Source: an uncultured Candidatus Saccharibacteria bacterium (lineage in GTDB: Bacteria; Patescibacteriota; Minisyncoccia; Phycocordibacterales; DATDWN01). Taken from it: a stretch of DNA of 64,000 nt. Positions 1 to 64,000 of the stretch are shown here, one piece after another. Position 1 is the first letter of the stretch. Every line of letters starts with the position of its first letter. The position numbers and the translations under genes were made by a program. Where the stretch lies: assembly GCA_964469605.1 (NCBI GenBank), contig CAYXZA010000001.1, positions 71,274 to 135,273 of the forward strand, written 5' to 3'. Below the pieces are notes generated by a model. That model worked only from the letters and a program-made list of their open reading frames with translations. It did no database searches and had not been told where the DNA came from.

Positions 1-18
1 AAAACCTACAGAGAATAT

Positions 19-582
19 TTGGAAAATATGGGTCAAAGTGATGGTGGTTTATTTGAAAGTTCTCGTGCTAAAACCGATGTCAAAGAACTACTTGAACTAA
101 TAAAGATTATTCGAGAAGAAAGACCAGGTGTGGATTTTAAAAATTTTATTCCAGTAGCATCTTGTGACAACATTGAAGGATGGGCATTAACTAAAAAAAA
201 TGATCGGTGGCAAGTTGTTACAATTGACAATAATTTACCCGGGGATTATGTAGCAAATAGTTTTCCTGATTTGGTTTTTTATACTGCATTTAGTGAAAAA
301 GTTCATTTAGCATTACATCAAATACACTTTAAAGTTCCTAACAAAAAAATAAATTTAAGTGATATTAAAGAACAAACATCTTCTTTTGGTTTTATAGCTG
401 AATCATTTTGTGACGACATTTCATATTTTGGTGTAAAAAACAATAATATTTTACTTATGATACACACAGGAATAGCTATTGGTTTTGATGGTTTTATTGC
501 ATCTAATAATCTTGATGTTATAAAACAAGAAGCTGATAAGTTAATAGCGGTTTTTGAAGGGGTTATTTTATATGTTAGATAA
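19..582 (+). CDS. hypothetical protein
   Basis: Intact 187-aa ORF with AT-rich codon usage matching the genome; no motif recognised. Confidence 0.4.
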   Translation: MENMGQSDGGLFESSRAKTDVKELLELIKIIREERPGVDFKNFIPVASCDNIEGWALTKKNDRWQVVTIDNNLPGDYVANSFPDLVFYTAFSEKVHLALHQIHFKVPNKKINLSDIKEQTSSFGFIAESFCDDISYFGVKNNNILLMIHTGIAIGFDGFIASNNLDVIKQEADKLIAVFEGVILYVR

Positions 583-611
583 TAATATAACATTATCTCA
601 TTTTATTAAAA

Positions 612-2591
612 TTACGAATCAAAAACTCTTATCCATTTACCTATCCATTTATTTACATAAATTAGCCCGACTCCAAAATTATTTTTTATTTTCAAATAAT
701 CATCTTTAATTTTATTAAAATCTTCATTTTTAATAAATGGATTATTTTTATGTCGAAATTCAGAGATCATTTTAACTCCATTATCAGAAAATTGACCATT
801 ATTTGAAAGATAAAAATAGTCATTATTTATTTTTATATTGTTCATGATAGATTCTTTTTTATTTACAAATAAATCAGAATCAATGGAGACATTGTATAAA
901 ATAGGATAAGATGCAAAATTTGGACAAGGAAAATCACCTATATTATAGTTTTTGATCTTGTCTAAGTTTAATGTATACCAGCAACGTAAAGCTTTGTCAC
1001 CTTTTACTATTTCATAAGGATTTTTTAACTTTGCTTCATATTTAGTAATAAATTCATTATTTTTTTTATCATCTAATTCAACTTCATAAATAAAATCAGA
1101 CAAAACATCCTCAACTTTTCTTTTTACATGATACGAGAAATAATCTAAAACTCTAATATTTTGATCAATTAAATTATCTTCTTTACTTAAATTTTGGAAA
1201 TTTTCTCTCATAATATCAGCTGATGTCATTTTAAATATTTCTCTTATTTTTATAACACCTTCTTCTTTTTGAACTTTTATATCAATATTTCTTTCTATAT
1301 AATTTACATCAGCAAATTCTTTTAATTTTTTAGTTAAAAAACCTCCTAAATGTATAGGTAAATAATTAGTAAAAAGTTCTTCGCTTCTTTTTTCCAAAGT
1401 ACCATAACGATTTTTCACGGTTGGATCCACAAAATACTCTTGATTGTTAAAATTAATTTTAACAATAGCATGGTTGAAAATAAAAGGAGATGGTATATAA
1501 TTTGGCAAATGATAATCTGCACCATAATTAACTAAAATAACTTCAGAATGAACATCTATAACCTTCAATAGATGCACCAATAAAAAAGATTTTGCTTTAC
1601 AGTCTCCAGATTTAGACTCCAAAGTTTTTGATGGTAATTCTGGAATATAATTATGCATAAAATCAGCATCATATAGATAGATGATTTGGTTTTGAATATA
1701 CTCAATTACAGATCGTATTTTATCTTCAATCGGAAGACTGCTATTAAGTTCAAGAATTTCACATATTTTATGATCTTTTAAATCTAAAAGTTTTGGATTA
1801 ATATCATACATATCAAAAATTGATTTTACTATATCATCCCACGAAGCACTTGTAGCTATCTCTATATATGGATTATACATATTTGGAATAGATTTTGTTT
1901 GAAAATTTAACTTTTCAAATTTAAAAACCTCTCCTGTTTTAATAACAGTAGACTCATCATCTATTTTTTCACCAGATTCATTTATAAAGCATTTTTTTAT
2001 TATCTTTATATCCGTCTTTCTATTTTGAATCACAGTAAAATTGTATTCTTTATAAAACCAAAAACTACTTGGCATTGAATGTAAATATCTAAAATATTTT
2101 TTATCTAAAATATTTTTTTTATCAAAATCATTAAACACCGTTGATTCATAAATAAAAACATCCCCTAATCGTAAATCATTTATAATAATATTTACTTTTT
2201 TATTATTTGAAATTGAACCATTTATTGAATTCAACTCATCATCAATAACCCTGACAGTTAAATCTTTTATTTTATCTACAACAACTCCATCTCTAACCAC
2301 CAAAACCTTATTTATCTCTAAATATTCATTGGCACTTAAAAAATCTTCCGATACCGATGCTGATTGTAAAAAATCTGGTGTATTTAATGCCCACATTCTA
2401 AATAAATTCATCTGACTACTTTTGTCGGATGTGTTTATTGTGTTTCTGTAAAGATAACAAAAAGCCTTATCAACACCTTTTTCTTTAAAAACACTTTCCC
2501 CTTCAGAAACTATCTTTAAAATTTTTTCTTTAGAAATATCATCTACCCAATCAGGACTAGGTTTGATAAAATATCTTTTTTCACTTTCCAT
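612..2591 (-). CDS. large transglutaminase-like cysteine-protease-domain protein
   Basis: 659-aa ORF. Motif 'SGDCKAKSFLLVHLLKV..VNY' resembles the transglutaminase-core Cys region, with a downstream 'HAIVKI' candidate for the His of the Cys-His-Asp triad. The long N-terminal region is typical of DUF3857+TGase architectures. Confidence 0.55.
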   Translation of the reverse strand: MESEKRYFIKPSPDWVDDISKEKILKIVSEGESVFKEKGVDKAFCYLYRNTINTSDKSSQMNLFRMWALNTPDFLQSASVSEDFLSANEYLEINKVLVVRDGVVVDKIKDLTVRVIDDELNSINGSISNNKKVNIIINDLRLGDVFIYESTVFNDFDKKNILDKKYFRYLHSMPSSFWFYKEYNFTVIQNRKTDIKIIKKCFINESGEKIDDESTVIKTGEVFKFEKLNFQTKSIPNMYNPYIEIATSASWDDIVKSIFDMYDINPKLLDLKDHKICEILELNSSLPIEDKIRSVIEYIQNQIIYLYDADFMHNYIPELPSKTLESKSGDCKAKSFLLVHLLKVIDVHSEVILVNYGADYHLPNYIPSPFIFNHAIVKINFNNQEYFVDPTVKNRYGTLEKRSEELFTNYLPIHLGGFLTKKLKEFADVNYIERNIDIKVQKEEGVIKIREIFKMTSADIMRENFQNLSKEDNLIDQNIRVLDYFSYHVKRKVEDVLSDFIYEVELDDKKNNEFITKYEAKLKNPYEIVKGDKALRCWYTLNLDKIKNYNIGDFPCPNFASYPILYNVSIDSDLFVNKKESIMNNIKINNDYFYLSNNGQFSDNGVKMISEFRHKNNPFIKNEDFNKIKDDYLKIKNNFGVGLIYVNKWIGKWIRVFDS

Positions 2592-2687
2592 ATAAATAAA
2601 AATTAAAATTTAATGTGTTCCAAAACAAAAATACTTAATACTTATTTTACCATAGACTCTTTGATTTAAAAAAGTTAAAATAAATCT

Positions 2688-3152
2688 ATGAGCACAAAAA
2701 AAGAACTAGTTTGGACAGCACCTTTGTATATGTTTATACCGAAAACAACAGATTGGTATTGGATAGTTGGAATCATATCAGCAACAATCGCAATAGTCTC
2801 AACAATGCTAGGAAACATCACCTTCTCTATACTTATAATAATAGGTGTAATTGTTACCTTTTTAAATGCACATAAAGAACCTAAAACTGTAACCATAACA
2901 ATAAACTCCAAAGGAATAAAAATAGATGACAAGATATATTTTTTTGATGAACTAGAATCATTTTGGGTTGAAAATAACAATCTCTACCCTAGAATCATCT
3001 TTAAACAAAATAGAATAATATTCCCTTTTATGAAAGTTCTAATACACTCAGAGGATGCTGATGAAGCAAGAGAGTTTTTACGAGAATATTTACCAGAAGA
3101 GTATATGAATGAAAATATAATTGAAAAAATATTTATATATTTTGGTTTTTAA
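2688..3152 (+). CDS. hypothetical membrane protein
   Basis: 154-aa ORF with two or three hydrophobic helices near the N-terminus. Confidence 0.4.
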   Translation: MSTKKELVWTAPLYMFIPKTTDWYWIVGIISATIAIVSTMLGNITFSILIIIGVIVTFLNAHKEPKTVTITINSKGIKIDDKIYFFDELESFWVENNNLYPRIIFKQNRIIFPFMKVLIHSEDADEAREFLREYLPEEYMNENIIEKIFIYFGF

Positions 3153-3178
3153 GTATAAATATGCTAGTTTGTAAATAT

Positions 3179-3253
3179 GTCCTCGTAGTTTAATGGATAG
3201 AACACGAGTTTGCGGAACTCGTGATTGAGGTTCGATTCCTCACGAGGGCACCA
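3179..3253 (+). tRNA. tRNA-Arg, anticodon GCG by my reading of the loop, with encoded CCA
   Basis: Cloverleaf folds: acceptor GTCCTCG/CGAGGGC, D-stem GTTT/GAAC, anticodon stem CGAGT/ACTCG with loop TTGCGGA, T-arm TGAGG-TTCGATT-CCTCA, discriminator A, then CCA. Confidence 0.7.
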
Positions 3254-3307
3254 AGAATTTTACTAATCTGTTTTTTGTCTATATTAAAAACTACAACACT
3301 GAAAAAA

Positions 3308-4327
3308 CTATTTAGATGAGATATATTTTTTATTTAGATTGTATGCCATATATCCAATACCAATAATCAGGAACCCTACAATAATAAGTGCAATTGGCCA
3401 CCCAATTGAATCAACAAAATATTTTGATGTAATTTTTACCATATGAGCCATTAAGAACAAAGCACCAAAAGTTAGCATTGACTGACTTTTTAAATACACA
3501 CTTCCGTAAAAAGCAGCAAAAATGAAAGCAATGAAAATAAGATCAAAAAATCCTCCAATAAATATACCAGAACCCAAAACAATCAATGTTCCTAATCCAA
3601 ACAGTGCATTCCTTACTGCTTTCTTCTCTTTTTCATCAGAAGCATCAATGGCTACTGATACTAATTGATAACCACGAGCAATTAATATGTAAGAAAAACC
3701 TAAAAGCATTGCTGCCCATTTAATTATATTTGAACTATAATAATCAAGAGTAAAAACTTTTATCACCAACAAATAGTAAGCCCACGAAGCAAAACCTATC
3801 GTAATTAAAACAAGGATATTCTTTTTACTTACTAAAAGTGCATAACCAAAAATAACAGATAACACTAGTGCTGTGTAAAATGTATAAGGCCATGTAAATG
3901 ATATATTTGCCTCACTTATAATAACATCCACACTTAACGGAGCAAGTACACATGAAATAGTAAACATTACTTGAGAAATTACTCTCTGATGAGGTTTGTT
4001 GAGGAAAAAAGCACCGATGAAAGTTATCAAAGAAATTCCTAAAGTAACTAAGACACGACCCATAAATCCAATTTCAATCCAGTTTTGAACAACAAGTATT
4101 GCAACACCACCAAGTATAATAATTGCACCAATACCATAAAATGTATTAATAATATTTTTTGATGATTCTTCTTTATGCGAAATATCTACTGTGTTTGAAT
4201 TAAAAACCGGAGATGTATTGACCGATGGTGTAACTACATTATTAGCCAACGACAGCAAATCTTCTTTTGAAATCTTACCTGTGGCTATTTGCCCCTCTAT
4301 AAAATTAACAATTTGTTGTTTATCCAT
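3308..4327 (-). CDS. polytopic membrane protein, hypothetical
   Basis: 339-aa ORF with a soluble N-terminal ~60 aa followed by at least eight hydrophobic segments. Confidence 0.5.
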   Translation of the reverse strand: MDKQQIVNFIEGQIATGKISKEDLLSLANNVVTPSVNTSPVFNSNTVDISHKEESSKNIINTFYGIGAIIILGGVAILVVQNWIEIGFMGRVLVTLGISLITFIGAFFLNKPHQRVISQVMFTISCVLAPLSVDVIISEANISFTWPYTFYTALVLSVIFGYALLVSKKNILVLITIGFASWAYYLLVIKVFTLDYYSSNIIKWAAMLLGFSYILIARGYQLVSVAIDASDEKEKKAVRNALFGLGTLIVLGSGIFIGGFFDLIFIAFIFAAFYGSVYLKSQSMLTFGALFLMAHMVKITSKYFVDSIGWPIALIIVGFLIIGIGYMAYNLNKKYISSK

Positions 4328-4332
4328 AAAAT

Positions 4333-4866
4333 TTATTTTATCCAGCCTATAAATTTAAAGTTACCTACATTATAATAATTGTAAATACTAAAATTGATTC
4401 CATTTAATTTTTTTGAACGATTACCTTTTGATATAACATATCCATCTTGATTGTTACCAGAACTAAACAATTCAAATATACCAATATTACTATATTGATA
4501 TCTTACAACATACCCATCAGGAGAAGAAGGTCCTGGATCAATGTTCAAATTTTTTATCTCATTCCAATCAACTTGATGCGATGAATTATTTTTTACATCA
4601 TATAAATACAAAGGAGGATTTTCAATATTATACACAACTCCTGTAGTTGTTGGAAGCGGACTCAATAAAAGATGATTATTTTCTACAACATAGGTATTTG
4701 AATAACCATTTTTATAGTCATAATAAGTGTCATTATTTGAATATAAAAAATTATATTGAGGTTTTATGAATAAAGATGGTGTAAAAACTATTATTGAAAT
4801 TACTAAAATAAAAACAATAGGTAAAGAAATCCCAATCAACAGAGGAATATTTTTTGTTATTTTCAT
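4333..4866 (-). CDS. hypothetical exported protein with N-terminal signal/anchor
   Basis: 177-aa ORF with an N-terminal hydrophobic helix and an Asn/Tyr-rich body. It sits 5 bp downstream of the preceding gene on the same strand. Confidence 0.45.
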   Translation of the reverse strand: MKITKNIPLLIGISLPIVFILVISIIVFTPSLFIKPQYNFLYSNNDTYYDYKNGYSNTYVVENNHLLLSPLPTTTGVVYNIENPPLYLYDVKNNSSHQVDWNEIKNLNIDPGPSSPDGYVVRYQYSNIGIFELFSSGNNQDGYVISKGNRSKKLNGINFSIYNYYNVGNFKFIGWIK

Positions 4867-4896
4867 ATAAATTCATTATAGCATAAAAAAATTAAT

Positions 4897-5355
4897 TTGA
4901 TATGCTATACTATAAAAATGAGAAAACAAATTTTTTTTAAATTTTTTGATAAGTTGGAAGATGTTATAAGAGGAAGATTAAGCAAGATACCTATATTTTA
5001 TGCATTTTTAGGAGGAGCATCTGTTGTTTTGTTTTGGAGAGGTATTTGGCACACAGCAGATATGATAGTCCCCTACTTTTTCAGAAATTCAACACCTGAG
5101 ACTATGCAACTGGCTTTAAAATTAGATGCACCTGTAACAATACTTGTAGCATCTATTATGCTTTTACTAACAGGACTTGTTGTAAGTAGTTTTATAGGAA
5201 CAAATATAATTATCTCTGGTATAAAAAACGAGAAAAAACTGGAAGAAAAAGAAGCTGAAGAAATAGAAACTGAAGATTATATACTACACAGATTATCAAA
5301 CGAGATTAAAGAGATAAAATCAGACCTAGAAATTATAAAAACAAAAATCAAATAA
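4897..5355 (+). CDS. hypothetical membrane protein with C-terminal coiled coil
   Basis: 152-aa ORF with two TM helices and a C-terminal EEKEAEEIETE... charged helix. Confidence 0.45.
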   Translation: MICYTIKMRKQIFFKFFDKLEDVIRGRLSKIPIFYAFLGGASVVLFWRGIWHTADMIVPYFFRNSTPETMQLALKLDAPVTILVASIMLLLTGLVVSSFIGTNIIISGIKNEKKLEEKEAEEIETEDYILHRLSNEIKEIKSDLEIIKTKIK

Positions 5356-5413
5356 AAGCAAACATCTCGTCCAATCCTAGCAGTAAATTTGCCAGGTATT
5401 TCTGGAATAACAA

Positions 5414-5437
5414 AAAACCGCATTAAGCGGTTTTTTG
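5414..5437. terminator. bidirectional intrinsic terminator hairpin
   Basis: AAAACCGC-atta-GCGGTTTT with flanking A/T runs, lying between the convergent 4897..5355(+) gene and rpsT(-). Confidence 0.45.
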
Positions 5438-5707
5438 TTTAGCTCTTTTAATTAAAGCTGAGATTCTAGATTTCTTTCTAGAAGCTGTATTTGTTTTAAT
5501 AAATTTTGTCTTTGATGCTTTGTCAATAGCTTTTTGAACTATTGGGAACATTTTTTCAGCTCCAGAAATATCACCAGAAGTGATTAATTTTTTAATTTGT
5601 TTTACAGACTTCAAAACAGCATCTTTTCTTTTAAGATTAAATACTCTTTTTTTCTTTGAAGCCCTCAATGCTTTTTTAGCAGATTTGATAATTGGCATAG
5701 AAACCAA
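5423..5707 (-). CDS. rpsT: 30S ribosomal protein S20
   Basis: 'PIIKSAKKALRASKKKRVFNLKRKDAVLKSVKQIKKLI...' matches the S20 family (IKSAKKR..., lysine-rich, ~90 aa). The true start is probably the internal Met ('MPIIK'). Confidence 0.85.
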   Translation of the reverse strand: MVSMPIIKSAKKALRASKKKRVFNLKRKDAVLKSVKQIKKLITSGDISGAEKMFPIVQKAIDKASKTKFIKTNTASRKKSRISALIKRAKQKTA

Positions 5708-5772
5708 TCTACACTATTTTAGACAAAAAAGCAATAGTATAGCCAGAAGGTCAAAGAGTATAATAAATAAAT

Positions 5773-6321
5773 ATGATTGGTTATATAACAGGTCAAATAA
5801 TAGACATAAATGAAAAAAATATAATTATATTGGCTGGAAATGTTGGTTATAAAATCCAGACAAATTCATATTTTCAAAAAGATCAAAAAATTTCCCTTTT
5901 TACATATATGTCAGTTAGAGAAAATTCAATGGATTTATATGGATTTGAAGAAAAATCTGATTTGAATTTTTTTGAATTATTACTAACAATATCTGGAATA
6001 GGTCCAAAATCAGCAATGTCCATAACATCAAATTCAAAACCTAGATTTATTGCAGAGGCTATAAAAAAAGAGGATCTTAATTATTTAACAAAGATAGCTG
6101 GTATTAGTAAAAAAAACGCTGAAAAAATGATACTAGAATTAAAAAACAAAATCACATTAACAGGAGAAAAAGAAGAATCATCGGCAGTTGAAACAGATGT
6201 TTTAGATGCCCTACTTTCTCTTGGATATTCAGAAAAATCAATAAGAGAAGTTTTGAAAAAAGTTGAAGGTAAAAACACCGAAGAAAAAATTAAGTTAGCA
6301 TTAAAAGAGTTAAGTAAATAA
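5773..6321 (+). CDS. ruvA: Holliday junction DNA helicase RuvA
   Basis: N-terminal 'MIGYITGQIIDI...VGYKIQT' OB-fold signature and the central HhH motif 'LLTISGIGPKSAMSI'; ~180 aa length is as expected. Confidence 0.85.
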   Translation: MIGYITGQIIDINEKNIIILAGNVGYKIQTNSYFQKDQKISLFTYMSVRENSMDLYGFEEKSDLNFFELLLTISGIGPKSAMSITSNSKPRFIAEAIKKEDLNYLTKIAGISKKNAEKMILELKNKITLTGEKEESSAVETDVLDALLSLGYSEKSIREVLKKVEGKNTEEKIKLALKELSK

Positions 6322-6322
6322 T

Positions 6323-7222
6323 ATGCCAGAACTACCAGAAGTATACACAACAACAAAAGGTTTAAATGAAAAAACAAAAGGATTAACTATTTTAGATGTT
6401 TGGACTGACTATTTCAATAAAACAAGTGACAGAAAAAAAGATACTATAAAAAATAAAGGGTTTTTTCTAAAATTTAAAAAAGAGATAACTGGATCAAAAA
6501 TTTTAGACTGTCAAAGGAGAGGTAAAAACATATTGATACATCTAAACAACGAAAAAACAATCCTTATACATATGAAAATGACCGGACATCTTATGTATGG
6601 AAAATATTTTTTTGACGGAAAAAAATGGAGACCAAAAGAAGATGGGCCTCTTAAAGACCCATTCAATAGTTTTATTCATTTTTTAATACAATTTAAAAAC
6701 GGAAACTCTCTGGCTTTTTCTGATATGAGAAAATTTGCAAAAGTAACTTTATTTGAAACAAAAAACAATCACAAAGATCTAAATATTCTTGGCCCAGAAC
6801 CACTTGAAAAAAGTTTCAATTTCAAAAAACTAAAAGAGCAAATATTAAAAAAAGAAAATTGGCCTATTAAAAAAATACTAATGGATCAAAGTGTAATATC
6901 TGGTATAGGAAACATATATTCAGATGAAATACTTTGGGCATCATCAATATCCCCTTTTCGGAAACCTAAAGAAATAACTGATCTAGAATTTAAAAACATT
7001 TACAAAAATATGATAATTATATTAAACAAATCAATAAAATTAGGAGGAGACTCAATGTCAGATTATAGAAATATAAACGGAGAAAAAGGCGGTTTTCAAA
7101 ATACCCACAAAGTATACAGGAAACAAAAAACTATATGCTTAAAGAAAAATTGCGGTGGAATAATAGAAAAATCAATAATCGGTGGACGAAGCTCTCACTT
7201 TTGTAACAAACATCAAGTATAA
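6323..7222 (+). CDS. mutM: formamidopyrimidine-DNA glycosylase (Fpg/Nei family)
   Basis: Invariant N-terminus 'MPELPEV' and a C-terminal zinc finger 'CLKKNCGGII...GGRSSHFCNKHQ'. Confidence 0.85.
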   Translation: MPELPEVYTTTKGLNEKTKGLTILDVWTDYFNKTSDRKKDTIKNKGFFLKFKKEITGSKILDCQRRGKNILIHLNNEKTILIHMKMTGHLMYGKYFFDGKKWRPKEDGPLKDPFNSFIHFLIQFKNGNSLAFSDMRKFAKVTLFETKNNHKDLNILGPEPLEKSFNFKKLKEQILKKENWPIKKILMDQSVISGIGNIYSDEILWASSISPFRKPKEITDLEFKNIYKNMIIILNKSIKLGGDSMSDYRNINGEKGGFQNTHKVYRKQKTICLKKNCGGIIEKSIIGGRSSHFCNKHQV

Positions 7223-7231
7223 TATTTTTAT

Positions 7232-8056
7232 ATGGAAGACAAGTGGACACTAATCGGTTTTACAGCATTGATAATACTTTCTGTTATAAATGCAAAAAAT
7301 CCAGATCGTAAGATTCACGGGGTTTTTGAACTACCCGAACAAAACATAACTACTGAAAGAGAAATATCACAAGGAGTTGATACTTTAAATAAGTCAAAAA
7401 AATATTCTGAATATATGTATATAAACGGAGGTTATGGTTACGATGCAGACAGTGAATATATAGAAATACAAAACAATAGCGACAAGTATTCTGTTGATAT
7501 AACAGGTTTTACACTGGTTAGCACATCGACAAATGTATCTGTGACAATACCAAAAACTGTAAAATTATATTTTACCGGAATGGAAAATATTGAAGAAAAT
7601 GTCATTTTAGGCCCAGGAGAAAAAGCTTATGTTATAACTGGAAAATCCCCTATTGGATACGGAATGAAAATAAATAAATGTTCTGGATTTTTAACTCAAT
7701 ACAATAATTTTTCTCCATCTTTCTATACAAACTGCCCAGCACCAAGAAACGAGGATATTTCCAAAATACCAAAAACAGTCAATAATGATATTTGCTTTGA
7801 CCTTATAGACTCTTATCCATCTTGTAGAATCCAGAGCACACCACTATCAAATAACTATTCATCTGAATGTCAGGATTTTATATATAAAACAATTAACTAT
7901 CCTAGTTGTATAAATAACCATAAAAATGACTCTGATTTTTGGAGCAATAGTTGGTATGTATATTTAAAAAGAAGTGATAAATTATGGAAAGACAGAAGAG
8001 AAACAATCATACTATATGACAAATCAGGAAATGAAATTTCTAAGATAAAAAAATAA
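7232..8056 (+). CDS. exported protein with lamin-tail-domain-like segment
   Basis: N-terminal signal/TM, then 'YIEIQNNSDKYSVDITGFTL' resembling the LTD motif (EYVEI.N.g...dLsGw.L). Confidence 0.45.
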   Translation: MEDKWTLIGFTALIILSVINAKNPDRKIHGVFELPEQNITTEREISQGVDTLNKSKKYSEYMYINGGYGYDADSEYIEIQNNSDKYSVDITGFTLVSTSTNVSVTIPKTVKLYFTGMENIEENVILGPGEKAYVITGKSPIGYGMKINKCSGFLTQYNNFSPSFYTNCPAPRNEDISKIPKTVNNDICFDLIDSYPSCRIQSTPLSNNYSSECQDFIYKTINYPSCINNHKNDSDFWSNSWYVYLKRSDKLWKDRRETIILYDKSGNEISKIKK

Positions 8057-8183
8057 CCGGGCTAGCCGGTTTGACGAGAGGCGGAAGCTTGCCTTCGGTC
8101 TATGTAAGTGTGTAGGACACCCTTACTACCTCCACCAACTTCCACCTCTCTTATCTCAATTATATCAAATAATAAACAAAAAG

Positions 8184-8672
8184 TCAAATTGTAAAAACTA
8201 CTATCCCAAAAGCAGTTGATACATTTAAAGACTCTTTCTGTCCTGCCATTTCTATTTCAACAACATTGTCACTTTTGGATAAAATATCTTTTGATAGTCC
8301 CCTAACCTCATTACCTAGTATAAAAATCATTTTTTTCTCCTTTTTCAAATCCCTATAACTTATAGAGTCCTCATTTTGTTCAATAGAGTAAATTTTAAAA
8401 CCTTCTTTTTTTAATTTCTCGATAACCTTAAAAACATTTTCTTTTGACCAAGAAACTGAAAATTGGCCACCTAAAGCCGTTTTAGATATTTCTTTCCTTG
8501 GTCTACCAAACTTGTCGAGCGGTGCTGGTGTATAACCAGATATATAAATATGTTTTAATCCTCTACCATCAGATGTTCTAAAAATAGAGCCAACATTGTG
8601 AGCACTTCTTATGTTGTGCAGGACAACCCTTATATCAGATTCTTCTTTTATGATTTTTCGTTTGCTTTTCAT
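8184..8672 (-). CDS. SpoU/TrmH-family RNA 2'-O-methyltransferase
   Basis: 'VVLHNIRSAHNVGSIFRTSDGRG..HIYISGYTP' and C-terminal 'LNVSTAFGIVVF' motifs of the SPOUT class. Confidence 0.75.
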   Translation of the reverse strand: MKSKRKIIKEESDIRVVLHNIRSAHNVGSIFRTSDGRGLKHIYISGYTPAPLDKFGRPRKEISKTALGGQFSVSWSKENVFKVIEKLKKEGFKIYSIEQNEDSISYRDLKKEKKMIFILGNEVRGLSKDILSKSDNVVEIEMAGQKESLNVSTAFGIVVFTI

Positions 8673-8696
8673 TTGGCTATAATATACAATCTATTT

Positions 8697-9044
8697 ATGA
8701 CATTATCAATATTTCCAAATTTATTTACCTACTCTATTTTTGCAATAACACTTATTAGAATTTTTTCAGCTTTTATTTTTATTAAAATAGCATTAAGAAG
8801 AAAAAATAAAATTATCGGATGGATGTTTATTCCAGAAATCTTAATCTCACTTTTTCTTTTAGTTGGTCTCTATACTCAAATAGCAGTTATACTGATTTGG
8901 TTTTTAGTTATGTTTGAGAAATATTTTGATAAAAAAGAAGGTAAAAAAGAAACTAGCGGAGAAACACTTGCTCTTTTGGAAGTTTGTCTTATAGCCACAC
9001 TGTTTTTAGGTCCAGGAGCATTTGCTTTTGATCTGCCACTTTAA
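8697..9044 (+). CDS. small polytopic membrane protein, hypothetical
   Basis: Hydrophobic helices throughout. Start trimmed to an internal Met to avoid an antisense overlap with the SpoU gene. Confidence 0.35.
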   Translation: MTLSIFPNLFTYSIFAITLIRIFSAFIFIKIALRRKNKIIGWMFIPEILISLFLLVGLYTQIAVILIWFLVMFEKYFDKKEGKKETSGETLALLEVCLIATLFLGPGAFAFDLPL

Positions 9045-9095
9045 AAACAAAAAATTTGAATAAATATCTTTTTTCTGATATATTTTTCTAGTATT

Positions 9096-9168
9096 GCCCT
9101 TGTAGCTCAGTCGGTAGAGCAGCTCCCTTTTAAGGAGATGGTCGCAGGTTCGATTCCTGCCAGGGGCA
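9096..9168 (+). tRNA. tRNA-Lys, anticodon TTT, no encoded CCA
   Basis: Near-identical architecture to canonical tRNA-Lys: GCCCTTG-TA-GCTCAGTCGGTAGAGC-A-GCTCC-CTTTTAA-GGAGA-TGGTC-GCAGGTTCGATTCCTGC-CAGGGGC-A. Confidence 0.85.
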
Positions 9169-9544
9169 CAAAATTTTCGAAGTAAATTTTGTGCAACTGA
9201 GCAAAGCATAGCTTTGCGAGCAGGAATCGAAGGAATATGCGGTTTACAAAGTCAGCAGACTTTGTCGCAGATTCCAGTTTTATTTTTTATTAAGTGACGA
9301 CGAAATAAAAAATAAAAAGATTCCTGCCAGGGGCACAGAAAACGAAGTTTTATGTGACACTGGAGAAAAGTGATGTTATCACTTTTCGTCAGGAATCGAA
9401 CAGATTTCCGGTTGACGAAGTCAGCAGACTTTGTCGGAAATCTGGTGCCTAGAAAATTTTAGTTTGACGAAACTAAAATTTTCGAGGGAGATTCCTGCCA
9501 GGGGCACAAAATCTTCAAAGTAAATTTTGTCCAATTAAAAAACC
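9152..9544 (+). repeat. three direct copies of the tRNA-Lys 3' end with two ~170-bp hairpin-rich intervening units
   Basis: 'gattcctgccaggggcaca' occurs at 9152-9170 (within the tRNA), 9319-9337 and 9490-9508. Copies 1 and 3 share ~55 nt including the downstream 'aaat(t/c)ttc(g/a)aagtaaattttgt(g/c)caa'. The intervening units contain conserved nested hairpins (GAC(A/G)AAGTCAGCAGACTTTGTC). Confidence 0.8.
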
Positions 9545-10249
9545 TTAAATCTCCAAGATTAACTTTTCGAGCAAAACTTCACTTTCCCCTTCACCGCTTC
9601 TGGTCATATCTGATATTTCAACTATTTTATCTGAAAGCAGTAAAAGCTCTTCTTTTTTCCAATTTTTAGCAAACAAAATAGCATTTTTATAAGCAAAAGG
9701 AGAAATGGAAAACTCTTTTGGATCTTTTGTGTTTAAACAAAGAAGTATTGTTTTAATTTGCCAAAAAAGAACACCCAATATCTCTTCAGCTTCGACACCA
9801 AAAGAGGTGGCTTTAAAAAAGTTTATCCATAAGTTTTTTTTATCTTTTCTGCCGAGATCATTTGCAAGAGTAAAAACATTAAAAAACTCTTTACTCTCTT
9901 TTTTATCGTAAACTGTAACTTTTTCAAAAAACTTATCCAGAGATTTTCTATCAGAGTCATTTATTTTATCTTCTATAATAAAGAAAATATGTTCACTTTC
10001 TTTGATAGAATTTAAAAGAACATTATCTTTAATATCTATATTTTTTAAAAACACAGAATCTAAAACAACTATATATTTTTTTGAAAATAGTCCTTGAGAA
10101 TTTATCAGCTCTAAAAGTAAATCTAAACTAAAATTATCATCAGTTATCTTGAAAACTTCCGCATCCGGTTTTTTCTTTAACAAATTCTCTGTATTTTTCC
10201 TTACAGCTTCTGTTGTTTTTAACCTATCCCCTAAAAATACATATATCAT
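9545..10249 (-). CDS. holA: DNA polymerase III delta-subunit-like protein
   Basis: N-terminus 'MIYVFLGDRLKT...' and 'KKYIVVLD' fit the HolA pattern (iYlfyGed..; rlvvv). Short form. Confidence 0.45.
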   Translation of the reverse strand: MIYVFLGDRLKTTEAVRKNTENLLKKKPDAEVFKITDDNFSLDLLLELINSQGLFSKKYIVVLDSVFLKNIDIKDNVLLNSIKESEHIFFIIEDKINDSDRKSLDKFFEKVTVYDKKESKEFFNVFTLANDLGRKDKKNLWINFFKATSFGVEAEEILGVLFWQIKTILLCLNTKDPKEFSISPFAYKNAILFAKNWKKEELLLLSDKIVEISDMTRSGEGESEVLLEKLILEI

Positions 10250-10254
10250 AAAAA

Positions 10255-12606
10255 TTAAATTTCAATTTCTGTTGTTTGACCTAAAGATTTTCCAAAAGAT
10301 GCATTTGCTAAAACTTTAACTCCAAAAGTTTCTTTTGAAGATAAAACATTTTCCATTATAGGAATAACATTTTTTACAAACTCTTTGTAAAAATCTTCTG
10401 AAACTTCATAAACCAATTCATCATGAATCTGCATAATAAGAGAAGCTTTTGATGTAAGATTTTCTTTTTTAACAAATTCATCTATTTTTACCATAGCCAG
10501 TTTTATAATATCAGCTTCTGTTCCTTGTATAGGAGCATTTATAGCCATTCTCTCTGCTTGTGATTTTATATACGGAATCCTAGAGTTTATATCTGGAAAA
10601 AATCTTTTTCTACCAAACATTGTTTGTGTAAAACCAATCTGAGATGTTTGGACTTTTACAGATTCCAAATACTGTGCCAAACCAGAAAAAGTATTGAAAT
10701 AGTTATCTAAAAACTCCTCTGCCTCTTCTTTTGAAACTTTTAAATTTTGTTTTAAAGCCAAAACCCCCATACCATACATAACACCAAAATTTATAGTCTT
10801 TGCTTTATTTCTCATATCTTTTGTAACCTCTGATATTGGCACCGCAAATATTTTTGAAGCAACAGATGTGTGTATATCTTCTCCATTTTTAAAAATCTCA
10901 ATCATTTTAGAATCCTCAGACAAGATAGCTGCTATACGGAGCTCCATTTGAGAATAATCAAAAGAAACCAAAACCTTTCCTTTATCGGAAATAAAAGCTT
11001 TTCTTATTTGCCTACCCTCTGGTGTTTTGTTTGGTATATTTTGAATATTTGGATTGGAAGATGCCATCCTACCAGTTACAGCACCTATTTGAATAAATGT
11101 TGTATGTAATCTGTCACCATCATCAAGCATTTGAGGAATTGTGTCTATATATGTTCCGAGAAGTTTCGAATACTCCCTATATTCCAATATTTTATCTATA
11201 ATAATATGCTCATCTTTTAATTTTAAAAGTTCTGATTCTTTTGTTGAAAAACCACCTGTCTTATTTTTCTTTTGACCTTTTATTTTAAGACCCATCTTGT
11301 CAAATAAAACTTCTGAAAGTTGTTTTGGTGAAGATATATTAAACTGTAAACCAGAAAGAGAATATATCTCCTTTTCTAGATCAGAAAGTATTTGATGATA
11401 TTTTAAAGAAAGGTCTTTCAAAAACTCTTTATCAACTTTTACACCAGTTTTATTCATTTTATCTATTATTTCAATCAGAGGTTTTTCTATATTTTCCCAA
11501 ACAAAAGACAAACCTTCTTTTTTTATAAAATCTTCTAAAAATTTTTTTGCATCTTCTTTGTTTTTAGTTTTAGTAAAATCTAAAATAACAGAAATATCTT
11601 CTCCTATCTTGTCTGGGTTTACAACAGCATACATAACCTGTAAAACACTCAGTTCTTCTTTTGAAATATTTATACTCTCTACTTTAAAATTAAATATCTC
11701 TGAAGCTTTTGGTATAAGCGATTTAAAATCCAAACTTTTTAAAAAATCCAAAATTTTGTTTTGATCTACACCAGAAATAAAATCATTTTCAGGTAATGTA
11801 AAATATATAGGAGCATCAACCCTTATGGTAGCTAAAACTTTTGAAAACCTAGCATCATCTATATTTTCAATTATTTTTTCTGCCATTTTAGGACTTATAC
11901 CAATATTTTTCAATGCGACCTTGTCGTCTTTTATTTTTTGTAATCCTTTAAAAATACTTTCTATATCTCCAAACTCTTTTATCAAAGTTGTTGCTGTTTT
12001 TTCCCCAACACCAGAAATACCTATTATATTATCTGATGGGTCCCCTCTTAAACCTTTAAAATCTGGCAAAAGTTTCGGCTGAAATCCAAATCTTTTTACA
12101 ACCTCGGATTGATCATATAAAACAGTGTCATTTATACCTTTTTTTAAAGTATAAACTGTAACTTTTTTATCAGAAACAAGTTGCATAGTGTCCATATCGC
12201 CAGAAGCTATAATAACCCTCAACCCGCTGTCTTTAATCTGGGATATTATTGTTCCGAGCATATCATCAGCTTCAAAACCAGAAGAAGAATATATTGGTAT
12301 GTTAAAAGCATTGCAAATCTCTTTTGAACTTTCTAGCTGAACTTTTAATGCTTCCTCTGTCTCTGCCCTACCCGCTTTATAATCCTTATACGATTTATGT
12401 CTGTATGTCTCTTCTGGAAGATCATAACAGGCACAGATATAATCTGGGTTAAATTCTTTTATTAGTTTAAAAAGAAGTGTGCAAAAACCATAAAGAGCCC
12501 CAACTGGCTTGCCATCTTTTGATACAAAATCTGGCAAAGCATGATATGCCCTATGTAAAATAGCATGAGAATCTAAAAGTATTAATGTTTTTTCTTTTTT
12601 TGTCAT
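10255..12606 (-). CDS. polA: DNA polymerase I (5'-3' exonuclease + polymerase domains)
   Basis: N-terminal 5'-nuclease 'LILLDSHAILHRAYHAL' and polymerase motifs 'RRQIRKAFI', 'INFGVMYGMG', 'QIHDELVYEV'. At 783 aa, the 3'-5' exonuclease region is reduced. Confidence 0.9.
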   Translation of the reverse strand: MTKKEKTLILLDSHAILHRAYHALPDFVSKDGKPVGALYGFCTLLFKLIKEFNPDYICACYDLPEETYRHKSYKDYKAGRAETEEALKVQLESSKEICNAFNIPIYSSSGFEADDMLGTIISQIKDSGLRVIIASGDMDTMQLVSDKKVTVYTLKKGINDTVLYDQSEVVKRFGFQPKLLPDFKGLRGDPSDNIIGISGVGEKTATTLIKEFGDIESIFKGLQKIKDDKVALKNIGISPKMAEKIIENIDDARFSKVLATIRVDAPIYFTLPENDFISGVDQNKILDFLKSLDFKSLIPKASEIFNFKVESINISKEELSVLQVMYAVVNPDKIGEDISVILDFTKTKNKEDAKKFLEDFIKKEGLSFVWENIEKPLIEIIDKMNKTGVKVDKEFLKDLSLKYHQILSDLEKEIYSLSGLQFNISSPKQLSEVLFDKMGLKIKGQKKNKTGGFSTKESELLKLKDEHIIIDKILEYREYSKLLGTYIDTIPQMLDDGDRLHTTFIQIGAVTGRMASSNPNIQNIPNKTPEGRQIRKAFISDKGKVLVSFDYSQMELRIAAILSEDSKMIEIFKNGEDIHTSVASKIFAVPISEVTKDMRNKAKTINFGVMYGMGVLALKQNLKVSKEEAEEFLDNYFNTFSGLAQYLESVKVQTSQIGFTQTMFGRKRFFPDINSRIPYIKSQAERMAINAPIQGTEADIIKLAMVKIDEFVKKENLTSKASLIMQIHDELVYEVSEDFYKEFVKNVIPIMENVLSSKETFGVKVLANASFGKSLGQTTEIEI

Positions 12607-13043
12607 TTTTTTATTTCTATAATTCTAGCATTTTCATTTTCAGAAATAGGGTTTATAAAAACTTTAAGATCTTCGTTTATCAAATCAGATATTTTCTCTG
12701 GCCACTCTATAAAAACTATATTGTTTTTATCTTTCAAAATTTCACTTAAACCTAAAAAGGTTATTTCTTTTGAATTCTCTATTCTATAAGCATCTATATG
12801 AACCAAGTTTTTCCAATTGAGATTGTTTATCTCATAGATTTTCATAATTACAAAAGTTGGACTGATTATGTTTTCAGTTAAACCAAATTTTTTACAAACA
12901 GCTTTTACAAAAGCCGTTTTTCCTGCCCCAAGATTTCCGTAAAGACCAACCAAAAAAGCTCCATTTTCTTTCTTGTCCAGTCCGGAAACAAAATCAGAGA
13001 CAAAATCATTAAACTCATCTATATTTAAAACTTCTTTTTTCAT
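12603..13043 (-). CDS. tsaE: tRNA threonylcarbamoyladenosine biosynthesis protein TsaE
   Basis: P-loop 'GNLGAGKT' followed by 'SPTFVIMKIYE' and 'HIDAYRIE', the TsaE/YjeE hallmarks. Confidence 0.8.
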   Translation of the reverse strand: MKKEVLNIDEFNDFVSDFVSGLDKKENGAFLVGLYGNLGAGKTAFVKAVCKKFGLTENIISPTFVIMKIYEINNLNWKNLVHIDAYRIENSKEITFLGLSEILKDKNNIVFIEWPEKISDLINEDLKVFINPISENENARIIEIKK

Positions 13044-13101
13044 ATATATTTATATTAACAAAAAAGGGCCAAAAGCCCCATTTTTACAAATTTTAGATTT
13101 T

Positions 13102-13881
13102 TTATCTTACAATGATAATCCGATCGTGTAGACCGGTATTGTAACCCCAATTTCCTTCAATATACAAATCAGAAATCGTTCTATTAAATGAACTATCTCC
13201 TTGTTTGGTTATTAAAAGAGAAATGTATTTACCATTACGATCATCATTCATACCCAAATACAGATAAAATGTTACAGATCCTCCAGAACAAAGACCTTTA
13301 ATAATCGTCCCCAAAGAAGGAGAATTTACATCTATACTAGAATCTGTTTGGTTTTGTATCCTAACAGCAAGACCGTACCTATGGTATAATCCAAATTTTT
13401 TGATTTTTTGATATTTTAGATTTATGTAAACATCACTTAAAGAACAACCATCAAGATTTGAATTTGTTTCAACTCTTGCTTGTTCTTCTTTTTCTCTTCT
13501 TACTCTTTGGATCCTATTTTCTTGAGCTTTTCGAAATCTTTTATTTTTATCTTCTAATATGTTGAGAATTTTTTTCCAATACTTAATCTTTTTTTTCGGC
13601 TTCGGTTTTTGTTTCTCAAGACTATCCACAAAAACAGAAACTTCTTTTAAACAACTGGTGATTTTTGTTGAATTTAAAAAAGATTCATTCGCCGTTTGAA
13701 TACAACCACTTGGTTCATAATTAGAAATAGATTTTGACGAAGTATTGTTATCCATAACCGTAGCAGAATTGCTTTCTGTGTTTTTGGCATTCTTGGGTAA
13801 ATATTCTGGATTTATTCGCTGACCATATAAACTTATTTGTAAAAAAACAATAAAGAGAAAAATAGTCTTTCTCATATCCAA
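13102..13881 (-). CDS. hypothetical exported protein
   Basis: N-terminal signal, lysine/arginine-rich central coiled coil, small hairpin + T-run terminator downstream. Confidence 0.45.
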   Translation of the reverse strand: MDMRKTIFLFIVFLQISLYGQRINPEYLPKNAKNTESNSATVMDNNTSSKSISNYEPSGCIQTANESFLNSTKITSCLKEVSVFVDSLEKQKPKPKKKIKYWKKILNILEDKNKRFRKAQENRIQRVRREKEEQARVETNSNLDGCSLSDVYINLKYQKIKKFGLYHRYGLAVRIQNQTDSSIDVNSPSLGTIIKGLCSGGSVTFYLYLGMNDDRNGKYISLLITKQGDSSFNRTISDLYIEGNWGYNTGLHDRIIIVR

Positions 13882-13976
13882 CTAATCAATACCACAAAAA
13901 CAAATTTTTGTAAACAAAAGATGTCTCTTCAAACAACACAAAAGACTTTTTTAAAAAAACAAGTTATAATATCTAA

Positions 13977-15650
13977 ATGATAGATTTTAATGAAGACAAG
14001 CAAAATCAGAAAATATCTGATTTACACAAAATAGAAGAAGAAGAGCTAACTAGTAAAATGGCTGTTAAATATGGTCTTCCATATATTGACCTGTCTGTAA
14101 CTCCTATAAATATTGATTCTTTGAGATTTATATCAGAAATAGAGTCAAGATCTTCTCAAATAGCTGTTTTTGATCATGCAGATAAAAATGTAAACATAGC
14201 AATCATATCCCCTCAAAACACGGACAGCATTGATTCAATAAAAAAATTGCAAGAAAAAGGTTTTAACACAAAAATCTTTATGGCTTCACATTCCAGCTTA
14301 AATAAAGTTTGGGACAGATATAAAGATCTCTCATACTCTTTTGAAACAAAAAGTGGAGCACTCGATATTTCAAACGAAGAGATAACTGATTTTCTAAAAG
14401 AAGTTCATAGTATATCAGATGTTGCAACTTTGATAAAAGATGTTTTGGAAATGAAAAAAAGTTACAGAATATCAAAAATATTAGAAATAATCCTAGCCGG
14501 AGCAATAAGTATAGGTAGCTCAGATATACACATAGAACCAGAAGAAAACTATGTACGAATAAGATACAGACTGGATGGTATGTTATCCGACATAACAGAA
14601 TTTGATAAAGAAACTTTTAAACTTTTACTTTCCAGAATCAAACTAATATCAAACTTAAAATTAAATATCAACTCTGCACAAGATGGTAGATTTAGTATTA
14701 AAATTTCTAATTCTGAAATAGAAATAAGAACATCTCTTTTGCCTGGTGCTTATGGAGAGTCTATTGTTATGAGAGTTTTAAATCCGAACTCAATATCAAT
14801 ACCACTTGAAAATCTTTATATAGATAAAAAAATACTAGATACCCTACTAGAACAAATTCAAAGACCAAACGGTATGATACTAAACACTGGCCCAACAGGA
14901 TCAGGTAAAACAACAACACTTTATGCCTTCTTAAAAAAAGTTCATATCCCAGGTATAAAAATAATAACAATTGAAAATCCGGTTGAATACCACCTTCCTG
15001 GAATAGTTCAAACTCAAACAGATGAAAAATCTGGTTACAATTTTGCTTCTGGACTTAGAAGTGCTCTTCGTCAAGACCCTGATATTATAATGGTTGGTGA
15101 AATAAGAGACGAAGAAACCGCTGGTATTGCAATAAACTCTGCTTTGACAGGTCACCTAGTATTCTCCACCCTACACACAAACTCTGCAGCTGGAACTTTT
15201 CCTAGACTTATAGATCTTGGAGTAAATCCAAAAGTTTTAGGATCTGCAATAAATGTTGCAATGGCACAAAGACTTGTTAGAAAACTTTGTGATGATTGTA
15301 AAGAAAAAAATAAATTATCAGAAAAAGAATTGATAAGAGTTAAAGATGTTTTAAATGGTATATATGACAAAAAATATACAGAAAATATTTCATTTGAAAA
15401 TGTTTTTAAAGCCACAGGTTGTCAAAAGTGCAATAACACAGGATACAAAGGAAGAATTGGAATTTATGAACTGATTGTTATGGATGAAAAAGTTGATGAT
15501 ATTATAAAAAAAGGAGGTAGTGAAAGAGAAATTCAAGAGACAACAAGAGAGCAAGGATTTTTATCAATGTCAGAAGATGGTATTTTAAAAGTTTTGCAAG
15601 GATTAACAACAATGGAAGAATTGGACAGAATAATTGATTTAAAAGATTAG
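13977..15650 (+). CDS. pilB: type II secretion / type IV pilus assembly ATPase (GspE/PilB family)
   Basis: Walker A 'GPTGSGKTTT', the Asp/His boxes 'MVGEIRDEET...TGHLVFSTLHTN', and a tetracysteine motif 'CDDC...CQKC'. Confidence 0.85.
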   Translation: MIDFNEDKQNQKISDLHKIEEEELTSKMAVKYGLPYIDLSVTPINIDSLRFISEIESRSSQIAVFDHADKNVNIAIISPQNTDSIDSIKKLQEKGFNTKIFMASHSSLNKVWDRYKDLSYSFETKSGALDISNEEITDFLKEVHSISDVATLIKDVLEMKKSYRISKILEIILAGAISIGSSDIHIEPEENYVRIRYRLDGMLSDITEFDKETFKLLLSRIKLISNLKLNINSAQDGRFSIKISNSEIEIRTSLLPGAYGESIVMRVLNPNSISIPLENLYIDKKILDTLLEQIQRPNGMILNTGPTGSGKTTTLYAFLKKVHIPGIKIITIENPVEYHLPGIVQTQTDEKSGYNFASGLRSALRQDPDIIMVGEIRDEETAGIAINSALTGHLVFSTLHTNSAAGTFPRLIDLGVNPKVLGSAINVAMAQRLVRKLCDDCKEKNKLSEKELIRVKDVLNGIYDKKYTENISFENVFKATGCQKCNNTGYKGRIGIYELIVMDEKVDDIIKKGGSEREIQETTREQGFLSMSEDGILKVLQGLTTMEELDRIIDLKD

Positions 15651-15764
15651 ATAAAAACTGTAAAACAGCTTTGCTATAAAGAAAAGTTTAATGTTTAATA
15701 CAAAAAAAGCCTTGCAAGAGACTTTTATTTGTGAATAATTTATATATAGATCTTTTAAAAACAA

Positions 15765-15932
15765 GTTCAAGAGATAAATCTCTAAACGACACTTTAAATA
15801 TTTAAATAAATAAAGCAAAGTGATTAACTAAGGATAGTCACAGAGTACACAAAGTGTATCCAGAACGTCCTCGTGAATACACTCGTAAATCCGGAAGGGA
15901 TTCAGTCGTTTAGAGATTTATACCTTGAAAAC
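15765..15932. repeat. inverted-repeat-bounded element (17-bp perfect IR, ~25 bp with extensions); candidate small structured RNA or MITE
   Basis: 5' arm ATAAATCTCTAAACGAC (15774-15790) and 3' arm GTCGTTTAGAGATTTAT (15905-15921) are exact reverse complements. The ~115-nt interior contains GTACAC-aaa-GTGTAT and a GNRA hairpin AATCC-GGAA-GGGATT. Confidence 0.4.
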
Positions 15933-16012
15933 AAAATTATTTCAAAAAGCAAAATTAAAAAGCAGTCTTAAATCAAAGTGCTTTACCGTAAGTTTATCAT
16001 AAAATACTTTTT

Positions 16013-17029
16013 ATGTCAAGAACAGAACCTGAAAACAATTTAAACAATAAGACACCAGAAGACGGTCTTTTTTTAGATACAGCCCTTAGGCCATCTGTTT
16101 GGGACGAGTATATAGGTCAAGAAAATATAAAAAACAACTTATCTATACTATTGACTGCTGCAAAAGAAAGAAGTCACCCACCAGAGCATATACTATTTTA
16201 CGGACCTCCTGGACTAGGAAAAACTACACTGGCACACCTTATAGCAAAACACTTAAATGCACAAATGAAAATAACATCTGGGCCAGCCATAGAAAAAGTC
16301 GGTGATCTTGCTTCTATACTGACAAACCTTTCTTCAGGAGATATTCTCTTTATTGATGAGATACACAGGTTAAATAAAAATATAGAAGAAGTTTTATACC
16401 CCGCTATGGAGTCTGGTTCTCTTGATATAATAATAGGTAAAGGACCAAGTGCAAGGACAATACAGTTAGAACTACCACCATTTACCCTCATAGGAGCAAC
16501 AACAAAAATAGCATCTCTTTCCTCCCCTCTTCGCTCTCGTTTTTCTGGTGGAATATTTAAACTAGAATTTTATACAAACGAAGAAATACAAAAAATAATA
16601 GAAAGATCAGCAAAAATATTAAAAGTTAATATAGATAAAGAAGGATCTATGGAGATCGCAAAGAGATCAAGATTTACACCAAGAACAGCAAATTATTTTC
16701 TAAAAAGAGTTAGAGATTTTGGACAGGTTAATAAAAAAGATTTAGATAGAGAAATAGTCGATAATGCACTAAACCTTTTAGGAATTGATCAAAAAGGATT
16801 AACCTCAGCCGATAGAGAGATTTTAAACACAATAATAGAAAAATTTTCAGGTGGCCCAGTAGGATTAAACACCATTGCATCTTCTCTTTCAGAAGAAGAG
16901 GAAACAATAGAAGTTTTCAATGAACCTTACCTTATGCAAATTGGGTTTATAGAAAGAACCCCACGAGGAAGAATTGTTACAGAACACGGATATATTCATC
17001 TAGGTAAAACTCCTCCTCAGATTTTTTAA
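16013..17029 (+). CDS. ruvB: Holliday junction branch-migration ATPase RuvB
   Basis: AAA+ Walker A 'GPPGLGKTTLAHLIA', Walker B 'ILFIDEIHRL', sensor and C-terminal winged-helix region; ~338 aa. Confidence 0.9.
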   Translation: MSRTEPENNLNNKTPEDGLFLDTALRPSVWDEYIGQENIKNNLSILLTAAKERSHPPEHILFYGPPGLGKTTLAHLIAKHLNAQMKITSGPAIEKVGDLASILTNLSSGDILFIDEIHRLNKNIEEVLYPAMESGSLDIIIGKGPSARTIQLELPPFTLIGATTKIASLSSPLRSRFSGGIFKLEFYTNEEIQKIIERSAKILKVNIDKEGSMEIAKRSRFTPRTANYFLKRVRDFGQVNKKDLDREIVDNALNLLGIDQKGLTSADREILNTIIEKFSGGPVGLNTIASSLSEEEETIEVFNEPYLMQIGFIERTPRGRIVTEHGYIHLGKTPPQIF

Positions 17030-17106
17030 TTAACAAAATGGTAATTATATTTAACTTGATATTAATATTTAAATTTTGTAGTCTTAAATTATAATAATTT
17101 AAATAT

Positions 17107-17637
17107 ATGGCTGGACATAATAAATGGTCAAAAATAAAAAGACAAAAAGAAAAAACTGATGCACAAAAATCAAAGATTTTTGGCAAAATGGTTAGACTTA
17201 TAACAGTTGAGGCAAAAAAAGCTGGTGGCAACCTACAATCCCCTGGACTTAAAAATGCAATAGAAAAAGCAAGAGAAGCAAATGTTCCAAATGATAATAT
17301 AGAAAGAGCTATTAAAAAATCAACCGAGGCAGATGCTCAAATGGAGTCTATTATATATGAAAGTTATGGACCTGGCGGTTGTGGAATTGTAATAGAAGCC
17401 CTTACAGAAAACCGAAACAAGGCAGCACAGGAAATAAAACATATATTGTCTAAAAATGGTTTTTCACTTGCAGGTATAGGTTCTGTTACTTGGGCATTTC
17501 AAAAAAACTCGGATATGGAGTGGATTCCAACAACCACAATCCCTCTGTCAGACGAAGATGGTGAAAAACTTTCTTTACTTGTTGACGAACTAGAAGAAAA
17601 CGATGAAGTGCAAAATGTTTGGACTAATGCCGACTAA
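17107..17637 (+). CDS. yebC: YebC/PmpR-family DNA-binding regulator (short form)
   Basis: Invariant N-terminus 'MAGHNKWSKIKRQK...'. It lies between ruvB and ruvC as in many bacteria. 176 aa is shorter than the typical ~240 aa. Confidence 0.8.
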   Translation: MAGHNKWSKIKRQKEKTDAQKSKIFGKMVRLITVEAKKAGGNLQSPGLKNAIEKAREANVPNDNIERAIKKSTEADAQMESIIYESYGPGGCGIVIEALTENRNKAAQEIKHILSKNGFSLAGIGSVTWAFQKNSDMEWIPTTTIPLSDEDGEKLSLLVDELEENDEVQNVWTNAD

Positions 17638-17643
17638 TTTTAT

Positions 17644-18114
17644 ATGAAAATTATTTCTATTGACCCTGGGTTTGAAAGAGTAGGTATTGCAGTTTTAGAA
17701 AAAAATCAAAAAGAAAATCTTTTGTTTTCAGAATGTTTTAAAACAAAAAGTTCTGAAAAACACGAAGATAGGTTGTTTAAAATAGGACAAGAAATACAAA
17801 AAATAATAGAGGGATACAAACCAGAGTATTTGGTTATAGAAAAACTGTTTTTTAATACAAACCAAAAAACAATTATAGGTGTAGCAGAAGCAAGAGGAGT
17901 AATACTGTATCAAGCCAGTTTAAATGGTTTAAAAATAAGTGAATTTACACCACTTCAAGTAAAAGTCGCTGTTACAGGTTATGGTAGAAGTGAAAAAAAA
18001 CAAGTAGAAACTATGGTTTGTAAAATACTTAAAATAGAACCAAAAAAAACATCTGACGATGAGTTTGATGCCATAGCACTAGGTCTTACATTTTTTGCAC
18101 ATTTTAGGGTTTAA
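17644..18114 (+). CDS. ruvC: crossover junction endodeoxyribonuclease RuvC
   Basis: 'MKIISIDPGFERVGIAVLE' RNase-H-fold start with catalytic D7 and E66-like residues; ~156 aa. Confidence 0.85.
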   Translation: MKIISIDPGFERVGIAVLEKNQKENLLFSECFKTKSSEKHEDRLFKIGQEIQKIIEGYKPEYLVIEKLFFNTNQKTIIGVAEARGVILYQASLNGLKISEFTPLQVKVAVTGYGRSEKKQVETMVCKILKIEPKKTSDDEFDAIALGLTFFAHFRV

Positions 18115-18190
18115 ATATCCACATTTGCAAAAAATTTAGTTTTTTGATAAAAATTATTGAAATCAATTTTTAAAGATTTAAAATAAAAAT

Positions 18191-18469
18191 ATGAAGAAAA
18201 AAGACAACAAAAAAAATAAAAAAATAGAGGAAGATGAAGAAGAGGAAGGTGAAGAAAAACTTGATATGAGTGATGGGCCGAGAGATCCAATGGATAATGA
18301 TAATAATGATGATGACGATGATATAGATCCTAAAAAATTAAAAGATATTGGACTGCATATAGAAGAAGAACCAACTGATGATGATGTTGAATTTAAAGAA
18401 GTAGAAGAAGATGAAGAGGATGAAGAAGAGGGAGATTGGGATGATTTTGATGACGATGAAAGTTGGTAA
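18191..18469 (+). CDS. small extremely acidic (Asp/Glu-rich) protein
   Basis: 92 aa with more than 50% D/E over the C-terminal two thirds ('DNDNNDDDDDID', 'EEDEEDEEEGDWDDFDDDESW'). Confidence 0.5.
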   Translation: MKKKDNKKNKKIEEDEEEEGEEKLDMSDGPRDPMDNDNNDDDDDIDPKKLKDIGLHIEEEPTDDDVEFKEVEEDEEDEEEGDWDDFDDDESW

Positions 18470-18472
18470 AAA

Positions 18473-19654
18473 TTATATTATTTTAATAAATCTCCTTTTA
18501 CCAACACGATAAACACCCTTTTGGGTGTTTTCATTAAAATCAGAAACTATTCTTTTTTCATCAACAAAGAAGATAGCCTTCTCTGAAACTAATTTTTTAA
18601 ACTCCCCTTTTGATGAAACTATATTATTTTCAATTAAAACATCTGAAAGTTTTCCTTTTGAAAAAACCTCAATAACATTGTCTGGAACACCACCTTCTGT
18701 AAAAACTTTATGAAAATTTATAAAAGCTATATCTGCCTCTTCTTTACTATGATACATAGAAACTATTTCCTTTGCCAAAGCAACTTTAACATCTTTGAAA
18801 TTTGATTTTTCTTTTAGATCTTTTGATATTGATTCAATAACACCTATTGGTAAATCTGTGCATAATTTGTAATAATCAATAATCAAATCATCTCTAATAG
18901 ACATAACCTTACCAAACATATCATTTGGTTTATCTGTTATGTTTATAACATTACCCCAGGATGTAGACATTTTTCTACCATCTGTTCCTAAAAGCATTGA
19001 GACAGTTAATACATCTTGTTCTTTCATTCCATAATGTTTTTGGACTATCCTACCTGCTTTTAAATTGAAAAGTTGATCAAAACCACCAAGCTCAACATCT
19101 GATCTTACAGCAACAGAATCATATCCTTGCATAAGTGGGTATAAAAACTCTCTCAAAGAAACTTCTTCGCCTTTATCTAACCTATCTTTAAAATTTCTCC
19201 TGTTTGACATTTGTTGAACAGAAAAACTTTCAGCCAATTCGGTTATCTCTTGAAAACCAAGTTTTGAAAGCCATTTACTATTAAAATGAAATTCAGCTTT
19301 TTCTATATCTATTATTTTACCAACTTGTTTTTTGTAATCTTTTAAATTATTTTTTATAACATCTTTTGTTAACATTGGTCTTTTAGAAAGTTTGTCAGAC
19401 GGATCTCCTACTTGTGCAGTAAAATCACCAACAATAAAAACAACTTGATGTCCTAAATCCTGAAAAGCCTTTAATTTTCTTAATATAACAGCTCTTCCTA
19501 TGTGTATTTGTGATCCAGTGGGATCAAAACCTAGTTTAACCCTTAACTTCTCTCCTGAAAGCAGTCTTTTTTCTAAATTTTCTTTAACAAAAACATCTTC
19601 AACACCTCTTGTTAAAATTTCTTTTACTTTATTTATGTTTGTATCTATTTTCAT
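18473..19654 (-). CDS. tyrS: tyrosyl-tRNA synthetase
   Basis: Class I motifs 'GFDPTGSQIHIGRAV' (HIGH-like) and 'KMSTSWGN' (KMSKS), with a C-terminal S4-like segment. Confidence 0.9.
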   Translation of the reverse strand: MKIDTNINKVKEILTRGVEDVFVKENLEKRLLSGEKLRVKLGFDPTGSQIHIGRAVILRKLKAFQDLGHQVVFIVGDFTAQVGDPSDKLSKRPMLTKDVIKNNLKDYKKQVGKIIDIEKAEFHFNSKWLSKLGFQEITELAESFSVQQMSNRRNFKDRLDKGEEVSLREFLYPLMQGYDSVAVRSDVELGGFDQLFNLKAGRIVQKHYGMKEQDVLTVSMLLGTDGRKMSTSWGNVINITDKPNDMFGKVMSIRDDLIIDYYKLCTDLPIGVIESISKDLKEKSNFKDVKVALAKEIVSMYHSKEEADIAFINFHKVFTEGGVPDNVIEVFSKGKLSDVLIENNIVSSKGEFKKLVSEKAIFFVDEKRIVSDFNENTQKGVYRVGKRRFIKII

Positions 19655-19695
19655 TGTTATTGTTATTATAACATAAAAAATGCTATATTGATACT

Positions 19696-21840
19696 ATGTT
19701 AATATCTAAAAAACTAAAAATCAAAAATAATATTTTATACATATTATCTTCTTTACTAATTTTTTTGGGAATATTTTTTATTTGGATAGCAAATTTAGAT
19801 ATTCCAAATATAGACAATTTTAGTCAAAGAAAAACAGTAGAATCAACTAAAATATATGACCAAACAGGAAAAATACTACTTTATGATATTTTTGAAAACC
19901 AAAAAAGAACAATAATTCCTTTTGATCAAATATCACCTTTTATAAAACAAGCTACAATATCAATAGAAGACAAAGAATTTTATACACATAACGGAATAAG
20001 AATTAAAGCATTTATAAGAGCAATGTTTGTAAATATTTTTTCTTTAAGTTTTAGTCAAGGTGGATCTACAATAACACAACAAACTATCAAAAAAACTGTT
20101 TTAACAGATGATAAAACACCAACAAGAAAAATTAAAGAGTGGGTCTTGGCATTAAAACTAGAAAAAATAATGACTAAGGATGAGATTTTAAATCTTTATT
20201 TAAATGAAATACCTTATGGAGGTAGTTTATACGGAGTTGAGGAAGCAAGTTCTGCTTATTTTGGAAAAGAAGCGAAAGATGTTAGTTTAGCGGAAGCAGC
20301 CTATTTAGCATCAATACCACAAGCACCATCATTTTATTCTCCTTATGGAAAAAACAAAGATAAACTAGAAGACAGGAAAAATTTAGTTCTAAAAGAAATG
20401 AAAAATGATGGTTATATAAACGAAGATCAATATCAACAAGCATTATCTGAAAAAGTTATATTTTTACCAAAAGAAGATAAAGGAATAAAAGCTCCTCATT
20501 TTGTTATGTATATAAAAGATTATTTAGAGAAAAAATATGGCGAAGATGTTTTAACAAATGGAGGATTAAAAGTTACAACAACAATAGATTATGATATACA
20601 AAAAAAAGCAGAAGATATTGCTTTAAAATATGCATTAGAGAACAAAAAAAACTTTAATGGTGAAAATGCTGCTTTTGTGGTTATTAACCCTAAAAACGGC
20701 CAAATATTAACAATGGTTGGGTCAAGAGATTATTTTGACAAAGAGATTGATGGTCAATTTAATGTTGCTATCGCAAAAAGACAACCTGGTTCAACATTTA
20801 AACCTTTTGTTTATGCAGAAGCTTTCTTGAAAGGATACACACCTGATACAATTCTTTTTGATGTTCCTACACAATTTTCAACAAACTGTCCTGTTGATTT
20901 ATTTGATAATAAAGATGGTTGTTATAGTCCTGTAAACTATGACAATAATTTTAGAGGACCTATGACACTAAGAGATGCCTTGGCTCAATCAATAAACATA
21001 CCAGCAGTAAAAACATTATATTTAGCTGGTATTAATGATTCAATATCCTTAGCTGAAAATATGGGAATAACAACACTTGGAAATTCAAACCAATACGGTT
21101 TAACACTTGTTTTAGGAGGTGGTGAAGTTAGTTTACTTGATATGGTTTCTGCATATGGTGTTTTTGCAAACGAAGGAACAAGAAGTCCTTATAACTTTAT
21201 AATAAAAATAGAAGATTCTAAGGGTCAAATCTTGGAAGAACAAAAAAATAAAAGTTTTGATATTTTAGATAAAGAAGTTTCAAGAGAAATATCAGATATA
21301 CTATCTGACAACATCGCAAGAAGTCCCCTTTACGGAGCATCCTCACCTCTTCATTTTTCAAACAGAAGTGTTGCTGTAAAAACAGGAACAACAAATGACT
21401 ATAGAGATGCTTGGATTATTGGATATACACCTTCTATTGTTGTTGGTGCTTGGGTTGGAAATAACAACAATACACCTATGGAGAAAAAAGTTGCTGGACT
21501 GATTGTTGCTCCTATGTGGAGAGCATTAACAGATGAAATATTTAAAGGAAAACCTGTTGAATATTTCAATAAACCTATAAAGGAAGATTCTTATAAATTA
21601 AAACCTGTTTTGAGAGGAAAATACATAGGAGGAATATCAAATGTTACAGATGAAGATATATTAAACAAACCATACGAATCAATACAAGAAACACTTTCTG
21701 GTGGTATTCATAGTATTTTATATTGGTTAGACAAAGACAATCCAAGAGGAAACATACCTCAAAATCCAGAATCAGATCCTCAGTTTAAATATTGGGAATA
21801 TGGTGTTAGAAAATGGGCAACTGAAAAAGGTTTAAATTAA
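19696..21840 (+). CDS. bifunctional penicillin-binding protein 1A (glycosyltransferase + transpeptidase)
   Basis: GT51 motifs 'EDKEFYTHNGI' and 'GGSTITQQTIKK'; transpeptidase 'STFKPF' (SxxK), 'SIN', 'KTGT'. Confidence 0.9.
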   Translation: MLISKKLKIKNNILYILSSLLIFLGIFFIWIANLDIPNIDNFSQRKTVESTKIYDQTGKILLYDIFENQKRTIIPFDQISPFIKQATISIEDKEFYTHNGIRIKAFIRAMFVNIFSLSFSQGGSTITQQTIKKTVLTDDKTPTRKIKEWVLALKLEKIMTKDEILNLYLNEIPYGGSLYGVEEASSAYFGKEAKDVSLAEAAYLASIPQAPSFYSPYGKNKDKLEDRKNLVLKEMKNDGYINEDQYQQALSEKVIFLPKEDKGIKAPHFVMYIKDYLEKKYGEDVLTNGGLKVTTTIDYDIQKKAEDIALKYALENKKNFNGENAAFVVINPKNGQILTMVGSRDYFDKEIDGQFNVAIAKRQPGSTFKPFVYAEAFLKGYTPDTILFDVPTQFSTNCPVDLFDNKDGCYSPVNYDNNFRGPMTLRDALAQSINIPAVKTLYLAGINDSISLAENMGITTLGNSNQYGLTLVLGGGEVSLLDMVSAYGVFANEGTRSPYNFIIKIEDSKGQILEEQKNKSFDILDKEVSREISDILSDNIARSPLYGASSPLHFSNRSVAVKTGTTNDYRDAWIIGYTPSIVVGAWVGNNNNTPMEKKVAGLIVAPMWRALTDEIFKGKPVEYFNKPIKEDSYKLKPVLRGKYIGGISNVTDEDILNKPYESIQETLSGGIHSILYWLDKDNPRGNIPQNPESDPQFKYWEYGVRKWATEKGLN

Positions 21841-21851
21841 GTTTTTAAAAA

Positions 21852-21962
21852 AAAGCATTTTCATATTGTTTTTTAGAGACTTGCGAAGTTGACTGAACTG
21901 AGCACGAGGAATTTTTCAGTAGAAAAATATCCGTGCTCTAAAAAACAATATGAAAATGCTTT
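21852..21962 (+). repeat. palindrome-nested conserved element, copy A (core 21872-21943)
   Basis: Core 'TTTTAGAGACTTGCGAAGTTGACTGAACTGAGCACGAGG...ATCCGTGCTCTAAAA' flanked by exact ~24-bp inverted arms 'aaagcattttcatattgtttttt' / 'aaaaaacaatatgaaaatgcttt', followed by a T-run, directly 3' of the PBP gene. Confidence 0.75.
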
Positions 21963-21971
21963 ATATTATTT

Positions 21972-22217
21972 TTATTTAATATTATTTAAACCAAAACTAA
22001 GTAAATCTTTTAAAATATTATTTTTATTTAAAATAATTTTGTTTTTTTTAAGAGGTGTTGTTTTTAAAACAACAAAACCTTTATTTAAAGAAAATTCTTC
22101 TTGTTTTAGTAGTATATTTGTATGTTTTTTTACTGAAAAAATAACCATTTCAAACAAATCAAAATCATTTTTAATTTTATTTTGATGTTTTTTTAGATAA
22201 GATTCTATATTAAACAT
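21972..22217 (-). CDS. small hypothetical protein downstream of dnaN
   Basis: 81-aa ORF whose start abuts the dnaN stop. Function not recognisable. Confidence 0.3.
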   Translation of the reverse strand: MFNIESYLKKHQNKIKNDFDLFEMVIFSVKKHTNILLKQEEFSLNKGFVVLKTTPLKKNKIILNKNNILKDLLSFGLNNIK

Positions 22218-23317
22218 TATTTATTCATAGACATAACCAAGTATAGAAAACTTTTATCATTAACTCCTTTTATAACAACTGGTTTACTATTATCATTAAA
22301 AGAAAGTATTATCGAATCAGATTCAATAGACTGAAAACAATCTATTATATATTTATAATTAAAACTAATAGATTCAATACTATCCCCTTTTATAACAACT
22401 TCTACTTTGTTTTTATTTTCTCCAACATCTATATTTTTTGTTGTTATTTCAAAAATATTATCTTTTGGTAAAATTTTAAAATAAACCTGACTAAACTTAT
22501 CAGCAAAAATATTTGATATTTTTAAAGAATTTATAAGATCTTGTTTAAGTAAAACCACTTCTGTTTTAAATTCTTTTGGTATAAAGTTCCTATAATCAGG
22601 ATAAACACCGTTTATAACCCTAGAAACAAGATAAATATCCTCATAAACCAAACACATCTGACCATCATTTATAAAAAAACTAATATTACCAGAAACATCA
22701 TCAAAAGCTTTTATTATTTCATTTATATTTTTAAAAGGTATTAAAATCTGATTAAATTCATTATTTTTCTTAACTTTCAATGTTTTTTCAGCCAAACGAA
22801 AACCGTCAGTTGAAACAAAAACAATACTATCACCGTCTGGGTAAACCATAACACTAGAAAGTGTTGGTTTTATAGATGAAACAGAAGCAGAATAATAAAC
22901 ATTTTTTAAACCTTTAATAAAATCAGAAGCATTCATCTCAAAAATAACATCATTTTGAATTTTAGGTATTATAGGAAAATCATCAGATGAGACTGATTTT
23001 ATAACAGTATTCGTATGTTCAGTAGAAACAATGAGATTATTTGATGATAATTCAAGTGTTATATTTTTATCAAAAACATTTGAAACAAAGTTTGTTATAA
23101 CAGAACTAGAAACACAAACACTACCCTCTTCTAAAACTTTAACAGGTAAAGATATTTCTAAACCAAGATCAAGATTTGTGCTAGATATAAAAAGTTTACC
23201 AGAAGTAGCTTTTAGCATTATTGTAGATAAAATAGGTAAAGAAGCATTTTTAGCAGTCATTTTATCTGCTTTATTTAAAGCTTTAGCTAATTTATCTTTT
23301 ATACATTCTATTTTCAT
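22217..23317 (-). CDS. dnaN: DNA polymerase III beta sliding clamp
   Basis: 'MKIECIKDKLAKALNKADKMTAKNASLPILSTIMLKA', ~366 aa with a three-domain clamp pattern. Immediately downstream of dnaA. Confidence 0.85.
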   Translation of the reverse strand: MKIECIKDKLAKALNKADKMTAKNASLPILSTIMLKATSGKLFISSTNLDLGLEISLPVKVLEEGSVCVSSSVITNFVSNVFDKNITLELSSNNLIVSTEHTNTVIKSVSSDDFPIIPKIQNDVIFEMNASDFIKGLKNVYYSASVSSIKPTLSSVMVYPDGDSIVFVSTDGFRLAEKTLKVKKNNEFNQILIPFKNINEIIKAFDDVSGNISFFINDGQMCLVYEDIYLVSRVINGVYPDYRNFIPKEFKTEVVLLKQDLINSLKISNIFADKFSQVYFKILPKDNIFEITTKNIDVGENKNKVEVVIKGDSIESISFNYKYIIDCFQSIESDSIILSFNDNSKPVVIKGVNDKSFLYLVMSMNK

Positions 23318-23558
23318 ATTATTAATACTATTAGTCCTGTTTATTTGTGTAAAACTTATAAAAATGGCTTATTTTATGGTTTTTTTAATAAACAGTCTGT
23401 GGATAAATGTTGATTATATGTGTATATATTATGTCAATAAAAGATAATACACAAGTCTGTTTTTATAAATATTAACAAATCAACATATTATTCAGTTTTA
23501 AATCATAGGTTATTGATAACATATCCACATACATATACACATATATATCCACACCCAC
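23318..23558. promoter_or_regulatory. candidate oriC segment: DnaA boxes plus an AT-rich unwinding region in the dnaA-dnaN intergenic space
   Basis: Perfect box TGTGGATAA (23398-23406, reverse of TTATCCACA). Two 8/9 boxes ATATCCACA (23521-23529, 23545-23553). A ~80% AT stretch lies at 23440-23520. Confidence 0.5.
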
Positions 23559-23657
23559 CTTTTAAGTATGAAGTTTAGAACACGGATAAATTTTTGCTAA
23601 AATTTTCCTCGTGCTCGGTAGAGTCACTCGCAAGTTTCTAAACTTTATACTTAAAAG
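23559..23657 (-). repeat. palindrome-nested conserved element, copy C (inverted orientation)
   Basis: Reverse complement matches the copy A/B core with a compensatory G:C to A:T change in the terminal stem. Inverted arms 'cttttaagtatgaagtttagaa' / 'ttctaaactttatacttaaaag'. Lies 3' of dnaA, adjacent to the DnaA boxes. Confidence 0.75.
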
Positions 23658-23680
23658 AATATATATCTACATACCTATAA

Positions 23681-25021
23681 CTAAGCCAATATTGATCTAA
23701 GTTGGTTTATTTCATCGGCTAGATTTTGGTTTTTATCTATACCCTCTTTTATTTTGTCACAAGCATGCATAACTGTTGTGTGATCTCTACCTCCTAGTTT
23801 TTCACCTATTGATGGGTAAGAATTGTTGAATTCTTCTCTTAAAAGATACATTATAACTTGTCTTGGTTTTATAACCTCTTTTTTTCTTGTTTTTTCATAT
23901 ATTAACCCTTCTTCTATGTTGTAAAAATCAGAAACTGTTTTAACAATATCTTTTATTGATACTGTTTTTTTATTTTTTGCAGTGTTTTTTAGTAAATTTT
24001 TTACATCAGATATGGTTAATTCTTTATTTTTTAACTGTGCATGGCATATTATTGTGTTTAGTGCCCCTTCCAACTCTCTAATGTTTCCTGTTACAGAAAA
24101 TGCTATAAAATCAACTATTTCTCTTTCTAAATTGAAGTTATTTAAACTAGCTTTTGTTTTTATAATAGCTATACGAGATTCATTATCTGGTGCTGGTATA
24201 TCTATTATCATACCAGCAGAAAATCTTGATTTTAGTCTTTCTTCAAGATCTTGTATTAAAGAAGGATGTTTGTCTGATGAAAATATTATCTGTTTGTTAT
24301 TTTCATATAAATGGTTAAAAAGATGAAATAATTCTTCTTGTGTTTTCATTCTTCCTGATAAAAACTGAATATCGTCCATAATCAAAACATCATATTTTCT
24401 ATATTTTTCTTTAAAAAAGTTTGGTCTGTTGTTTTGAACAGCATTTACATATTCTTGTCCAAATTTTTCAGATGTGGTGTAAAAAACTTTTCTACCTGTG
24501 TTTTTAAGTGTGTTACCTATTGCTTGAATAAGATGTGTTTTTCCGTGACCTGTATTTCCGTGTATAAAAAGAGGGTTATAAACTATACCAGGTTTTTTTA
24601 TTATAGCTTGCGAAGCTGCATGAGCTAGTTCATTAAATGGTCCAACAACAAAATTATCAAAGGTATATTTAGGATTTAGATTGTCGTCTTTATTTATAAT
24701 AAAGTTCTCAATAGGAAGTTCTTTTGTGATAATAACAGGTCTTTCTTGCATTGTTTTCAGTATTTTATCGTCTTTTGAAACTATATAGTGTAGTGAATGT
24801 ATACTCGTGGTTATGTTTCTAAGTGATTTTAATATAATATTGTGAAATTTATTTTTCAACCATTCTTGAACAAAGTTGTTTGGAACTGATAGGTATATTG
24901 TTCCATCATCAAATTTAATTATTTTAGTATCTTTAAACCAAGTATTAAAGTTTGGTTTAGAAATAGCTAATTCTATTTCAACCAAAACTGTATCCCAAAT
25001 TTTTTTTAAATCCATTTCCAT
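23681..25021 (-). CDS. dnaA: chromosomal replication initiator DnaA
   Basis: AAA+ 'GNTGHGKTHLIQAIGN', 'VLIMDDIQFL', and a C-terminal DNA-binding helix 'GGRDHTTVMHACDKI'. Confidence 0.9.
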   Translation of the reverse strand: MEMDLKKIWDTVLVEIELAISKPNFNTWFKDTKIIKFDDGTIYLSVPNNFVQEWLKNKFHNIILKSLRNITTSIHSLHYIVSKDDKILKTMQERPVIITKELPIENFIINKDDNLNPKYTFDNFVVGPFNELAHAASQAIIKKPGIVYNPLFIHGNTGHGKTHLIQAIGNTLKNTGRKVFYTTSEKFGQEYVNAVQNNRPNFFKEKYRKYDVLIMDDIQFLSGRMKTQEELFHLFNHLYENNKQIIFSSDKHPSLIQDLEERLKSRFSAGMIIDIPAPDNESRIAIIKTKASLNNFNLEREIVDFIAFSVTGNIRELEGALNTIICHAQLKNKELTISDVKNLLKNTAKNKKTVSIKDIVKTVSDFYNIEEGLIYEKTRKKEVIKPRQVIMYLLREEFNNSYPSIGEKLGGRDHTTVMHACDKIKEGIDKNQNLADEINQLRSILA

Positions 25022-25093
25022 ACCAATAATTATATCTTGACTGTAAAAAGATAGAACTTGATAAAGATATTTAATTATGTTAATAATATATAT

Positions 25094-25252
25094 ATGTCAC
25101 AAACATATAAACCTAAAAAAAGAAAAAGAGCTAAAACTCACGGATTTCTTTCAAGAAAAAAATCTGTGAAAGGATCTAAAACTTTACTTAGAAGATTAAG
25201 AAAAGGAAGAAAGAGACTTTCAACTGTTAGTCAAAAAGCTAATAAAAAATAG
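25094..25252 (+). CDS. rpmH: 50S ribosomal protein L34
   Basis: 'MSQTYKPKKRKRAKTHGFLSRKKSVKGSKTLLRRLRKGRKRLS', divergent from dnaA. Start chosen at the internal ATG. Confidence 0.85.
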   Translation: MSQTYKPKKRKRAKTHGFLSRKKSVKGSKTLLRRLRKGRKRLSTVSQKANKK

Positions 25253-25257
25253 TTTTA

Positions 25258-25605
25258 ATGTTTTTTGCTAAAAACAAAATAAAAAGATCTGAATTTAAAC
25301 TTATAGAAAAGGTTAAACCATTTAATTTAAATTCAGATTCTTTTTATTTAAACATATATAACTATCCAGATCTTTTTAAATATCCAAAAATTGCTTTTAG
25401 TTGTTCAAAAAAGGTATCAAATAGTGCTGTTGTTAGAAATAAACTAAGAAGAAGAGGGTATTCTGTTTTAAGGGATTTTGTTGATAATATTAAAAATGGT
25501 TACTTTTTACATTTTTCATATAAAAAAAATTCAATAAATAAATCTTTTAAAGATTTAAAAATTGAGATTAGTCAGGTTTTAGAGCTTTCCAAAGTTTTAA
25601 ATTAG
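25258..25605 (+). CDS. rnpA: RNase P protein component
   Basis: Conserved rpmH-rnpA-yidC synteny and a basic 'VVRNKLRRRGYSV' RNR-like motif; ~115 aa. Confidence 0.6.
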   Translation: MFFAKNKIKRSEFKLIEKVKPFNLNSDSFYLNIYNYPDLFKYPKIAFSCSKKVSNSAVVRNKLRRRGYSVLRDFVDNIKNGYFLHFSYKKNSINKSFKDLKIEISQVLELSKVLN

Positions 25606-25622
25606 TTTAAAATATAATAATT

Positions 25623-26336
25623 ATGATATCAAATTTTTTTCACATAGTTTTTTATGATCCGCTTTATAATGGACTTATATTTATATTCAATATATTTCCT
25701 AGTTTAGATGCTGGTTTTGCTGTTATAGTTTTTACTATTATAGTTAAACTAATCCTCTTCCCTCTTTCCATAAAAGCAACAAAATCACAAATGGAAATGA
25801 AATCCATTGAAAATGATTTAAATTTTATAAAAGAAAAATACAAAGAAAATAAAGAAGAACAAGCTAAAAAAATTGTTGAACTTTATAAAGAGAGAGATAT
25901 AAACCCTTTTTCAGGTATTTTTGTTATCTTAATCCAACTTCCTATTATTATTGCTTTGTATAAGGTTTTTATGTCTTCTGGTTTACCAACAATATCATCT
26001 GATATATTATACTCATTTATACATATTCCAGATTATATAAATATGAAATTTCTAGGAATTTTAGATATTAGAAATAAAAATATTATTTTAGCTATATTAT
26101 CTGGAATATCAAGTTTTTTACAAGCTAAATATGCTCAAATCTCCACAAACACATCAACAGAAAAACAATCAGATTTTTCAAAAGCTATGAGTTTGCAAAT
26201 GAAGTTTGGTTTCCCTGTGTTAATGTTTATTATTTCCCTATCATTATCATCTGCTATTGCTCTTTATTTTATAACAAGCAATATTTTTACAATCTTTCAA
26301 GAGATTTATTTAAAAAGAAAAATTAGAAAATCTTAA
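25623..26336 (+). CDS. yidC: membrane protein insertase YidC/Oxa1 (short form)
   Basis: 'LILFPLSIKATKSQ..MK..Q..L..I.EKYK.N...Q.....LYKE...NPFSG' and five TM helices. Confidence 0.8.
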   Translation: MISNFFHIVFYDPLYNGLIFIFNIFPSLDAGFAVIVFTIIVKLILFPLSIKATKSQMEMKSIENDLNFIKEKYKENKEEQAKKIVELYKERDINPFSGIFVILIQLPIIIALYKVFMSSGLPTISSDILYSFIHIPDYINMKFLGILDIRNKNIILAILSGISSFLQAKYAQISTNTSTEKQSDFSKAMSLQMKFGFPVLMFIISLSLSSAIALYFITSNIFTIFQEIYLKRKIRKS

Positions 26337-27568
26337 TTTCCAATATTTAAACTCCATAAACTTCCACCATCTGCTTTGTTTTTAAATATTAAAAACAAGT
26401 TATCTTTATCTATATGTATCTCATCTATATCAATATTTTTACCAGATTCTTCTTTTAAAGAAATTATTTTCTCTGAAACATTTTCCTTTATGTTGTATTT
26501 CCATATTTCATCAACGAATCCAATAGTTCCAAAATACCAATTATCAATAGAGTTACTCTCTATATTACCTTCTGGAACAGCACAATAAACAACATCTTTT
26601 TCTTTAATACTAAACACACATTTTTCTGGAAAAGTTTTTGGATATAATGTTTTAATACTGTTTGCTTTAAAATTTAATACATAAAAATTAAATTCTGGAA
26701 GAGTTTCGTTAAATAGCATATTTTCACCTAATGAATCTGTGTTTGTGGTTAAACCATAAACTTCTCCTAAAATTTTCTTAAAATCACCTTTTGCTGATAG
26801 TCTGTATACATAACCAAAAGTTTGATAATTTGGTTTTGTTGTAAGTGTAATTAAATTATCATTTACAAATTGAGGAATAAGGTGTTTTAGTTTATCTGTC
26901 CAAATCTGAGTATTTTTATAATCAGGTGCTTTTGATATAAAACCATAAGAATCACCTCTTCTTATGAAATAAAATAAATTTCCATTATTTTGTCCAACTG
27001 AAACACTTTCTATAAGCGGACTAAGTGTTTTTACAGATAAAGATGACTCTGTTGAGGATGAATTTAAAATACTAATAAAACTATTTTCAACAGAATCATC
27101 ATCTTTTAAGTATTGTGCAACAAAAGAATTTCCTTTGTTTGTAAAATAAACTTTTTGAGTATTTAGTATTGTTTTATTTGATATTCTATCTTTTTTTTCT
27201 GAAAAAGTTGACGAGTCGTATATATGACCTGTTCCCTTTTCAACATATCTTATATAAAGACCATCATTTTTGGCAACAAAAGTAAATCCAGATACAGGAT
27301 CTTTTGATATGAGTCTAAGTTTTTGTTTATAATCCTCAACCTCTATTTCTGGCTCCTCTGGTTTAAATATTGGTTTTTCTGTATCCACTACATTTTCTGT
27401 TTGTCCAAAAGGAAAAAAATCTGTAATAGAAACTTTTTTACCACTTGCGGTTTTCTCGTCAGATTTGATTAAAAAATAATACAAACCAAGAGAAATGGCT
27501 AAAAGTGTCAATATTATTCCCGATATAATAAGTATTTTTTTCATATTATTTAAAATTGTACATGCCAA
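26333..27568 (-). CDS. exported hypothetical protein (last gene of T4SS-like operon)
   Basis: N-terminal TM anchor, 411 aa, start overlapping the upstream pilin-like gene. Confidence 0.5.
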   Translation of the reverse strand: MACTILNNMKKILIISGIILTLLAISLGLYYFLIKSDEKTASGKKVSITDFFPFGQTENVVDTEKPIFKPEEPEIEVEDYKQKLRLISKDPVSGFTFVAKNDGLYIRYVEKGTGHIYDSSTFSEKKDRISNKTILNTQKVYFTNKGNSFVAQYLKDDDSVENSFISILNSSSTESSLSVKTLSPLIESVSVGQNNGNLFYFIRRGDSYGFISKAPDYKNTQIWTDKLKHLIPQFVNDNLITLTTKPNYQTFGYVYRLSAKGDFKKILGEVYGLTTNTDSLGENMLFNETLPEFNFYVLNFKANSIKTLYPKTFPEKCVFSIKEKDVVYCAVPEGNIESNSIDNWYFGTIGFVDEIWKYNIKENVSEKIISLKEESGKNIDIDEIHIDKDNLFLIFKNKADGGSLWSLNIGN

Positions 27569-28365
27569 TGATTTCCAGTTGCAGTTCCATTTGCTCCAAT
27601 GACTTCATAAACAAAAATAACATCTTTACCGTTTATTTTTTTAGTTACTTTATCATTGTTTTGAGGGGTCGGTTTACCTAAAAATTTATTTAAATCATCT
27701 GATGGTTTCAAATCAACCTGACCTCTACCTACTGCATGTGTTTGATGGCCACCTTCTGTTCCGCCTGTTACCTGCACAAAACAACCAGAGCAATCTTTTT
27801 TTAATTGTATCAATCCGTCAATAGCACTTTTAGGCATACCTCCAACAGATGTACAACCTTGTGTCTGTGCTCCTATACAAGGGTTGTCGTGGTTTATTGA
27901 AATACCTCCATTTGTGAGTGATTTTCTAACATCTTCTTCACTATCTCCCCAACCTACAAAAACAAGATCGGCAGCTCTTTGTATATTTGGTTTTATGATC
28001 TTTAAATTTAAATTCAAAGAATTTGGATTTATTTCATAAATAATTGCATAAGATACCAGTATAAAAAATAATCCTTTTAGTGTGCTCCATATTTTATCTT
28101 TAATATCTGTCTTGGCAGAAGGGTTCAGACCTTTGGTTGCATATAAAAAACCTTGATAAACTAGCAATAAAAACGACCAAGTTATTCCTAATCCTAAAAT
28201 AAAGTAAAAGATTCTTGGAATAAATTTCTCTAAATCAACAGATTGACCTTTTTCATATACACCAGGCAGTGATGTTAGTGTTCTGTATTCTAGTTTAGCA
28301 AATGCAAAAGCTGGTATTGTTAAGAATATTACAAACATTATTATTTTAATATAGTTTTTTTTCAT
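27550..28365 (-). CDS. VirB2/TrbC-pilin-like N-terminal module fused to a Cys/His-rich C-terminal domain
   Basis: Signal peptide (…PAFAFA) plus two hydrophobic helices separated by a short basic loop gives the VirB2 topology. This is followed by a ~150-aa domain 'NHDNPCIGAQTQGC...GGHQTHAVGRG'. Confidence 0.4.
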   Translation of the reverse strand: MKKNYIKIIMFVIFLTIPAFAFAKLEYRTLTSLPGVYEKGQSVDLEKFIPRIFYFILGLGITWSFLLLVYQGFLYATKGLNPSAKTDIKDKIWSTLKGLFFILVSYAIIYEINPNSLNLNLKIIKPNIQRAADLVFVGWGDSEEDVRKSLTNGGISINHDNPCIGAQTQGCTSVGGMPKSAIDGLIQLKKDCSGCFVQVTGGTEGGHQTHAVGRGQVDLKPSDDLNKFLGKPTPQNNDKVTKKINGKDVIFVYEVIGANGTATGNHWHVQF

Positions 28366-29426
28366 TATATTGAACTATTATTTTTATCTTCTTGTGGTTT
28401 TTGAAAATCTACTGTGATTGAACTTTGTGCACCTTGCATAATATTGGAGCGGTTTATGAAATTAACATCAATTCTAGATACTCCGAATGTATCACCTACT
28501 TTTTTAAAAATTCTATTTACGACATTTTGGTTATCATTAACTCCTAATCCATTTATAGACCAGGATATTTCAAGATCTGTTGGTTTTTGAATGCTGAAAA
28601 AATATGGAATGGAGTATATTTCTTTTTCCAAATTATCATTTACTTTCATTACATTCAGTGCTTTTTCTGTTTTTATACCTAAAAGAGGATCTTTTTGATA
28701 TATATAAACAACTGGATCTGAAGGAGATAAAACGACTGATCCGTGTGCTATCTGGTTTGTTTTAGGATCTTCTGCTTCAACTTCTATTTCCATATCTCTA
28801 CCTAGTATACTACTTTTTATTTGTATAAAATATTTACCATAACCACTTACATTTTGTATTGCATCGCCATTATTTGACCATCTGTATATCATTTTTTCTC
28901 TGGGTATTTCCTCTGTGCCGTTATATATATGCGGTGTTGCATATATATAAACCAATGATTCCCTTGTGTATAGTGGTTTTCCTTTAAAAAATGGTGGTGT
29001 ATATGTATCAGCTTCCCATATTAGATCAAGAGATGTTGGTTTTATGTTAAAATCTTTTTGAACAAATCTCCCGTCTCCTGTATTTATTTTTATGGAAATA
29101 GATGTGCTATCTTTTTTTAAAATAAAATTTAATTTAGTTTTTCCTGTGCCTTTCAGTACAGTTTTACTATCTATAATCCACTCTATATATGCTTCGTTTA
29201 AATCTGTTGCGTAGCTTTCAAGAGATATAAAAACATTATTATTTTTTTCTGGATATTCTGGGTCTATATTAACAACTATACTATTATCTAATTCATCAAA
29301 TTGTGCATAAGAAATTTTAGAAAATGTCAGTATAGATATTGTTATTAAAAATATTAAAAATAAGTATCTAAGCATTAAAATTATTTTAACATAAAAATTA
29401 TCTTTAATTAAATAATATACACACAC
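28365..29426 (-). CDS. exported hypothetical protein
   Basis: 353 aa with an N-terminal anchor, beta-rich, translationally coupled to the downstream gene. Confidence 0.5.
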   Translation of the reverse strand: MCVYYLIKDNFYVKIILMLRYLFLIFLITISILTFSKISYAQFDELDNSIVVNIDPEYPEKNNNVFISLESYATDLNEAYIEWIIDSKTVLKGTGKTKLNFILKKDSTSISIKINTGDGRFVQKDFNIKPTSLDLIWEADTYTPPFFKGKPLYTRESLVYIYATPHIYNGTEEIPREKMIYRWSNNGDAIQNVSGYGKYFIQIKSSILGRDMEIEVEAEDPKTNQIAHGSVVLSPSDPVVYIYQKDPLLGIKTEKALNVMKVNDNLEKEIYSIPYFFSIQKPTDLEISWSINGLGVNDNQNVVNRIFKKVGDTFGVSRIDVNFINRSNIMQGAQSSITVDFQKPQEDKNNSSI

Positions 29427-29430
29427 TTAT

Positions 29431-29533
29431 CCTATAAAGATATAATTTTAGAGACTTGCGAGGTTGACTGAACCGAGCACGAGGAAAATTTTAGCAAAAA
29501 TTTATCCGTGCTCTAAAATTATGTCTTTATAGG
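29431..29533 (+). repeat. palindrome-nested conserved element, copy B (core 29446-29517)
   Basis: Core is near-identical to copy A. Inverted arms 'cctataaagatataatttt' / 'aaaattatgtctttatagg'. Sits inside the T4SS-like operon between the 166-aa gene and the 353-aa gene. Confidence 0.75.
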
Positions 29534-29595
29534 ATAAACTTCAATATACATAACTTATAAAAATCACAACTTTAAAATGTAAATACACTTGCTCT

Positions 29596-30096
29596 TTAAG
29601 GGTTTTCTACCATTTCTTGATTTTGTCTACTGAATATAGCTTCCCTACTCTTATTTGATAGATATTGAAGTGATTTGTTTTTAATTTCTGTCTTTTTCTC
29701 TTGCCACTTCTTTTTTACTTCTCTTTTTACAAGAGCTTTACCAGCTTCTTTAACACTTGTTACACCAACCAATTCTTGTGCTTCAACTTCGGCTATTCTC
29801 TTTATAACCATTGCTGTAAATGTTGGCAGTGCATTTATAACCGGTATAAATTCAATAGCTGAACATATAATACCAGTTTTATTGAAAACATTTACACCAT
29901 TTAACATAAACCAAAGATAAAAAATAAAATAAACCACAACATCTATAATTTCATTTGCAATTTCTCCAAACGGTGGAGCGAAACTTAAACCAAATTGTAA
30001 TAAATCAATAAAACCAGCAAAAGATATCATTAAAAATTTATGTTTAAATTTTTTTTCACCCCCACCATCTTCCTTTTTTGGTTTATTGTTGTCCAT
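29596..30096 (-). CDS. small polytopic membrane protein
   Basis: 166 aa with three or four TM helices, overlapping the VirB4 stop. Confidence 0.5.
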   Translation of the reverse strand: MDNNKPKKEDGGGEKKFKHKFLMISFAGFIDLLQFGLSFAPPFGEIANEIIDVVVYFIFYLWFMLNGVNVFNKTGIICSAIEFIPVINALPTFTAMVIKRIAEVEAQELVGVTSVKEAGKALVKREVKKKWQEKKTEIKNKSLQYLSNKSREAIFSRQNQEMVENP

Positions 30097-31891
30097 TTGA
30101 TTCTGATTTTGCTTTCTGAATAGCCAGTATTTGAGACGGATCAGATGTTATTATTTGATCTTCTGTATATGAAGCAATGATTTTTATTGCCACATGTTTA
30201 AGACCTGCAAAAAATATACCCTCCCCTACACTAGATTCTAGTAAAAGGTATTTTTCTTCGTCAGTAAGGTTAAATGTTTGTTGTAGTTTGTCTATAGATG
30301 TTGGACTTTGTTTCAAAAGAAGTTGAAGTGAAGAGTTTGTGATAATAGGCATACCGTATGGTGATTTTAGGAAATCATCAACATCTTGAGTTATTGTTGC
30401 TAGTCCCAAGAAATATTTTCTACCTCTTTTTGCAAGTGATAGTAAAAACGATGCTGTATCTTCGGATTTCATCATCCACCAAGCCTCGTCTATAACTAAA
30501 AGTCTTTTTCTTAGATCTTTTCTTATTTCAGCCCATATAAAGTGAGTTATGATATACATAGCTATTGGTTTTAATTCATCTTCCATATCTCTTACAGAAA
30601 AGACAATTAGTTTTTTATTTATATCTATGTTTGATGGCCTGTTTATAAAACCAGCCCAAGTTCCTTTTGTGTATTTTGTTAGTCTCTGTGCCAAAGATTC
30701 CCCTCCTTCCATACCAGATAAGACAAGTTCAAAATCTGACAAAAGTGGTGGTTCTATGTTTGTAAAATCTGAATCAGGAGTTATGTCTTTAAGAGCATAA
30801 GTTTCTGTTATTGCTCTGTCTATGATGGCATCTTCTTCTGGACTTAAACCTCCAAGCATTATCCTAAAAAGACCCACAAGGTTTATAATATTGCTTCTAA
30901 GTATATTTGCAAAAGATTCTCCTTCTGTTGGTTTTGGTAGATCAAAAGGGTTTATATGATGTTCTGAGTTTAGAGATATGTTGAAATGTCTTCCTCCAAC
31001 AGCTTCGGCCATATATTGATACTCATTTTCTGGATCAAGAATAATAATATTTGTATCAAACATCAAAGATCTTAGTATTTCTAGTTTTGTTGCATAAGAT
31101 TTTCCAGAACCGGATTTTGCAAATGTTATAGAGTTGTAGTTTTCAAGTGAAAATCTATCAAACAAAACAAGCGATGAGTTGTGTCTGTTTATTCCATACA
31201 GTATACCTTTATCAGATGTTAGGTCAAAAGAGACAAACGGAAAAAGACTTGAAAGTGGTGATGAGTTTAGTTTGCTATAAACAGAAAGTGAATCATTTCC
31301 TGTTGGGATGATTGTTTTAAATGCTTGTTCTTGTTGAAAAAGTGTAGGTTTAACATATACTAATTTGGATTCAAGTATGGATTTTATTTCAGATTCTACT
31401 TTATCGAGTTCACCGTCTGATTCTCCGTATATGGTTATATAAAGTCCAACATTAAATAGTTTTTCTTGTGCTTGTTGCAGTTGATCCCTAAGGTTCTCCA
31501 AATCTTGATATGCTGTATCTAACATAGGGTTTCTAACCAAACCTTTTTGTTCCCTTACCATTATTTGACTTTGAACCTCGGCAACTTTTTTTTGAAAACT
31601 TTTTAATGCTTGTGATGTTTCGATTGGTTCTACATATATAGCAACATCAAAAATTTTATCAAGGTTTATTATTGGTGCAAACCAACTTTCTGCCAAATAT
31701 CTAGGATATGATATAACAAAAAAACTTCTTGCTATTTTTTCACCCAAAAGTAGCTGTTTTGGTGTTATTTGTAAGGCACTAGGAGCCATAATATCTTGAA
31801 GCTCTAATGTTCCAGATTTATATATCTCTTGTGGTAAGAGAGACTCATTTTCCTTTACTTCTTCTTTTTTAAAAAAATCAAATATTGACAT
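30083..31891 (-). CDS. virB4: VirB4/TraE/PrgJ-type conjugative ATPase
   Basis: Walker A 'FAKSGSGKSY', Walker B 'RLLVIDEAWWMM'. 602 aa matches the Gram-positive-type VirB4 size. Confidence 0.8.
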   Translation of the reverse strand: MSIFDFFKKEEVKENESLLPQEIYKSGTLELQDIMAPSALQITPKQLLLGEKIARSFFVISYPRYLAESWFAPIINLDKIFDVAIYVEPIETSQALKSFQKKVAEVQSQIMVREQKGLVRNPMLDTAYQDLENLRDQLQQAQEKLFNVGLYITIYGESDGELDKVESEIKSILESKLVYVKPTLFQQEQAFKTIIPTGNDSLSVYSKLNSSPLSSLFPFVSFDLTSDKGILYGINRHNSSLVLFDRFSLENYNSITFAKSGSGKSYATKLEILRSLMFDTNIIILDPENEYQYMAEAVGGRHFNISLNSEHHINPFDLPKPTEGESFANILRSNIINLVGLFRIMLGGLSPEEDAIIDRAITETYALKDITPDSDFTNIEPPLLSDFELVLSGMEGGESLAQRLTKYTKGTWAGFINRPSNIDINKKLIVFSVRDMEDELKPIAMYIITHFIWAEIRKDLRKRLLVIDEAWWMMKSEDTASFLLSLAKRGRKYFLGLATITQDVDDFLKSPYGMPIITNSSLQLLLKQSPTSIDKLQQTFNLTDEEKYLLLESSVGEGIFFAGLKHVAIKIIASYTEDQIITSDPSQILAIQKAKSESNGQQ

Positions 31892-31893
31892 GT

Positions 31894-32532
31894 TTATTGT
31901 GTTTTAATTGGTTTTTCTGTATCCCCTGGATTAAATATCTTATAAAATAATTCTATAAGCTCTTCTGTTCCAAGACTTGCAAGTCTTAGTCCGCATCTTG
32001 ATAATCCTTGTGATACGGAGCTTATTCTTTGTTCTAGTTGAGATTTGTTTTCTTCAAAATTTTCCAACTTTCTCTTAATATCCTCTGCTGTTTCTTTTTT
32101 ACCTATTAGTGATGCTATTTTCATACTTCCACCTTGTATAATTGCTGGATTGTATTCAATAACAACAAAAAAACTTTTAGTCATTATGTTTGTTGATTCT
32201 GTAAAACTTTTTATAAAAGAAATGTATTCTTGTGTTTGTATTTTTAACAAATCATTTACCTGTTCTTTGTATCTTTCTTCTAGTAGTGCTATATACGGTC
32301 TTATATCCAGTCTTCTTGATTGTATATATATCTGCACAGGAAAATCGAGTGAGTTTAAAAAATCTTGAAATTGATAGATTATAGCCTCTCTTTCACCGTC
32401 TGATTTTAAAGAGAAGTTTAAAGATGATACTAGTAAAATAGAACGGATAGATCCGTCTTTTAAAACCAATACTCCGTCACGAACTTCTTTTATTGGTATA
32501 AAATCTTGAGTTGGTTTAGAGCTGTTTGCCAT
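31894..32532 (-). CDS. hypothetical cytoplasmic protein of the T4SS-like operon
   Basis: 212-aa ORF tightly packed between the VirB4 and PrgI-like genes. Confidence 0.5.
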   Translation of the reverse strand: MANSSKPTQDFIPIKEVRDGVLVLKDGSIRSILLVSSLNFSLKSDGEREAIIYQFQDFLNSLDFPVQIYIQSRRLDIRPYIALLEERYKEQVNDLLKIQTQEYISFIKSFTESTNIMTKSFFVVIEYNPAIIQGGSMKIASLIGKKETAEDIKRKLENFEENKSQLEQRISSVSQGLSRCGLRLASLGTEELIELFYKIFNPGDTEKPIKTQ

Positions 32533-32570
32533 AAAAAAATTATAACATATTTATTTTTTTATAAATATGT

Positions 32571-33005
32571 TTACAATTTATTTGATAAATCTTTTTTGTT
32601 TGTATTGTCTTGTTGTTTTATATCAAGACTCCAAGACAGCTCTTTTAACTTACTATCTGAAAGTTTTGGAACATAAATATCATTTGTAGATGTTTTACTT
32701 TGCTGATTTGTTACTATTTCAATTTTATCTTCTTTTTTCCAAACATATAGTTTTTTATTGAGATAAAATTTTACAGCAGACTCCAAAAGATCTTCAAACG
32801 GTTTGTCGTTGAATCTATAAAAAGCTAGTGATAGTGCTAAAACAGTTATTAAAACAAGTGCAATTAGTCCAAATATTGATGGTAATAGCTTATAAAAGAC
32901 AAAACCCATTCCAGCACCTCCTGCTAGGTAAATAAATTGCTTAAATGTTAAATTTGCAATAAGTTTGTCTTCTATCTCTATAAATTGTGGAACTTGAAAT
33001 CTCAT
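32571..33005 (-). CDS. PrgI/VirB3-like small membrane protein
   Basis: 'FIEIEDKLIANLTFKQFIYLAGGAGMGFVFY' matches the PrgI-family start (k.e.kl.g.fT.rQl..l..g), followed by two TM helices. Confidence 0.55.
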   Translation of the reverse strand: MRFQVPQFIEIEDKLIANLTFKQFIYLAGGAGMGFVFYKLLPSIFGLIALVLITVLALSLAFYRFNDKPFEDLLESAVKFYLNKKLYVWKKEDKIEIVTNQQSKTSTNDIYVPKLSDSKLKELSWSLDIKQQDNTNKKDLSNKL

Positions 33006-33014
33006 TTTTTTAAT

Positions 33015-33692
33015 TTATTCTAACGGTTCTCTATAAGGGTCGCTTGTGTATGTTTTTTGAATAAAAGGTTCTTTTGATGTTGTTGTGATGTTGTTTAGTT
33101 TTTGATTGAAATCAAAAGGTTTTGGATTTTCCTGTTTGGTCTCTGGTTTGGTTGTTTGCTGTGTGTTGTTTGTATAAACCGCATCCAATTCCCCATCTTT
33201 TTTTCCAACCTCTTTCAAAATCTCTTGCGGTTTTGTTTCTGTGGTCGGCATATCCTCCTTCTCTACTATCTGATTTTCTTTTTCTGTGAAAATTTCATCT
33301 GTAGGTAGGTTATCTGGTGGAACATCAAGAGAATTGTATACAAAATTTTCATTTTCTGAAACATTTTCTTCTTTTGGTTCTAGTATTTCTTCTATTTTTA
33401 CCAATATTGGTTTTATTATTCTTTCATTTATTTCTTCGTATAACTGGTTTGCAAGAACAGAAGAAATAACCAAATCATCTTTTAATTCATTTTTTAATTC
33501 TTCTATTTCTCCACCACCGATTAAAGTTATCCATATTTGCCTTATCATAGACTCTCTTTGGGTGTTTGATAAAGAGTATTTTAAAGCTATCTGACCTGCT
33601 GTTTGTTGCCATTTTGAAGATGTTAAAATCCTCCTGTTTTCCTCGGGTAATTCTTCTAAATATTGGTTTATAAGTAAATCAAATTCGTTCAT
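33015..33692 (-). CDS. hypothetical acidic protein
   Basis: 225-aa ORF in the operon. Confidence 0.5.
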   Translation of the reverse strand: MNEFDLLINQYLEELPEENRRILTSSKWQQTAGQIALKYSLSNTQRESMIRQIWITLIGGGEIEELKNELKDDLVISSVLANQLYEEINERIIKPILVKIEEILEPKEENVSENENFVYNSLDVPPDNLPTDEIFTEKENQIVEKEDMPTTETKPQEILKEVGKKDGELDAVYTNNTQQTTKPETKQENPKPFDFNQKLNNITTTSKEPFIQKTYTSDPYREPLE

Positions 33693-33697
33693 TTTGT

Positions 33698-36094
33698 TTA
33701 TTTATCTTTTTTACCACTGTCACGAAGTGCATCCTTTGCAGCTTTCCTCAATGCTTTAACTCTATCTTCTGATCTCATAAATACCCTACCTAATCTACCT
33801 GCTCCACTTAGATCATCGGCTTTTTTTGACAAATATCGTTGACCAGGAGTTTCTACACTACTTTTAATAATATTTCCATACCTATCCTTCTCCTCTTTTT
33901 GACCAATAACATTAAGAGCCTCTATTTCTTTTACTGTCAAAAATCTATCGGCAACAGATTTAATTTTTGCTTCTAGTTCTCTATAGCCTGATTCAGCTTT
34001 TGTTTTTGCGATTCTCTGTTCCTCCTCTGTATCTTGAAGTTCTGTTAGCTTAGCTTCTATTTCGTTCATTTTTTCTGCTGTTCGGTATATCTCTATATCT
34101 TGAAGCCTTTGTGTGATTTTAGCTATTTTACTTGTAGTTTCTCTTCTCTTATCTTTTTTCTTTGACAGTGATTGACGAAGTGCTTCTCTTTCTTGTCTTA
34201 TATTAGCTGGCATTAGTATTTCATCATATTTTGAGCTTATTTCATCTATTTGTTTTTGTATTTCCGCTATTTCAGTAGTTTGTTCTATTTCTGTAGCTTT
34301 AGTTTCTTTTAGTGTATCTGGAAGGTCATCCAAATCTTTTTTAATTTTATCAACCTCTCTTTTCTTTTCAAGAGCAGCTCTTCTTGCTGTATTAAAATCA
34401 TCTGTTGCTTTTCTTGCTTTTGCTTTTTCTACTTCAAGTTCAGCAGCACTTTCTTTCCTTAATCGTATAGCTTCAAGTCTTCTAGCTTCATCACCTTCCT
34501 CTTTAGCTTCTTTTAGCTTCTTTTCAGCTTCTTTTTTCTCTTCATCTGTTGGTTCTAGATAATCTCTAGCAAATGCTATATCCCCTTTTGTTCCCATAAT
34601 TCCTGTTCCTAAGATTCCATTTCTTTCAATTCTTCTTTTTTGTTGACCAGCAAATCCACCTTCACCAAACTTACTAAATCCTAAAACATTTCCCGCTTTG
34701 CCAAACTCAATTTCACTATAACTCTCAATATTTTTGGCGGTTGCTGTATTTCGCATATCAAATTGAGTTTCTGATGCCGTTTTCCCTAGTTTAAGCATAT
34801 TTTTTGAAAGAAAACCTTTAAAACCACCACTTTCAGCACTCCTTTTAAGTGAGTCGCTCTCCGATATAGATTTTCCAGCTCTTCCAACTGTATTTGTTAA
34901 AGCTGTGCTATAAGCACCAGCTATGGCACCACCTGCAACCCCACTGCCAAATGCAGTTGCTTTGGATATTGATTCACCTACTATTTTATGTCCTTTTTTT
35001 GCAATCTCTCTTGACTGTTTAAGTGATGTTGTTATTAAACTTATAATCATAATATAGTTTATAAGAACAGAGAGTGTTGATCCTGTTGGTTTTTCCGCAA
35101 TTTTAACAAAATCAGCACCACCATTTTCCGGTTGAAATAAAAATCCAGGAGCACTCATTATGGTAAGTATGACCCAAGTTAAAAGGAAATAAACTATTGG
35201 CCAAGTTGCTTGACCTTGTAGTGTTCCCCAAAATTGTTTGGAATATTTATCGAATGGTTTTATAAAAACAAACCCAATTGGCGATACTGCAAGTAAAACT
35301 ACGAAAGTGATGTATCTGATAATAAACATCATAGATATAACAAAAAATATAACTGCAACTATAAGCATAAGTATTGCTCCCATAACATAGATAGCTATTT
35401 GTTGTCTATTACTGATTAAAACTTTTGCTGAATCTTCTACTGAAGCTATAATTGTTTTTAGGTTTAGAAGAGATGCAAACATATTTGATATGCTTTGTGT
35501 TCCGTTGTTTGTAATAGCATTGTATAAAAATACTGTAAATATGTTTGAGATATCTATGGCAACTTTTGTAATAAATAAACTAAAATTAACCGAAAGAGCG
35601 GTCAATATAATATGGCCTATTGTTTCTGTAACATTTCCACCTAAACCAAAAATTGATTTAAAACCTTCATATAAAAGTAGGAAAATAAAAGAAAGGTTTA
35701 TAAGGTTTCTAATCATATTCCATACTGCTATTATTCCACTGGCTCCATTTTCAATATTTGAAGATATCCACTGATTATTGTTTTCTGATGTTGACCCTAT
35801 TAATGTATATTTCAATACCCAATCAAGAATTCCTCCGGATGCAACCAATATCCAATTTGCTGGTTTGAAGACTAGGAAGTACATAGTTTGGGATGATAAA
35901 AATCCAGGTAAATCTAATAATTTACTTGCGGTTGGTGAACCTTTTGCTGCCATAACCCCATTGGTTATTATTGAACTGATAAATTCAGCCTGGGCATTTG
36001 TATTTTTTGGTTGAATTAAAAAAATATTTGATGCTATGAAAAATATTATGAAAATGTTTTTTAAAAATTTTTTCATTTTGATTATGGTGTGCAA
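33698..36094 (-). CDS. VirB6/TrbL-like polytopic membrane protein with long C-terminal charged coiled coil
   Basis: Signal peptide, seven or more TM helices over ~400 aa, then a K/E/R-rich helical tail (~300 aa). Confidence 0.5.
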   Translation of the reverse strand: MHTIIKMKKFLKNIFIIFFIASNIFLIQPKNTNAQAEFISSIITNGVMAAKGSPTASKLLDLPGFLSSQTMYFLVFKPANWILVASGGILDWVLKYTLIGSTSENNNQWISSNIENGASGIIAVWNMIRNLINLSFIFLLLYEGFKSIFGLGGNVTETIGHIILTALSVNFSLFITKVAIDISNIFTVFLYNAITNNGTQSISNMFASLLNLKTIIASVEDSAKVLISNRQQIAIYVMGAILMLIVAVIFFVISMMFIIRYITFVVLLAVSPIGFVFIKPFDKYSKQFWGTLQGQATWPIVYFLLTWVILTIMSAPGFLFQPENGGADFVKIAEKPTGSTLSVLINYIMIISLITTSLKQSREIAKKGHKIVGESISKATAFGSGVAGGAIAGAYSTALTNTVGRAGKSISESDSLKRSAESGGFKGFLSKNMLKLGKTASETQFDMRNTATAKNIESYSEIEFGKAGNVLGFSKFGEGGFAGQQKRRIERNGILGTGIMGTKGDIAFARDYLEPTDEEKKEAEKKLKEAKEEGDEARRLEAIRLRKESAAELEVEKAKARKATDDFNTARRAALEKKREVDKIKKDLDDLPDTLKETKATEIEQTTEIAEIQKQIDEISSKYDEILMPANIRQEREALRQSLSKKKDKRRETTSKIAKITQRLQDIEIYRTAEKMNEIEAKLTELQDTEEEQRIAKTKAESGYRELEAKIKSVADRFLTVKEIEALNVIGQKEEKDRYGNIIKSSVETPGQRYLSKKADDLSGAGRLGRVFMRSEDRVKALRKAAKDALRDSGKKDK

Positions 36095-37533
36095 GGTGTT
36101 CCAGAACCATCGCTTAGAGTTCCGTCAGGGTTACATACAACCTTTTGTCCGTTTCCTGATGGGTCGGTTGCAACACCAAGATTGTATTTTTGTTGAGTAT
36201 TTGCAACTTCTTCATCAACCATTTCATCTATCTGTGTTCTACTGATATAGTTTCCAGGTCTAACATTTCTTATGTCTGTTACATCTGTTGTTACTGTTCC
36301 ATCTGCATTTGTCACTGGTTTTATAAACTCATCTACACCAGCTGGGATGCTGTTATCTATTCTTTCTAGGTTTCTTGCATCTTCTCTTGTCCCAAGCGAA
36401 TCTTCATCTTTGCTTAAAATTTCAGAAAGAAGTGATTTTCTTTCATCTGGTTTTTTCTGTGAGAGTCCACGAAGACCACTTACTGCACCTCCTATTGCTC
36501 TTCTAAACATTTGATTCATAAGGGCACTGGCTATTTCATTTATCTCATCTGCTATTTCTAGTTGGCTTATACTAGAACCCAAAACTTTACCAAGTTGCCC
36601 TTCTATGATTGATCCAGGTGTCACTATCTCCTTTTGATCTTCTGGACAATACTCTTCTGATGGATCATAGATGTCATAAGCTGTTATAGATGTTGTTGCT
36701 GCGGTATTTGCACCTATAAAATTACCATTATCGTCATATGGAGACCCTTGGGCCCCTGTTTCAGCTGGTTTTTGATCAACAGCATTAGGATTAGCTTCAG
36801 TTATTGTTCTCCAGCCACTATGCATACCGTCTTTTTTACATCTTTCAAAAGACATAAATCCCTTTCCCCATCCTTGCTTTTTCTCATTATTTTTTTGGTT
36901 TGATGTTATTTGGGTATAAATAAAATCTTTTGACTGATAAAATGCACCATAAGGGTTATTTTCGTCATTTTGTGTTATTTCAAACCAATCATCCCAATTA
37001 TCCATAGCATTTTCACCTATATTTTCATAATTTTTCTTTATTTTTTCAAAAGTACAAACAGGAGGCCTTGGTCCTTGAAGATATGTTTTTATAAGTGCTA
37101 TTCTAACTTGTAGTTCAAATGGTCTACAAAGTCCTATCAATTGTTTTCCAACAACATTTTCCATAAGTAGATCTCCTTGATTTATAAAAAATCTCTCCGG
37201 GTTTGTTATAAATGCAGGATTTCCTTTAAAACCATTGTTTATCCAGTTGACAGTTTCAGCTGTCATACCTTTCAATATATTTTTTGCCAATACATAAGCT
37301 ATTCCATCAAGGAAGTTATCTTTTCCAACTTGGACAACTTGACCTGTTGCTATAATAGGTTGTGTTCCAAAAGATGTTACCGGTTGTGCTATTGCGCTTA
37401 TGGTGTTTTGAGATAAGTTTGCAGGATCAATAAATACCCAAAAAGCTTCTGTTTTTTTGTTTGGATATATTAAAATAATCACAAGAAAAACAATAAAAAA
37501 TATTTTTTTTCTAAAAAAAGGATTAAAATTCAT
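36082..37533 (-). CDS. exported hypothetical protein
   Basis: 483 aa with an N-terminal anchor, overlapping the VirB6-like start. Confidence 0.5.
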   Translation of the reverse strand: MNFNPFFRKKIFFIVFLVIILIYPNKKTEAFWVFIDPANLSQNTISAIAQPVTSFGTQPIIATGQVVQVGKDNFLDGIAYVLAKNILKGMTAETVNWINNGFKGNPAFITNPERFFINQGDLLMENVVGKQLIGLCRPFELQVRIALIKTYLQGPRPPVCTFEKIKKNYENIGENAMDNWDDWFEITQNDENNPYGAFYQSKDFIYTQITSNQKNNEKKQGWGKGFMSFERCKKDGMHSGWRTITEANPNAVDQKPAETGAQGSPYDDNGNFIGANTAATTSITAYDIYDPSEEYCPEDQKEIVTPGSIIEGQLGKVLGSSISQLEIADEINEIASALMNQMFRRAIGGAVSGLRGLSQKKPDERKSLLSEILSKDEDSLGTREDARNLERIDNSIPAGVDEFIKPVTNADGTVTTDVTDIRNVRPGNYISRTQIDEMVDEEVANTQQKYNLGVATDPSGNGQKVVCNPDGTLSDGSGTPCTP

Positions 37534-37600
37534 AAAATATATATAAAATTATATAACAATCAATAATTTTTATCATCAAAAACTGTTGAAAACCAAAAAG

Positions 37601-38476
37601 TTATTTTTTTGAAAAATAATCAGACATTTTAATCATAATAATAGATATTTTCTGAGCATTTAACTCATAACTGTTTAGATATATATATGATTTCAATGGA
37701 TCATCCAAGATGTATTTTAAATTTTTAATATCTTCTTTTAGTGAATTTATAGTATTTAGATAAACTAAGTGAAGCCCGACATTATCCTCTGGCACAACTA
37801 CTTTCAGTGTCTCGTCTACCACTTTTTGATATGAGTCTATGATCGGATCAAGTTTTTTCAGTTCGTCTCTGTTACCACTTTTTATGGCATTTTGAGCTAT
37901 TTGCATTTCATTTTCTTGTTTTTTTATTGTAGCTGAGAAAAATGCTGTGTCTATCTCTTTCTCATACTGTTGTTTGGTTTGGTTTTTTGATATTTTTATG
38001 TCGTTTATATCAAACGGAACTGGTTTTGTCATTGCGACATTTTCTGTTGCATTGTTTGCTATTTGGGTTATCTGATCTGCTGTTAAGGATGTGTTGTTTT
38101 GTTTTGCATAAAGATAGTTTGTAAAAAAAGATTTTGCAAAGTTTTCTGTCATTGAGGTGTTTTCCGGCGGATTATCAGATTCTGTATTTTTTTGTGTAAA
38201 AACAAATTGGTCATTTTTCTCATTGCTGTCATCTGTCCCGTCTCCGTCGGTATCTTTTTTATTTGGATCAAATCCTAAAAGAGATTCCTCCCAGTCTTTT
38301 AAACCATCTCCGTCGCTATCTAACTCTGTTTCTCTTGCTATTTGAGTCTTGATCTCGGTTACTTTTGTTTCTTGTTTAAAATTTTGTTGTTTTTTGTATA
38401 TTAGAGTTGAAACAATAACTGCCAAACAGATTATAAAAATGGCTATAACTTTTGAATGAGTGTAAAACATATACAA
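37601..38476 (-). CDS. membrane-anchored protein with calcium-binding (thrombospondin-type-3-like) Asp repeats; first gene of operon
   Basis: N-terminal TM, then 'DSDGDGLKDWEE...DPNKKDTDGDGTDDSNE' DxDxDG repeats. Confidence 0.5.
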   Translation of the reverse strand: MYMFYTHSKVIAIFIICLAVIVSTLIYKKQQNFKQETKVTEIKTQIARETELDSDGDGLKDWEESLLGFDPNKKDTDGDGTDDSNEKNDQFVFTQKNTESDNPPENTSMTENFAKSFFTNYLYAKQNNTSLTADQITQIANNATENVAMTKPVPFDINDIKISKNQTKQQYEKEIDTAFFSATIKKQENEMQIAQNAIKSGNRDELKKLDPIIDSYQKVVDETLKVVVPEDNVGLHLVYLNTINSLKEDIKNLKYILDDPLKSYIYLNSYELNAQKISIIMIKMSDYFSKK

Positions 38477-38532
38477 ATAAATTCTAACATAATATATAAT
38501 GTAAATATACTTATTTTATTAACAATTTTTCT

Positions 38533-40611
38533 ATGAAAAAAATTATTTTATTTATTTTTATTTTGTCTGTGTTTTTTGGTTCGAAAGTTTATTCAGAATC
38601 CTGCACAGGAGATATTTTCGGTAGTGCTGATGCATCTAAAACTTGTGCAGAACTTGCAGAAAAAGAGGCAAGAGACAGAGGTTACTCTGCTAGTTGTTCT
38701 GTCAGCACCCAAGGTGCTCCAAACGGTTCAACTCTGTATTCCCCCGTTTGTACTATAAACGGTGTAGATGGTTTTGGTGCAAATCTTCTTTCTGGTTGGA
38801 ATAGTTCAAATGGAACAGTTGTAAATTCTGGTTGGAATACTCTAAGCACAGAAATGAGAACTTTTAATAATTCTCCTAGGGGTTCTTCTATAACCTCAAC
38901 ACTTTTAGCCACTTCTTCTAGAGCAACAACAACTGACTCTATAAGAGAGATAGAAAGAAGAATCGAACAGATAAGACAGCAAACTTTTTCTGTTTCAAGA
39001 GCAATGTATAAAAATCAACTTGAAGAGTTGGTTAAACAAAATCCAAGTTTAAGGTCAACTGTTGATACGATTTTGTCAAAACCTGCTTTGGGCAGTATTG
39101 GAACACTGGATTTTAATCCAAGTGAGGTTAAAAGAGGAACAACAACAACTTCTTCCTCAACAGGTTCTGGAAAATCTTGCTTTAATTTTTCTAGAAATCT
39201 AAAATCTGGCGATTCTGGAGATGATGTTTCTGCTTTGGCTGATATTTTATACGAAGAAGGTTTGTATAGTGGAAATGATACCAAAACTTTCAATAATGAA
39301 ATACAAGAAGCTGTAAATGATTATCAACTTAAATACAAAGCTGATATTTTAGACAGGGCAGGACTAACTTCACCTACTGGGGTTGTTGGAAATCTAACAA
39401 GAGATCATCTAAATAACAGATGTAGGACAGGTTCAGCTTCAACTGTTGATGATCCTATAACAAATGCTCCTGTAAGCATAGATCCAAATAATATGTTGTT
39501 TAGGTTTGTTAAAATATCTACAAAAGAAAACGGTTGGGTATCTTGGAGAGAGATAGAACTTTATGAAAAGAAGGTTGTATCAACAACTTCACCTGCAACT
39601 GTTGGAACTTGTTATGTTTTACCAAATGGTAGCACAAATTGTAATGGTGGATCTTCTGTTTCAACCACAACTATTGAAACAAAGATCAATATATTGCCTT
39701 CAAAGATTACAGCTCAATCTTTTATATTCTCTGGTAGTCCTGCAGATGTTGCACCTTCAAAAGCTGTTGATGGAAATATTGAGACCGCTTGGAATGCTGG
39801 CGAAACAAATATTCCTTGTAGAACTCCGGGTACAAGGGGCTGTCCTGGTGCTGTAAGGGAAGCTGATTTTGTTATTGATCTAGGAAAGATAAAAAATATT
39901 TCTAGAATCCGTTTGGTTGAAAATGGAGATACTATTACCGAAGTTGCAACTGTTTATGTAAGCAACAATGGCAAAGATTATACAGAGTTAACAAAGTTCA
40001 TCGCCCCTACTGCTGATAGACAAAATTTGGATTTTCCAAAGAAAATAAATCCAAATGCAAAACCGCCAGTTATAGCAGGAGCAGTTGTTTCAAAACAACT
40101 CCCTACTGCTGACAATCCAAATATAAACTCAATAAGATCTGGTATTGTAAACGAGCTTTACAATATGGCCCTGTCCTTACCGGCATCTACTACTGGACAA
40201 GCTGTTTTAAAGTTGAAACCAACAATGTATGGATACTCACCTGCTGGAAACTTCCAATATGTTTGGAGGGTTGAAAATGCAGATTATATAAAAATTGAAA
40301 AGAGTATAGAGGTAGATCCTTCTTTGGGAGTATTAACAGAAACTGAAAGTGGTGGTGGTTGCAAGATTGATAAAGATGCAAGAGATGCCTCTATGTTCCC
40401 AATGCTTGATTCTAGCATATCCAGTTTAAATATGTCCCCACTCGTGTTGTTTGGTTATAGATTTACAAATCCATCTTTGGTTTATGCTCCTATATCAGAG
40501 TATGCAAATACTTGTAATATTGGTAAAAGATACATATCAACTATGACTGCATATAAATCTGATTCAAATAAGGTTGCAACATTTAAGTTTATAATAGAAG
40601 TCAGTAAGTAA
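38533..40611 (+). CDS. large exported Ser/Thr-rich protein with peptidoglycan-binding-like and discoidin (F5/8 type C)-like domains
   Basis: Signal peptide; 'GDDVSALADILYEEGLYSG...FNNEIQEAVNDYQLKY' resembles PG_binding_1; 'AVDGNIETAWNAGE' resembles the discoidin motif. Confidence 0.6.
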   Translation: MKKIILFIFILSVFFGSKVYSESCTGDIFGSADASKTCAELAEKEARDRGYSASCSVSTQGAPNGSTLYSPVCTINGVDGFGANLLSGWNSSNGTVVNSGWNTLSTEMRTFNNSPRGSSITSTLLATSSRATTTDSIREIERRIEQIRQQTFSVSRAMYKNQLEELVKQNPSLRSTVDTILSKPALGSIGTLDFNPSEVKRGTTTTSSSTGSGKSCFNFSRNLKSGDSGDDVSALADILYEEGLYSGNDTKTFNNEIQEAVNDYQLKYKADILDRAGLTSPTGVVGNLTRDHLNNRCRTGSASTVDDPITNAPVSIDPNNMLFRFVKISTKENGWVSWREIELYEKKVVSTTSPATVGTCYVLPNGSTNCNGGSSVSTTTIETKINILPSKITAQSFIFSGSPADVAPSKAVDGNIETAWNAGETNIPCRTPGTRGCPGAVREADFVIDLGKIKNISRIRLVENGDTITEVATVYVSNNGKDYTELTKFIAPTADRQNLDFPKKINPNAKPPVIAGAVVSKQLPTADNPNINSIRSGIVNELYNMALSLPASTTGQAVLKLKPTMYGYSPAGNFQYVWRVENADYIKIEKSIEVDPSLGVLTETESGGGCKIDKDARDASMFPMLDSSISSLNMSPLVLFGYRFTNPSLVYAPISEYANTCNIGKRYISTMTAYKSDSNKVATFKFIIEVSK

Positions 40612-40615
40612 GAGT

Positions 40616-41377
40616 TTAAAGTGGCTCAGATAGTTTTTGCCAATCATCTATTTTCAAATCTTCTGCACGAGAGTTTAGATCAATACCTAGTTTTTCAAAA
40701 GCCAGAGCAATCTGGTTTTTTGAATATAAAGAAAGTAGATTTCCAGAGAGTTTTTTTCTCTTGTGTGAAAACCCTAGTTTCACCAACTTAAAGAAAATAT
40801 CCATATTTTTAGGGCTTTCTTTGGAAATTTGACTTATTTTTAAAATAGCTGAATCAACTTTTGGTTTAGGATTAAAAGAACCTGCTTTAACTATTTTTAG
40901 TATCTGAGGTTTACCAAAAAACTTAACAGAAAGTGACAATATACTTTCTTTATCGTTTTTCGCTATTATCCTTTCAGCCACTTCTTTTTGAACAAGTAAA
41001 ACTGCTATTTTTGGTTTGTTTTTATTTTCTAAAAATTTTCTCAGGATTTCCCCTGTTATGTAGTAAGGAATATTTGCAATTAGTTTATAATCTCCAATAT
41101 CCCCTGTGTTAAAATCTAAAACATCCATTTGCAATATTTTTAATTTTTTAGCCTCTATCTCTTTTTGAAATTTTTCTTCAAGTAGAGAGATCATATCGGT
41201 ATCTTTTTCAATAGCTAAAACATTTGCTTTTTTAAGTAGTTTTTCTGTTAATACACCTTTTCCCGGGCCGATTTCAACAACTAGTTCATTTTCTTTTAAC
41301 TCACCAGCCTCAATCATTGAAAAAACAGCAGATTTTGAGGTTAAAAAGTGTTGACCTAATGATTTTTTAGCTTTCAT
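40616..41377 (-). CDS. rsmA: 16S rRNA (adenine1518/1519-N6)-dimethyltransferase
   Basis: 'SLGQHFL' start and SAM-binding 'VVEIGPGKGVLTEKL' motifs of KsgA/RsmA. Confidence 0.85.
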   Translation of the reverse strand: MKAKKSLGQHFLTSKSAVFSMIEAGELKENELVVEIGPGKGVLTEKLLKKANVLAIEKDTDMISLLEEKFQKEIEAKKLKILQMDVLDFNTGDIGDYKLIANIPYYITGEILRKFLENKNKPKIAVLLVQKEVAERIIAKNDKESILSLSVKFFGKPQILKIVKAGSFNPKPKVDSAILKISQISKESPKNMDIFFKLVKLGFSHKRKKLSGNLLSLYSKNQIALAFEKLGIDLNSRAEDLKIDDWQKLSEPL

Positions 41378-41444
41378 TTGTTATAAAAGGTAGCATATTT
41401 AAACAAAATCTGCCAAATGGCAGATTTTTGTTTAAGCTTCCGTA

Positions 41445-41777
41445 TTAGTCAAATCTTTTTCTTTTAGGTGGGTTTGTATTTACACCTCTGAGTTTATTAG
41501 GGTCACCACCAAGATCCCATCCTATTTTTTGAATTTTTCTAAATTGTTCTTTAGATATTGTTCCAAATCCACTTTTGCGACTTACCTTAACATCATTTTC
41601 TCCAATACTTAACACTTCCCCAACTTCTGTAGTTGTTGATTGTTCTGTTGAACCAGGACTTGTCATCCAACATTTGTCACCTTTTCTAAAGACAAGCGGT
41701 CCGTCTTCTTTTGGGTGTTTCATAGAAATAATATCTGTCGGTTCTCCTGGTGTATATTCAAATAAATTTTCTCTCAT
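41445..41777 (-). CDS. hypothetical protein
   Basis: 110-aa ORF with typical codon usage. Confidence 0.45.
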   Translation of the reverse strand: MRENLFEYTPGEPTDIISMKHPKEDGPLVFRKGDKCWMTSPGSTEQSTTTEVGEVLSIGENDVKVSRKSGFGTISKEQFRKIQKIGWDLGGDPNKLRGVNTNPPKRKRFD

Positions 41778-41801
41778 ATTTTTTAATTATATTATAACTT
41801 T

Positions 41802-42203
41802 TTAAACTACAATAATTTCATCGTGGTCTTCTGCTCCTTGAATTTCTCCCTCTTTAAATACACCATGCCAATTTTCATCAATAGGTAATTTATTTGGTAA
41901 GAATTCAAGAAATTTATCATATGTAAATATGGTTGTTCCATTAGTAGATTCAATACCTCTAACTAATATATGTGTAATTTTTCCGTTTTCATTTATTGCG
42001 AATTTATCAATTGTTATTTTATTATTTTCATCATATTCAAGTACCCCATGTTCATTTCTTTTGGTTGGTATAGCATCGCCAACTTTTAAATTTATTACAG
42101 ATCCATTTTTACTTGTAATTTGAATGGATAAACCTCTACTTTCTTCGTTATTTAACCAATGTGTTTCTGTTTCTATTTTTTCCATAATAATTAAATTATA
42201 CAC
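41802..42203 (-). CDS. hypothetical protein
   Basis: 133-aa ORF. Confidence 0.45.
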   Translation of the reverse strand: MYNLIIMEKIETETHWLNNEESRGLSIQITSKNGSVINLKVGDAIPTKRNEHGVLEYDENNKITIDKFAINENGKITHILVRGIESTNGTTIFTYDKFLEFLPNKLPIDENWHGVFKEGEIQGAEDHDEIIVV

Positions 42204-42211
42204 CTACTATT

Positions 42212-44167
42212 TTAAAAGTCTATTTTAAAATAACTACCAGTGTTGAAAGATATTAAATTTTTCTTTTCATATTCTTTCAAATCCTCATCTATCTCCTCTA
42301 TAAACCTAGATGGACTGTTTATTTTTTTCTCTCCAAATATCACCCTGGTTTGACTATGACAAAGGTAAAGCTTTTTCTTTGCTCTGGTTATGGCAACATA
42401 ACAGAGTCTCCTTTCCTCTTCCTCATCTTTTTTATCCTTTTGTTTTCCAAATCTTTGGTGAGGAAAAAGATCTTCTTCAAGTCCTGATATGAAAACCGTA
42501 TCAAATTCCAAACCTTTACTTCCGTGAACTGTCATAAGTTTAACCCCTTCTTTTTCTTTTTTCATCTCATCTTCATCTGTCAGCAAGGAAACTTCTGTTA
42601 AAAACAATTCCATACCATCTTCACCAAAAGTAGAGTCATAATATGTTCCAAGAGAAACAAGCTCCATTATATTCTCTAACCTCTCAAAATCCTCCTCTTT
42701 TTTGCTCTCTTGAAGTTCTTTTTTTAATCCAGATATCTCTATTGTGTATCTTATGGAGTCTGAAACTTTATTTGTTTTAATAAAATCAGCTATTTTTTCA
42801 AGTATTTTTCTAAAATTCTCTATTTTTTCTTGTGTTTTAAATGGTAGTAAATTTTCTTCTCCGCTTTTTATTTTTAAAATACTAGTCTTGCCTATTCCTC
42901 TTGCGGGAACATTTACAACTCTTATAAAATCACCAAAATTATCTTTATTTAAAGATGCTTTGATATAGGAAATACAATCTTTAACCTCTTTTCTTTCAAA
43001 AAATTTTGTCCCAATCATTTGATAAGAAACTGCATAGGCTAAAAATGCCTCTTCAAGTATTCGCGATTGAAAATTTGCTCTGTATAAAACAGCAATTTCA
43101 CTAGGTTTTTTGCCAGCTTCTATGAGTTCTTTTGACTTTTGAGCAATAAAATGAGCTTCATCGGCTTCTGTAAAACCCTCAAATATGCTTATTTTCTCAC
43201 CTTCATTGTTTAATGTGAAAAGATTTTTATCTATTCTCTGGTTATTTTTTTGTATGATTTGGTTTGATGCAGATATGATGTTTTTTGTTGATCTGTAATT
43301 TTGTTCAAGTAGTATGACTTTGCATTTTTCGTATTTTTTTTCAAAAAGAAGCATATTTTTAATATCAGCACCTCTCCAAGAATAAATATTTTGATCACTA
43401 TCCCCTACAACACAAATATTTTTATATTTTTCTGCTATAAGTGAGACTATTTTATCTTGAACTTTGTTTGTATCTTGATATTCATCTACACTTATATACC
43501 TAAATCTTTCTTGATATTTATCTAAAACATCCCTGTTTTTTTCTAGCAGTTTAAGTGTTATCAAAAGTAAATCGTCAAAATCCAAAGACCCTTCTTTTTT
43601 CTTTGTTTTTTCATATATATCCCAAACTTTTTTAGTTAAATCTATTGAAAAATCATTAAAACTCTTGTTTGAAAACTCTTCTAGATCAACTCCAAGGCTT
43701 TTTTCAGAGCTTATTATTGCTGAAACTTTATCTAGGTGTTCTTTTGGGTCATAAGAGAGCTCTTCAAGTGCCTTTTTTATAATTTTTTTTGAGTCAGATT
43801 TGTCTAATATACTAAAATGTCTGGGTATTTTTAAAATATCAGCATTTTCTTTAAGTATCAAAACTCCCAATGAGTGAAATGTTTTAATTGTTGGAAATGT
43901 CTTTTGTGACTTTAAAAAAAGTTCCTTGTTTTCTAAAAGCATACTCTCTATTCTATTTTTCATTTCTTTACCAGCTTTGTTTGTAAAAGTTATAGCTAGT
44001 ATTTCAGATGGAGAAACTCCATTTTCAATAATCTTCATTATTCTGTGGGTTATGGTTTTTGTTTTCCCAGCTCCGGCTCCGGCAACTAAAAGCAGTGGTC
44101 CCTCTGTGCAAAGGACAGCTTCTTTTTGTTTTTCATTCAATCCTTCTAAAAATTTACTATTCATCAC
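42212..44167 (-). CDS. pcrA: ATP-dependent DNA helicase, UvrD/PcrA/Rep family
   Basis: Motif I 'LLLVAGAGAGKTKTITHRI', 'ILAITFTNKA', 'VDEYQDTN', 'VGDSDQNIYSWRGA'; 651 aa. Confidence 0.85.
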   Translation of the reverse strand: MMNSKFLEGLNEKQKEAVLCTEGPLLLVAGAGAGKTKTITHRIMKIIENGVSPSEILAITFTNKAGKEMKNRIESMLLENKELFLKSQKTFPTIKTFHSLGVLILKENADILKIPRHFSILDKSDSKKIIKKALEELSYDPKEHLDKVSAIISSEKSLGVDLEEFSNKSFNDFSIDLTKKVWDIYEKTKKKEGSLDFDDLLLITLKLLEKNRDVLDKYQERFRYISVDEYQDTNKVQDKIVSLIAEKYKNICVVGDSDQNIYSWRGADIKNMLLFEKKYEKCKVILLEQNYRSTKNIISASNQIIQKNNQRIDKNLFTLNNEGEKISIFEGFTEADEAHFIAQKSKELIEAGKKPSEIAVLYRANFQSRILEEAFLAYAVSYQMIGTKFFERKEVKDCISYIKASLNKDNFGDFIRVVNVPARGIGKTSILKIKSGEENLLPFKTQEKIENFRKILEKIADFIKTNKVSDSIRYTIEISGLKKELQESKKEEDFERLENIMELVSLGTYYDSTFGEDGMELFLTEVSLLTDEDEMKKEKEGVKLMTVHGSKGLEFDTVFISGLEEDLFPHQRFGKQKDKKDEEEERRLCYVAITRAKKKLYLCHSQTRVIFGEKKINSPSRFIEEIDEDLKEYEKKNLISFNTGSYFKIDF

Positions 44168-44380
44168 AGTATTTTAACATAGTATTTTTATTTTTAATTA
44201 TAATTATAAATAATAATAAAAATGTTTGGTTAAAAATACTCTATAAATAATTGACATGTTGTCATGTATTATTGTATAATATGTGTGTTATTAGTAGCCA
44301 GTGGCAAAAGCCTTAAATTTCCAAGCTGGTATCTATAACAAGCCCTTTGCTACGGCATTGGGTTCTCTACGGAGAAAAAA

Positions 44381-44989
44381 ATGACACTTTTTGTGATAGT
44401 CACGGCGGTGATCTGCTCGTGGTATTACTTCTCAGTTGTGGTGCCTCGGCGTAAGGAACGAGAGAGGTTCGACAAGGCTCTCGGGGCTTACAATACCGAG
44501 CGGGATCGGGTTGAGGCTCTGCCAAGACTCGACACTCGTTGGCTGATGCGTGTACCGGGGGAAATAATGGACAAGAATTCGATTTGCCGCTCCTACGGGA
44601 CGCGATATGATCGGATTTTCATCGTCGATGAATGCGGTAACGGGTGGGTTGGATTGGTCACCCCGGAAATTCTCAAAGACTTAACAGCTGGAGAGTATAT
44701 CCGTTGTAACTACTTCATTCCCTTTCGGGGTGATGGTGAATCCAGTGCTGGAAAACCAGTGACTGTCGACAACCAGATAATCTATGTTTATCCTATCTGG
44801 ATGAATGAGGGAGTCAACACCCTAGACTGGAGTCTGTGGGCACGAATCGAGAAAAACTTTTACAAGCATTTGCAGCAATGGAACTATCAGTCTGGTCTCG
44901 GCGAGCTCAACGGGCATATGCAGGAGTTTTGCGAGAAGCGGGATCATTTCAACAGACTCGCTGCTGTGGTGGGGATTGAGGTGAAGTAA
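44381..44989 (+). CDS. foreign-composition (GC-rich) membrane-anchored protein of unknown function
   Basis: ~52% GC against the ~30% background. N-terminal TM 'LFVIVTAVICSWYYFSVVV'. GC-rich codons (CGC, CTC, GGG). Confidence 0.55.
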   Translation: MTLFVIVTAVICSWYYFSVVVPRRKERERFDKALGAYNTERDRVEALPRLDTRWLMRVPGEIMDKNSICRSYGTRYDRIFIVDECGNGWVGLVTPEILKDLTAGEYIRCNYFIPFRGDGESSAGKPVTVDNQIIYVYPIWMNEGVNTLDWSLWARIEKNFYKHLQQWNYQSGLGELNGHMQEFCEKRDHFNRLAAVVGIEVK

Positions 44990-45507
44990 TGAAAATTATC
45001 TCAATTCTCACTGCTCTGTTTCTTGTTGGTTGTGGTGGTAAGCAAAAAAAAGCTGAAAGCCACAAAGACACACCGATCAAAACAACAATCCCAGCACAGG
45101 TGGTCCATGAGGTGAAGAAGGTGGGGCCTGGATTCTGGAAAGAGTTCGGGGTCTCTAGTTCTGTGTATCGCCCTGATGTTGAACATGGAAGTGTATATGG
45201 TGTAGATGGATCGTTACTTGCCTTCAAGACCATTGATGGTGTGGTCTGGTTCGGAAACTTCGAGCCACGAGACAACAAACCTCCGCTCGAAACCCGCAAG
45301 GTGTACCTTGTGTGCATAAGTGGCAACCCTGCAAAAGGTTGTGGTTACGCAATGCGCAACTTGGCCGTCGCTCCGCCACAATGTGTGCTGGAGGAAAGAG
45401 TCGTGGGTTGGAAGGAAGCCCGAGGCTTCCTGGAGCCCAGGACTCCAAATTCAGAACTCTTTTGGCTGAATATCGAGGACTTTCTTCGATCTAGAGAATG
45501 GAAGTAG
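44989..45507 (+). CDS. foreign-composition lipoprotein of unknown function
   Basis: Lipobox 'ALFLVGCGG'. The ATG overlaps the TAA of the upstream ORF. Same GC-rich composition. Confidence 0.55.
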   Translation: MKIISILTALFLVGCGGKQKKAESHKDTPIKTTIPAQVVHEVKKVGPGFWKEFGVSSSVYRPDVEHGSVYGVDGSLLAFKTIDGVVWFGNFEPRDNKPPLETRKVYLVCISGNPAKGCGYAMRNLAVAPPQCVLEERVVGWKEARGFLEPRTPNSELFWLNIEDFLRSREWK

Positions 45508-45541
45508 AGTGTAAGTAAAAGTCTCGCTACTATGCGAGCAT

Positions 45542-45571
45542 AGCCCGCTCTTCGGAGCGGGCTGTTTTTTT
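45542..45571 (+). terminator. GC-rich intrinsic terminator ending the foreign cassette
   Basis: AGCCCGCTC-ttcg-GAGCGGGCT followed by T8. Confidence 0.65.
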
Positions 45572-45740
45572 AAATAAAGACTTTCAGTTTAATTTTGTAT
45601 TTTACAGTTTGCTGTTGACAATCTCATTTGGTTTTGGTAATATATAGAAGTCAGATTGTTTAGTTTCGCCCGAAAGGCGAATAATTTTTTACCAAAATTC
45701 AAGTAAATTTTAAAAATATTTAACAGTTAAATTATATATT

Positions 45741-46907
45741 ATGTTTGATCTAAAAATAATAAATTCAGTAATGACTCAACTTCAAGAGGAAAGAGGTATT
45801 CCAAAAGAGAAAACACTTGAAGCTATAGAGATGGCTCTTGCTACTGCTTATAGAAAAGAATATGGCAAAAAAGGCCAGATAATAAAGGCTAAATTTGATC
45901 TTAATTCTGGAAAAACAGAGTTTTTTCAAGTGAAAATCGTTGTTGATGAAACAATTGTTTTGATGGATTTTCCAGATGGTGAAGCTCTTCCGGAGGGTAA
46001 GGTTTTGTATAACCCAGAACATCATATGATGATCTCTGATGCTAAATTTATAAAAAAAGATGCTTCTTTGGGTGAAGAAATAGTCTTCCCTCTTGAAGAT
46101 AAGGCAGATTTTGGAAGAATTGCTGCTCAAACTGCAAAGCAAATAATTATGCAAAAGATAAGAGAAGCTGAAAAAGTTTCTGTCTTTGGTGAATATGGCA
46201 AAAGAGAAGGTGAAATTGTCTCTGGAACAGTTCAAAATATTGAGAGAGGAACGGTTTTTATTGATATGGGTAGAGCAACAGGAATACTGTCTTATGATGA
46301 ACAAATACCAGGAGAAAGATTCTCACAAGGTGAAAGAGTTAAAGCATACTTGTTTCAAGTTGATGAGTCTCCAAAAGGTGTGTTTTTGAAACTATCAAGA
46401 TCACATCCTAGATTTTTGGAAAAACTTTTTGAAGCAGAAGCACCGGAGCTTGTAAACGGCACCGTGATTATAAAATCTGTTGCAAGAGAAGCTGGTTCAA
46501 GAAGTAAAGTGGCTGTTTTTGCTTCCGATTCTCATATAGACCCTGTTGGCTCTCTAGTTGGTCAAAAAGGTGTTAGAGTTTCAACTGTTATGTCAGAGTT
46601 AGGTGGTGAAAAAATAGATGTAATAGAATACAGTGAAGATCCTACAAAATTTATAGCAGAAGCACTCTCTCCTGCTAGAATATTAAATATTGATGTAAAT
46701 GAAGATGATAAAATTGCAAAAGTTGAAGTTTCAGAAGATCAACAGTCTCTTGCTATCGGAAAAGGTGGTCAAAATGTTCGTCTTGCTGCAAAATTGACAG
46801 GTTACAAGATAGATATATCATCTTCTGGTGCATCTTCTGAGGATTCAGAAGATGAAGGTTTTATAGATTTAAAGACTGCTATGGAAAATACTGATTTTTC
46901 AGAGTAA
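45741..46907 (+). CDS. nusA: transcription termination/antitermination factor NusA
   Basis: N-terminal 'MFDLKIINSVMTQLQEERGIP', an S1 domain, two KH domains ('IGKGGQNVRLAAKLTGYKIDI'), and an acidic C-terminus. Confidence 0.9.
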   Translation: MFDLKIINSVMTQLQEERGIPKEKTLEAIEMALATAYRKEYGKKGQIIKAKFDLNSGKTEFFQVKIVVDETIVLMDFPDGEALPEGKVLYNPEHHMMISDAKFIKKDASLGEEIVFPLEDKADFGRIAAQTAKQIIMQKIREAEKVSVFGEYGKREGEIVSGTVQNIERGTVFIDMGRATGILSYDEQIPGERFSQGERVKAYLFQVDESPKGVFLKLSRSHPRFLEKLFEAEAPELVNGTVIIKSVAREAGSRSKVAVFASDSHIDPVGSLVGQKGVRVSTVMSELGGEKIDVIEYSEDPTKFIAEALSPARILNIDVNEDDKIAKVEVSEDQQSLAIGKGGQNVRLAAKLTGYKIDISSSGASSEDSEDEGFIDLKTAMENTDFSE

Positions 46908-46945
46908 TTTTAAAATATAGGTATAAAAAAGCGACTCAGGATATG

Positions 46946-47062
46946 TACCTATCCCTTAAAAGCATAATATTTAGAACACGGATAAATTTTTACTAAAATT
47001 TTCCTCGTGCTCGGTAGAGTCACTCGCAAGTTTCTAAACATTATACTTTTAAGGGATAGTGT
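46946..47062 (-). repeat. palindrome-nested conserved element, copy D
   Basis: Core 46970-47038 is near-identical to copy C. Inverted arms 'atcccttaaaagcataatat' / 'attatacttttaagggat'. Directly 3' of nusA. Confidence 0.75.
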
Positions 47063-47194
47063 ATCAAGAACCAAGATATACACCGAAAAGACTCTTTTAA
47101 AGAGTTTTTTGTGATATAATTTTAGGTAGTGATACGATGTTATCACTACTTTGTAATCAAGTATAATCTAAATTATTTTTTAACTTTAAAACAT

Positions 47195-47899
47195 ATGAAT
47201 AAAAAATTATTGATGTCAATTATGGTATTTGCATTTTTGCCAATATCTTTAACTTTTGCAGAAGATGGTAGTTCTTCGTCTACAACACCCAAACCTCCTA
47301 TAAGAAGAGAAGAAATGAGAGAGTTTAACAATGGTATAGGAGATCAAAGAAAAGAGATGAATGAAAAGATAAGGAATGAAAGAAAAGAGATGAACAAGGA
47401 TTTTGTAGAAAATATGAAAAATGCATCTTCTTCAGATCAACGAAAAACTATTATTGATCAAAGAAAAGAAGATGGTCAAAAAATGAGAGAAAATGCCAGT
47501 TCAACAAGAAGAGAATTTAATGAAAGAGCTAAGGATATGAGGATTCAAGAGAGAATGAAAGCAAATTTCAGAGTAAATTTAATGAAAATTGAGGCTAATA
47601 TAAATAGAATATCTAAATTGATAGAAAAACTTGATTCTAGGATAGCTAAACTAAAAGAAGTTGGGGGAACATTTTCAACAGCAGAAGGATTATCTGCTGA
47701 GGCAAAACAACATTTATCTGATGCTAAGACTTCATACGAATCTCTAAAAACAATGGAACCAAAAGAAGAAAATAAAGAAACTATAAAAAAGAGTATGGAA
47801 TCTATTAAAACTCACCTAGAAGAATCAAGAAAAGCAATAGATCTTGCTGTTAAGTCTTTGAAAAAACCAGTTACTGCTTCAACAACAAAAACAAATTAG
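47195..47899 (+). CDS. exported Lys/Glu/Arg-rich coiled-coil protein
   Basis: Signal peptide 'MNKKLLMSIMVFAFLPISLTFA', then repetitive 'ERKEMNEKIRNERKEMNKD'. Confidence 0.5.
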   Translation: MNKKLLMSIMVFAFLPISLTFAEDGSSSSTTPKPPIRREEMREFNNGIGDQRKEMNEKIRNERKEMNKDFVENMKNASSSDQRKTIIDQRKEDGQKMRENASSTRREFNERAKDMRIQERMKANFRVNLMKIEANINRISKLIEKLDSRIAKLKEVGGTFSTAEGLSAEAKQHLSDAKTSYESLKTMEPKEENKETIKKSMESIKTHLEESRKAIDLAVKSLKKPVTASTTKTN

Positions 47900-47928
47900 T
47901 TAAATTATAAAAATAATAAAAAATAAAA

Positions 47929-48258
47929 ATGGAAAATCAAACTCAAAATCCTAACCCTGTAAATCAACCTAATGTTGTTTTAAATCAGGTTGCTTCACAA
48001 CCATCATCATCTACTGGTTCTATTATGGCTACTATTATTGTTATAGCACTTCTCATTTTAGGAGGACTTTATTTTTGGGGTAAAAGAATCGAGACTCAAA
48101 GAGAAAACCAAAAAGCTCTTTTAGAAATCTCAAATATGGAAAATGCGGCTGCTGTTGAGATTTCAAATATAAACAATATCAGTGCAGATGATAGTCTAGA
48201 TTCTCTCCAAAAAGATATAAATTCTACAAATATTGATTCTATAGATTCAAATATATAA
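47929..48258 (+). CDS. small single-pass membrane protein
   Basis: 109 aa with one TM (IMATIIVIALLILGGLYFW). Confidence 0.4.
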   Translation: MENQTQNPNPVNQPNVVLNQVASQPSSSTGSIMATIIVIALLILGGLYFWGKRIETQRENQKALLEISNMENAAAVEISNINNISADDSLDSLQKDINSTNIDSIDSNI

Positions 48259-48337
48259 GAAATTTCTTTATATGATGCGTTCTGAAAAAATCCACAAAAA
48301 GTGGATTTTTTCTTTTTTTTAAGATAGACTGGGTTTT

Positions 48338-49429
48338 ATGAAAAAAGAAGATATTAAAAATTTAAAAAAAGAAGATGTTGGGGATAAAAAAATCTCTGTT
48401 ACGGGAGAGATCGATAAAGATGTTTTAAACAGTGCTTTTAACAAAGCTCTTAAAGAGATAAAGATTACATTTGAAGCAGATGGTTTTAGAAAAGGTTTTG
48501 TTCCTGAAAGTGTTATTTTATCTAAAATTGGTGATATGAAAGTTTTACAGGCTGCTGCTGAGGATCTGCTAAATGAAGCATATAAAGTTATTGTTGATGA
48601 GTTTAAAATAGATCCAATTGGTAGACCAGAGATATCTATAAACAAGATTGCAAAGGATAATCCTCTAGGATTTTCAATGGTTTTTTATTTAAGACCTGAT
48701 GTTAAATTGGGAGACTATAAATCAATTGCTGGTGTGGAAAATAATAAACCAGAAGAAGATTTTGTTGTATCTGAAAGTGAGGTTGATGATGTTGTAAAAG
48801 AGTTAAGATATCAGATTGCTCATTCTAAAATGCACAATGAAAGTGGTCTTTCTGAAAATGATCATAGTCACAAAGAGATAAAAGATGAAGATTTACCGGA
48901 GGTTAATATGGATTTTGTTAAACTATTTGGATCATTTTCTAGTGTTGATGATTTTAGAGAAAAGATAAAGTTAAATATTAAAGAAGATAAAGATTTTAAA
49001 GCAAAAGATAAAAAAAGAACCTCTCTTTTAGATGCTGTTGTTGAAAAATCAAAAATTGAAATGCCTGAGATTGTTATTTCAGGTGAGGTTGAAAAGATTA
49101 GAGCTCAATTTGAAGATGATCTAAAAAAGACAGGTCTTTCTTTTGATGGTTACCTATCTCATATAAAGAAAACAGAAGATGAAGTTTTGGAATCTTGGAA
49201 ACCTTTGGCTAAAAAAAGAGCAGAAACTCAACTTGTATTGTCTGCTATCGCCAGAGAGGAAAAAATAGAACCAAAAGAGGAGGATATTAAAAGAGAGGTT
49301 GATAATATTGTGTCATCTGTTAAAGGTGCTGATAGATTTAGAGCCAGAATGTATGTTGAAAATTTCTTGACTAATGATCTGGTTATAAAATTTTTAGAAT
49401 CTATAAAAACAGACTCAAAGCAACAATAG
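48338..49429 (+). CDS. tig: trigger factor (short form, PPIase region reduced)
   Basis: Ribosome-binding N-domain 'GFRKGFVPESVILSKIG' (the GFRxGxxP signature). Lies upstream of clpP as in many bacteria. 363 aa. Confidence 0.7.
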   Translation: MKKEDIKNLKKEDVGDKKISVTGEIDKDVLNSAFNKALKEIKITFEADGFRKGFVPESVILSKIGDMKVLQAAAEDLLNEAYKVIVDEFKIDPIGRPEISINKIAKDNPLGFSMVFYLRPDVKLGDYKSIAGVENNKPEEDFVVSESEVDDVVKELRYQIAHSKMHNESGLSENDHSHKEIKDEDLPEVNMDFVKLFGSFSSVDDFREKIKLNIKEDKDFKAKDKKRTSLLDAVVEKSKIEMPEIVISGEVEKIRAQFEDDLKKTGLSFDGYLSHIKKTEDEVLESWKPLAKKRAETQLVLSAIAREEKIEPKEEDIKREVDNIVSSVKGADRFRARMYVENFLTNDLVIKFLESIKTDSKQQ

Positions 49430-50099
49430 GTGCAGTTTCAGCTCTAAGTATTTGAGGTCCAATAGAAAAACCATAAACATTGTATTTCTCAAATATTTTT
49501 AGATCATTTTCTCCGAAACCACCTTCTGGGCCTATAAATATGGCTATTGATTTTTGATTGTTATTTGATTTTAAGTATTCTTTGATAGGTGGTCTGTTTG
49601 GGTCAAGAAATATTTTTTCTTGTGGCAAAATACCGCTTTCCAATAGTTTTTCAATATCGTATATATCTAAAATATTGGTCAAATCCCCTCTTCCAGACTG
49701 TTCACTTGCTTCTTTGATAATTTTCTCTACTCTTTTAGTATTTAGATTTTTTTTCTCACTTCGCTCTGTTTGTATTGGGACTATTGTGTTTACCCAAAGT
49801 TCTGTTGCTTTCTCGGTTACAAATTCAAATTTATCTTTTTTTATCATTGACATACAAAGCCAAATACTTTTTTCTGATTTTTGGATCTCTCTGCTTTTGA
49901 TGATTTCAAGTGTTGCCCCTAGATTTCTAAGTGATGTTATGACAGATAAATACTCTAAACCACTTCCATCAAATACTATAACCTGACTACCAACATTGTA
50001 TCTGAAGACCTTTTTCCATTGAAAAACAAGATCTTTGTCGTCTATATCAAATTTTTTACTCTCTATTTTTTTGTTTATATAAAACCTGTGAAGTCTCAT
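49401..50099 (-). CDS. rsmE: 16S rRNA (uracil1498-N3)-methyltransferase RsmE
   Basis: 'MRLHRFYI' PUA-like start and SPOUT C-terminus 'FIGPEGGF...LGPQILRAETA'. Confidence 0.8.
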   Translation of the reverse strand: MRLHRFYINKKIESKKFDIDDKDLVFQWKKVFRYNVGSQVIVFDGSGLEYLSVITSLRNLGATLEIIKSREIQKSEKSIWLCMSMIKKDKFEFVTEKATELWVNTIVPIQTERSEKKNLNTKRVEKIIKEASEQSGRGDLTNILDIYDIEKLLESGILPQEKIFLDPNRPPIKEYLKSNNNQKSIAIFIGPEGGFGENDLKIFEKYNVYGFSIGPQILRAETAPIVALSLFL

Positions 50100-50180
50100 T
50101 GATATATTTAAACATATTTGCCTTTTGTTTACTATGGTGATACAATAGTTAACATATTAACAATTAAATTTTGAAATTTT

Positions 50181-50759
50181 ATGAGTATATTGATTCCAAC
50201 AGTTATTGAAAAGACAAATCTTGGAGAAAGAGCTTATGACATCTACTCTCGCCTACTTAAAGACAATATTATATTTCTAGGTGGCCCAATAGACGATCAT
50301 ACAGCAAATCTAGTCATAGCACAGCTACTTTTCTTGCAATCAGAAGATCCTAAAAAAGACATTTCCCTATATGTAAACTCTCCTGGCGGTTCCGTGACAG
50401 CTGGACTAGCTATCATAGACACAATGAATCATATTAAAAACAATGTTTCAACTGTTTGTGTTGGTTTAGCTGCTTCTATGGGAGCAATGATTTTATCTAG
50501 CGGAGAAAAAGGAAAAAGATATAGTCTTTCTAATGCAGAGATTATGATTCACCAACCTTGGGCAGAGGGTATAGGAGGACAAGCAACAGATATAGAAATA
50601 AGAGCAAAACATATTTTAAAATCAAGAGAAACTTTGAGTAAAATATTGGCTAAAAATACAGGACAACCGCTTTCAAAAATAGAAAAGGATGTTGACAGAG
50701 ACTTCTTTATGTCAGCAGAAGAAGCTAAAAAATACGGCATAATAGACAAAGTTCTATAA
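50181..50759 (+). CDS. clpP: ATP-dependent Clp protease proteolytic subunit
   Basis: '[24 protein letters not shown]', catalytic Ser '[11 protein letters not shown]', and 'MIHQP'. Confidence 0.9.
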
Positions 50760-50899
50760 TTCTTGTATATTTATATTGTAGGCCTGTTTAGGCTTTACAA
50801 ATTTGTCAAATTAATTTTTAACTACTGTTTTGGACTTTAATATACTGAAATCCTGAATCTTAAAACATAAAACATAAAATTTAAATCTAAAAACGGCAG

Positions 50900-52441
50900 T
50901 TGCAAACCTATATGTCACTTAAAATAGTTTTAGCCCTGCTTTCTGGGGCAACAGTTATAGGTGTGCTTTTGGGATATTATTTAAGAGTTATTATATCTTT
51001 GGGTAAAAAAGGTTCTATGGAGCTTGAATTAAAGCAAATGGAACTTTCTGCAAAAAATAGAGAAAAAGAGATAATCAATGAGGCAGAAGAAAAGGCTGAA
51101 AAAATACTATCTGAGGCTCGCCTTGAGATAAAAGAGAAAGAAGAAAAAAACAAAAAAACAGAGGAAAGGCTTATTAAAAAAGAGGAATTTCTAGATAATA
51201 GACAACTTGATATAGACAAGGAAGTTGAAAATATCAAATCTAAGATATTGGAAATAAAGAAAATCAGAGAAGATGCTGATTTGATTTTGCTTGAAAGAAA
51301 AAATCTACTTGAAAAGGTGGCTTCCCTAACCAAAGATCAGGCAAAAGAGGAGATTTTGAAAACAGTAGAAAAGGAGTATGAAACTGATATATTAAACAGA
51401 ATAAATAAACTTGAGAAAAATGGAGAGGAAAGACTTTTAAGAAAAGCACAAGATATTTTAGCTACAACCATACAAAGACTTTCAAATTCTGTATCTGCTG
51501 ATATGTTAACTACTGCTGTATCTATATCTTCTGATGAAATAAAAGGAAAGATTATAGGAAAAGAAGGTAGAAATATAAAAGCTTTTGAGAGAGTTACTGG
51601 TGTTGAGCTTATTGTAGATGATACTCCTGGATTTATAACAATATCATCTTTTGATCCTGTTAGAAGACAGGTAGCAAAACTTGCACTTGAAAAACTTATA
51701 GCCGATGGGAGAATACAACCAGCAAAGATAGAAGAGATAGCTACCAAAGCCGAACAAGAAATAGGAAAAATAATAAAAGAAAAAGGAGATGAAGCTGTTT
51801 ACGAATGTGGAATACTAAATCTTGATCCAAAACTTGTATCTATAGTTGGAAGACTTCATTTTAGGACAAGTTATGGTCAAAATGTTTTGGCTCACTCTGT
51901 TGAGATGGCTCATATTGCGGGGATGTTGGCACAAGAGCTTGGTGCAAATGTCTCTGTGGCTAAGGCTGGTGCTTTGCTCCATGATATAGGAAAAGCTCTT
52001 GATCATGAGGTTTCTGGAACTCATGTTGAAATAGGCAGAAGGATACTTCAAAAATTTAATGTAGATGAGGAGGTGATAAAAGCTATGCAGGCACACCACG
52101 AAGAGTATCCTTATGAAACAGTAGAGTCAATCATAGTTCAATGTGCCGATGCTATCTCAGGTTCTCGTCCGGGAGCTAGAAGAGATTCTGTTGAAAACTA
52201 CTTAAAGAGACTTGCAGATTTGGAATCCGTTGCAAATTCATTTAAAGGGGTTGAAAAATCTTATGCCCTTCAAGCTGGTAGAGAAATAAGAGTTTTTGTA
52301 ACACCGAGCGAAGTTTCTGATTTGGAAGCTAAAAATATAGCATTTGAGATGGCTAGAAGAATAGAAGATGAGCTGAAATACCCAGGAGAGATAAAAGTAA
52401 ATGTTATTAGGGAAAACAGGGTTATTGAATATGCAAAATAA
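50900..52441 (+). CDS. rny: ribonuclease Y
   Basis: N-terminal TM, coiled coil, KH 'IIGKEGRNIKAFERVTG', HD 'HSVEMAHIAGMLAQELG...LHDIGK'. Confidence 0.9.
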   Translation: MQTYMSLKIVLALLSGATVIGVLLGYYLRVIISLGKKGSMELELKQMELSAKNREKEIINEAEEKAEKILSEARLEIKEKEEKNKKTEERLIKKEEFLDNRQLDIDKEVENIKSKILEIKKIREDADLILLERKNLLEKVASLTKDQAKEEILKTVEKEYETDILNRINKLEKNGEERLLRKAQDILATTIQRLSNSVSADMLTTAVSISSDEIKGKIIGKEGRNIKAFERVTGVELIVDDTPGFITISSFDPVRRQVAKLALEKLIADGRIQPAKIEEIATKAEQEIGKIIKEKGDEAVYECGILNLDPKLVSIVGRLHFRTSYGQNVLAHSVEMAHIAGMLAQELGANVSVAKAGALLHDIGKALDHEVSGTHVEIGRRILQKFNVDEEVIKAMQAHHEEYPYETVESIIVQCADAISGSRPGARRDSVENYLKRLADLESVANSFKGVEKSYALQAGREIRVFVTPSEVSDLEAKNIAFEMARRIEDELKYPGEIKVNVIRENRVIEYAK

Positions 52442-52452
52442 TAAACCTATCC

Positions 52453-52551
52453 CGTTAAAAGTATAATTTTAGAGCACCGATAAATTTTTGCTAAAATTTT
52501 CCTCGTGCTTGGTAGAGTTACTTGAAAGTCTCTAAAATTATACTTTTACGG
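52453..52551 (-). repeat. palindrome-nested conserved element, copy E
   Basis: Core 52467-52537 (divergent copy). Inverted arms 'ccgttaaaagtataatttt' / 'aaaattatacttttacgg'. Directly 3' of rny. Confidence 0.7.
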
Positions 52552-52716
52552 TAATATAATTAAGATAGGGTATTATTTTATATTTTTCTTCAATTAAAAT
52601 TAAAATATTAAAAAGTAAAAATATAATAGAGTCAACATTTGCCATAGAAAAAAGCTTTATATATAATGTTATTATAGTAGATAAGCTATAAATTATTAGT
52701 TTTAATCAGTTTAAAT

Positions 52717-52989
52717 ATGAATAAAGCATCGATAGTAGATGAGGTTCATAAAAAACTTGGCGGAACAAAAGTTCAAGCTGAGGAAGTTGTAGATACTGTT
52801 ATAGATCTTATAGTAGGAACTTTAAAAAAAGGAGACGAAGTTTCTATTGCTGGTTTAGGTATCTTTTCAACAAAAACAAGAGCTGCTAGACAGGCTAGAA
52901 ATCCTAGAACAGGACAAATGGTTTCTGTTCCAGAGATGAAAGTGCCAAAGTTTAGACCAGCAAAGGCCTTTAAAGAGGCGGTTAAATAA
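52717..52989 (+). CDS. hup: DNA-binding protein HU
   Basis: 'MNKASIVDEV...GDEVSIAGLGIFSTKTRAARQARNPRTGQMVSVPEMKVPKFRPAKAFKEAV'; 90 aa. Confidence 0.9.
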   Translation: MNKASIVDEVHKKLGGTKVQAEEVVDTVIDLIVGTLKKGDEVSIAGLGIFSTKTRAARQARNPRTGQMVSVPEMKVPKFRPAKAFKEAVK

Positions 52990-53082
52990 TCGCTTTACCT
53001 TTAAAACAAGAAACACCACTAAGGTGTTTTTTGTTGTCGTAAAAAAGTCCCGAAGCCGAAGCTCCGAGACCTTTGTTGTGAC

Positions 53083-53937
53083 TTACGTCGCTGATTGTTC
53101 TTGAACCGATTGTTTTGCGAGCCAACGTGAGAGATACCATGCTCCGCAGAGCGCGATTCCTACGCCGACCCACTGAACGGGCGTGAGATGTTCGCCAAGC
53201 ATGACACTTGCGCCAAGGATGACCGCAGGGGTTTCTCCTTGGGCAAGGACACTCGCTTCCGTCGTGGGCAAATTCTCGAACGCCATCAGATTCGCAATCC
53301 AATAGAGGAATCCTCCGACGAATGCGAATCCGAGAACGAGCATAATCAGTTTCGGTTCGGCGATGGCTGACCACGACGCACCAGCACTCATCACGAGGCC
53401 GAGCGTTCCCATGCCGATGCAGGCATAGAAACACTTTTGGAGCGAGTTCCCCTTCGCGCGAGCAAAAAATTCGTAGATGATTCCGTTCATGATGGTTCCG
53501 AACAGCGTCCATCCGAATCCTGCCCACTGAAAATGTCCGCCCCAACGAGCCATCACTACACCGCCGAGCATCAACACCAGTCCAATGATGGACGCTGGAG
53601 AAATTCGCCGGCCTAAGAAAGCGCCGATCACGAGGTTCACCAGCGGGGTCGCGGTAATGATGATGATTGTCGGTCCCACGCCCCAGTGCCGAATTCCCTC
53701 GAAAAGTCCGAGTGTGGCGAACGGCATGGTCAGTGCAATAAGATACGTATACTTGTCCACACGTCCGACGACTCCACGAAGTCCGATGAGTGCCATTCCG
53801 GCAGTTAGGAATCCGCGAAAGACCATCAGTTGCGTGGGCGTGAACACACTTAGAACGTTGACGAAAGGCAGGGCCAACCCTGCCGTTAGCCAAATGCCCA
53901 TGACCCCGAAGAGTCCCAGCATGGTTTTACGATGCAT
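53083..53937 (-). CDS. EamA/DMT-superfamily transporter, foreign GC-rich composition
   Basis: Ten hydrophobic helices in two 5-TM halves. ~58% GC. The alternative 303-aa Arg-rich frame (52982..53893) was rejected. Confidence 0.65.
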   Translation of the reverse strand: MHRKTMLGLFGVMGIWLTAGLALPFVNVLSVFTPTQLMVFRGFLTAGMALIGLRGVVGRVDKYTYLIALTMPFATLGLFEGIRHWGVGPTIIIITATPLVNLVIGAFLGRRISPASIIGLVLMLGGVVMARWGGHFQWAGFGWTLFGTIMNGIIYEFFARAKGNSLQKCFYACIGMGTLGLVMSAGASWSAIAEPKLIMLVLGFAFVGGFLYWIANLMAFENLPTTEASVLAQGETPAVILGASVMLGEHLTPVQWVGVGIALCGAWYLSRWLAKQSVQEQSAT

Positions 53938-54121
53938 ACAAAATCCTTTCTGATTGGAAAAATCGTTTTTTCCTAAATATATTATATCATTTTATAATAT
54001 ATTGTCAATGATTATAATCAAAATATTGCTATTTTATAACTATAAATATGATTAAAATTTATTTATATAAATTTTGTTGATATATATTGACAAAAAATTA
54101 ACTATAAAATACAATATATTT

Positions 54122-54895
54122 ATGAATAATGAAAATTTTGATCTATCAAAATCACTAGAGTTAATAGGTTTTAGTCAAAAAGAAGTTTTGGTGTATTTGT
54201 CTTTACTTTCTTTAGGAAAAGGAACTGTTTCTCAAATAGCAAGAAAAGCCGGTATAAATAGGCCTAGTGGTTATCATATTTTAACTTCTCTAGAGTTAAA
54301 AGGGGTTATAAATGCTTCTGGTAAAGAGCCGAAAAAGGAATATGTTGCCAATTCTCCAGACGAAATAGAAAAACTCTTATTGAAAAAAAGAGATGATTAT
54401 GAAAATTATATAAAAGAAGCTAGAAAAATTATTCCCGAACTAAAGTCTATGCACAATATAAACAACAGGCCAAAGATATCTTTTTATGAAGGTAAAGATG
54501 GTTTACAGAAAGTCTATGAGGATACTTTAACTTCAAAAGAGGATATTTTGGCTTATGCTAGTGTTGAAGACGTTCACAGTACCCTACCAAATTATTTTCC
54601 TCTTTATTACAAAAGAAGGGCTAGAAAAAATATAAATATCAGAGCTATATTTCCAGGTTCCGAAGATGCAAAAAAATTAAAAAAATTTGATCAAGAGGAA
54701 AAAAGACAATCAGTACTTGTTCCTATTGATAAATTTAGTTTTCATCCGGAAATAAATATTTATGATAACAAGGTTATGATAGCTTCTTGGAGGGAAAAAC
54801 TCGGAATTATTATTGAAAGTTCTGAAATAGCAGATGCAATGAAAAAAGTTTTTGAGTTGGCTTGGCTAGGTGCAAAAGGGATTGAGGAGAAATAA
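54122..54895 (+). CDS. TrmB-like HTH transcriptional regulator (paralog 1)
   Basis: N-terminal winged helix 'LIGFSQKEVLVYLSLLSLGKGTVSQIARKAGINRPSGYHILTSLELKGVI'. Start set at the internal Met. Confidence 0.5.
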   Translation: MNNENFDLSKSLELIGFSQKEVLVYLSLLSLGKGTVSQIARKAGINRPSGYHILTSLELKGVINASGKEPKKEYVANSPDEIEKLLLKKRDDYENYIKEARKIIPELKSMHNINNRPKISFYEGKDGLQKVYEDTLTSKEDILAYASVEDVHSTLPNYFPLYYKRRARKNINIRAIFPGSEDAKKLKKFDQEEKRQSVLVPIDKFSFHPEINIYDNKVMIASWREKLGIIIESSEIADAMKKVFELAWLGAKGIEEK

Positions 54896-55042
54896 GGTTG
54901 TTTCTATTTTTTAAATTTCTCAAATATGTATTTTCACTGTGCGGGATATTAAATGACGTTAGAACCTGTTTTCTAGGGTCTAACTCCATGTTCTATATCC
55001 CAAGTTTGTCTCTAACAGAAGTGAAAGTCAATTAAAACAAAT

Positions 55043-55068
55043 GGGCACCCTCCTGTTGAGAAGTGCCC
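55043..55068. terminator. intrinsic terminator hairpin after HD-hydrolase gene
   Basis: GGGCAC-cctcctgttgagaa-GTGCCC flanked by A/T runs. Confidence 0.45.
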
Positions 55069-55087
55069 ATTTTACACCTATCTACTA

Positions 55088-55723
55088 TTACACCCGAAGA
55101 TGAGCAAGTGACCGAGCAATGTTTGCTCTGGCTTGCGTTTCATACTTGTTGCGGAAGGATTGCGTCGAGTAGATATTCGGTCGATCTAGAAACGCCTTCA
55201 GGATCGCCAAACGTCCGGCAATAAACTGATCTTCCGGTACCCACTCATACTCCTTACGTACTTGCTTCTCATATTCATCGAATCTTTCCTCAGGTTGACC
55301 TAGAATTGAGAGATCGATGTCAACAATAAGTTGAACATCTGAATCGGTGGGAGTCGCTGAATGCTTCGTTGCTATGATGAGATTTGCCACCGATTGTCCG
55401 AGGTTGTCGGGCAACGAAGCATTTCGCACCATTTCCATGGCGAGTGCTGCACTTCGCTCCTCACTGTCCTTGGTTTTGGTATCGTAGATTGCGTCATGAT
55501 ACCAGAGAGCCAATTCAACAGTATCAGGATTTGTTGCGAGGTGTCGGCCACGCTCGAGTTCGTCGAGGCAGAGTCTGATGTGTTGGAGTGTGTGGTACAC
55601 TCGGTGCGGTTCAGAGTATCGCACAACAAGCTCGTTGTAGACCACGCTTGCGTCTCCTTGCGCACCGAGGTGTTGCCACAACGCTTGCCATTGTTGTTCA
55701 TTTCGATTTAGCATTGTAAGCAT
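55088..55723 (-). CDS. HD-domain metal-dependent phosphohydrolase (small ~200-aa family), GC-rich
   Basis: 'YHTLQHIRLCL...WYHDAIYD' His/Asp metal ligands. ~50% GC. Confidence 0.6.
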   Translation of the reverse strand: MLTMLNRNEQQWQALWQHLGAQGDASVVYNELVVRYSEPHRVYHTLQHIRLCLDELERGRHLATNPDTVELALWYHDAIYDTKTKDSEERSAALAMEMVRNASLPDNLGQSVANLIIATKHSATPTDSDVQLIVDIDLSILGQPEERFDEYEKQVRKEYEWVPEDQFIAGRLAILKAFLDRPNIYSTQSFRNKYETQARANIARSLAHLRV

Positions 55724-56204
55724 CCTTCAGTTTCTCAAACACTGGTTCGGGGAGATAATTCTTCACTATTGTCGCCCATCCTTCAGGACCTATCAACCTC
55801 TTCACCATGCTTGAACTGACTTCGGCAATTCCACGTGGTGGCATCAGAAAAACTGTTGTGATGCCAGAGTTTAAGTCGCCGTTGATATTTCTCATCACCC
55901 GCTCGTATTCGTAGTCACTTTCGGTTCTGATGCCACGAAGTATGAATTGTGCACCTACCGATTGAGCGTAGGTGATAAGAAAATGATTGGTGAAACTACT
56001 GACTTCGACATTCGGAAACTGTTTTGTTGATTGTCGAAGCATTTCAAGTCGCTCATCAACCGAGAACATACAGTGCTTCTCTGGATTAATACCAATTGTT
56101 ACGAAAAGTTTGTCGAACAAAGCCGACCCTTGCTTGATCATCCAAATATGACCGACAGTTGGTGGATCAAATGTTCCAGCATAAACCGATGTCTTCTTAG
56201 TCAT
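55698..56204 (-). CDS. coaD: phosphopantetheine adenylyltransferase
   Basis: 'SVYAGTFDPPTVGHIWMI' (T/HxGH nucleotidyltransferase) and 'ILRGIRTESDYEYE'. Start trimmed to the Met before the motif. GC-rich. Confidence 0.8.
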   Translation of the reverse strand: MTKKTSVYAGTFDPPTVGHIWMIKQGSALFDKLFVTIGINPEKHCMFSVDERLEMLRQSTKQFPNVEVSSFTNHFLITYAQSVGAQFILRGIRTESDYEYERVMRNINGDLNSGITTVFLMPPRGIAEVSSSMVKRLIGPEGWATIVKNYLPEPVFEKLKDAYNAKSK

Positions 56205-56375
56205 CACCCTTTCTTTTTTTGGAAAATCACCCTTTGAATCAAACATTTCTTCAGACAACGATTCGTTAAGTTCAGAGAATAAATTCATACTTCCTCCTAG
56301 TTAAAGAACTTTCTCCCTATATTATGTATTTGTTGACAGAAATGTTCAATTATGTATAATAGAAACTATACAACT

Positions 56376-57137
56376 ATGAATAAAGAGAATTTGCCTGACA
56401 TATTAAAAGATATTGGACTTCCACCAGCTGAGGCCTCGGTTTATATTGCTTTATTAGATGGACTAAAATCTGTCCAAGAAATAATAAAAACTACTGGAGA
56501 AAAAAGACCAACGGTATATTACTCACTTAACTCCTTAGAAAAAAGAGGTTTAGTTAGCAAGACTGGAAAAGAATACGGAAACAAATTTCAAGTTGAACCG
56601 ATAAATAAATTATCAGAATTAGTAGAAAGAAATATACGAAGACAAAATTCTCTTTTAGAAAAGACAAAGAAACTAAAGGATTACTATCCAAACAAAAGAA
56701 CCAACAAAAAAATTTTAGTGTCTTACTTTGATAGTCTTGAGTCGATTAAATCAGCTATATTTTATAGTCTTTATAGTAAAGATAAAAAAATCAGAACCAT
56801 TGTGCCTGGAAGTAATTTTTTTCATCAGATTGGCGAGAAATTTGTTGAAGAGTATGTAAGTCAGAAAATTGAAAAAGGTATAAAAACTCAGGCTTTATGG
56901 GAAGATGTTCCTAATAAAAAAACTATAGATAAATATTATAGTGATTCAGTAATAAGACAATTGCCTTTGGACATGCATAATTCCTTTGAAACCACAATCT
57001 TCATATTTGACGACAAAACACTTTATATCGCTCCTAAAAAAGAGCATTATGCTGTGTTAATTCAATCTCATGAACATTCTAAAATGATGAGATCATTATT
57101 TGACGTAATTTGGAAAAATTCAATTCAAGTCGATTAA
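56376..57137 (+). CDS. TrmB-like HTH transcriptional regulator (paralog 2)
   Basis: 'LKDIGLPPAEASVYIALLDGLKSVQEIIKTTGEKRPTVYYSLNSLEKRGLV' is parallel to paralog 1. Confidence 0.5.
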   Translation: MNKENLPDILKDIGLPPAEASVYIALLDGLKSVQEIIKTTGEKRPTVYYSLNSLEKRGLVSKTGKEYGNKFQVEPINKLSELVERNIRRQNSLLEKTKKLKDYYPNKRTNKKILVSYFDSLESIKSAIFYSLYSKDKKIRTIVPGSNFFHQIGEKFVEEYVSQKIEKGIKTQALWEDVPNKKTIDKYYSDSVIRQLPLDMHNSFETTIFIFDDKTLYIAPKKEHYAVLIQSHEHSKMMRSLFDVIWKNSIQVD

Positions 57138-57142
57138 ATCTG

Positions 57143-57214
57143 TGCGGGATGGGAGAATCGAACTCCCGTATGCACATTGGAAGTGTGCCATTCTACCACT
57201 AAACTAATCCCGCA
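57143..57214 (-). tRNA. tRNA-Gly, anticodon TCC
   Basis: Reverse complement GCGGGAT-TA-GTTTAGTGGTAGAAT-GGCACA-CTTCCAA-TGTGCA-TAC-GGGAGTTCGATTCTCCC-ATCCCGC-A. Confidence 0.8.
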
Positions 57215-57229
57215 ATAATAGACAGTATA

Positions 57230-57892
57230 TCACAAAACTTTATTTATCCAAGCCATTATTCTTCTGTGTAAATAAACACCAAATTCTTTGTTTCCTAAAC
57301 TTTTTATTGTCATATGAGCTGTTCCATATGGAAGTTTGTTTATATTTCTTATTTTTTTATCTGTTCTTTTGTCTATTGTGCATTTATAAAACTGATCTCT
57401 TGGTATTTTGGTTTCTTTTGACCAAAAATTAATGCAATCTTCTTCTTTGTTGTCTGGGTATATATGTAATCTAATAGCAAAGTTTTTATTTTTTATACCA
57501 AAACAAGTTTTAAACCATTTAATTGTAAATTTAATCACTTTTGGGTCTGAGTTTATAATCCTTGTTAAGTTTATGGTTTTACTTCCCTCTCCTATGTATA
57601 TACCAATTCCAATCATCATAATATCTCTTTTTGTTAAATAGTTTATGTCTTTTTCTGATTGTTTTTTTGCTTTTTCAATATTTTCAAATTTTATTTTAAT
57701 TTTATGTAATGTTGATGCTAATCTAGCCTCTTTTATTTTATCCAAGGTATATTCATTTGGTTTAAATTCAATATCAGATAACCATTTACTCAATGTGCTT
57801 TTTGATAATGCAAATTTTGTTTTTATATAACTGTATGAATAGCCTAATTTTCTTAGTTCTATTACTTTTTTCTTTATTTCTGTATTATACAT
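57230..57892 (-). CDS. HTH-domain protein with possible LAGLIDADG-like motif
   Basis: N-terminal 'ELRKLGYSYSYIKTKFALSKSTLSKW' HTH; central 'IGIGIYIGEGSK' loosely resembles the LAGLIDADG/GxxDGEG motif. Confidence 0.4.
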   Translation of the reverse strand: MYNTEIKKKVIELRKLGYSYSYIKTKFALSKSTLSKWLSDIEFKPNEYTLDKIKEARLASTLHKIKIKFENIEKAKKQSEKDINYLTKRDIMMIGIGIYIGEGSKTINLTRIINSDPKVIKFTIKWFKTCFGIKNKNFAIRLHIYPDNKEEDCINFWSKETKIPRDQFYKCTIDKRTDKKIRNINKLPYGTAHMTIKSLGNKEFGVYLHRRIMAWINKVL

Positions 57893-57975
57893 TTTTGTAT
57901 ACTTGTTATTATATCATACAATATATATTTAGATATACGATTTTATAATAAATTTAAAATGCTATAATAACTCCA

Positions 57976-59172
57976 ATGAAAAAGATTTTGTTTTTAGTAT
58001 TTTTTTGGGTTTTTTCTATAATTATCTTTGTTTATAATTACCAAAGTAGTGGTTTTCAAGGTGTTAATAATAATAATAATAATAATTTAAATACAATCTC
58101 CCCTGCTTTACCGTCCAATAATAATCTAGAAATCAAAGATCAGGAAAATAACCAAATATCATCTAAAAATACAGAAACTATACTCTCAAAAGCTAGTTCG
58201 ACTAAACCTGTTTCTGCTACCACATCAACTGTAAATATTAAAAAAACTAGTCAGACTGCAACAAACATAAAAACACAAACATCAAACGAGGCGACTTCTG
58301 TTGTTGTAAATAAAAATGTTGATTTTTCTTTGGTAAATGAGCAAGTTAGAAAATCTCTTGTAAATATAATGTGCTCGGTCTCATCTAGTGGCACCATATC
58401 CCCCATAACAGGAAGCGGAGTTTTTGTTTCAAATGATGGTGTTATACTGACAAATGCACATATTGCTCAGTATTTTTTATTGAAAGATTTCAATGGTCAA
58501 AAAGATTATTTAGACTGTGTGATAAGGACAGGATCCCCTGCTTATCCTACATACAAAGCCAAATTAGTTTATATTTCTCCTGATTGGATTTTTAATAATA
58601 AAAAACTTTTGTTGGAAGAAAAACCTCTTGGAACTGGGGAATATGATTATGCTTTTTTGAAAATAACAGAAAGAGTTGATAAATCAGATCTAAAAGCTGT
58701 TGATTTTATCTCATTAAATACAGATGATTCTAATCTAAAAAAAGGTAATCCAACTATTTTAGTCTCCTACCCCGCTGGTTTTTTAGGTGGGATTGAAATT
58801 TTACAATCTTTGTATCAGTCTAGTGCAGAAACTTTTATAAAAGATGTTTTTACATTTAAAGAAAATACAATAGATTTGATCTCTGTTTCCGGTACGGTAA
58901 TTTCCCAAAAAGGTTCTTCTGGTGGAGCGGTTGTTGATTCTAAGTCAAATCTTTTGGGTATAATATCAGTTAGTAGTGATGATTTTTTTACAAAAGATAG
59001 GGATTTGAGGGCTATTACAGTGGCATATATAAATAGGGATCTAGAAGCTAAAACTAAAACAAATATTAGAAATCTGATATTAAATGCTGATTCTGTTTCA
59101 AATGTATTTGAAATTTCCCTATTCTCTTTACTGAAAAAAACACTAGAAGACAGTATTTTGGGTAAAAATTAA
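57976..59172 (+). CDS. exported trypsin-like (S1) serine protease
   Basis: Signal/TM, Asn/Ser/Thr-rich linker, 'GSGVFVSNDGVILTNAHIA' (His box) and 'ISQKGSSGGAVVD' (Ser box). No PDZ domain. Confidence 0.6.
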   Translation: MKKILFLVFFWVFSIIIFVYNYQSSGFQGVNNNNNNNLNTISPALPSNNNLEIKDQENNQISSKNTETILSKASSTKPVSATTSTVNIKKTSQTATNIKTQTSNEATSVVVNKNVDFSLVNEQVRKSLVNIMCSVSSSGTISPITGSGVFVSNDGVILTNAHIAQYFLLKDFNGQKDYLDCVIRTGSPAYPTYKAKLVYISPDWIFNNKKLLLEEKPLGTGEYDYAFLKITERVDKSDLKAVDFISLNTDDSNLKKGNPTILVSYPAGFLGGIEILQSLYQSSAETFIKDVFTFKENTIDLISVSGTVISQKGSSGGAVVDSKSNLLGIISVSSDDFFTKDRDLRAITVAYINRDLEAKTKTNIRNLILNADSVSNVFEISLFSLLKKTLEDSILGKN

Positions 59173-59191
59173 ATTTTTTAAATAAAAAAAA

Positions 59192-59556
59192 CACCTCGGG
59201 TTGGTTACCGAAGGTTGTTGGCGAGGGGTCGGGGGACGAAACTGCCCCGAACACCCCTCGCCTTGGGCACCCCTCCTCTGTGAGGAAGGGGTTGGCAATT
59301 TTCCGAGGTTTGGCCAAACCTCGGAGTCGAAAACCTTATCATGCATCTTGCCAAAGAATGCACTTATCTCCTCGTCCCGTTTTGGGATTTAGAGAGGGTT
59401 TTCCAATCTGGTTTTAGAGTTGCGCGCAAACTCAAAACCAGAAAAAAATCCACCGGATCCCGGCAGGGACTCCGGCGAAACCTCCCATGGCAGGATCTCC
59501 TTTCGGAAATCGTGCCAAGTGCGAAGATGATTGGGAGGCAAAGATCATCTCTAGTT
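59192..59556. other. GC-rich non-coding block with dense stable hairpins (candidate structured RNA or decayed foreign DNA)
   Basis: ~55% GC. Contains GGCGAGGGGT...ACCCCTCGCC enclosing CGGGGG-acgaaact-GCCCCG; CCGAGGTTTGG/CCAAACCTCGG; GAGTTGCGCGCAAACTC. Only short mutually overlapping ORFs. Confidence 0.35.
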
Positions 59557-59714
59557 AATATATTACTACATTATCATCTTTTTGTCAACTAAAAATATTG
59601 ATTTTTTCAAAAAAGTTTTTTTATTGTATAAAAAATGGCTTAAATAAAAGATATTTTTGATATTATTTAAAAATGTATAAATCCCATTTTGTTAAAAATA
59701 TTTTTTAATGTAAT

Positions 59715-60239
59715 ATGATATCTATGTTAAAAAAAATTTGGGATAGATTTTGGAATTTTTATGATGGTCACTATAATCTAACACTAGGTATTACACTTTG
59801 TTTATTTTCACTTCAAATCGTTCATTTATTTTGGCTCTTTACAAATGTTATTTGGTTTAAATTGTTTTCTTATAACCTGTATACTTTCGGATCAACTTTT
59901 GAAAAATTGTTGGTTTTAGTGGATTTTACAGAAATCCCTGCCCTACTGGCTGCTTCTTTGGTTTATATAGATGATCTTCGTAATAATTTCAACTATAAAT
60001 CAGTTATTTTTCTAATTCTTTTAAATAGCCAATGGTTGCACCTCTTTTGGATTACAGATGAGTTTGTTGTTTCAGAATTTACAGAAAAAGTTTTATTCCC
60101 TTCTTGGCTTGCTTGGCTAGCCATACTTATAGATTATCTTGAAGTTCCTGTTATCCTAGATACTTTATCTAAATTTTTAAAACATTTAAAAGAAGGTCAA
60201 ATAAAAACCGCTTTAAATGTGATAAAGGAAAGAGACTGA
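59715..60239 (+). CDS. hypothetical polytopic membrane protein
   Basis: 174 aa with four hydrophobic helices. Confidence 0.45.
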   Translation: MISMLKKIWDRFWNFYDGHYNLTLGITLCLFSLQIVHLFWLFTNVIWFKLFSYNLYTFGSTFEKLLVLVDFTEIPALLAASLVYIDDLRNNFNYKSVIFLILLNSQWLHLFWITDEFVVSEFTEKVLFPSWLAWLAILIDYLEVPVILDTLSKFLKHLKEGQIKTALNVIKERD

Positions 60240-60269
60240 TTATTTACAAAAATATCTCTATTTTTAAAT

Positions 60270-60995
60270 TTATTTAGTTTCTATTGGTTCAAATGTATCT
60301 GGGTTGTAGTAGATCCTGTCGTATATTTCAAAAGGTTTTCCTATAAATCCTTGTTCCTCTATTGGAACATCTAAATCCCATTTATCATAATATGAAATGT
60401 AATGCCCTTTTTCATCTTCCCCTTTTGTCCAAGTGTAATTTCCCATTATCTCATCCGCTAATACAGAGCTTTTCCCGTTACCATATTCTATCTGTGAAAT
60501 AATATTTTTTATTGGATTTTTAAAACCAATAAATCTTTTCTCAAACATATTATTTATCTTAAAATAATATTTATCATCTTTACTGTTTTTAGGTTTAAAA
60601 TCTGATATTCCAAATGTATCATATAGTTGATTTAAGCCAAGATATACTCTAAAAGCATCTTCTCTTTCATTACTATCTAATTCTCTTCCTGAAATAAAAT
60701 TTGGAATAAGTTTTTTTATTTTTTCATCCGCATAATACATTCTTGGCTTAATTGTTTTATAAACAAGTTCACTTATTATCGGCTTATGTGCCTGACTTTG
60801 TTCTCTTGTGTTGCCAAGTTCTGCCAATTCTTGTTTTGCTCTGTCTTTATCTTCAAAAGTATCAGTTTTCATCTCCTTGTGACCTGCATTTAAAGATAAA
60901 AGTCCAAATACTAAAGCTTTGGAAAATTTTCTTTTTATTTTATCCAATATAGCTGATTTCTTTTGCTCTCTTTGGTTGGGGTTTTCAAAACTCAT
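60270..60995 (-). CDS. hypothetical protein
   Basis: 241-aa ORF. Confidence 0.45.
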   Translation of the reverse strand: MSFENPNQREQKKSAILDKIKRKFSKALVFGLLSLNAGHKEMKTDTFEDKDRAKQELAELGNTREQSQAHKPIISELVYKTIKPRMYYADEKIKKLIPNFISGRELDSNEREDAFRVYLGLNQLYDTFGISDFKPKNSKDDKYYFKINNMFEKRFIGFKNPIKNIISQIEYGNGKSSVLADEIMGNYTWTKGEDEKGHYISYYDKWDLDVPIEEQGFIGKPFEIYDRIYYNPDTFEPIETK

Positions 60996-61015
60996 ATAGT
61001 TAATTTTATCAAAAT

Positions 61016-61318
61016 CTAATGATATTTACTATTTTCTAAGGCAATTTGCAAAACAGTATCAAAGTTATCTTCTTTTTGACATTTATTTGTCTTTTCATAG
61101 CCACATTTAATGCATTTGTGTATCAAAGAGTATTCCCTACCATTTTTTATTACATTCACAGGTTCCATAAGACCACCACATTTTGATAGTCTGTCGCCAG
61201 GATTTATATCTACATGTTTAGAATACAAACAATCAGGGCAATGATTTGTAAATCCATCACCTAAAACCTCTCTACCACAATTTTGACATTCAAAGTTCTC
61301 TTTTGTTTTTTTGAACAT
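61016..61318 (-). CDS. RNHCP-domain zinc-ribbon protein
   Basis: 'CQNCGREV...FTNHCPDCLYSKHVDINPGDRLSKCGGLMEP...CIKCGYE' has four CxxC pairs and the eponymous (R/T)NHCP motif. Confidence 0.55.
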   Translation of the reverse strand: MFKKTKENFECQNCGREVLGDGFTNHCPDCLYSKHVDINPGDRLSKCGGLMEPVNVIKNGREYSLIHKCIKCGYEKTNKCQKEDNFDTVLQIALENSKYH

Positions 61319-61598
61319 ATGTTTGAATATAAAAACTCTGTTTTTCAGAGTTTTTATATAATCTTAATTTCCACCAGTTCCTGTATTTGAATCTGGCCAT
61401 CCATCAGCTCTAACTGTAGAAAAACTAAATCCAAATATTGAAACTAATATAAACAAAGCAATAATTAACTTGTTCATCTTTATTTGTTAAATTTATCGAA
61501 TAAATAATAGTGTAAATGTAACAAATAGATTTTTTAAAGTCAAAAGTTATAAGTTGTTTGATTTATATTTTTTGTGTTATAGTATCTTTTGTAAGTTT

Positions 61599-61671
61599 CG
61601 GAGTGTGGTGTAACGGCTAACATTCCTGTTTTGGGAACAGGCGACTCCGGGTTCGAATCCCGGCACTCCGA
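61599..61671 (+). tRNA. tRNA-Pro, anticodon TGG, no encoded CCA
   Basis: CGGAGTG-TG-GTGTAACGGCTAACAT-TCCTG-TTTTGGGA-ACAGG-CGAC-TCCGGGTTCGAATCCCGG-CACTCCG-A. Confidence 0.8.
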
Positions 61672-61704
61672 CAAATATTTTAAGTTAGTCTGATAAATTT
61701 TTTA

Positions 61705-62106
61705 TTAAAAGACAATATCTTCTATAAAAGACACAGTAGCTATTCTTTCGGACATATTTATTTTAACAATAGCTATATCACATTGCCAATTCGTATCATC
61801 GTCTATTTCTTTGTCTAACAGATATGTTTCGATAACCCTTCTCAATCTTTGGGTTTTATATAGGTGTATATTATCCTCTGCTCTATATGTTTCTTGTGAA
61901 CCAATACCATGTTTTGTTTCTCGTGTAACAGATTTTACTTCTATAAAGTGAATAATACTGTTCTTTTTGGCAACAATATCTATCTCGCCCCATTTTTTTA
62001 AATAATTTCTATCTAAAATAACAAAACCTTTGTTTTTTAGATATTTACAAACACTATCTTCCCCTATTTTACCAACCATCTGCTTATTTGTTGGGTTTTT
62101 GATCAT
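61705..62106 (-). CDS. yraN: YraN-family (UPF0102) endonuclease-like protein
   Basis: 'GKIGEDSVCKYLKNKGFVILDRNYLKKWGEIDIVAKKNSIIHFIEVKS' matches the UPF0102 pattern. Confidence 0.6.
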   Translation of the reverse strand: MIKNPTNKQMVGKIGEDSVCKYLKNKGFVILDRNYLKKWGEIDIVAKKNSIIHFIEVKSVTRETKHGIGSQETYRAEDNIHLYKTQRLRRVIETYLLDKEIDDDTNWQCDIAIVKINMSERIATVSFIEDIVF

Positions 62107-62632
62107 ATTTATAATATCTATTTTATTAAATTCTATTTACAAAACAAGCAAGTTAAAGAATATTCAACATTTTCAAATGTTTCGTGTGACACATAAAACT
62201 AAATGTTTCTAAGAAACATTTAGTTTTATAACAGACTGTTATATTAGAATCTTTATTTTAAGCCATATTTTGATTTGGATAGAAATGTTTCTCGTGAAAT
62301 CTTTTTAAAAAGTCATTAAATTAACTTAAAAAGCTAATAATCAAAGACTGTCTTTAATACACATCTCCACAGAGTTATCCACAGTTTTGTTTAAAAATAT
62401 GGGTATTATTGTGTATATAAGTCGAATCTTTAAATTAAAGAAGACATTGTAAATAATAAGTCTTTTTGTTTTTATAAGTCATTTTATTCGAGAAATACAT
62501 GGCAACTTTGCTGCGAGGATTGGACGAGGTGACTGCTTTTATATTAAAAAACCCACAGACTGGTGTCTTTGTGTGGTAAATTAGCCCATTGATTTGCTTT
62601 TTGATTATTAAATGTATAATATTTACTATATT

Positions 62633-62703
62633 GCGGGTATGGTTTAGTGGTAGAACACTTCCTTGCCAAGGAAGAGACGCGGTTTCGATTACCGCTACCC
62701 GCA
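62633..62703 (+). tRNA. tRNA-Gly, anticodon GCC
   Basis: GCGGGTA-TG-GTTTAGTGGTAGAAC-ACTTCC-TTGCCAA-GGAAGA-GAC-GCGGTTTCGATTACCGC-TACCCGC-A. Confidence 0.85.
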
Positions 62704-62722
62704 CAGTTGATAAGCAAGATTG

Positions 62723-62795
62723 TGTGTCCGCTAGGACTTGAACCTAGATGGGCGGTTCCGAAGACCGCTACTCTATCCAATTGAGCTACGGACAC
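62723..62795 (-). tRNA. tRNA-Arg, anticodon TCG
   Basis: Reverse complement GTGTCCG-TA-GCTCAATTGGATAGAGT-A-GCGGT-CTTCGGA-ACCGC-CCATC-TAGGTTCAAGTCCTAG-CGGACAC-A. Confidence 0.8.
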
Positions 62796-62878
62796 AGTTT
62801 TCCTATATAATAATAGAAAAAGACTATTTTTCCAAATTTTTCATATTATTTTGATCAATTGTGATATTATTTAAAAAT

Positions 62879-64000
62879 ATGGACATAGATTTATCTAAAA
62901 TACCAAAAGAAATATTTTTTATATCTCAAACACTTGAAAGTGCGGGTTTTGAGGCTTTTTTGGTTGGTGGATGTGTTAGAGATCTTATCTTAGGAAGAAA
63001 ACCAAATGATTGGGATATAACAACCAATGCTAAACCACAGCAGATAATTGATTTATTTCCTCATACTTTCTATGAAAATGATTTTGGAACAGTTGGTGTT
63101 GTAAATGATAATACTGATGACTTGTCTTTAAAGAAAATTGAAATAACACCTTATAGATTAGAAGGGAAGTATTCTGATAATAGAAGACCTGATGATGTTT
63201 TTTTTACAGATAACATAGATGATGATTTGAAAAGGCGAGATTTCACTATAAACTCTATGGCTTTGTCTTTATCTTCTGGACTATATGATCCTCATTTTGG
63301 ACTAAAAGATTGCAAGGAGGGGATTATACGAACTGTGGGAGTGGCAAATGATAGATTCTCTGAGGATGCTCTTAGGATTTTAAGAGCTGTTAGATTTTAT
63401 AGTCAATTAGGATTTGTTGTTTCACACGAAACAGAAAAGGCTATTATTGAAAATGGTCATCTTTTATTAAATATATCAAAAGAAAGAATAAGAGATGAGT
63501 TTGTAAAGATAATAATGTCTGATATGCCTATGGAAGGAATAATGCTTTTGAAAAAATTAAATATTCTTCAATATGTTGTTCCTGAGCTTATGGATGGTAT
63601 TGGAATTGATCAAAATAAAGCTCATAGTTTTGATGTTTTTGAGCATTTACTTAGGTCGCTATCACATAGTGCAAATAAAAAATATTCATTAGAGATTAGA
63701 TTAGCTGCTTTGTTTCATGACATATCAAAACCGGAAACAAGAAGAAAAGGGGAAAATGGGGAGTGGACTTTCTATGGTCACGAGGTTTTAGGAGCTAAAA
63801 AAACCAAAAAAATACTTCAAGATCTTAAATTTTCAAGTGAAATAGTTTCAAGGGTGGAAAAACTGGTTCGTTGGCATATGTTTTTTTCTGACACAGAGCA
63901 AATAACACTTTCTGCTGTAAGGAGGATGATAGTAAATGTTGGTAGGGAAGATATATGGAATCTTATGGATGTTAGGATTTGTGACAGAATAGGCACAGGA
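62879..64000 (+). CDS. cca: CCA-adding tRNA nucleotidyltransferase (5' portion; runs off window)
   Basis: Head domain 'FLVGGCVRDLILGRKPNDWDITTNAKPQQ' and 'RRDFTINSMAL'; later HD motif 'LFHDISKPETRR'. No stop before the window end. Confidence 0.75.
   Translation, partial: MDIDLSKIPKEIFFISQTLESAGFEAFLVGGCVRDLILGRKPNDWDITTNAKPQQIIDLFPHTFYENDFGTVGVVNDNTDDLSLKKIEITPYRLEGKYSDNRRPDDVFFTDNIDDDLKRRDFTINSMALSLSSGLYDPHFGLKDCKEGIIRTVGVANDRFSEDALRILRAVRFYSQLGFVVSHETEKAIIENGHLLLNISKERIRDEFVKIIMSDMPMEGIMLLKKLNILQYVVPELMDGIGIDQNKAHSFDVFEHLLRSLSHSANKKYSLEIRLAALFHDISKPETRRKGENGEWTFYGHEVLGAKKTKKILQDLKFSSEIVSRVEKLVRWHMFFSDTEQITLSAVRRMIVNVGREDIWNLMDVRICDRIGTG

Follow-up and report, generated by a model that had tools for sequence, protein, structure and literature searches.

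The analysed window, a stretch of 64,000 nucleotides from an uncultured Candidatus Saccharibacteria bacterium, contains a tRNA-Lys gene whose 3' tail is present in three copies, and the question raised by this locus is whether the repeats were left by elements integrating into the tRNA gene or belong to a structure of another kind. In an earlier note, made from the sequence alone, the repeats were compared with attL/attR sites, and the material between them was regarded as the scar of serial integration and excision or as a miniature non-autonomous element. The tripled tail is most likely an intrinsic structural element, not a phage or plasmid integration scar.

Structure of the tRNA-Lys locus

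The sequence GATTCCTGCCAGGGGCACA has exactly three occurrences on the + strand, at 9152, 9319 and 9490 (chance expectation 0); the recurrence of the 19-nt tail at the latter two positions, reported in the earlier note, is therefore exact. The first copy is the 3' end of tRNA-Lys(UUU), and the start-to-start distances of 167 and 171 nt frame two units, in agreement with the tandem ~170-bp units described previously, which indeed have no coding capacity. Copies 1 and 3 had been described as sharing ~55 nt, a length reduced here to ~45 nt at 93% identity (9152-9196 vs 9490-9534). The array is flanked by genes for a DNA polymerase III delta-like (holA-like) protein and polA, and no integrase gene is adjacent to it, both as previously described.

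The tRNA-Lys(UUU) gene (9096-9169, + strand) was identified by ARAGORN and by the Rfam tRNA model (72.6 bits); its discriminator is A at 9168, and CCA is not encoded. A promoter-like site, TTGAAT-17-TATATT with an upstream TG (9056-9084, + strand), precedes the tRNA by 12 nt; it is identified by consensus alone, and sites of this type are no commoner than in shuffled sequence. A terminator-like site was not found between positions 8600 and 10000 of the window.

The following elements are all on the + strand. Tail copy 1 (9152-9170) comprises the 3' part of the T-loop, the T-stem 3' strand, the acceptor 3' strand, the discriminator and CA. It is followed by the trailer hairpin s1-A (9170-9190; AAAATTT/AAATTTT) with a CGAAG-type loop, the loop motif of which, (A)CGAAGU, was found at the equivalent position in other genomes. 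Besides the features noted earlier, each unit contains a stretch that complements the acceptor 3' strand (9190-9199 in the first unit, 9353-9363 in the second) and, immediately 5' of the T-arm complement, another hairpin (9201-9217 and 9365-9387, respectively). In the first unit, A, these are anti-acceptor A, TGTGCAACTG, which is the complement of CAGGGGCACA with two A·G mismatches, and hairpin hp2-A, GCAAAGC-ata-GCTTTGC, located at the junction of the acceptor and T-stem complements; the T-arm complement itself, X'-A (9220-9231), is GCAGGAATCGAA, complementary to tRNA positions 54-65. Domain A (9232-9319) consists of a nested hairpin (9232-9275) with an AGCA loop and an AT-rich hairpin (9278-9317) with a GACG loop, and tail copy 2 (9319-9337) pairs with X'-A and anti-acceptor A, closing the unit.

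Unit B begins with hairpin s1-B (9339-9351; AAAAC-gaa-GTTTT), the orthologous sequence of which is located directly 3' of the tRNA in the relative L004, and continues with anti-acceptor B, TGTGACACTGG (9353-9363), hp2-B, GAAAAGTGAT-gtt-ATCACTTTTC (9365-9387), and X'-B, CAGGAATCGAAC (9390-9401), a 12-nt complement of GTTCGATTCCTG of the true tRNA. Domain B (9401-9490) is composed of a hairpin with an AGCA loop (9402-9443), the junction GGTGCCTAG, a hairpin with a GACG loop (9448-9487) and the junction CGAGGGAG, and is closed by tail copy 3 (9490-9508). A truncated or decayed third repeat (9509-9536), consisting of an s1-A-like hairpin and the degenerate anti-acceptor TTTTGTCCAATT, follows; similar partial repeats are also present 3' of the last tail copy at loci L010, L018, L069, L073 and L080.

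The nested hairpin that had been recognised in both units, lying within a second stem of differing but complementary sequence, is readily traced. Its core, AAGTCAGCAGACTTTGTC, is present at 9249 and 9418 (chance expectation 0.07), and the outer stem around it is GGAATaTGCG/CGCAgATTCC in one unit and AGATTTCCG/CGGAAATCT in the other, so that complementarity is kept and sequence is not. The reverse complement of the T-loop region said to precede the hairpin is likewise present: (G/T)CAGGAATCGAA(G/C) in both units is a 12-nt perfect complement of the tRNA T-loop and the T-stem 3' strand. T-arm complements of this type are absent from the window's other five tRNAs.

Distribution and composition of the module family

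The same architecture was found behind at least 130 tRNA genes in ~120 genomes of CPR/Patescibacteria and Elusimicrobia, and both units of the window are true members of this widespread and apparently uncatalogued family; no description of such an element was found in the searchable literature, nor of its architecture in Rfam 15. The order of elements is tRNA, hairpin, anti-tail (usually split by hp2), two-hairpin domain and tRNA tail copy, the anti-tail being the complement of the upstream tRNA's own acceptor 3' strand and T-loop/T-stem 3' strand. At least 120 loci contain a T-arm complement 50-80 nt behind a tRNA, and for 110 of these the match originates from one tRNA and not from two convergent ones.

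The unit collection comprised 133 units; because its main scan started from a single T-arm sequence, the apparent enrichment in Arg and Lys is biased. Fifteen different T-arm 12-mers, belonging to Pro, Ser, Cys, His, Gly, Val, Lys and Arg variants, are each accompanied by a matching X', and of the 22 units that follow a variant T-arm, 14 also contain a tail copy with no more than one mismatch. Tail copies generally extend from G57/A58 to ~3 nt beyond the discriminator, and the tail repeat often runs 10-87 nt into the trailer. The hp2 hairpin was found in 94 of 133 units; in units lacking hp2 or X' (L080, L054, L013), an anti-trailer nevertheless pairs with a trailer copy.

At least three domain classes are common to one frame, independently of tRNA identity. 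The class 1 domain, for example, occurs behind Arg, Lys, Gly, Val and Ala tRNAs. The nearest relatives of domain A are units behind tRNA-Lys at L123, L093 and L042, while domain B is alignable with the tRNA-Arg-linked units L064, L024, L086, L116 and others, with compensatory changes in 27 of 29 pairs. The loops CGAAG, AGCA and GACG, as well as the junctions GGUGCCYAG and CGAGGGAGAU, are conserved across phyla, and orthologous units are kept across a set of Elusimicrobia species.

Evidence for a structured RNA on the tRNA-sense strand

Covariation in the domain is strong, with compensatory changes in 28 of 29 pairs, in 27 of 29 pairs of the class-1b alignment and in all eight consensus pairs of hp2. 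Among 34 model-aligned domains, 90.7% of cells are paired vs 59.5% in shuffles, and the covariation score is 0.771 vs 0.219, a value reached by none of 500 shuffles, slid controls giving 0.13 or less. Between the close relatives L093 and L042, swaps of G-C to C-G are found. The structure of the modules is under selection.

A covariance model, R1, was built from domains only, taken from 10 other genomes and excluding the window units. In the 64 kb of the window it found both units and nothing else, matching domain A over its full length (32.8 bits, E = 1.2e-5) and domain B (48.1 bits, E = 3.5e-9); in 720 kb of other loci, all 34 of its matches adjoin tRNA genes. Known RNA families gave no such signal. 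At the Rfam 15 gathering score, the tRNA model alone matched in the window and 15 homologous loci, and at E values up to 5-10 nothing credible was found in the window, L021 or L026. ARAGORN and the Rfam tRNA/tmRNA models called only the genuine tRNA and did not recognise the units.

Of 43 units, 39 fold more stably in the sense orientation (mean -7 kcal/mol, p = 3e-8), and the folds of these 43 units contain 136 G·U pairs in the sense vs 72 in the antisense orientation; in the consensus helices, the ratio of G·U to A·C is 60:28. The better folding of the sense strand together with the G·U excess points to RNA.

Complementarity of X' and the anti-acceptor extends to two sequences, the tRNA tail and the tail copy downstream, and the predicted energies of these competing pairings lie within 3 kcal/mol. 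For the full region, the minimum free energy (MFE) is -182.6 kcal/mol vs -179.5 kcal/mol for the cloverleaf plus separately folded units, and inclusion of the anti-tail in the fold gives an MFE structure without the acceptor and T arms of the tRNA, energies which leave out tRNA tertiary structure, modifications and folding kinetics.

Modules as proposed tRNA-trailer RNA elements

The explanation that we favour, with somewhat less than even confidence, is that positions 9170-9536 hold two tandem members and the truncated start of a third of a family of RNA modules located in tRNA trailers. The modules would be transcribed on the tRNA strand as one RNA, and any regulatory consequence likewise stays conditional. 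The anti-tail would have two mutually exclusive partners: the tail just upstream, that is, the 3' third of the real tRNA or the spare tail of the previous unit, or the spare tail just downstream. Pairing with the latter would close the domain as a three-way junction, and through the choice of partner, how the domain is folded or occupied would be linked to whether the acceptor and T arms are accessible to RNase P, RNase Z and CCA maturation. The resulting device would be riboswitch-like or a processing control, with the two serial units of the window acting as a relay. As to function, the modules may be switch or processing modules, tRNA-framed small RNAs or non-autonomous mobile cassettes.

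As in riboswitches, a P1 helix closes a conserved junction domain, and the 5' strand of this helix can pair elsewhere, here with the tRNA acceptor and T arms as the expression platform; the alternative folds have almost equal predicted energies, and the tandem arrangement is found in some natural riboswitches. Unlike riboswitches, the modules carry several unrelated-looking domain classes per frame, and the candidate module lies 3' of the RNA that it would control. To our knowledge, no natural riboswitch gates tRNA maturation. A synthetic precedent exists in E. coli, where engineered riboswitch elements render pre-tRNA cleavage by RNase P ligand-dependent (PMC8925977).

Some observations fit a switch in the trailer poorly. 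Several domain classes per frame are not what a single ligand-sensing aptamer would show, and two class-1 domains (L072, L087), situated divergently upstream of tRNA-Lys genes, are left unexplained. An amino-acid-specific aptamer was rejected, as the domain classes are not linked to tRNA identity. In 45 of 133 units, the tRNA and the anti-tail are separated by a terminator-like hairpin carrying a T-run, a feature that follows the last tail copy in only 11 of 69; co-transcription at about one third of the loci would accordingly need read-through or a separate promoter.

Other small-RNA identities were considered and discarded. A small self-cleaving ribozyme is contradicted by the absence of the hammerhead core CUGANGA from the unit sequences and of any Rfam match. 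For a guide of the box C/D or H/ACA type, the CUGA after anti-acceptor A is not kept in unit B or in the homologues read, and the substrate strand of the three-way junction has no unpaired target nucleotide. A CRISPR/TIGR-type guide array does not agree with the period of ~170 nt and the lack of a Cas or Tas-like gene nearby; the architecture and period of the described TIGR arrays (PMC12045711) are unlike those of the window units. An inverted pseudo-tRNA or a convergent tRNA was rejected, since both ARAGORN and Rfam gave one tRNA per locus.

Similarity to tRNA-framed small RNAs

A rather unlikely alternative is a tRNA-like frame, made up of the anti-acceptor, hp2, X' and the tail copy, around a functional RNA. 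RNase P and RNase Z, perhaps with the CCA-adding enzyme, would then excise a stable RNA of ~120-170 nt, the tRNA giving only the promoter and the processing logic. Such frames are known to be processed in RNase P external guide sequences, tRNase Z guide RNAs and MALAT1-mascRNA; with these and with the tRNA-like domain of tmRNA, the modules share an acceptor-like helix on a T-like helix, a discriminator end and an RNA embedded between the two strands. Each of the 20 units folded has, in its MFE structure, an acceptor-like stem, hp2 and a T-like stem with two hairpins inside it, and in both window units the acceptor-like stem with discriminator is predicted to stack on the T-like stem. In 63 of 110 units, the T-stem 3' strand, the acceptor 3' strand and the discriminator are copied with no more than two mismatches, the copy extending ~3 nt beyond the discriminator, and several domain classes per frame are what a generic expression scaffold would have.

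The frame, however, has no T-loop, its place being taken by the domain, and it copies the sequence of the neighbouring tRNA, which the known tRNA-like frames do not. Many modules (45 of 110 units) are without the full acceptor copy, and those read still conserve the anti-acceptor. Where tail copies have drifted (L045, L105, L028), the anti-acceptor follows the tRNA, not the copy, and the 3-4 extra bases of X' (CGAA) pair solely with the T-loop of the real tRNA.

Possible mobility and variation among relatives

That the units are a non-autonomous mobile cassette targeting tRNA tails, moved in trans or by gene conversion, with the anti-tail as a guide or pairing element, we consider rather unlikely. 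Repeated insertion beside tail copies would produce arrays, and the structure would be conserved for its own propagation. Such a cassette is still a live rival, which plain att scars are not, and a number of features of the loci agree with it. A block of 118 nt, bounded by X' and CCTGCC, is shared with one mismatch by L028 and L043, where it sits behind tRNA-Arg and tRNA-Lys of one genome with locus-specific flanks. Domains within a genome are more alike than domains of different loci, 10 of 23 intragenomic pairs being at or above the ~93rd percentile. Identical tRNA-Lys genes are followed by different domain classes, indicating module turnover, and arrays with recent, 100% identical partial repeats occur at L073, L069, L043, L055 and L080. 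These signs of mobility or gene conversion agree equally well with a selfish cassette.

The comparison with relatives at this locus, proposed in the earlier note, revealed a dynamic locus and no clean excision. In L004, the closest available relative, the tRNA is 100% identical and holA is 83% identical at the amino acid level, whereas the content of the locus differs from that of the window and includes a small inserted ORF with a weak match to a candidate defence-system model. The contigs of three further relatives, reached via a neighbouring membrane-protein gene, all end at the locus, another sign consistent with mobility.

Several results speak against a cassette of this kind. No recurrent integrase, reverse transcriptase or transposase was found within ~3 kb of the 110 homologous loci, and none in the window, where approximate XerD and lambda Int queries gave no tblastn match. 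Searches of viral, phage and plasmid sequence sets likewise turned up no copies: among viral contigs, the pattern scans yielded chance matches in coding sequence or an inverted phage tRNA, BLAST against phages and plasmids returned the tRNA itself as the sole match, and a phage or plasmid origin was rejected on these grounds. One cellular-looking contig in the viral set carries an array (L135). A metagenome scan with X' plus AGTCAGCAGACT gave a single chance match, in a CRP-like gene. In addition, the window copies are confined to the tRNA, orthologous units are kept across Elusimicrobia species as noted above, and retargeting of guides of at least 20 nt to 15 T-arms requires a templated mechanism, of which we know no example.

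The structured intergenic repeats REP/BIME/REPIN, BOX and MITE are, like the modules, non-coding, hairpin-rich and modular, form tandem arrays downstream of genes, show compensatory evolution of stems and have their autonomous enzyme, if any, elsewhere. REP-type repeats, in contrast, are one sequence dispersed genome-wide, while the modules have tRNA-specific flanks and the window has its copies at one tRNA; an identification as a dispersed REP/MITE-type repeat was rejected because only two units are present in 64 kb and their flanks are tRNA-specific. In guide-bearing mobile RNAs, namely, group II intron EBS/IBS, IS200/IS605, IS110 bridge RNA, TnpB/IscB omega RNA and CAST homing spacers for tRNA genes, a conserved scaffold also alternates with variable segments matching the adjacent or target sequence, and a copy of the target is located at the 3' end of the structured RNA. 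Unlike them, the modules have no associated protein gene that was found in or near the units and show ~24-nt complementarity in cis to the adjacent tRNA, and the scaffolds are unrelated (no Rfam matches).

Neutral duplication and integration scars as improbable origins

It is very improbable that the units are a neutral by-product, in which terminator-centred palindromes arise via fold-back template switching and multiply by unequal crossing-over, with no selected function. At many loci, the tail, s1 and anti-tail do form one long palindrome centred on a terminator-like hairpin, and the partial distal repeats of L010 and of the window tail resemble decaying duplicates. Conservation of loop and junction sequences across phyla, the strand-specific G·U excess, the insertion of hp2 at a fixed position and the detection of the domain by a covariance model in distant genomes all argue against this origin.

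Repeats of a tRNA 3' end are reminiscent of the attL/attR sites of tRNA-associated islands and prophages with tyrosine integrases, where repeats of ~19-23 nt run from the T-loop, in which att repeats typically start, through the 3' end, tandem arrangement is possible and the locus is variable, as it is here with the ORF insertion in L004; this much of the att arrangement stood, as did the lack of coding capacity, and the near-identical cassettes behind two tRNAs of one genome also speak for it. Scars of serial integration and excision of integrase-bearing elements at tRNA-Lys are nevertheless extremely improbable and the model is largely refuted, as no integrase was found in the window and none recurs at the 110 homologous loci, the ~150 nt of cargo between the repeats are a conserved, covarying domain found across phyla, every unit has an antisense tail covarying with its tRNA, which att sites do not have, the repeat often reaches into the trailer, the architecture recurs behind so many tRNAs without being found on phages or plasmids, and orthologous units persist across species.

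Significance of the tRNA-trailer modules

It is possible, if somewhat doubtful, that the modules are natural devices gating the maturation of specific tRNAs, the closing helix of a sensor domain competing with the tRNA acceptor and T arms for the anti-tail, or else a cassette without protein genes that would recognise tRNA tails by ~24 nt of pairing, guide and target copy being regenerated at each new tRNA. The gating reading, if true, would provide the first natural tRNA-maturation switch, widespread in CPR bacteria.

A repeated tRNA tail in a CPR genome is not in itself sufficient reason to annotate an att site of a genomic island, and metagenome assemblies are probably broken at tRNA loci by such repeats. 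The family is directly testable in cultivable Saccharibacteria. If it is real, about one seventh of the incidentally sampled non-Arg, non-Lys tRNA genes in pieces of CPR/Elusimicrobia genomes carry a conserved structured appendage, which includes an antisense plus a spare copy of the tRNA 3' end. Such appendages may represent a new layer of tRNA control or processing in the most reduced free-standing bacterial genomes; alternatively, they may be tRNA-framed small RNAs of a new kind or mobile cassettes that lack protein genes.

Organization of the tRNA-Lys locus

The gene of tRNA-Lys(UUU) occupies positions 9096-9169 of the window, which originates from a Parcubacteria-type (CPR) genome. The last 19 nt of the gene, GATTCCTGCCAGGGGCACA, are repeated without mismatch at 9319 and 9490 (0 occurrences expected by chance), and the tail copies are spaced by 167 and 171 nt; the triplication of the tRNA tail described in the earlier note is therefore correct. 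The first and third copies, for which ~55 nt in common had been reported, share ~45 nt with 93% identity.

Both tandem modules behind the tRNA, units A and B, contain AAGTCAGCAGACTTTGTC within an outer stem, the sequence of which differs between the units with complementarity kept, as had been noticed earlier, and a second hairpin of unlike sequence. Both also contain CAGGAATCGAA, the previously recognized complement of the T-loop region, which is a 12-nt perfect match to the T-loop and the 3' strand of the T-stem of tRNA-Lys. Two further elements, absent from the earlier note, were found in each unit: an anti-acceptor, which complements the acceptor 3' strand (9190-9199 and 9353-9363), and the hairpin hp2 (9201-9217 and 9365-9387), located between the anti-acceptor and the T-arm complement. 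The whole region folds much more stably than shuffled sequences (z = -11).

No T-arm complement was found downstream of the five other tRNAs of the window. Two tRNA genes at 62633-62795, namely, tRNA-Gly(GCC) (+) and tRNA-Arg(UCG) (-), are convergent, tail to tail, 17 nt apart. The G+C content of the window is ~30%; regions 44001-46000 and 52001-56000 reach 0.38-0.42 against a background of ~0.30. A 67-aa ORF listed mechanically at 9006-9209 (-) is antisense to tRNA-Lys and the first module, with which it overlaps, and is almost certainly not a gene.

Distribution of the module

A scan of one genome per species for TTCGATTCCTGC, followed after a gap of 50-80 nt by CAGGAATCGAA, revealed at least 120 matching loci, nearly all in Patescibacteria (Saccharibacteria, Paceibacterota and others) or Elusimicrobia. 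Among the matches listed, 110 begin within the T-arm of just one tRNA (in most cases tRNA-Arg or tRNA-Lys), and a convergent tRNA is not the source of the complement in any of these. The excess of Arg and Lys is a product of the search design.

The common layout of the loci read is represented by the tRNA, a trailer hairpin s1, the anti-acceptor, hp2, the T-arm complement (X'), a two-hairpin domain and a copy of the tRNA tail. The loop of hairpin s1 is often (A)CGAAGU(GA), a conserved sequence, and s1 is sometimes terminator-like; the stem of hp2 has 9 bp and is frequently capped by a CUGC or UGGGAG loop. The tail copy comprises the T-stem 3' strand, the acceptor 3' strand and the discriminator, typically starting at G57/A58 and ending ~3 nt past the discriminator. 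It has no more than two mismatches in 63 of the 110 units among the matches listed; the others retain just GAT(T)..CCTGC(C) and a few bases. The copy extends 10-87 nt into a trailer repeat in 10 of 59 units, and the partial third repeat of the window is of the same kind.

Other tRNAs lying incidentally within the fetched loci, with different T-arms and acceptors, include Pro, Ser, Cys, His, Gly, Val and variant Lys and Arg. The module is present at ~13 of 96 non-Arg, non-Lys tRNAs. X' behind such tRNAs fits their own T-arm (15 distinct T-arm 12-mers in all), and, of the 22 units behind a variant T-arm, 14 carry a tail copy with at most one mismatch to the tail of their own tRNA. The tRNAs at two module-bearing loci, L072 and L093, were called 'Stop (tta)' (anticodon UUA) by ARAGORN; their 3' ends are tRNA-Lys-like, that of L072 being near-identical to tRNA-Lys(UUU) of a neighbouring species. 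This call may reflect a shifted register in the caller, or the variant may be genuine.

No match to Rfam 15 families was found, and the literature searched contains no description of such an element. The module is a widespread tRNA-appended structured element, apparently undescribed so far.

Secondary structure and covariance model

Minimum free energy (MFE) folds of 20 units showed one architecture, an acceptor-like stem, hp2 and a T-like stem around two hairpins. Compensatory double changes were found at 27 of 29 pairs when unit B was aligned with ten tRNA-Arg-linked units, and at all 8 pairs of hp2 (46 sequences). Across 34 model-aligned domains, 90.7% of cells are paired (shuffles, 59.5%), and covariation is seen at 28 of 29 pairs; none of 500 shuffled alignments attains the observed covariation score of 0.771 (0.219 in shuffles), and with the partners slid the score is at most 0.13. 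Of the two strands, the sense one gives the more stable fold in 39 of 43 units (mean -7 kcal/mol, p = 3e-8); G·U pairs number 136 in sense folds against 72 in antisense folds, and the consensus helices contain 60 G·U against 28 A·C. The structure is thus under selection on the tRNA-sense strand, and fold stability, G·U bias and covariation point to an RNA or, failing that, to the sense strand in single-stranded form, and not to a duplex DNA site.

A covariance model of the domain only, built from ten units of other genomes and including neither window sequence nor any tRNA-derived segment, detected the domains of unit B (9401-9490, +; 48.1 bits, E = 3.5e-9) and unit A (9232-9319, +; 32.8 bits, E = 1.2e-5); the next best match within the 64 kb has E ~3. 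Both units are therefore members of the family. The unit A domain is nearest to units behind tRNA-Lys at loci L123, L093 and L042, and in unit B a first hairpin of Lys type is joined to a second hairpin and junctions of Arg type (GGTGCCYAG ... CGAGGGAGAT); owing to these mixed affinities, the units are not simple recent duplicates of one another. All 34 domains found by the model in 100 other loci adjoin tRNA genes, Val, Ala and Gly included. Some have no hp2 and X', and a short anti-trailer pairs with a trailer copy instead (L080, L054, L013).

Variability of the locus in close relatives

The closest available relative, L004, has a holA with 83% amino acid identity and an identical tRNA-Lys (100%). 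Directly 3' of this tRNA are counterparts of the first hairpin of unit B, hp2 and the T-arm complement, then a 169-aa ORF (L004:1341-1850, minus strand of the locus, the same as its tRNA-Lys) in place of the window modules. The second tail copy is absent from this locus, and homology restarts only at the holA end. The tRNA-Lys locus is therefore dynamic. The ORF belongs to no Pfam family and weakly matches the PADLOC candidate defence model PDC-S19 (E = 1.9e-4 over 49 residues); small variable genes appear to have a hot spot in the tRNA-Lys trailer. Three contigs from other relatives (L129, L130 and L131) with a homologue of the membrane-protein gene at 8697-9044 all end within ~60-80 nt past it, at the expected start of tRNA-Lys and the module array, suggesting that repeats or population heterogeneity break the assemblies of relatives here.

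Possible origin and function

One rival of the maturation coupling proposed below is a tRNA-like frame from which RNase P and RNase Z would release the domain as a small RNA; the 63 units having complete frames agree with this model.

A second rival, a non-autonomous mobile cassette, also fits part of the observations. A 118-nt block from X' across the domain to CCTGCC is shared with one mismatch by the modules of tRNA-Arg-CCU (L028) and tRNA-Lys (L043), both in assembly CAYIHM01; outside it, each locus has its own trailer hairpin, hp2 stem and acceptor copies. This pattern indicates that one module was recently copied, or gene-converted, from that of another tRNA. Resemblance of domains within a genome, turnover of modules behind identical tRNAs and recent partial repeats also agree with a cassette. 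Among the matches listed, the ~3 kb around the 110 loci contain no recurrent family of integrases, reverse transcriptases or transposases, the recurrent neighbours being housekeeping genes.

Plain att scars, one of the readings of the earlier note, fit poorly: the repeats are real, and the scar is a partial description at best. No recombinase was found near the window locus, the neighbours being a small membrane protein, a DNA polymerase III delta-like gene and polA, as the earlier report of no adjacent integrase implied, and phage and plasmid collections match the tRNA alone. Viral-contig scans gave chance matches and one cellular-looking contig, the viral-labelled IMGVR_UViG_3300033463_005745, which ends in an array (L135:2850-3319) of at least two units of class 1, one of several domain classes, fitting a TTCAAATCCCT-type T-arm. 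The adjacent genes (hexapeptide acetyltransferase-like, GalE-like epimerase, cytidine deaminase-like and GDSL-type lipase-like, from translations read by eye) look cellular. Neutral palindrome growth likewise fits poorly.

The constant design is an anti-tail (anti-acceptor and X') with two mutually exclusive partners, the upstream tail or the downstream spare tail, pairing with the latter closing the domain. The full-region MFE in the window is -182.6 kcal/mol, with upstream partners used and the acceptor and T arms of the tRNA dissolved; the cloverleaf with separately folded units is just 3 kcal/mol worse. The anti-acceptor continues to fit the real tRNA at loci with a diverged spare tail, and it is retained in those units read that have no full acceptor copy. 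Engineered RNase P riboswitches show that control of this type is feasible (PMC8925977). Against a coupling of the domain to tRNA maturation are the terminator-like hairpin between tRNA and anti-tail in 45 of 133 units, the frame common to several domain classes, and two class-1 domains, L072:4051-4138 (-) and L087:3879-3963 (+), located upstream of, and divergent from, a tRNA-Lys that also has a downstream module. Each of these two is preceded by a long hairpin reaching into the complement of the first bases of the tRNA, and they fit none of the models considered.

From the competing partners, the near-equal energies and the anti-acceptor kept for the real tRNA, we infer a module that would be co-transcribed with its tRNA and gate the 3' third of it: folding or occupancy of the domain would be coupled to the availability of this third for maturation, and the two units in the window would act in series.

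Follow-up and report, generated by a model that had tools for sequence, protein, structure and literature searches.

Long hairpins with a predicted three-way-junction core form a dispersed family near gene 3' ends in tiny-genome Paceibacterota

The window, that is, the whole 64,000-nt stretch of DNA that was analysed, carries genes for PBP1, DnaA and DnaN, NusA, RNase Y and HU together with a T4SS-like operon. In an initial annotation, five copies of a conserved element had been placed beside these genes, each at the centre of a long perfect palindrome. All five copies lie where they were placed and the neighbours are as named. The observation of a five-copy repeat with long stems is partly confirmed; the palindromes are near-perfect rather than perfect. 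A 39-nt core probe allowing up to 3 mismatches recovered four copies in the window and none in shuffled sequences; copy A, which this probe missed, was recovered by a repeat search and a covariance model. Folding predictions give every copy a long hairpin, at -29 to -49 kcal/mol and z = -5 to -10 against shuffles.

Copy A (21846..21968, + strand, 123 bits with the covariance model) separates an 81-aa ORF from the convergent PBP1 gene, whose stop is at 21840. Its outer helix, P1, has a Watson-Crick part of 27 bp (21852-21878 paired with 21936-21962, +), and its core, TTTTAGAG...CTCTAAAA, spans 21871-21943 (+). Copy B (23559..23657, - strand, 99 bits) sits in the dnaA-dnaN spacer, ~20 nt past the dnaA stop and beside a DnaA-box cluster; its P1 holds one A.C mismatch and its core belongs to a subtype that has lost 2 nt from P2 and ends in TTTAGAA/TTCTAAA. 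This double change had been assigned to copies C and D; it exists, in copies B and D (23559 and 46946). Copy C (29427..29537, + strand, 129 bits), which sits in antisense direction within the T4SS-like operon, matches the consensus of the initial annotation exactly. The 5' strand of its P1 (29427..29453, +), a variable arm plus the conserved TTTTAGAG, pairs with 29511-29537 with one G.U, and is followed on the same strand by the junction J1/2 (ACUUGNGA, 29454..29461), the P2 hairpin (GGTT-GACTG-AACC, 29462..29474, with GA on both flanks as tandem G.A) and the P3 hairpin with its conserved AGCA loop (29480..29508). The ortholog of copy C in a relative (L027, 5339-5545) has the same orientation and a 77-nt nested insertion.

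Copy D (46946..47062, - strand, 111 bits) lies ~41 nt past the nusA stop, antisense to nusA. Between its P1 arms (46949-46976 and 47032-47059), two pairs are G.U when read on the forward strand, and its core is only 1-2 nt apart from that of copy B. About 30 nt past copy D stands the native intrinsic terminator of nusA (47091..47111, + strand; ACTCTT-ttaa-AAGAGT followed by the T-run TTTTTT), intact, separate from the copy and next to a promoter-like gtgatataatttta; its position is conserved in relatives that have no copy D. Copy E (- strand, 92 bits) starts 5 nt past the rny stop, antisense to rny. It has a perfect 19-bp P1 (52456-52474 with 52530-52548, -) and a 12-nt insertion (taatataattaa) that breaks one arm. 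Past this insertion an outer CCTATC/GATAGG pair continues the stem, and the true span of copy E is therefore 52446-52569.

The unit common to these copies is a hairpin of ~110-135 nt with a conserved centre of ~73 nt, folding as a three-way junction of P1, P2 and P3. The inner end of P1, (G)ATTTTAGAG/CTCTAAAAT(T), is conserved in the unit, and the outward extension, 10-22 bp, differs in sequence in each copy; the conserved inverted repeat is limited to the inner 8-10 bp (GATTTTAGAG/CTCTAAAATT). Whole stems reach 16-30 bp, are A+T-rich and enclose a structured insert of 57 nt. P2 is a 4-bp helix capped by a GAC(N)G loop, with tandem G.A on its flanks, and P3 carries the conserved AGCA loop. Apart from its N, the junction strand ACUUGNGA does not vary in 49-50 of 50 copies, although it lies outside the pattern used in the search.

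The core had also been viewed as a conserved structured module, and here the proposal holds. Paired cells make up 88% of the family alignment and 67% in shuffles; two-sided changes affect 27 of the 33 P1 pairs, all four P2 pairs covary, and P3, 99% paired, has four pairs with two-sided changes. Because the copies were gathered with a search pattern inside P3, part of the conservation seen in P3 and at the 3' end is a product of that search. The covariation seen across these alignments supports a three-way junction made of a long P1, a 4-bp P2 and a P3 capped by AGCA. Pairing of all helices is maintained through compensatory change, and the junction and loop nucleotides are invariant. The alternative pairing once suggested for the 3' end (GAGCACG/CGUGCUC) is feasible in the variant found in the window; it is not kept in a second variant, v2, which has a longer P2 helix, and three double changes favour the longer P1.

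The core of the window copies recurs in 16 Paceibacterota/Parcubacteria genomes (21 copies), and 50 metagenome stretches plus the copies from CPR genomes give 54 distinct copies of the family. Two or three diverged variants occur alongside this core, and those named v2 and v3 retain the three-way architecture and the loops. Cores are near-identical between genomes whose DnaA proteins share at most ~70-75% identity. The initial annotation recognised no named repeat family in the core and none emerged: with Rfam 15 at gathering score, the whole window matches tRNAs and no other family, whole copies ranked by E-value give only generic miRNA-hairpin noise far under threshold, and the core alone has no match or E > 1. 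Nor is there a split, long or autonomous version in the 716 kb of collected loci. A cognate transposase was also proposed as a thing to look for; among the ~40 window ORFs scanned with Pfam there is no transposase, integrase, HUH, Y1-transposase or TnpA gene. The five window repeats are true members of an undescribed family of hairpin elements that many tiny-genome Paceibacterota (CPR) share.

Comparison with relatives shows how these copies came to their sites. Three syntenic relatives (L027, L029 and L030) lack copy A; their convergent genes abut or overlap at this site and the hairpin is absent. The dnaA-dnaN spacer is empty in L029 and L030. In the sister genome this spacer does hold a copy, in the opposite orientation and with a different core subtype; the two cores differ at 20 of 71 positions, which indicates independent insertion or replacement. 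Site D is empty in six loci of relatives (L115-L119 and L121) and site E in the sister genome (L119), in both cases without a hairpin. The arm sequences of A, D and E are absent from the corresponding empty sites as well. No target duplication appears when filled and empty sites are compared at A, D and E, no direct repeat flanks the stem ends in 53 copies, and no target motif is common to the flanks of the copies. The element has been gained at new intergenic sites, in either orientation and mostly a few to tens of nt from a stop codon. The initial interpretation is partly supported: its dispersed family gained near gene 3' ends is borne out, and its insertion into the loops of existing terminator hairpins is not.

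The arms had been considered unique to each locus. This apparently holds for copy A, the only one in the window with seemingly unrelated arms, whereas the other four window copies (B, C, D and E) have arms homologous among themselves and to those of copies at other loci in the sister genome (mean identity 66% vs a background of 41-45%). Since the arms of D and E resemble those of copies elsewhere, arms and core arrive together: in the window's clade, the whole hairpin including its arms moves in as a unit. Once in place, the arms co-evolve. Between orthologous copies compensatory pairs prevail (for example, 4 compensatory changes against 1 one-sided) and core differences amount to only 1/72; at the pilB site, 2-nt indels match in both arms. 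Other genomes carry the element at a SpoU methylase gene, and there the arm nearer the gene consists of ancestral coding sequence (..LFGVL*, where the family consensus of 119 homologues is LF[RG][IV]L), of which the far arm is an inverted copy. In two further loci (L011 and L016), nearly the same arms enclose different core subtypes. Arms borne by the core in the window's clade and arms taken from the host flank at the SpoU site are reconciled here only by inference. Syntenic copies with co-evolving arms, which were said beforehand to favour a conserved terminator-RNA module over mobility, do occur at several old sites. Because hairpins are gained at new sites and arms co-evolve at old syntenic ones, both mobility and the long-term maintenance of pairing are real.

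The stems also carry a strand signal. P1 wobbles count 36 G.U and 8 A.C (p = 2.5e-5), and the bias persists in copies antisense to the adjacent gene (17 vs 3). A recurrent G.U at the tenth P1 pair, which may be inherited, is part of this count; leaving it out gives ~23 vs 8. Such a G.U excess on one strand suggests that a folded single strand is what selection sees. Relative to neighbouring genes ~18 copies are sense and 21 antisense (~50:50), and in 32 of 48 the forward strand of the element lies on the strand antisense to local genes. The copies sit at gene 3' ends with A-rich/T-rich arms, the first arm being A/G-rich in 42 of 53, which is the polarity of native terminators. As a counterpoint to any reading as a mobile hairpin, covarying helices with invariant loops and junction are equally typical of functional RNA, of which G.U pairs and tandem G.A are also classical marks.

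How does this family compare with known systems? An intrinsic (Rho-independent) terminator closes a transcription unit with a short G+C-rich stem and an immediate U-run; the present hairpins share the position at gene 3' ends and the arm polarity, but their stems are long and A+T-rich and a T-run follows only some copies. In integron attC sites, the R/L boxes at the stem base are conserved and the centre is variable, and the sites line up beside intI in arrays of one orientation; the present family has a conserved centre and a variable base, and its copies are dispersed in both orientations. The elements depart from MITEs in that their outer 10-22 bp vary instead of forming conserved terminal inverted repeats and that target-site duplications are missing from the flanks of the 53 copies. 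IS200/IS605 elements and their miniature derivatives depend on strand-specific folded hairpins, require no terminal inverted repeats and make no target duplication. They carry two similar subterminal hairpins, insert beside a fixed tetra- or pentanucleotide, with the target at the left end, and depend on a TnpA partner. The one-strand wobble bias (36 to 8) and the missing duplication of the present family fit this pattern, but P2 and P3 are unlike in sequence and size, a long stem encloses them, no flank motif is found and the window holds no TnpA.

REP/REPIN elements, which are mobilised by RAYT transposases (PMC3116915, PMC3337134), are also short, non-coding, extragenic hairpins, multi-copy, non-autonomous, persistent and vertically inherited, of which the whole hairpin replicates. 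Their architecture is the inverse: in REPINs the stem, two inverted REPs, is conserved and the loop or spacer varies, whereas the present family keeps its centre and varies its stem, and in this it does not fit REP/REPIN-RAYT. It also has no GTAG-type motif, and the ~40 window ORFs scanned give no match to RAYT (a single-copy gene in those systems) or another Y1-transposase. Correia repeat-enclosed elements (CREE/NEMIS) and ERIC/IRU of proteobacteria are likewise imperfect palindromes of ~100-150 bp that occupy transcribed intergenic regions in both directions; their transcripts fold into long hairpins open to binding or cleavage by RNase III, and they may overlap gene ends (PMC2649163, PMC2229807, PMC10969869). 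However, they have conserved terminal inverted repeats and, in CREE, a TA target duplication, whereas the present family shows no duplication, an unconserved outer stem and an inner part that forms a covarying three-way junction. The type I hammerhead ribozyme is similar in topology only, with three helices in the same order and a stem II matching the P2 hairpin, GA on both sides. The likeness ends there: the hammerhead core CUGANGA...GAA (+ UH) reads CUUGNGA...GAG in the present family, essential hammerhead nucleotides are missing and no Rfam hammerhead matches even at E = 10. Finally, quasipalindrome mutagenesis, in which template switching is documented to lengthen arm identity, accounts for arms that stay near-perfect, for indels that match between them, for paired changes outnumbering one-sided ones and for outward arm extension (PMC7202029, PMC3820800). 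It is a mutational process and not an element, and leaves the conserved core and the spread to new sites unexplained.

We weighed several explanations. The one we prefer, at a probability of about one half, is a non-autonomous, structure-specified mobile hairpin of Paceibacterota (CPR) whose stem is kept near-perfect by templated correction. A host-serving structured RNA spread merely by duplication, either a cis-acting 3'-UTR element or a small RNA gene, is the most credible competitor, although we consider it distinctly less probable. In its cis-acting version, an RNase III-type long stem and a protein-binding three-way junction would determine where mRNAs end, how stable they are or how operons are punctuated. 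The covarying helices and invariant junction and loops speak for it, and so do the strand-specific G.U bias with its recurrent pair, the tandem G.A beside P2, the pairing of orthologous sites across long divergence, the few nt that separate copies from stop codons, and cores near-identical despite the DnaA divergence. Against it, orientation is even or leans to antisense, so half or more of the copies would have the wrong strand in the host transcript, and the G.U bias tracks the element, not the gene. Moreover, the outer sequence is variable, hence no conserved promoter could travel along, close relatives manage without the element at sites A, D and E, and nusA retains its own terminator.

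The initial model takes the arms to be host terminators, whose hairpin loops were already there when a ~70-nt core, bounded by terminal inverted repeats of 7-8 bp, transposed into them; it now appears unlikely. IS1397 does insert into the loops of REP palindromic units, and the terminator-like arm polarity, the native perfect hairpins of 11-18 bp in the window, the host-derived arm at the SpoU site and the shared arms around different cores in L011 and L016 would all suit this model. It is contradicted at three sites, A, D and E, which when empty have neither hairpin nor arm sequences. It also conflicts with the intact nusA terminator, with the D and E arms that match arms at unrelated loci, and with the failure to find a core-less form of the arm hairpin in the window. 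Slightly less probable still is a miniature invertible DNA switch, flipped by a site-specific recombinase at the inner GATTTTAGAG/CTCTAAAATT repeat. Conservation of that repeat, the mixed orientations overall and the opposite orientation of the dnaA-dnaN spacer copy in the sister genome would agree with such flipping, but the two spacer copies also differ in core subtype and invertases would have to achieve synapsis across only 57 nt between the repeats, a very short distance. A duplex-DNA switch predicts neither compensatory evolution of small internal hairpins nor a strand-specific wobble bias, and none of the ~40 window ORFs scanned is a recombinase gene.

Returning to the mobile hairpin, we envision that one folded single strand is recognised and copied. 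This strand would most likely be DNA, a replication or transposition intermediate bound by a putative trans-acting protein. Beside selection, quasipalindrome correction, in which one arm serves as template for the other by intramolecular switching, likely keeps the long stem near-perfect, and the same switching is likely behind the fast divergence of the stem and its occasional growth into the host flank. At gene 3' ends, the element may persist as a long A-rich/T-rich hairpin that would be tolerated in transcripts from either direction, and that may double as a terminator or 3' barrier.

The five hairpins that the initial annotation placed in the window do lie where it put them, as inspection of the sequence showed, and they constitute a real repeat, far beyond chance. 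A 39-nt core probe allowing up to three mismatches matched four of the five copies in the window and nothing in 100 shuffles; copy A, which is more diverged, was recovered by a repeat search (88% to C) and by a covariance model. On the strand reading TTTTAGAGACTTG..., copies A (21846-21968) and C (29427-29537) are in the forward orientation and copies B (23559-23657), D (46946-47062) and E are reversed. Copy E spans 52446-52569, further than first drawn, one of its arms carrying a 12-nt insertion. Every copy folds as a single long hairpin (-29 to -49 kcal/mol, z -5 to -10), with stems that are near-perfect rather than perfect. The neighboring genes, PBP1, DnaN, DnaA, NusA, RNase Y and HU plus a PrgI/TraC/VirB4-like operon, were correctly named, and the G:C to A:U double change that had been assigned to copies C and D actually occurs in B and D.

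From alignment A2, the element is predicted to fold as a three-way junction. Its outer helix, P1, consists of the variable arm followed by the conserved (G)ATTTTAGAG/CTCTAAAAT(T), and the junction strand that leads from it to the second helix (J1/2) reads ACUUGNGA. P2, of 4 bp, closes a GAC(N)G loop and has a GA on either flank, while P3 has about 11 bp and an AGCA loop. Covariation, which the initial annotation had suggested checking, agrees with these helices: 88% of cells are paired, a share that falls to 67% in shuffles and to 38-54% if the partners are shifted by 1-3 columns, and both sides have changed at 4/4 P2 pairs and at four P3 pairs. Among 50 aligned copies, C40, U41, U42, G43, G45 and A46 are 98-100% invariant, and these junction positions were outside the search pattern. 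An alternative pairing proposed earlier, GAGCACG with CGUGCUC, can form in the main variant (v1) but is impossible for the 3' strand of the diverged variant v2, in which a GGUUUU/AAAAC helix lengthens P2 around the GA/GA loop. Since v2 precludes this pairing and double changes preserve the longer P1 (38:96, twice; 36:98, once), we regard the three-way junction as the fold that is conserved. In topology the element resembles type I hammerheads but differs from them in its core nucleotides (CUUGNGA/GAG), and none of the hammerhead Rfam models scores against it. In one copy (L081, 3988-4105), P2 is precisely deleted between the flanking GA dinucleotides (GACTTGCGA|GCACGAGG) and the remainder of the element is intact.

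The family extends well beyond the window, which is identical to a contig of metagenome assembly GCA_013565695.1 and whose DnaA has relatives labeled Paceibacterota, Zambryskibacteria or Minisyncoccota. A search with a single degenerate pattern returned 21 true copies in 16 species-representative CPR genomes, together with 4 chance matches; the hosts are Nomurabacteria, Parcubacteria, Paceibacterota and MAGs labeled Saccharibacteria. The same pattern found 50 stretches in metagenomes and had no match in viral contigs, so that no phage copies were found. A covariance model, R1, recovered every pattern-found copy and further ones, for a total of 54 distinct copies, and brought in diverged variants of the same architecture: v2 (for example L005 2591-2724), v3 (L014 6226-6360) and a longer form (L125). 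The initial annotation knew of no named family, and indeed neither the whole element nor its core matches Rfam 15, at gathering score or at permissive E-values; literature searches turned up no description of a CPR repeat or motif of this kind. The element is an undescribed repeat, defined by its structure and spread across the CPR. Because CPR/Patescibacteria genomes, of about 1 Mb, are densely packed and repeat-poor, a structured repeat that recurs roughly every 13 kb (five copies in the 64-kb window) and is conserved almost base-for-base across genera is unexpected. Several copies are located at contig ends; the elements break assemblies, their overlap with stop codons can mislead gene callers, and the covariance model can be used to annotate them.

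How did these hairpins arrive? It had been proposed that the core inserted into the loops of pre-existing terminator hairpins, each with arms unique to its locus. This is contradicted at all three sites that can be tested (A, D and E). At site A, no hairpin exists in the sister genome L027, whose DnaA is 90% identical to the window's, nor in the related L029 and L030; in all three the PBP gene and a convergent 81-aa ORF are 5 nt apart, abut or overlap. At site D, the element is absent from six loci of relatives, including genomes with a 92% identical NusA. There, a canonical terminator directly upstream of gtgatataatttta is common to the window and to the empty relatives; in the window this nusA terminator (47091-47111) stands intact about 30 nt past copy D. 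Site E, too, is unoccupied in the sister genome, and the empty sites hold nothing that matches the arm sequences of A, D or E better than chance would. Four of the five arm pairs are mutually homologous: the TATCCCACCAAAGCATAAT-like arms of B, C, D and E resemble one another as well as copies at unrelated loci in the sister genome and in the same metagenome, with a mean identity of 66% against a background of 41-45%. Because the empty sites lack arms and the arms are homologous across loci, we conclude that the whole hairpin is the unit gained in the window's clade. The window's native terminators form perfect stems of 11-14 bp (18 bp in one case), and none resembles the family arms. We also compared the L030 copy with a simple hairpin in the equivalent window spacer (32544-32571); the arms are not collinear, and the pair offers no evidence of loop insertion. 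Separately, the window carries at 62193-62229 a perfect 37-bp palindrome with 18-bp arms and a 1-nt center (ATAAAACTAAATGTTTCT a AGAAACATTTAGTTTTAT), non-coding, near tRNA genes, longer than ordinary window terminators and without the core.

Once in place, the arms change in concert. At old orthologous sites, arm differences are mainly compensatory pairs and the core is barely altered; between L022 and L046 there are 4 compensatory changes, 1 one-sided change and 1/72 core differences. At the pilB site (L022, L046, L018, L060), the arm covers the last two codons and the stop of the gene (..EE*), a synonymous GAA to GAG change is mirrored in the far arm, and an identical 2-nt indel is present in both arms. 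At a SpoU-methylase site (L005, L021, L053), the stop codon adjoins TTTTAGAG and the gene-proximal arm encodes F-G/A-V-L-stop. These residues sit where the Pfam domain runs out: the profile match stops at F, PDB alignments stop one residue later, and the last two or three residues fall outside. They fit the family C-terminal consensus LF[RG][IV]L(NI) across 119 homologues. The window's SpoU orthologue, which lacks an element, ends ..VVFTI*, and the short-form relatives L123 and L124 carry v2 elements only, with arms that stay clear of the gene. Given the fit to the consensus and the comparison with element-free and short-form genes, we conclude that the gene-proximal arm is ancestral host sequence and the distal arm its inverted copy. 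Quasipalindromes are known to undergo intramolecular template switching, which makes their arms perfect copies of each other and lengthens the matching stretch (PMC7202029, PMC3820800). Switching between arms could reconcile arms carried with the core and arms derived from the host, and would account for why the stems are near-perfect, why indels match between arms, why paired changes are in excess and why stems grow into a constrained flank.

The family also shows turnover and mosaicism. The core of window copy B is 1-2 nt from that of D and differs at 20/71 positions from the sister-genome copy in the same spacer, which has the opposite orientation. Likewise, P2 of window copy C is closer to that of A than to that of its own orthologue, and L011 and L016 share arms while their cores differ at 13/73 positions, mostly in the P2 and P3 stems. 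Such patterns point to copies being repeatedly inserted or replaced, or to gene conversion between them. In Nomurabacteria-type genomes, the convergent SpoU-methylase/Fpg spacer is a hotspot where v1, v2 and a longer variant sit side by side, in combinations that vary by genome (L005 2479-2724; L021 6887-7127; L125 3040-3290; just 3' of SpoU in L123 and L124).

Other repeats and structures accompany the family. A small hairpin module, TGAGAAGTGA(n4-6)TCACTTCGTAAAA, is nested in two element copies, within P3 as part of a 77-nt insertion in L027 (5339-5545) and in place of P2 in L030 (2174-2328), and may be a second miniature insertion family. A similar hairpin lies at about 9362-9392 of the window, in a repeat region behind tRNA-Lys(UUU) (9096-9169). 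Two further copies of the last ~18 nt of this tRNA (GATTCCTGCCAGGGGCAC) follow at about 9320 and 9490, separated by hairpin-rich units of ~170 nt that are themselves repeated (9221-9272 resembles 9390-9441, and 9152-9196 resembles 9490-9534) and hold an inverted T-arm copy (GCAGGAATCGAA); ARAGORN calls one tRNA only across 9080-9560. The pilB-ruvB spacer (15650-16013) contains a ~360-nt non-coding block conserved in three genomes (about 19850-20236 in L027 and 18360-18745 in L029), with long-range complementarity between its ends (GAGATAAATCTCTAAACGAC ... GTCGTTTAGAGATTTATACC). In appearance it resembles a structured RNA gene, and Rfam returned no family for it even at E = 1. Finally, a 59-nt inverted repeat (5352-5410 / 62484-62542; ATAAAAGCAAACATCTCGTCCAATCCTAGCAG...), 86% complementary and with arms 57 kb apart, may be a two-copy non-coding element and is unrelated to the three-way-junction family.

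Which molecule folds? At non-Watson-Crick positions of P1, the element's own reading strand has 36 G.U against 8 A.C (binomial p = 2.5e-5), an A.C on one strand being a G.U on the opposite one. The excess persists in copies antisense to the neighboring gene (17 vs 3). A G.U at the tenth pair (GAUUUUAGAG/CUCUAAAAUU) recurs in 14/50 aligned copies, and without this pair the count is about 23 to 8. Because a symmetric duplex or cruciform cannot yield such a wobble bias, selection must act on a single folded strand that the element itself specifies. By crude gene calls, copies run with and against the adjacent gene about equally often (roughly 18 sense, 21 antisense), and the C-rich strand of the flanking DNA carries the forward strand of the element somewhat more often than the opposite strand does, a weak association (32/48 loci, 32 to 16). 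A replication-strand rule from the position of dnaA fits the recent copies A (+) and B/D/E (-) and fails for C; the window's GC skew tracks gene direction, not an origin. A purine-rich 5' arm was discarded as a strand-specific signal, a palindrome reading alike on both strands; the bias shows only terminator-like arm polarity. The last arm bases beside the core often read TAnRAT (alignment columns 26-31; 52462-52467 in copy E), and where the G.U recurs, G prevails on the forward strand (TATGAT) and A on the reverse strand (TATAAT); the hexamer could be an asymmetric -10-like box. As a hexamer ending at the first T of TTTTAGAG, its enrichment over other registers comes largely from the conserved T.

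To explain these results, we favor, at a probability of about 0.5, a non-autonomous mobile hairpin that would be recognized as a folded single strand, its stem maintained by templated correction, and that would be tolerated, perhaps even useful, at gene 3' ends. The main rival, a functional RNA module, we consider less likely. A cis-acting mRNA element should be sense-biased and the promoter of an RNA gene cannot sit in a variable arm, and for these reasons the evidence tips toward a single-stranded DNA intermediate. As to signs of mobility, we found no target-site duplication or target motif at stem ends and no split or autonomous versions in the collected loci, and the cognate transposase that the initial annotation had thought worth seeking did not appear, about 40 window ORFs including no transposase or integrase. 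We also asked whether the arms could serve as guides against phages: scanned against viral contigs, two 18-mers yielded 28 and 5 matches scattered over unrelated viruses, giant-virus bins included, which we judged to be chance given A+T-rich 18-mers, making this arm test weak and uninformative. The favored mobile hairpin would work like REPIN- or Correia-type repeats, but it does not pass the tests that define them, since the parts conserved there are variable here and vice versa. A broader and still tentative proposal is that the family forms a new class of prokaryotic repeat, one identified by a folded single strand with a conserved three-way junction and not by its termini. It would either be copied by an unknown CPR protein or act as a new functional RNA or a ribozyme-like module, and its long closing stem would be continually rewritten by hairpin-templated synthesis, sometimes from host coding sequence.

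Were this so, the element would correspond to REPINs and MITEs turned inside out and, at gene ends, would be a natural source of long perfect palindromes. Should the folded strand be RNA, it would represent a widespread new RNA class, whose invariant junction calls for a ligand, a protein partner or catalysis. If it is DNA, a large uncultured part of the bacterial tree would harbor an unrecognized mobilization system, and the family would serve as a natural experiment in which to see how long palindromes arise, how they stay perfect and how they come to reach into genes.

Follow-up and report, generated by a model that had tools for sequence, protein, structure and literature searches.

The 64-kb window analysed here (the whole stretch of DNA studied) contains a chromosomal, relaxase-less type IV secretion system (T4SS) of the kind carried by ultra-small Patescibacteria (CPR) beside the replication origin. 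Its 11-gene operon is real and strongly conserved. The secure components are a CD1110-type VirB4, a detached VirB4 N-terminal domain (g212), a PrgI/VirB3 protein and one VirB2-like pilin with a zinc-peptidase (LAS/M15-like) motif; the remaining proteins are envelope proteins (Ig-like, beta-propeller-like or Cys-rich) or small unassigned ones. The system itself is already known from Wang 2023 (PMC10633639) and Quinonero-Coronel 2025 (PMC12102498). The locus probably represents a vertically inherited chromosomal T4SS of a Paceibacteria-class (Zambryskibacteria-like) Patescibacterium that was derived from a monoderm conjugation apparatus (MPF_FATA, CD1110/CTn2-like) with loss of the DNA-processing and coupling modules.

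Organisation and conservation of the operon

Eleven co-directional ORFs occupy the minus strand between 26333 and 38476 and encode, in order of transcription, proteins of 291, 483, 798, 225, 144, 212, 602, 166, 353, 271 and 411 aa. An initial annotation had described a co-directional minus-strand operon with exactly these coordinates, but its count of twelve genes comes down to 11 ORFs and one non-coding repeat. The overlapping or abutting boundaries that it reported are found at most junctions (from a 19-nt overlap to a 38-nt gap), but two gaps are larger: 67 nt between g291 and g483 and 169 nt between g166 and g353. Its view that most components could not be annotated was too pessimistic, for seven of the 11 can be described at the level of domains or better. 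The features are:

37601..38476, minus strand: g291, first gene, N-terminal anchor and extracytoplasmic domain (TM segment, TSP3-like repeats)
36082..37533, minus strand: g483, secreted or anchored Cys-rich envelope protein (signal-like TM segment, N-terminal motif)
33698..36094, minus strand: g798, polytopic membrane protein with coiled-coil tail (topology, position, weak fold and profile matches)
33015..33692, minus strand: g225, cytoplasmic acidic protein (no TM segment)
32571..33005, minus strand: PrgI/VirB3-family membrane protein, 144 aa (Pfam PrgI PF12666, TM segment)
31894..32532, minus strand: g212, VirB4 N-terminal domain as a separate protein, TrsD/TraD-like (NCBIfam, BLASTP)
30083..31891, minus strand: VirB4-type ATPase, C-terminal motor part, 602 aa (CD1110/MPF_FATA type; NCBIfam and Pfam)
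29596..30096, minus strand: g166, small polytopic membrane protein (about three TM segments, charged tail)
about 29433-29545, no strand assigned: nested-palindrome repeat of ~110 nt, non-coding (inside the 169-nt g166-g353 spacer)
28365..29426, minus strand: g353, tandem Ig-like beta-sandwich protein, membrane-anchored or secreted (TM segment, orthologue profile)
27550..28365, minus strand: g271, VirB2-like pilin with C-terminal domain (signal peptide, pilin HMMs, zinc-site motif)
26333..27568, minus strand: g411, last gene, N-terminal membrane anchor and extracytoplasmic domain (TM segment, weak propeller matches)
38533..40611, plus strand: divergent secreted protein with peptidoglycan-binding and F5/8 type C (discoidin, glycan-binding) domains (Pfam F5_F8_type_C E 5e-9, PG_binding_1 E 7.7e-5)

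The block lies between ksgA and yidC-dnaA-dnaN, the 3' end of g411 overlapping the convergent yidC by 4 nt. Its GC content is like that of its flanks, where the ORFs within the window are housekeeping genes or have no Pfam family match. The comparison of synteny among CPR genomes that the initial annotation had proposed showed a conserved order: 43 of 44 Paceibacteria species genomes have a colinear block, set in housekeeping synteny adjoining dnaA. ORF lengths are conserved at each position across 22-44 species genomes, and all 11 ORFs are intact here. In the same genomes the median identity is 79% for VirB4, 61% for DnaA and 48% for DnaN, in loci that were chosen by VirB4 similarity and so carry a bias towards VirB4. 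The VirB4 ATPase is under very strong purifying selection.

The absence of VirD4, relaxase and integrase from the window, already remarked upon from the sequence, was borne out by Pfam and tblastn. Pfam revealed no T4CP, relaxase or integrase family among 40 ORFs of 133-783 aa in the 64-kb window, and clostridial VirD4, R388 TrwB and R388 TrwC had no match in the window when used as tblastn queries. The same two approaches detected no T4CP or relaxase within +/-10 kb of 80 related loci, and these loci yielded no integrase either. Of the contig, which is at least 138 kb long, the T4CP/relaxase searches covered 64 kb, together with those 80 loci. Distant VirD4 homologues are common in Patescibacteria (PMC12102498).

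The motor and its membrane partner

VirB4 matches the NCBIfam model conju_CD1110 (E 9.9e-109, 364.6 bits; cutoff 325), and it exceeds the Pfam cutoffs for P-loop_TraG, AAA_10 and DUF87. Its homology therefore survives the profile search that had been set beforehand as a refuting test, the curated CD1110 cutoff being passed, and the motifs read from the sequence are present as described (Walker A GSGKS at residue 261, Walker B IDEAWW at 467). Identity is 76-86% to Paceibacteria homologues and does not exceed 36% to any VirB4 found on plasmids; among the plasmid records, the 25 best all have monoderm hosts.

The 212-aa protein, left unassigned by the initial annotation, is the separately encoded VirB4 N-terminal domain. 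It matches the N-termini of NCBIfam VirB4 models (VirB4_plasma E 2.9e-13, VirB4_CagE 2.1e-9, TrsD 9.7e-7, all under the full-length cutoffs), and BLASTP (E 1e-8) places it colinearly on residues 20-197 of a clostridial VirB4 that is 797 aa long; the 602-aa ORF covers model positions 178-733 of 752. Its stop codon lies 2 nt ahead of the VirB4 start, and the split between the two genes is kept in 44 of 44 loci, with g212 identities of 53-71%. PrgI, likewise found in all 44 loci (42-55% identity), has a TM segment at residues 44-62 and was correctly called PrgI/VirB3-like (PF12666: E 1.2e-12, 48.7 bits; cutoff 27). It would be the partner that anchors VirB4 at the membrane.

A pilin fused to a peptidase-like domain

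The 271-aa product, described earlier as a pilin-like fusion, is indeed one: it scores 98.6 bits with a local pilin HMM, whose sole match in the window it is, and consists of a signal peptide and two hydrophobic helices followed by a C-terminal domain of ~140 aa. T4SS_pilin (PF18895) gives g271 18.9 bits, under its cutoff of 26.6. Of 23 positional orthologues this model recognises 21 (best E 2.6e-9), and TrbC/VirB2 recognises two. The C-terminal domain contains four conserved Cys and a LAS-type (M15/Hedgehog-like) zinc-hydrolase motif, H210-x7-D218 ... H266-W-H268, whose D, H and H do not vary among 76 homologues. Peptidase_M15_4 matches 2/23 orthologues (E 0.0018). All but one of the 24 PDB matches to this domain at E<=10 are Hedgehog N-domains aligned on the Zn-site motif, each at E ~0.1 and singly not significant; the full-length g271 profile has no PDB match at E<=1. 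The motif and these sub-threshold matches suggest a zinc-peptidase-like domain. Exactly one pilin gene per locus is present in 67 of the 71 sources having a pilin match, and the pilin C-terminal domains are long and species-variable (median extension 172 aa). Each pilin copy would bear a domain of ~140 aa, which may not fit into a canonical pilus without first being removed by cleavage.

Candidate channel, envelope and small proteins

About six hydrophobic segments lie within residues 1-360 of g798, and a charged coiled-coil tail of ~300 aa follows (24% K+R, 22% D+E). The true start is probably the internal M7 (ATG at 36076); the database protein has 792 aa. Of the earlier description as a VirB6/TrbL-like polytopic protein with a charged coiled-coil tail, the architecture stands, but the family label has weak fold and profile evidence behind it, with no TrbL/VirB6 match in Pfam or NCBIfam for g798 or its 22 orthologues. 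An AF2 model of residues 7-460 has a pLDDT of 62 (70-85 in the TM core), and a Foldseek search with it against 350,542 PDB chains returned as its top two matches the R388 stalk chains 8rtd_L (E 0.035, prob 0.98) and 7o3v_J (E 0.086, prob 0.87). With hhalign, g798 aligned to TrwI/VirB6 over 55 columns (E 6e-4, 29% probability) and gave no match to a CD1112 VirB6. Detected in 43/44 loci, g798 lies upstream of PrgI with g225 between them, and VirB6 is likewise upstream of PrgI in clostridial clusters. By position, topology and these weak matches g798 is a candidate for an 'extended VirB6'-like channel or platform subunit.

The g483 protein (42/44 loci) has a signal-like TM segment at residues 5-23 and, directly behind the signal peptide, a VirB5/TrbJ-like N-terminal motif, EA|FWVFIDPAN, that is visible in the orthologue alignment and resembles the 'AQ|GIPVFDGT' of R388 TrwJ. 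Because of this motif g483 is a candidate pilus-tip or stalk protein. DUF4141 (30-bit cutoff) scores 21.2 bits in g483, its best score among close homologues being 29.8 bits (E 3.8e-7), and there is a weak NCBIfam match to the TrbJ N-terminus; hhalign found no match to full TrwJ, and the AF2 model has a pLDDT of 45. One g483 orthologue carries a discoidin domain.

Two envelope proteins occur in all 44 loci. In g353 (24-34% identity) a TM or signal segment at residues 15-33 precedes three occurrences of a W..NG motif, and the true start is probably M18 (ATG at 29375). A profile of 23 orthologues matches the Ig-like domains of phage T4 Hoc (E 6e-5); BiPBP_C is found in 8/23 orthologues and Ig_3, PKD_3 and MG4 in two to three each, making g353 a candidate wall-spanning or surface scaffold. 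The g411 protein (21-36% identity), with a TM segment at residues 15-33 and a probable true start at M9 (ATG at 27544), itself matches no Pfam family and has no PDB relative; its orthologues show weak DPPIV_N, DUF5050 and PD40 propeller matches in at most 4/23 members, and it is a candidate beta-propeller-like envelope scaffold.

A Ca-binding Asp-repeat membrane protein had been proposed for g291. One TM segment (residues 8-26) and two Asp-rich TSP3-like repeats of Ca-binding type (DSDGD at residue 53, DTDGD at 75) are present, but TSP3_bac scores 19 bits (E=0.0013), under the 25-bit Pfam cutoff, and the Asp motif occurs in only 9/23 orthologues. A positional orthologue of 250-415 aa exists in related loci; by tblastn g291 was found in 28/44 (~25% identity). 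The fast-evolving g225 matches no Pfam or NCBIfam family, has a positional orthologue of 158-390 aa in every locus examined and keeps a C-terminal Y..DPYREP motif in at least 60% of 23 orthologues; it may serve as an adaptor that binds the ATPase or the platform. Neither Pfam, NCBIfam nor the pilin HMM matches g166, which has a conserved E.IP....LP.WT motif and a positional orthologue in most loci. No VirB8-like protein was recognised in the operon.

A dispersed repeat and a divergent neighbour

Four further copies of the nested-palindrome repeat (21846-21968, 23558-23657, 46954-47053 and 52452-52551) bring the number in the window to five, and this repeat accounts for the only long inverted repeats of the region. 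The copies share a conserved core; their outer stem differs yet remains self-complementary. The predicted RNA fold has an energy of -45.5 kcal/mol (z = -5.05), with no credible Rfam match. None of the 80 related loci contains the core, and the g166-g353 spacer measures ~0-60 nt in three related loci checked by hand. The inserted repeat is genome-specific and probably does not belong to the machine; an effect on read-through or on the stability of the mRNA is possible.

An ORF related to the divergent gene at 38533..40611 lies within the T4SS operon of two loci (L039 and L050), between the g483 and g798 orthologues. A relative of this protein is detectable in only 9/44 loci, and with low confidence we regard it as a possible T4SS accessory.

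Function and alternative explanations

The initial annotation had suggested a T4SS-like chromosomal machine used for something other than self-transfer, and the VirB4 and PrgI cutoffs passed, the dnaA-side synteny and the matching literature agree with it (PMC12102498, PMC10633639). In the machine that we envisage, a VirB4 hexamer would be held at the membrane by VirB3 on the VirB6-like polytopic platform (g798), and would extract pilin from the membrane and polymerise it to form a tube or pilus that crosses the wall. The anchored Ig-like g353, the propeller-like g411 and the Cys-rich g483 with its VirB5-like N-terminus would supply wall-spanning and distal parts, while the zinc-peptidase-like pilin domain may cut peptidoglycan peptide stems, either in the cell's own wall (the VirB1 role) or in that of the host. 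The structure would contact the host cell that carries the episymbiont and be needed for growth, not for self-transfer. Tentatively, we favour the reading that this T4SS is a conduit for the uptake of host cytoplasmic material, nucleic acids above all. In Southlakia the T4SS is essential for epibiotic growth and ComEC is dispensable (PMC10633639, PMC12857230); nucleotide uptake has been proposed as the role of the Patescibacteria T4SS (PMC11665869); and a cultured Microgenomatia strain is reported to take up host RNA and to form tubular connections suggested to be T4SS pili (bioRxiv 10.64898/2026.06.21.733656). Because these experiments come from Saccharimonadia and Microgenomatia, the function in Paceibacteria is extrapolated from those groups.

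Only slightly less likely is an effector translocator that exports proteins, either toxins or effectors that manipulate the host, into the host cell or onto its surface, T4CP-free like Bordetella Ptl and Brucella VirB. Protein-secreting T4SSs without a T4CP exist (reviewed in PMC12857230), delivery has been speculated for Saccharibacteria (PMC11665869, PMC10633639) and the operon encodes several secreted proteins of unassigned role (g483, g353, g411 and g291); however, no candidate effector/immunity pair was recognised in or beside it with Pfam or NCBIfam, no substrate receptor is present, and in a monoderm Sec already exports to the outside, where a two-step route of the Ptl type has no obvious advantage. 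We consider it improbable that the organelle serves adhesion or contact only, a VirB2-like pilus with variable C-terminal cassettes binding the host and possibly digesting its wall with no passage of substrate. The single pilin gene per locus, its long species-variable extensions and the discoidin and Ig-like surface domains that accompany the operon fit such a role, but type IV pili already give adhesion and motility in Saccharibacteria (PMC12857230), a PilB-like ATPase is encoded within the window, and a VirB4 motor so extremely conserved, with a VirB6-like channel candidate retained beside it, suggests a task beyond assembling a filament.

Functional conjugation or DNA export, with a relaxase and coupling protein encoded elsewhere in the genome, is very improbable. 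T4CP genes are often distant from virB4, with 5,713 VirD4 homologues reported in Patescibacteria genomes (PMC12102498), and our inspection covered 64 kb of the genome; against this, just 103 of 3,035 Patescibacteria genomes contain a relaxase, none is found in the window or within +/-10 kb of the 80 related loci, the distant T4CP of Southlakia is non-essential where its T4SS genes are essential, and the operon has a fixed core-genome position and vertical inheritance. The missing conjugation-specific modules and the dispersed repeat inserted inside the operon might recall a decaying remnant of an integrated conjugative element, but conserved synteny effectively refutes this: the ORFs are intact and conserved in length, VirB4 is more conserved than DnaA, and there is no integrase or att-like flank and no departure in GC from the flanking DNA.

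Comparison with known systems

That related apparatus exists in small-genome episymbionts, as first supposed, is confirmed by the same arrangement published for Patescibacteria (PMC12102498, PMC10633639). In a survey of 2,417 Patescibacteria assemblies the VirB4 clade was monophyletic inside MPF_FATA, and the T4SS comprised TrsD, VirB3, VirB6 and VirB2-like genes, without a relaxase, near dnaA, dnaN and ksgA (PMC12102498). Southlakia epibionticum SEML1_0006-0019 shares with the present locus an MPF_FATA-derived VirB4, a separate TrsD-like protein, PrgI/VirB3, a PF18895 VirB2-like pilin, an upstream gene for a very large polytopic VirB6-like protein whose soluble tail is long, a candidate peptidoglycan hydrolase encoded downstream of virB4, and a cluster without relaxase or T4CP at the chromosome start near dnaA, dnaN and ksgA. 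Southlakia has six short pilins in an array and an NTF2 (VirB8-like) protein, whereas here a single pilin is fused to a C-terminal domain and no VirB8-like protein is recognisable; the Ig-like, propeller-like and Cys-rich accessory proteins are a feature of the present locus, unlike Southlakia. Essentiality is a result from Southlakia only.

Firmicutes MPF_FATA systems of the CTn2/CD1110 type (for example Clostridium botulinum pCDC3875) have the same VirB4 family, the CD1110 equivalog cutoff being passed here, and clostridial conjugative clusters share the core order VirB6 - PrgI - (small protein) - VirB4 - (small protein) - wall hydrolase, the last a candidate here. A separate VirB4-N-like TrsD, as in g212, is found in pGO1 (pGO1/pIP501 for TrsD/TraD). 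Unlike the present locus, CTn2/CD1110-type clusters have VirD4 (CD1115), a MOB relaxase and SLT/CHAP hydrolases, belong to mobile elements and have no VirB2-like pilin; their VirB4 proteins share only 26-36% identity with the one described here.

T4SSs without a T4CP include Helicobacter pylori ComB and archaeal Ced, which serve DNA uptake or import, and Bordetella Ptl and Brucella VirB, which export protein. They have in common with our locus a VirB4-family motor without coupling protein or relaxase and a non-conjugative use (PMC12857230, PMC11665869). ComB, Ptl and Brucella VirB are, however, MPF_T systems of diderms and possess a VirB7/9/10 outer-membrane core, which this locus lacks; the CedB model gives 33.8 bits against a 700-bit cutoff, and no ComB-like or CedA-like partners were recognised at the locus. 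In the stalk of R388 Trw (MPF_T), the g798 membrane domain weakly resembles TrwI/VirB6 and the mature N-terminus of g483 weakly resembles the 'IPVFD' start of TrwJ/VirB5, but g798, with its coiled-coil tail, has more than double the length of TrwI, and the likeness of g483 to TrwJ is confined to the N-terminal motif. To a system already known, this locus makes two modest additions: a widespread pilin-peptidase fusion with species-variable C-terminal cassettes, and the VirB5-like N-terminal motif of g483.

A conserved operon in the core chromosome

The operon consists of eleven ORFs on the minus strand (26333-38476) that encode, in the order of transcription, proteins of 291, 483, 798, 225, 144, 212, 602, 166, 353, 271 and 411 aa. 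The initial annotation had counted twelve genes; the extent and the strand held, but the twelfth item is a repeat of about 110 nt and not a gene. Most of the junctions overlap or almost abut, the extremes being an overlap of 19 nt and a gap of 38 nt, and the two larger gaps measure 67 nt (between the genes for the 291- and 483-aa proteins) and 169 nt (between those for the 166- and 353-aa proteins). The GC content of the window is about 30% and the composition of the operon is not distinct from that of its flanks. Scans of the region for promoters (70 promoter-like sites against 68.6 expected) and for terminators (10 terminator-like sites against 5.1 expected, sd 2.3, which is near background) gave no operon boundaries. 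The operon and its landmarks are:

13977-15650: PilB/GspE-type ATPase of type IV pili (T2SSE, 392 bits)
22217-23317: dnaN
23681-25021: dnaA
25623-26336: yidC, convergent to the operon
26333-38476, minus strand: the operon
40616-41377: ksgA

RuvAB, Fpg, PolA, the PilB-like ATPase, PBP1, UvrD, NusA, trigger factor, ClpP and RNase Y are encoded in the window, and the remainder consists of housekeeping genes or ORFs without a family match. The PilB/GspE-type ATPase gene lies 10 kb from the T4SS, placing both filament systems in this genome. In Saccharibacteria type IV pili and the T4SS are both essential.

A scan of species-representative genomes found 581 relatives of VirB4, and the best 80, from Zambryski-, Taylor-, Kaiserbacteria and other Paceibacteria, were taken as related loci. 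A synteny comparison, as had been proposed at the outset, covered these loci: the arrangement uvrD-ksgA-[11 genes]-yidC-dnaA-dnaN is colinear in 43 of the 44 loci with full flanks, and ORF lengths are conserved at all 11 operon positions. Median identities across the 44 loci were 79% for VirB4, 63% for the 212-aa protein, 61% for DnaA, 49% for PrgI and 48% for DnaN, although selection of the loci by VirB4 similarity somewhat inflates the VirB4 figure and overstates its gap to DnaA and DnaN. The envelope proteins of the T4SS are 25-30% identical in the same loci, a steep gradient from the cytoplasmic motor to the surface parts. Taken together, gene order and conservation identify the locus as strongly constrained core genome, inherited vertically, and neither a mobile element nor the remnant of one.

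A split VirB4 motor and its membrane partner

The 602-aa protein (30083-31891) matched the NCBIfam model conju_CD1110 with 364.6 bits (cutoff 325) and Pfam P-loop_TraG with 88.8 bits (cutoff 25.8), and it also exceeded the Pfam cutoffs for AAA_10 and DUF87. It has the Walker A motif GSGKS at residue 261 and the Walker B motif IDEAWW at residue 467, the two motifs named with the initial VirB4 call, and these matches bear out the call by identifying it as the VirB4 ATPase of the monoderm CD1110 family. Its identity to the counterparts in the 80 Paceibacteria loci is 76-86%, against at most 36% to the best match among 3,110 plasmid records, where the closest VirB4 proteins are of monoderm origin throughout. 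Judged by pairwise identity, it groups with the Patescibacteria homologues and not with the VirB4 proteins of conjugative elements.

The 602-aa ORF corresponds to positions 178-733 of the model. The 212-aa protein, which the initial annotation had listed without an identity, matched the TrsD/TraD model and the N-termini of several VirB4 models with E-values from 2.9e-13 to 9.7e-7, scores that lie below the curated full-length cutoffs, and by BLASTP it is colinear with a clostridial VirB4 of 797 aa over residues 20-197 of the latter. These alignments identify it as the N-terminal domain of VirB4, separately encoded and TrsD-like. The 144-aa protein, whose gene adjoins the VirB4 module and is kept in 44 of 44 loci, scored 48.7 bits against PF12666 (cutoff 27), a match that assigns it to PrgI/VirB3.

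The 798-aa protein, with about 6 hydrophobic segments and a highly charged tail of 300 aa, is probably an 'extended VirB6', a candidate assignment drawn from fold and profile matches and from position and topology, both of which fit. Its gene lies upstream of that for PrgI, with the gene for the 225-aa protein in between, like the VirB6 slot in clostridial clusters and in Southlakia. AF2 models were made from shallow alignments for two proteins, the membrane part of this one (pLDDT 62) and the 483-aa protein. The best two Foldseek matches of the former among 350,542 PDB chains were chains of the R388 stalk complex (E 0.035 and 0.086), weak at TM 0.26-0.36, and hhalign against TrwI/VirB6 aligned 55 columns (E 6e-4, 29% probability). 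No match to VirB6/TrbL in Pfam or NCBIfam was found for the protein and 22 orthologues, nor did hhalign match it to the clostridial CD1112 VirB6. Precomputed matches to PF19590 on two of its homologues were not reproduced in a Pfam rerun and were set aside.

A pilin fused to an exchangeable domain

The 271-aa protein is the sole pilin in the window. It scored 18.9 bits against the T4SS pilin model PF18895, under the cutoff of 26.6 bits, and 98.6 bits against a pilin-family HMM; PF18895 matched 21 of its 23 positional orthologues (encoded in the same operon slot), with a best E-value of 2.6e-9. Its N-terminal domain is thereby recognised as a VirB2-like pilin, a hallmark of the Patescibacteria variant. 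C-terminal to this lies a domain of about 140 aa in which seven residues (C, C, C, E, D, H, H) are invariant in 76 homologues, arranged in part as H210-x7-D218 ... H266-W-H268. The pattern H-x7-D ... H-x-H is typical of LAS (M15/Hedgehog-type) zinc hydrolases. Peptidase_M15_4 matched 2 of the 23 orthologues, and a profile of the C-terminal domain searched against the PDB returned hardly anything but Hedgehog N-domains, aligned on the zinc-binding motif at E about 0.1; a deep profile of the full-length protein had no match in the PDB, and tblastn against phage endolysins found none resembling the C-terminal domain. The domain is probably a LAS-type zinc peptidase.

A single pilin-domain gene is the rule in the 80 related loci, and its product extends beyond that domain by a median of 172 aa at the C-terminus. 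In 18 of 75 the pilin is fused to the LAS-like domain, which otherwise nearly never stands alone; in other loci the extension is an unrelated domain, often helical. At E<=1e-10 a library-wide search returned 586 cluster representatives. Among the best 150, the majority span both the pilin and the C-terminal domain, which marks the fusion as a large family instead of a local accident. A bolder reading, which we hold to be rather unlikely, is that the sole VirB2-like pilin of this Paceibacteria lineage always carries a species-variable C-terminal cassette, which in the present species and in roughly one in four overall is a LAS-type zinc peptidase, such that the filament or its base displays a wall-cutting or host-binding module; the pilus itself would breach the host envelope, and cassette swapping would track host range. 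If that were true, the cassette pilin together with the 483-aa candidate tip protein would make a new T4SS pilus architecture, one that to our knowledge is not known in any monoderm or diderm T4SS.

Envelope and accessory proteins

The 483-aa protein is a Cys-rich secreted protein. In many of its orthologues the mature N-terminus has a (P)V(F)D motif that resembles the start of R388 TrwJ/VirB5 and that was detected, slightly under the cutoffs, as DUF4141 and as the TrbJ N-terminus. Beyond this motif no link to VirB5 was found, hhalign against TrwJ was empty and the AF2 model (pLDDT 45.5) was unusable. We regard the protein as a candidate VirB5-like tip protein. The 353-aa protein is built of Ig-like domains (a match to T4 Hoc at E 6e-5, with BiPBP_C, Ig_3 and PKD in orthologues) and the 411-aa protein gave faint beta-propeller signals only; profile searches of the 798-, 411- and 483-aa proteins against PDB sequences returned nothing meaningful. 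The 166-aa protein is small and polytopic. The first gene had been described as encoding an Asp-repeat membrane protein, and its 291-aa product is single-pass and has Asp repeats, but these score below threshold and lack conservation among orthologues. The 225-aa protein (33015-33692) is cytoplasmic and fast-evolving, and most orthologues keep a C-terminal Y..DPYREP motif that may be a docking peptide.

Family models for VirB8, PrgL and TcpC had no match among the 11 operon proteins, and tblastn with R388 VirB8 was negative; a VirB8-like protein is rare in Patescibacteria outside class ABY1 (PMC12102498). SLT, CHAP and lysozyme domains were absent from the operon proteins; the candidate for the VirB1 role of cell-wall hydrolase is the C-terminal domain of the pilin. 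Beside the operon, a divergent neighbouring gene (38533-40611) encodes a secreted protein of 692 aa that contains a discoidin (F5/8 type C) domain. In two related loci a similar secreted discoidin protein is encoded inside the T4SS operon, between the orthologues of the genes for the 483- and 798-aa proteins (L039, 4700-6600; L050, 4300-5900), and one orthologue of the 483-aa protein itself has a discoidin domain. These placements hint that the discoidin protein is a glycan-binding accessory of the T4SS.

A dispersed repeat and other sequence features

The repeat of about 110 nt is a nested palindrome with five intergenic copies:

21846-21968: flanking dnaN and dnaA
23558-23657: flanking dnaN and dnaA
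29433-29545: in the spacer between the genes for the 166- and 353-aa proteins
46954-47053: intergenic
52452-52551: intergenic

Its core, CACGGATAAATTTTTGCTAAAATTTTCCTCGTGCTCGG...GTCAC.CGCAAGT, is conserved, and its outer stem varies between copies and remains self-complementary; the folding energy of its RNA is -45.5 kcal/mol (z = -5). No Rfam family was found, the sole matches lying far under gathering scores, and the repeat is absent from all related loci; in three of these, checked by hand, the spacer measures about 0-60 nt. Candidate identities for the repeat are a MITE-like element, a REP-like element and a small RNA.

Two GC-rich islands (44001-46000 and 52001-54000) have a GC fraction of 0.42, compared with about 0.30 outside them. 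The ORFs in them (44381-45507 and 52982-53937) have no Pfam family and the islands no Rfam match even at an E-value threshold; the islands may be foreign genes or structured RNAs that have escaped recognition. In the region 9096-9534 the 3' end of a tRNA-Lys gene (9152-9196) recurs 338 nt downstream (9490-9534) at 93% identity, with a second repeat pair (9221-9272 / 9390-9441) between the copies; this could be a tRNA-fragment duplication of the sort left by integration events. A 59-nt inverted repeat (5352-5410 / 62484-62542), 86% complementary with both arms intergenic and 57 kb apart, may belong to another repeat or small-RNA family.

Function and cargo

The first reading had found no VirD4, relaxase or integrase in the window, and our searches agree. 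Pfam models for relaxases matched none of the 40 flanking ORFs or 11 operon proteins, T4CP families were absent from the same proteins, and no integrase/recombinase or transposase family was found among the window ORFs, nor any att-like direct repeats flanking the operon. By tblastn, clostridial VirD4 and R388 TrwB (T4CP) and TrwC (relaxase) had no match in the 64 kb window or within 10 kb of the 80 related loci. Conjugation with partner proteins encoded far from the operon is very unlikely. A remnant of an ICE and a phage origin were both rejected because core-genome synteny is conserved, and we give the decay of an ICE next to no credence.

What the locus has is a split VirB4 motor, a membrane partner and a pilin, with no DNA-processing modules and fixed chromosomal inheritance. 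On a VirB3/VirB6-like platform, VirB4 would polymerise pilin subunits into a tube that crosses the wall. The external parts would be built from anchored proteins of the Ig-like, propeller-like and Cys-rich kinds, and the peptidase-like domain on the pilin would open peptidoglycan. The structure would engage the host cell and be needed for growth. Patescibacteria, a sizeable part of bacterial diversity, live in attachment to other microbes. As for cargo, we lean tentatively towards the import of material from the host cytoplasm, nucleic acids in particular, because the import-type T4SSs ComB and Ced also lack a T4CP, because the lineage is unable to make nucleotides, and because in Southlakia ComEC is dispensable while the T4SS is essential (PMC10633639, PMC12857230). 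Effector export, which reviews have proposed beside nucleotide uptake while giving the role of the T4SS as unknown (PMC11665869, PMC12857230), is possible but somewhat unlikely. A structure serving adhesion only would suit the Ig-like and discoidin proteins; with a conserved motor in the operon we consider it improbable. For uptake, a 2026 preprint describes a cultured Microgenomatia strain that takes up RNA of its host and forms tubular connections, which may be T4SS pili (bioRxiv 10.64898/2026.06.21.733656).

The chromosomal T4SS of Patescibacteria is essential in the one species tested, and the candidates for its cargo are effectors, DNA, RNA and nutrients. The present locus is a clean example from Paceibacteria, with 11 conserved positions and, in loci chosen by their VirB4 similarity, a constraint on the motor that is stronger than that on DnaA. 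The detail most worth attention is the pilin fused to exchangeable extracellular domains, a putative peptidase among them. Paceibacteria have been cultured only in a few cocultures and we know of no T4SS genetics in the class; the conserved positions, the motor and the pilin fusion are concrete targets for structural and genetic work there.

Comparison with known systems

The core order of the operon is the same as that of a clostridial conjugative cluster, in which VirD4, an SLT hydrolase and a MOB relaxase are present as well. The components of ComB and Ced were not recognised in the operon: the VirB9 and VirB10 families of a ComB-type core were not found, and the CedB model scored 33.8 bits against a cutoff of 700 bits, covering the shared P-loop region only. 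A functional analogy with these systems, import without a T4CP, is possible.

The closest likeness is to the system surveyed in Patescibacteria, where VirB4 occurs in 2,417 of 3,035 assemblies as a single monophyletic clade inside MPF_FATA. Genes for TrsD, VirB3, VirB6 and VirB2-like proteins lie near it, relaxases are confined to 103 genomes, and the Paceibacteria cluster is close to dnaA, dnaN and ksgA (Quinonero-Coronel et al. 2025, PMC12102498). In Southlakia the cluster SEML1_0006-0019, which has a pilin array and neither a coupling protein nor a relaxase, was shown to be essential (Wang et al. 2023, PMC10633639). The initial annotation was right to relate the operon to apparatus of small-genome episymbionts and to see in it a chromosomal T4SS-like machine for something other than self-transfer. 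The locus is a genuine and well-conserved member of this already published system, not a new kind of system.
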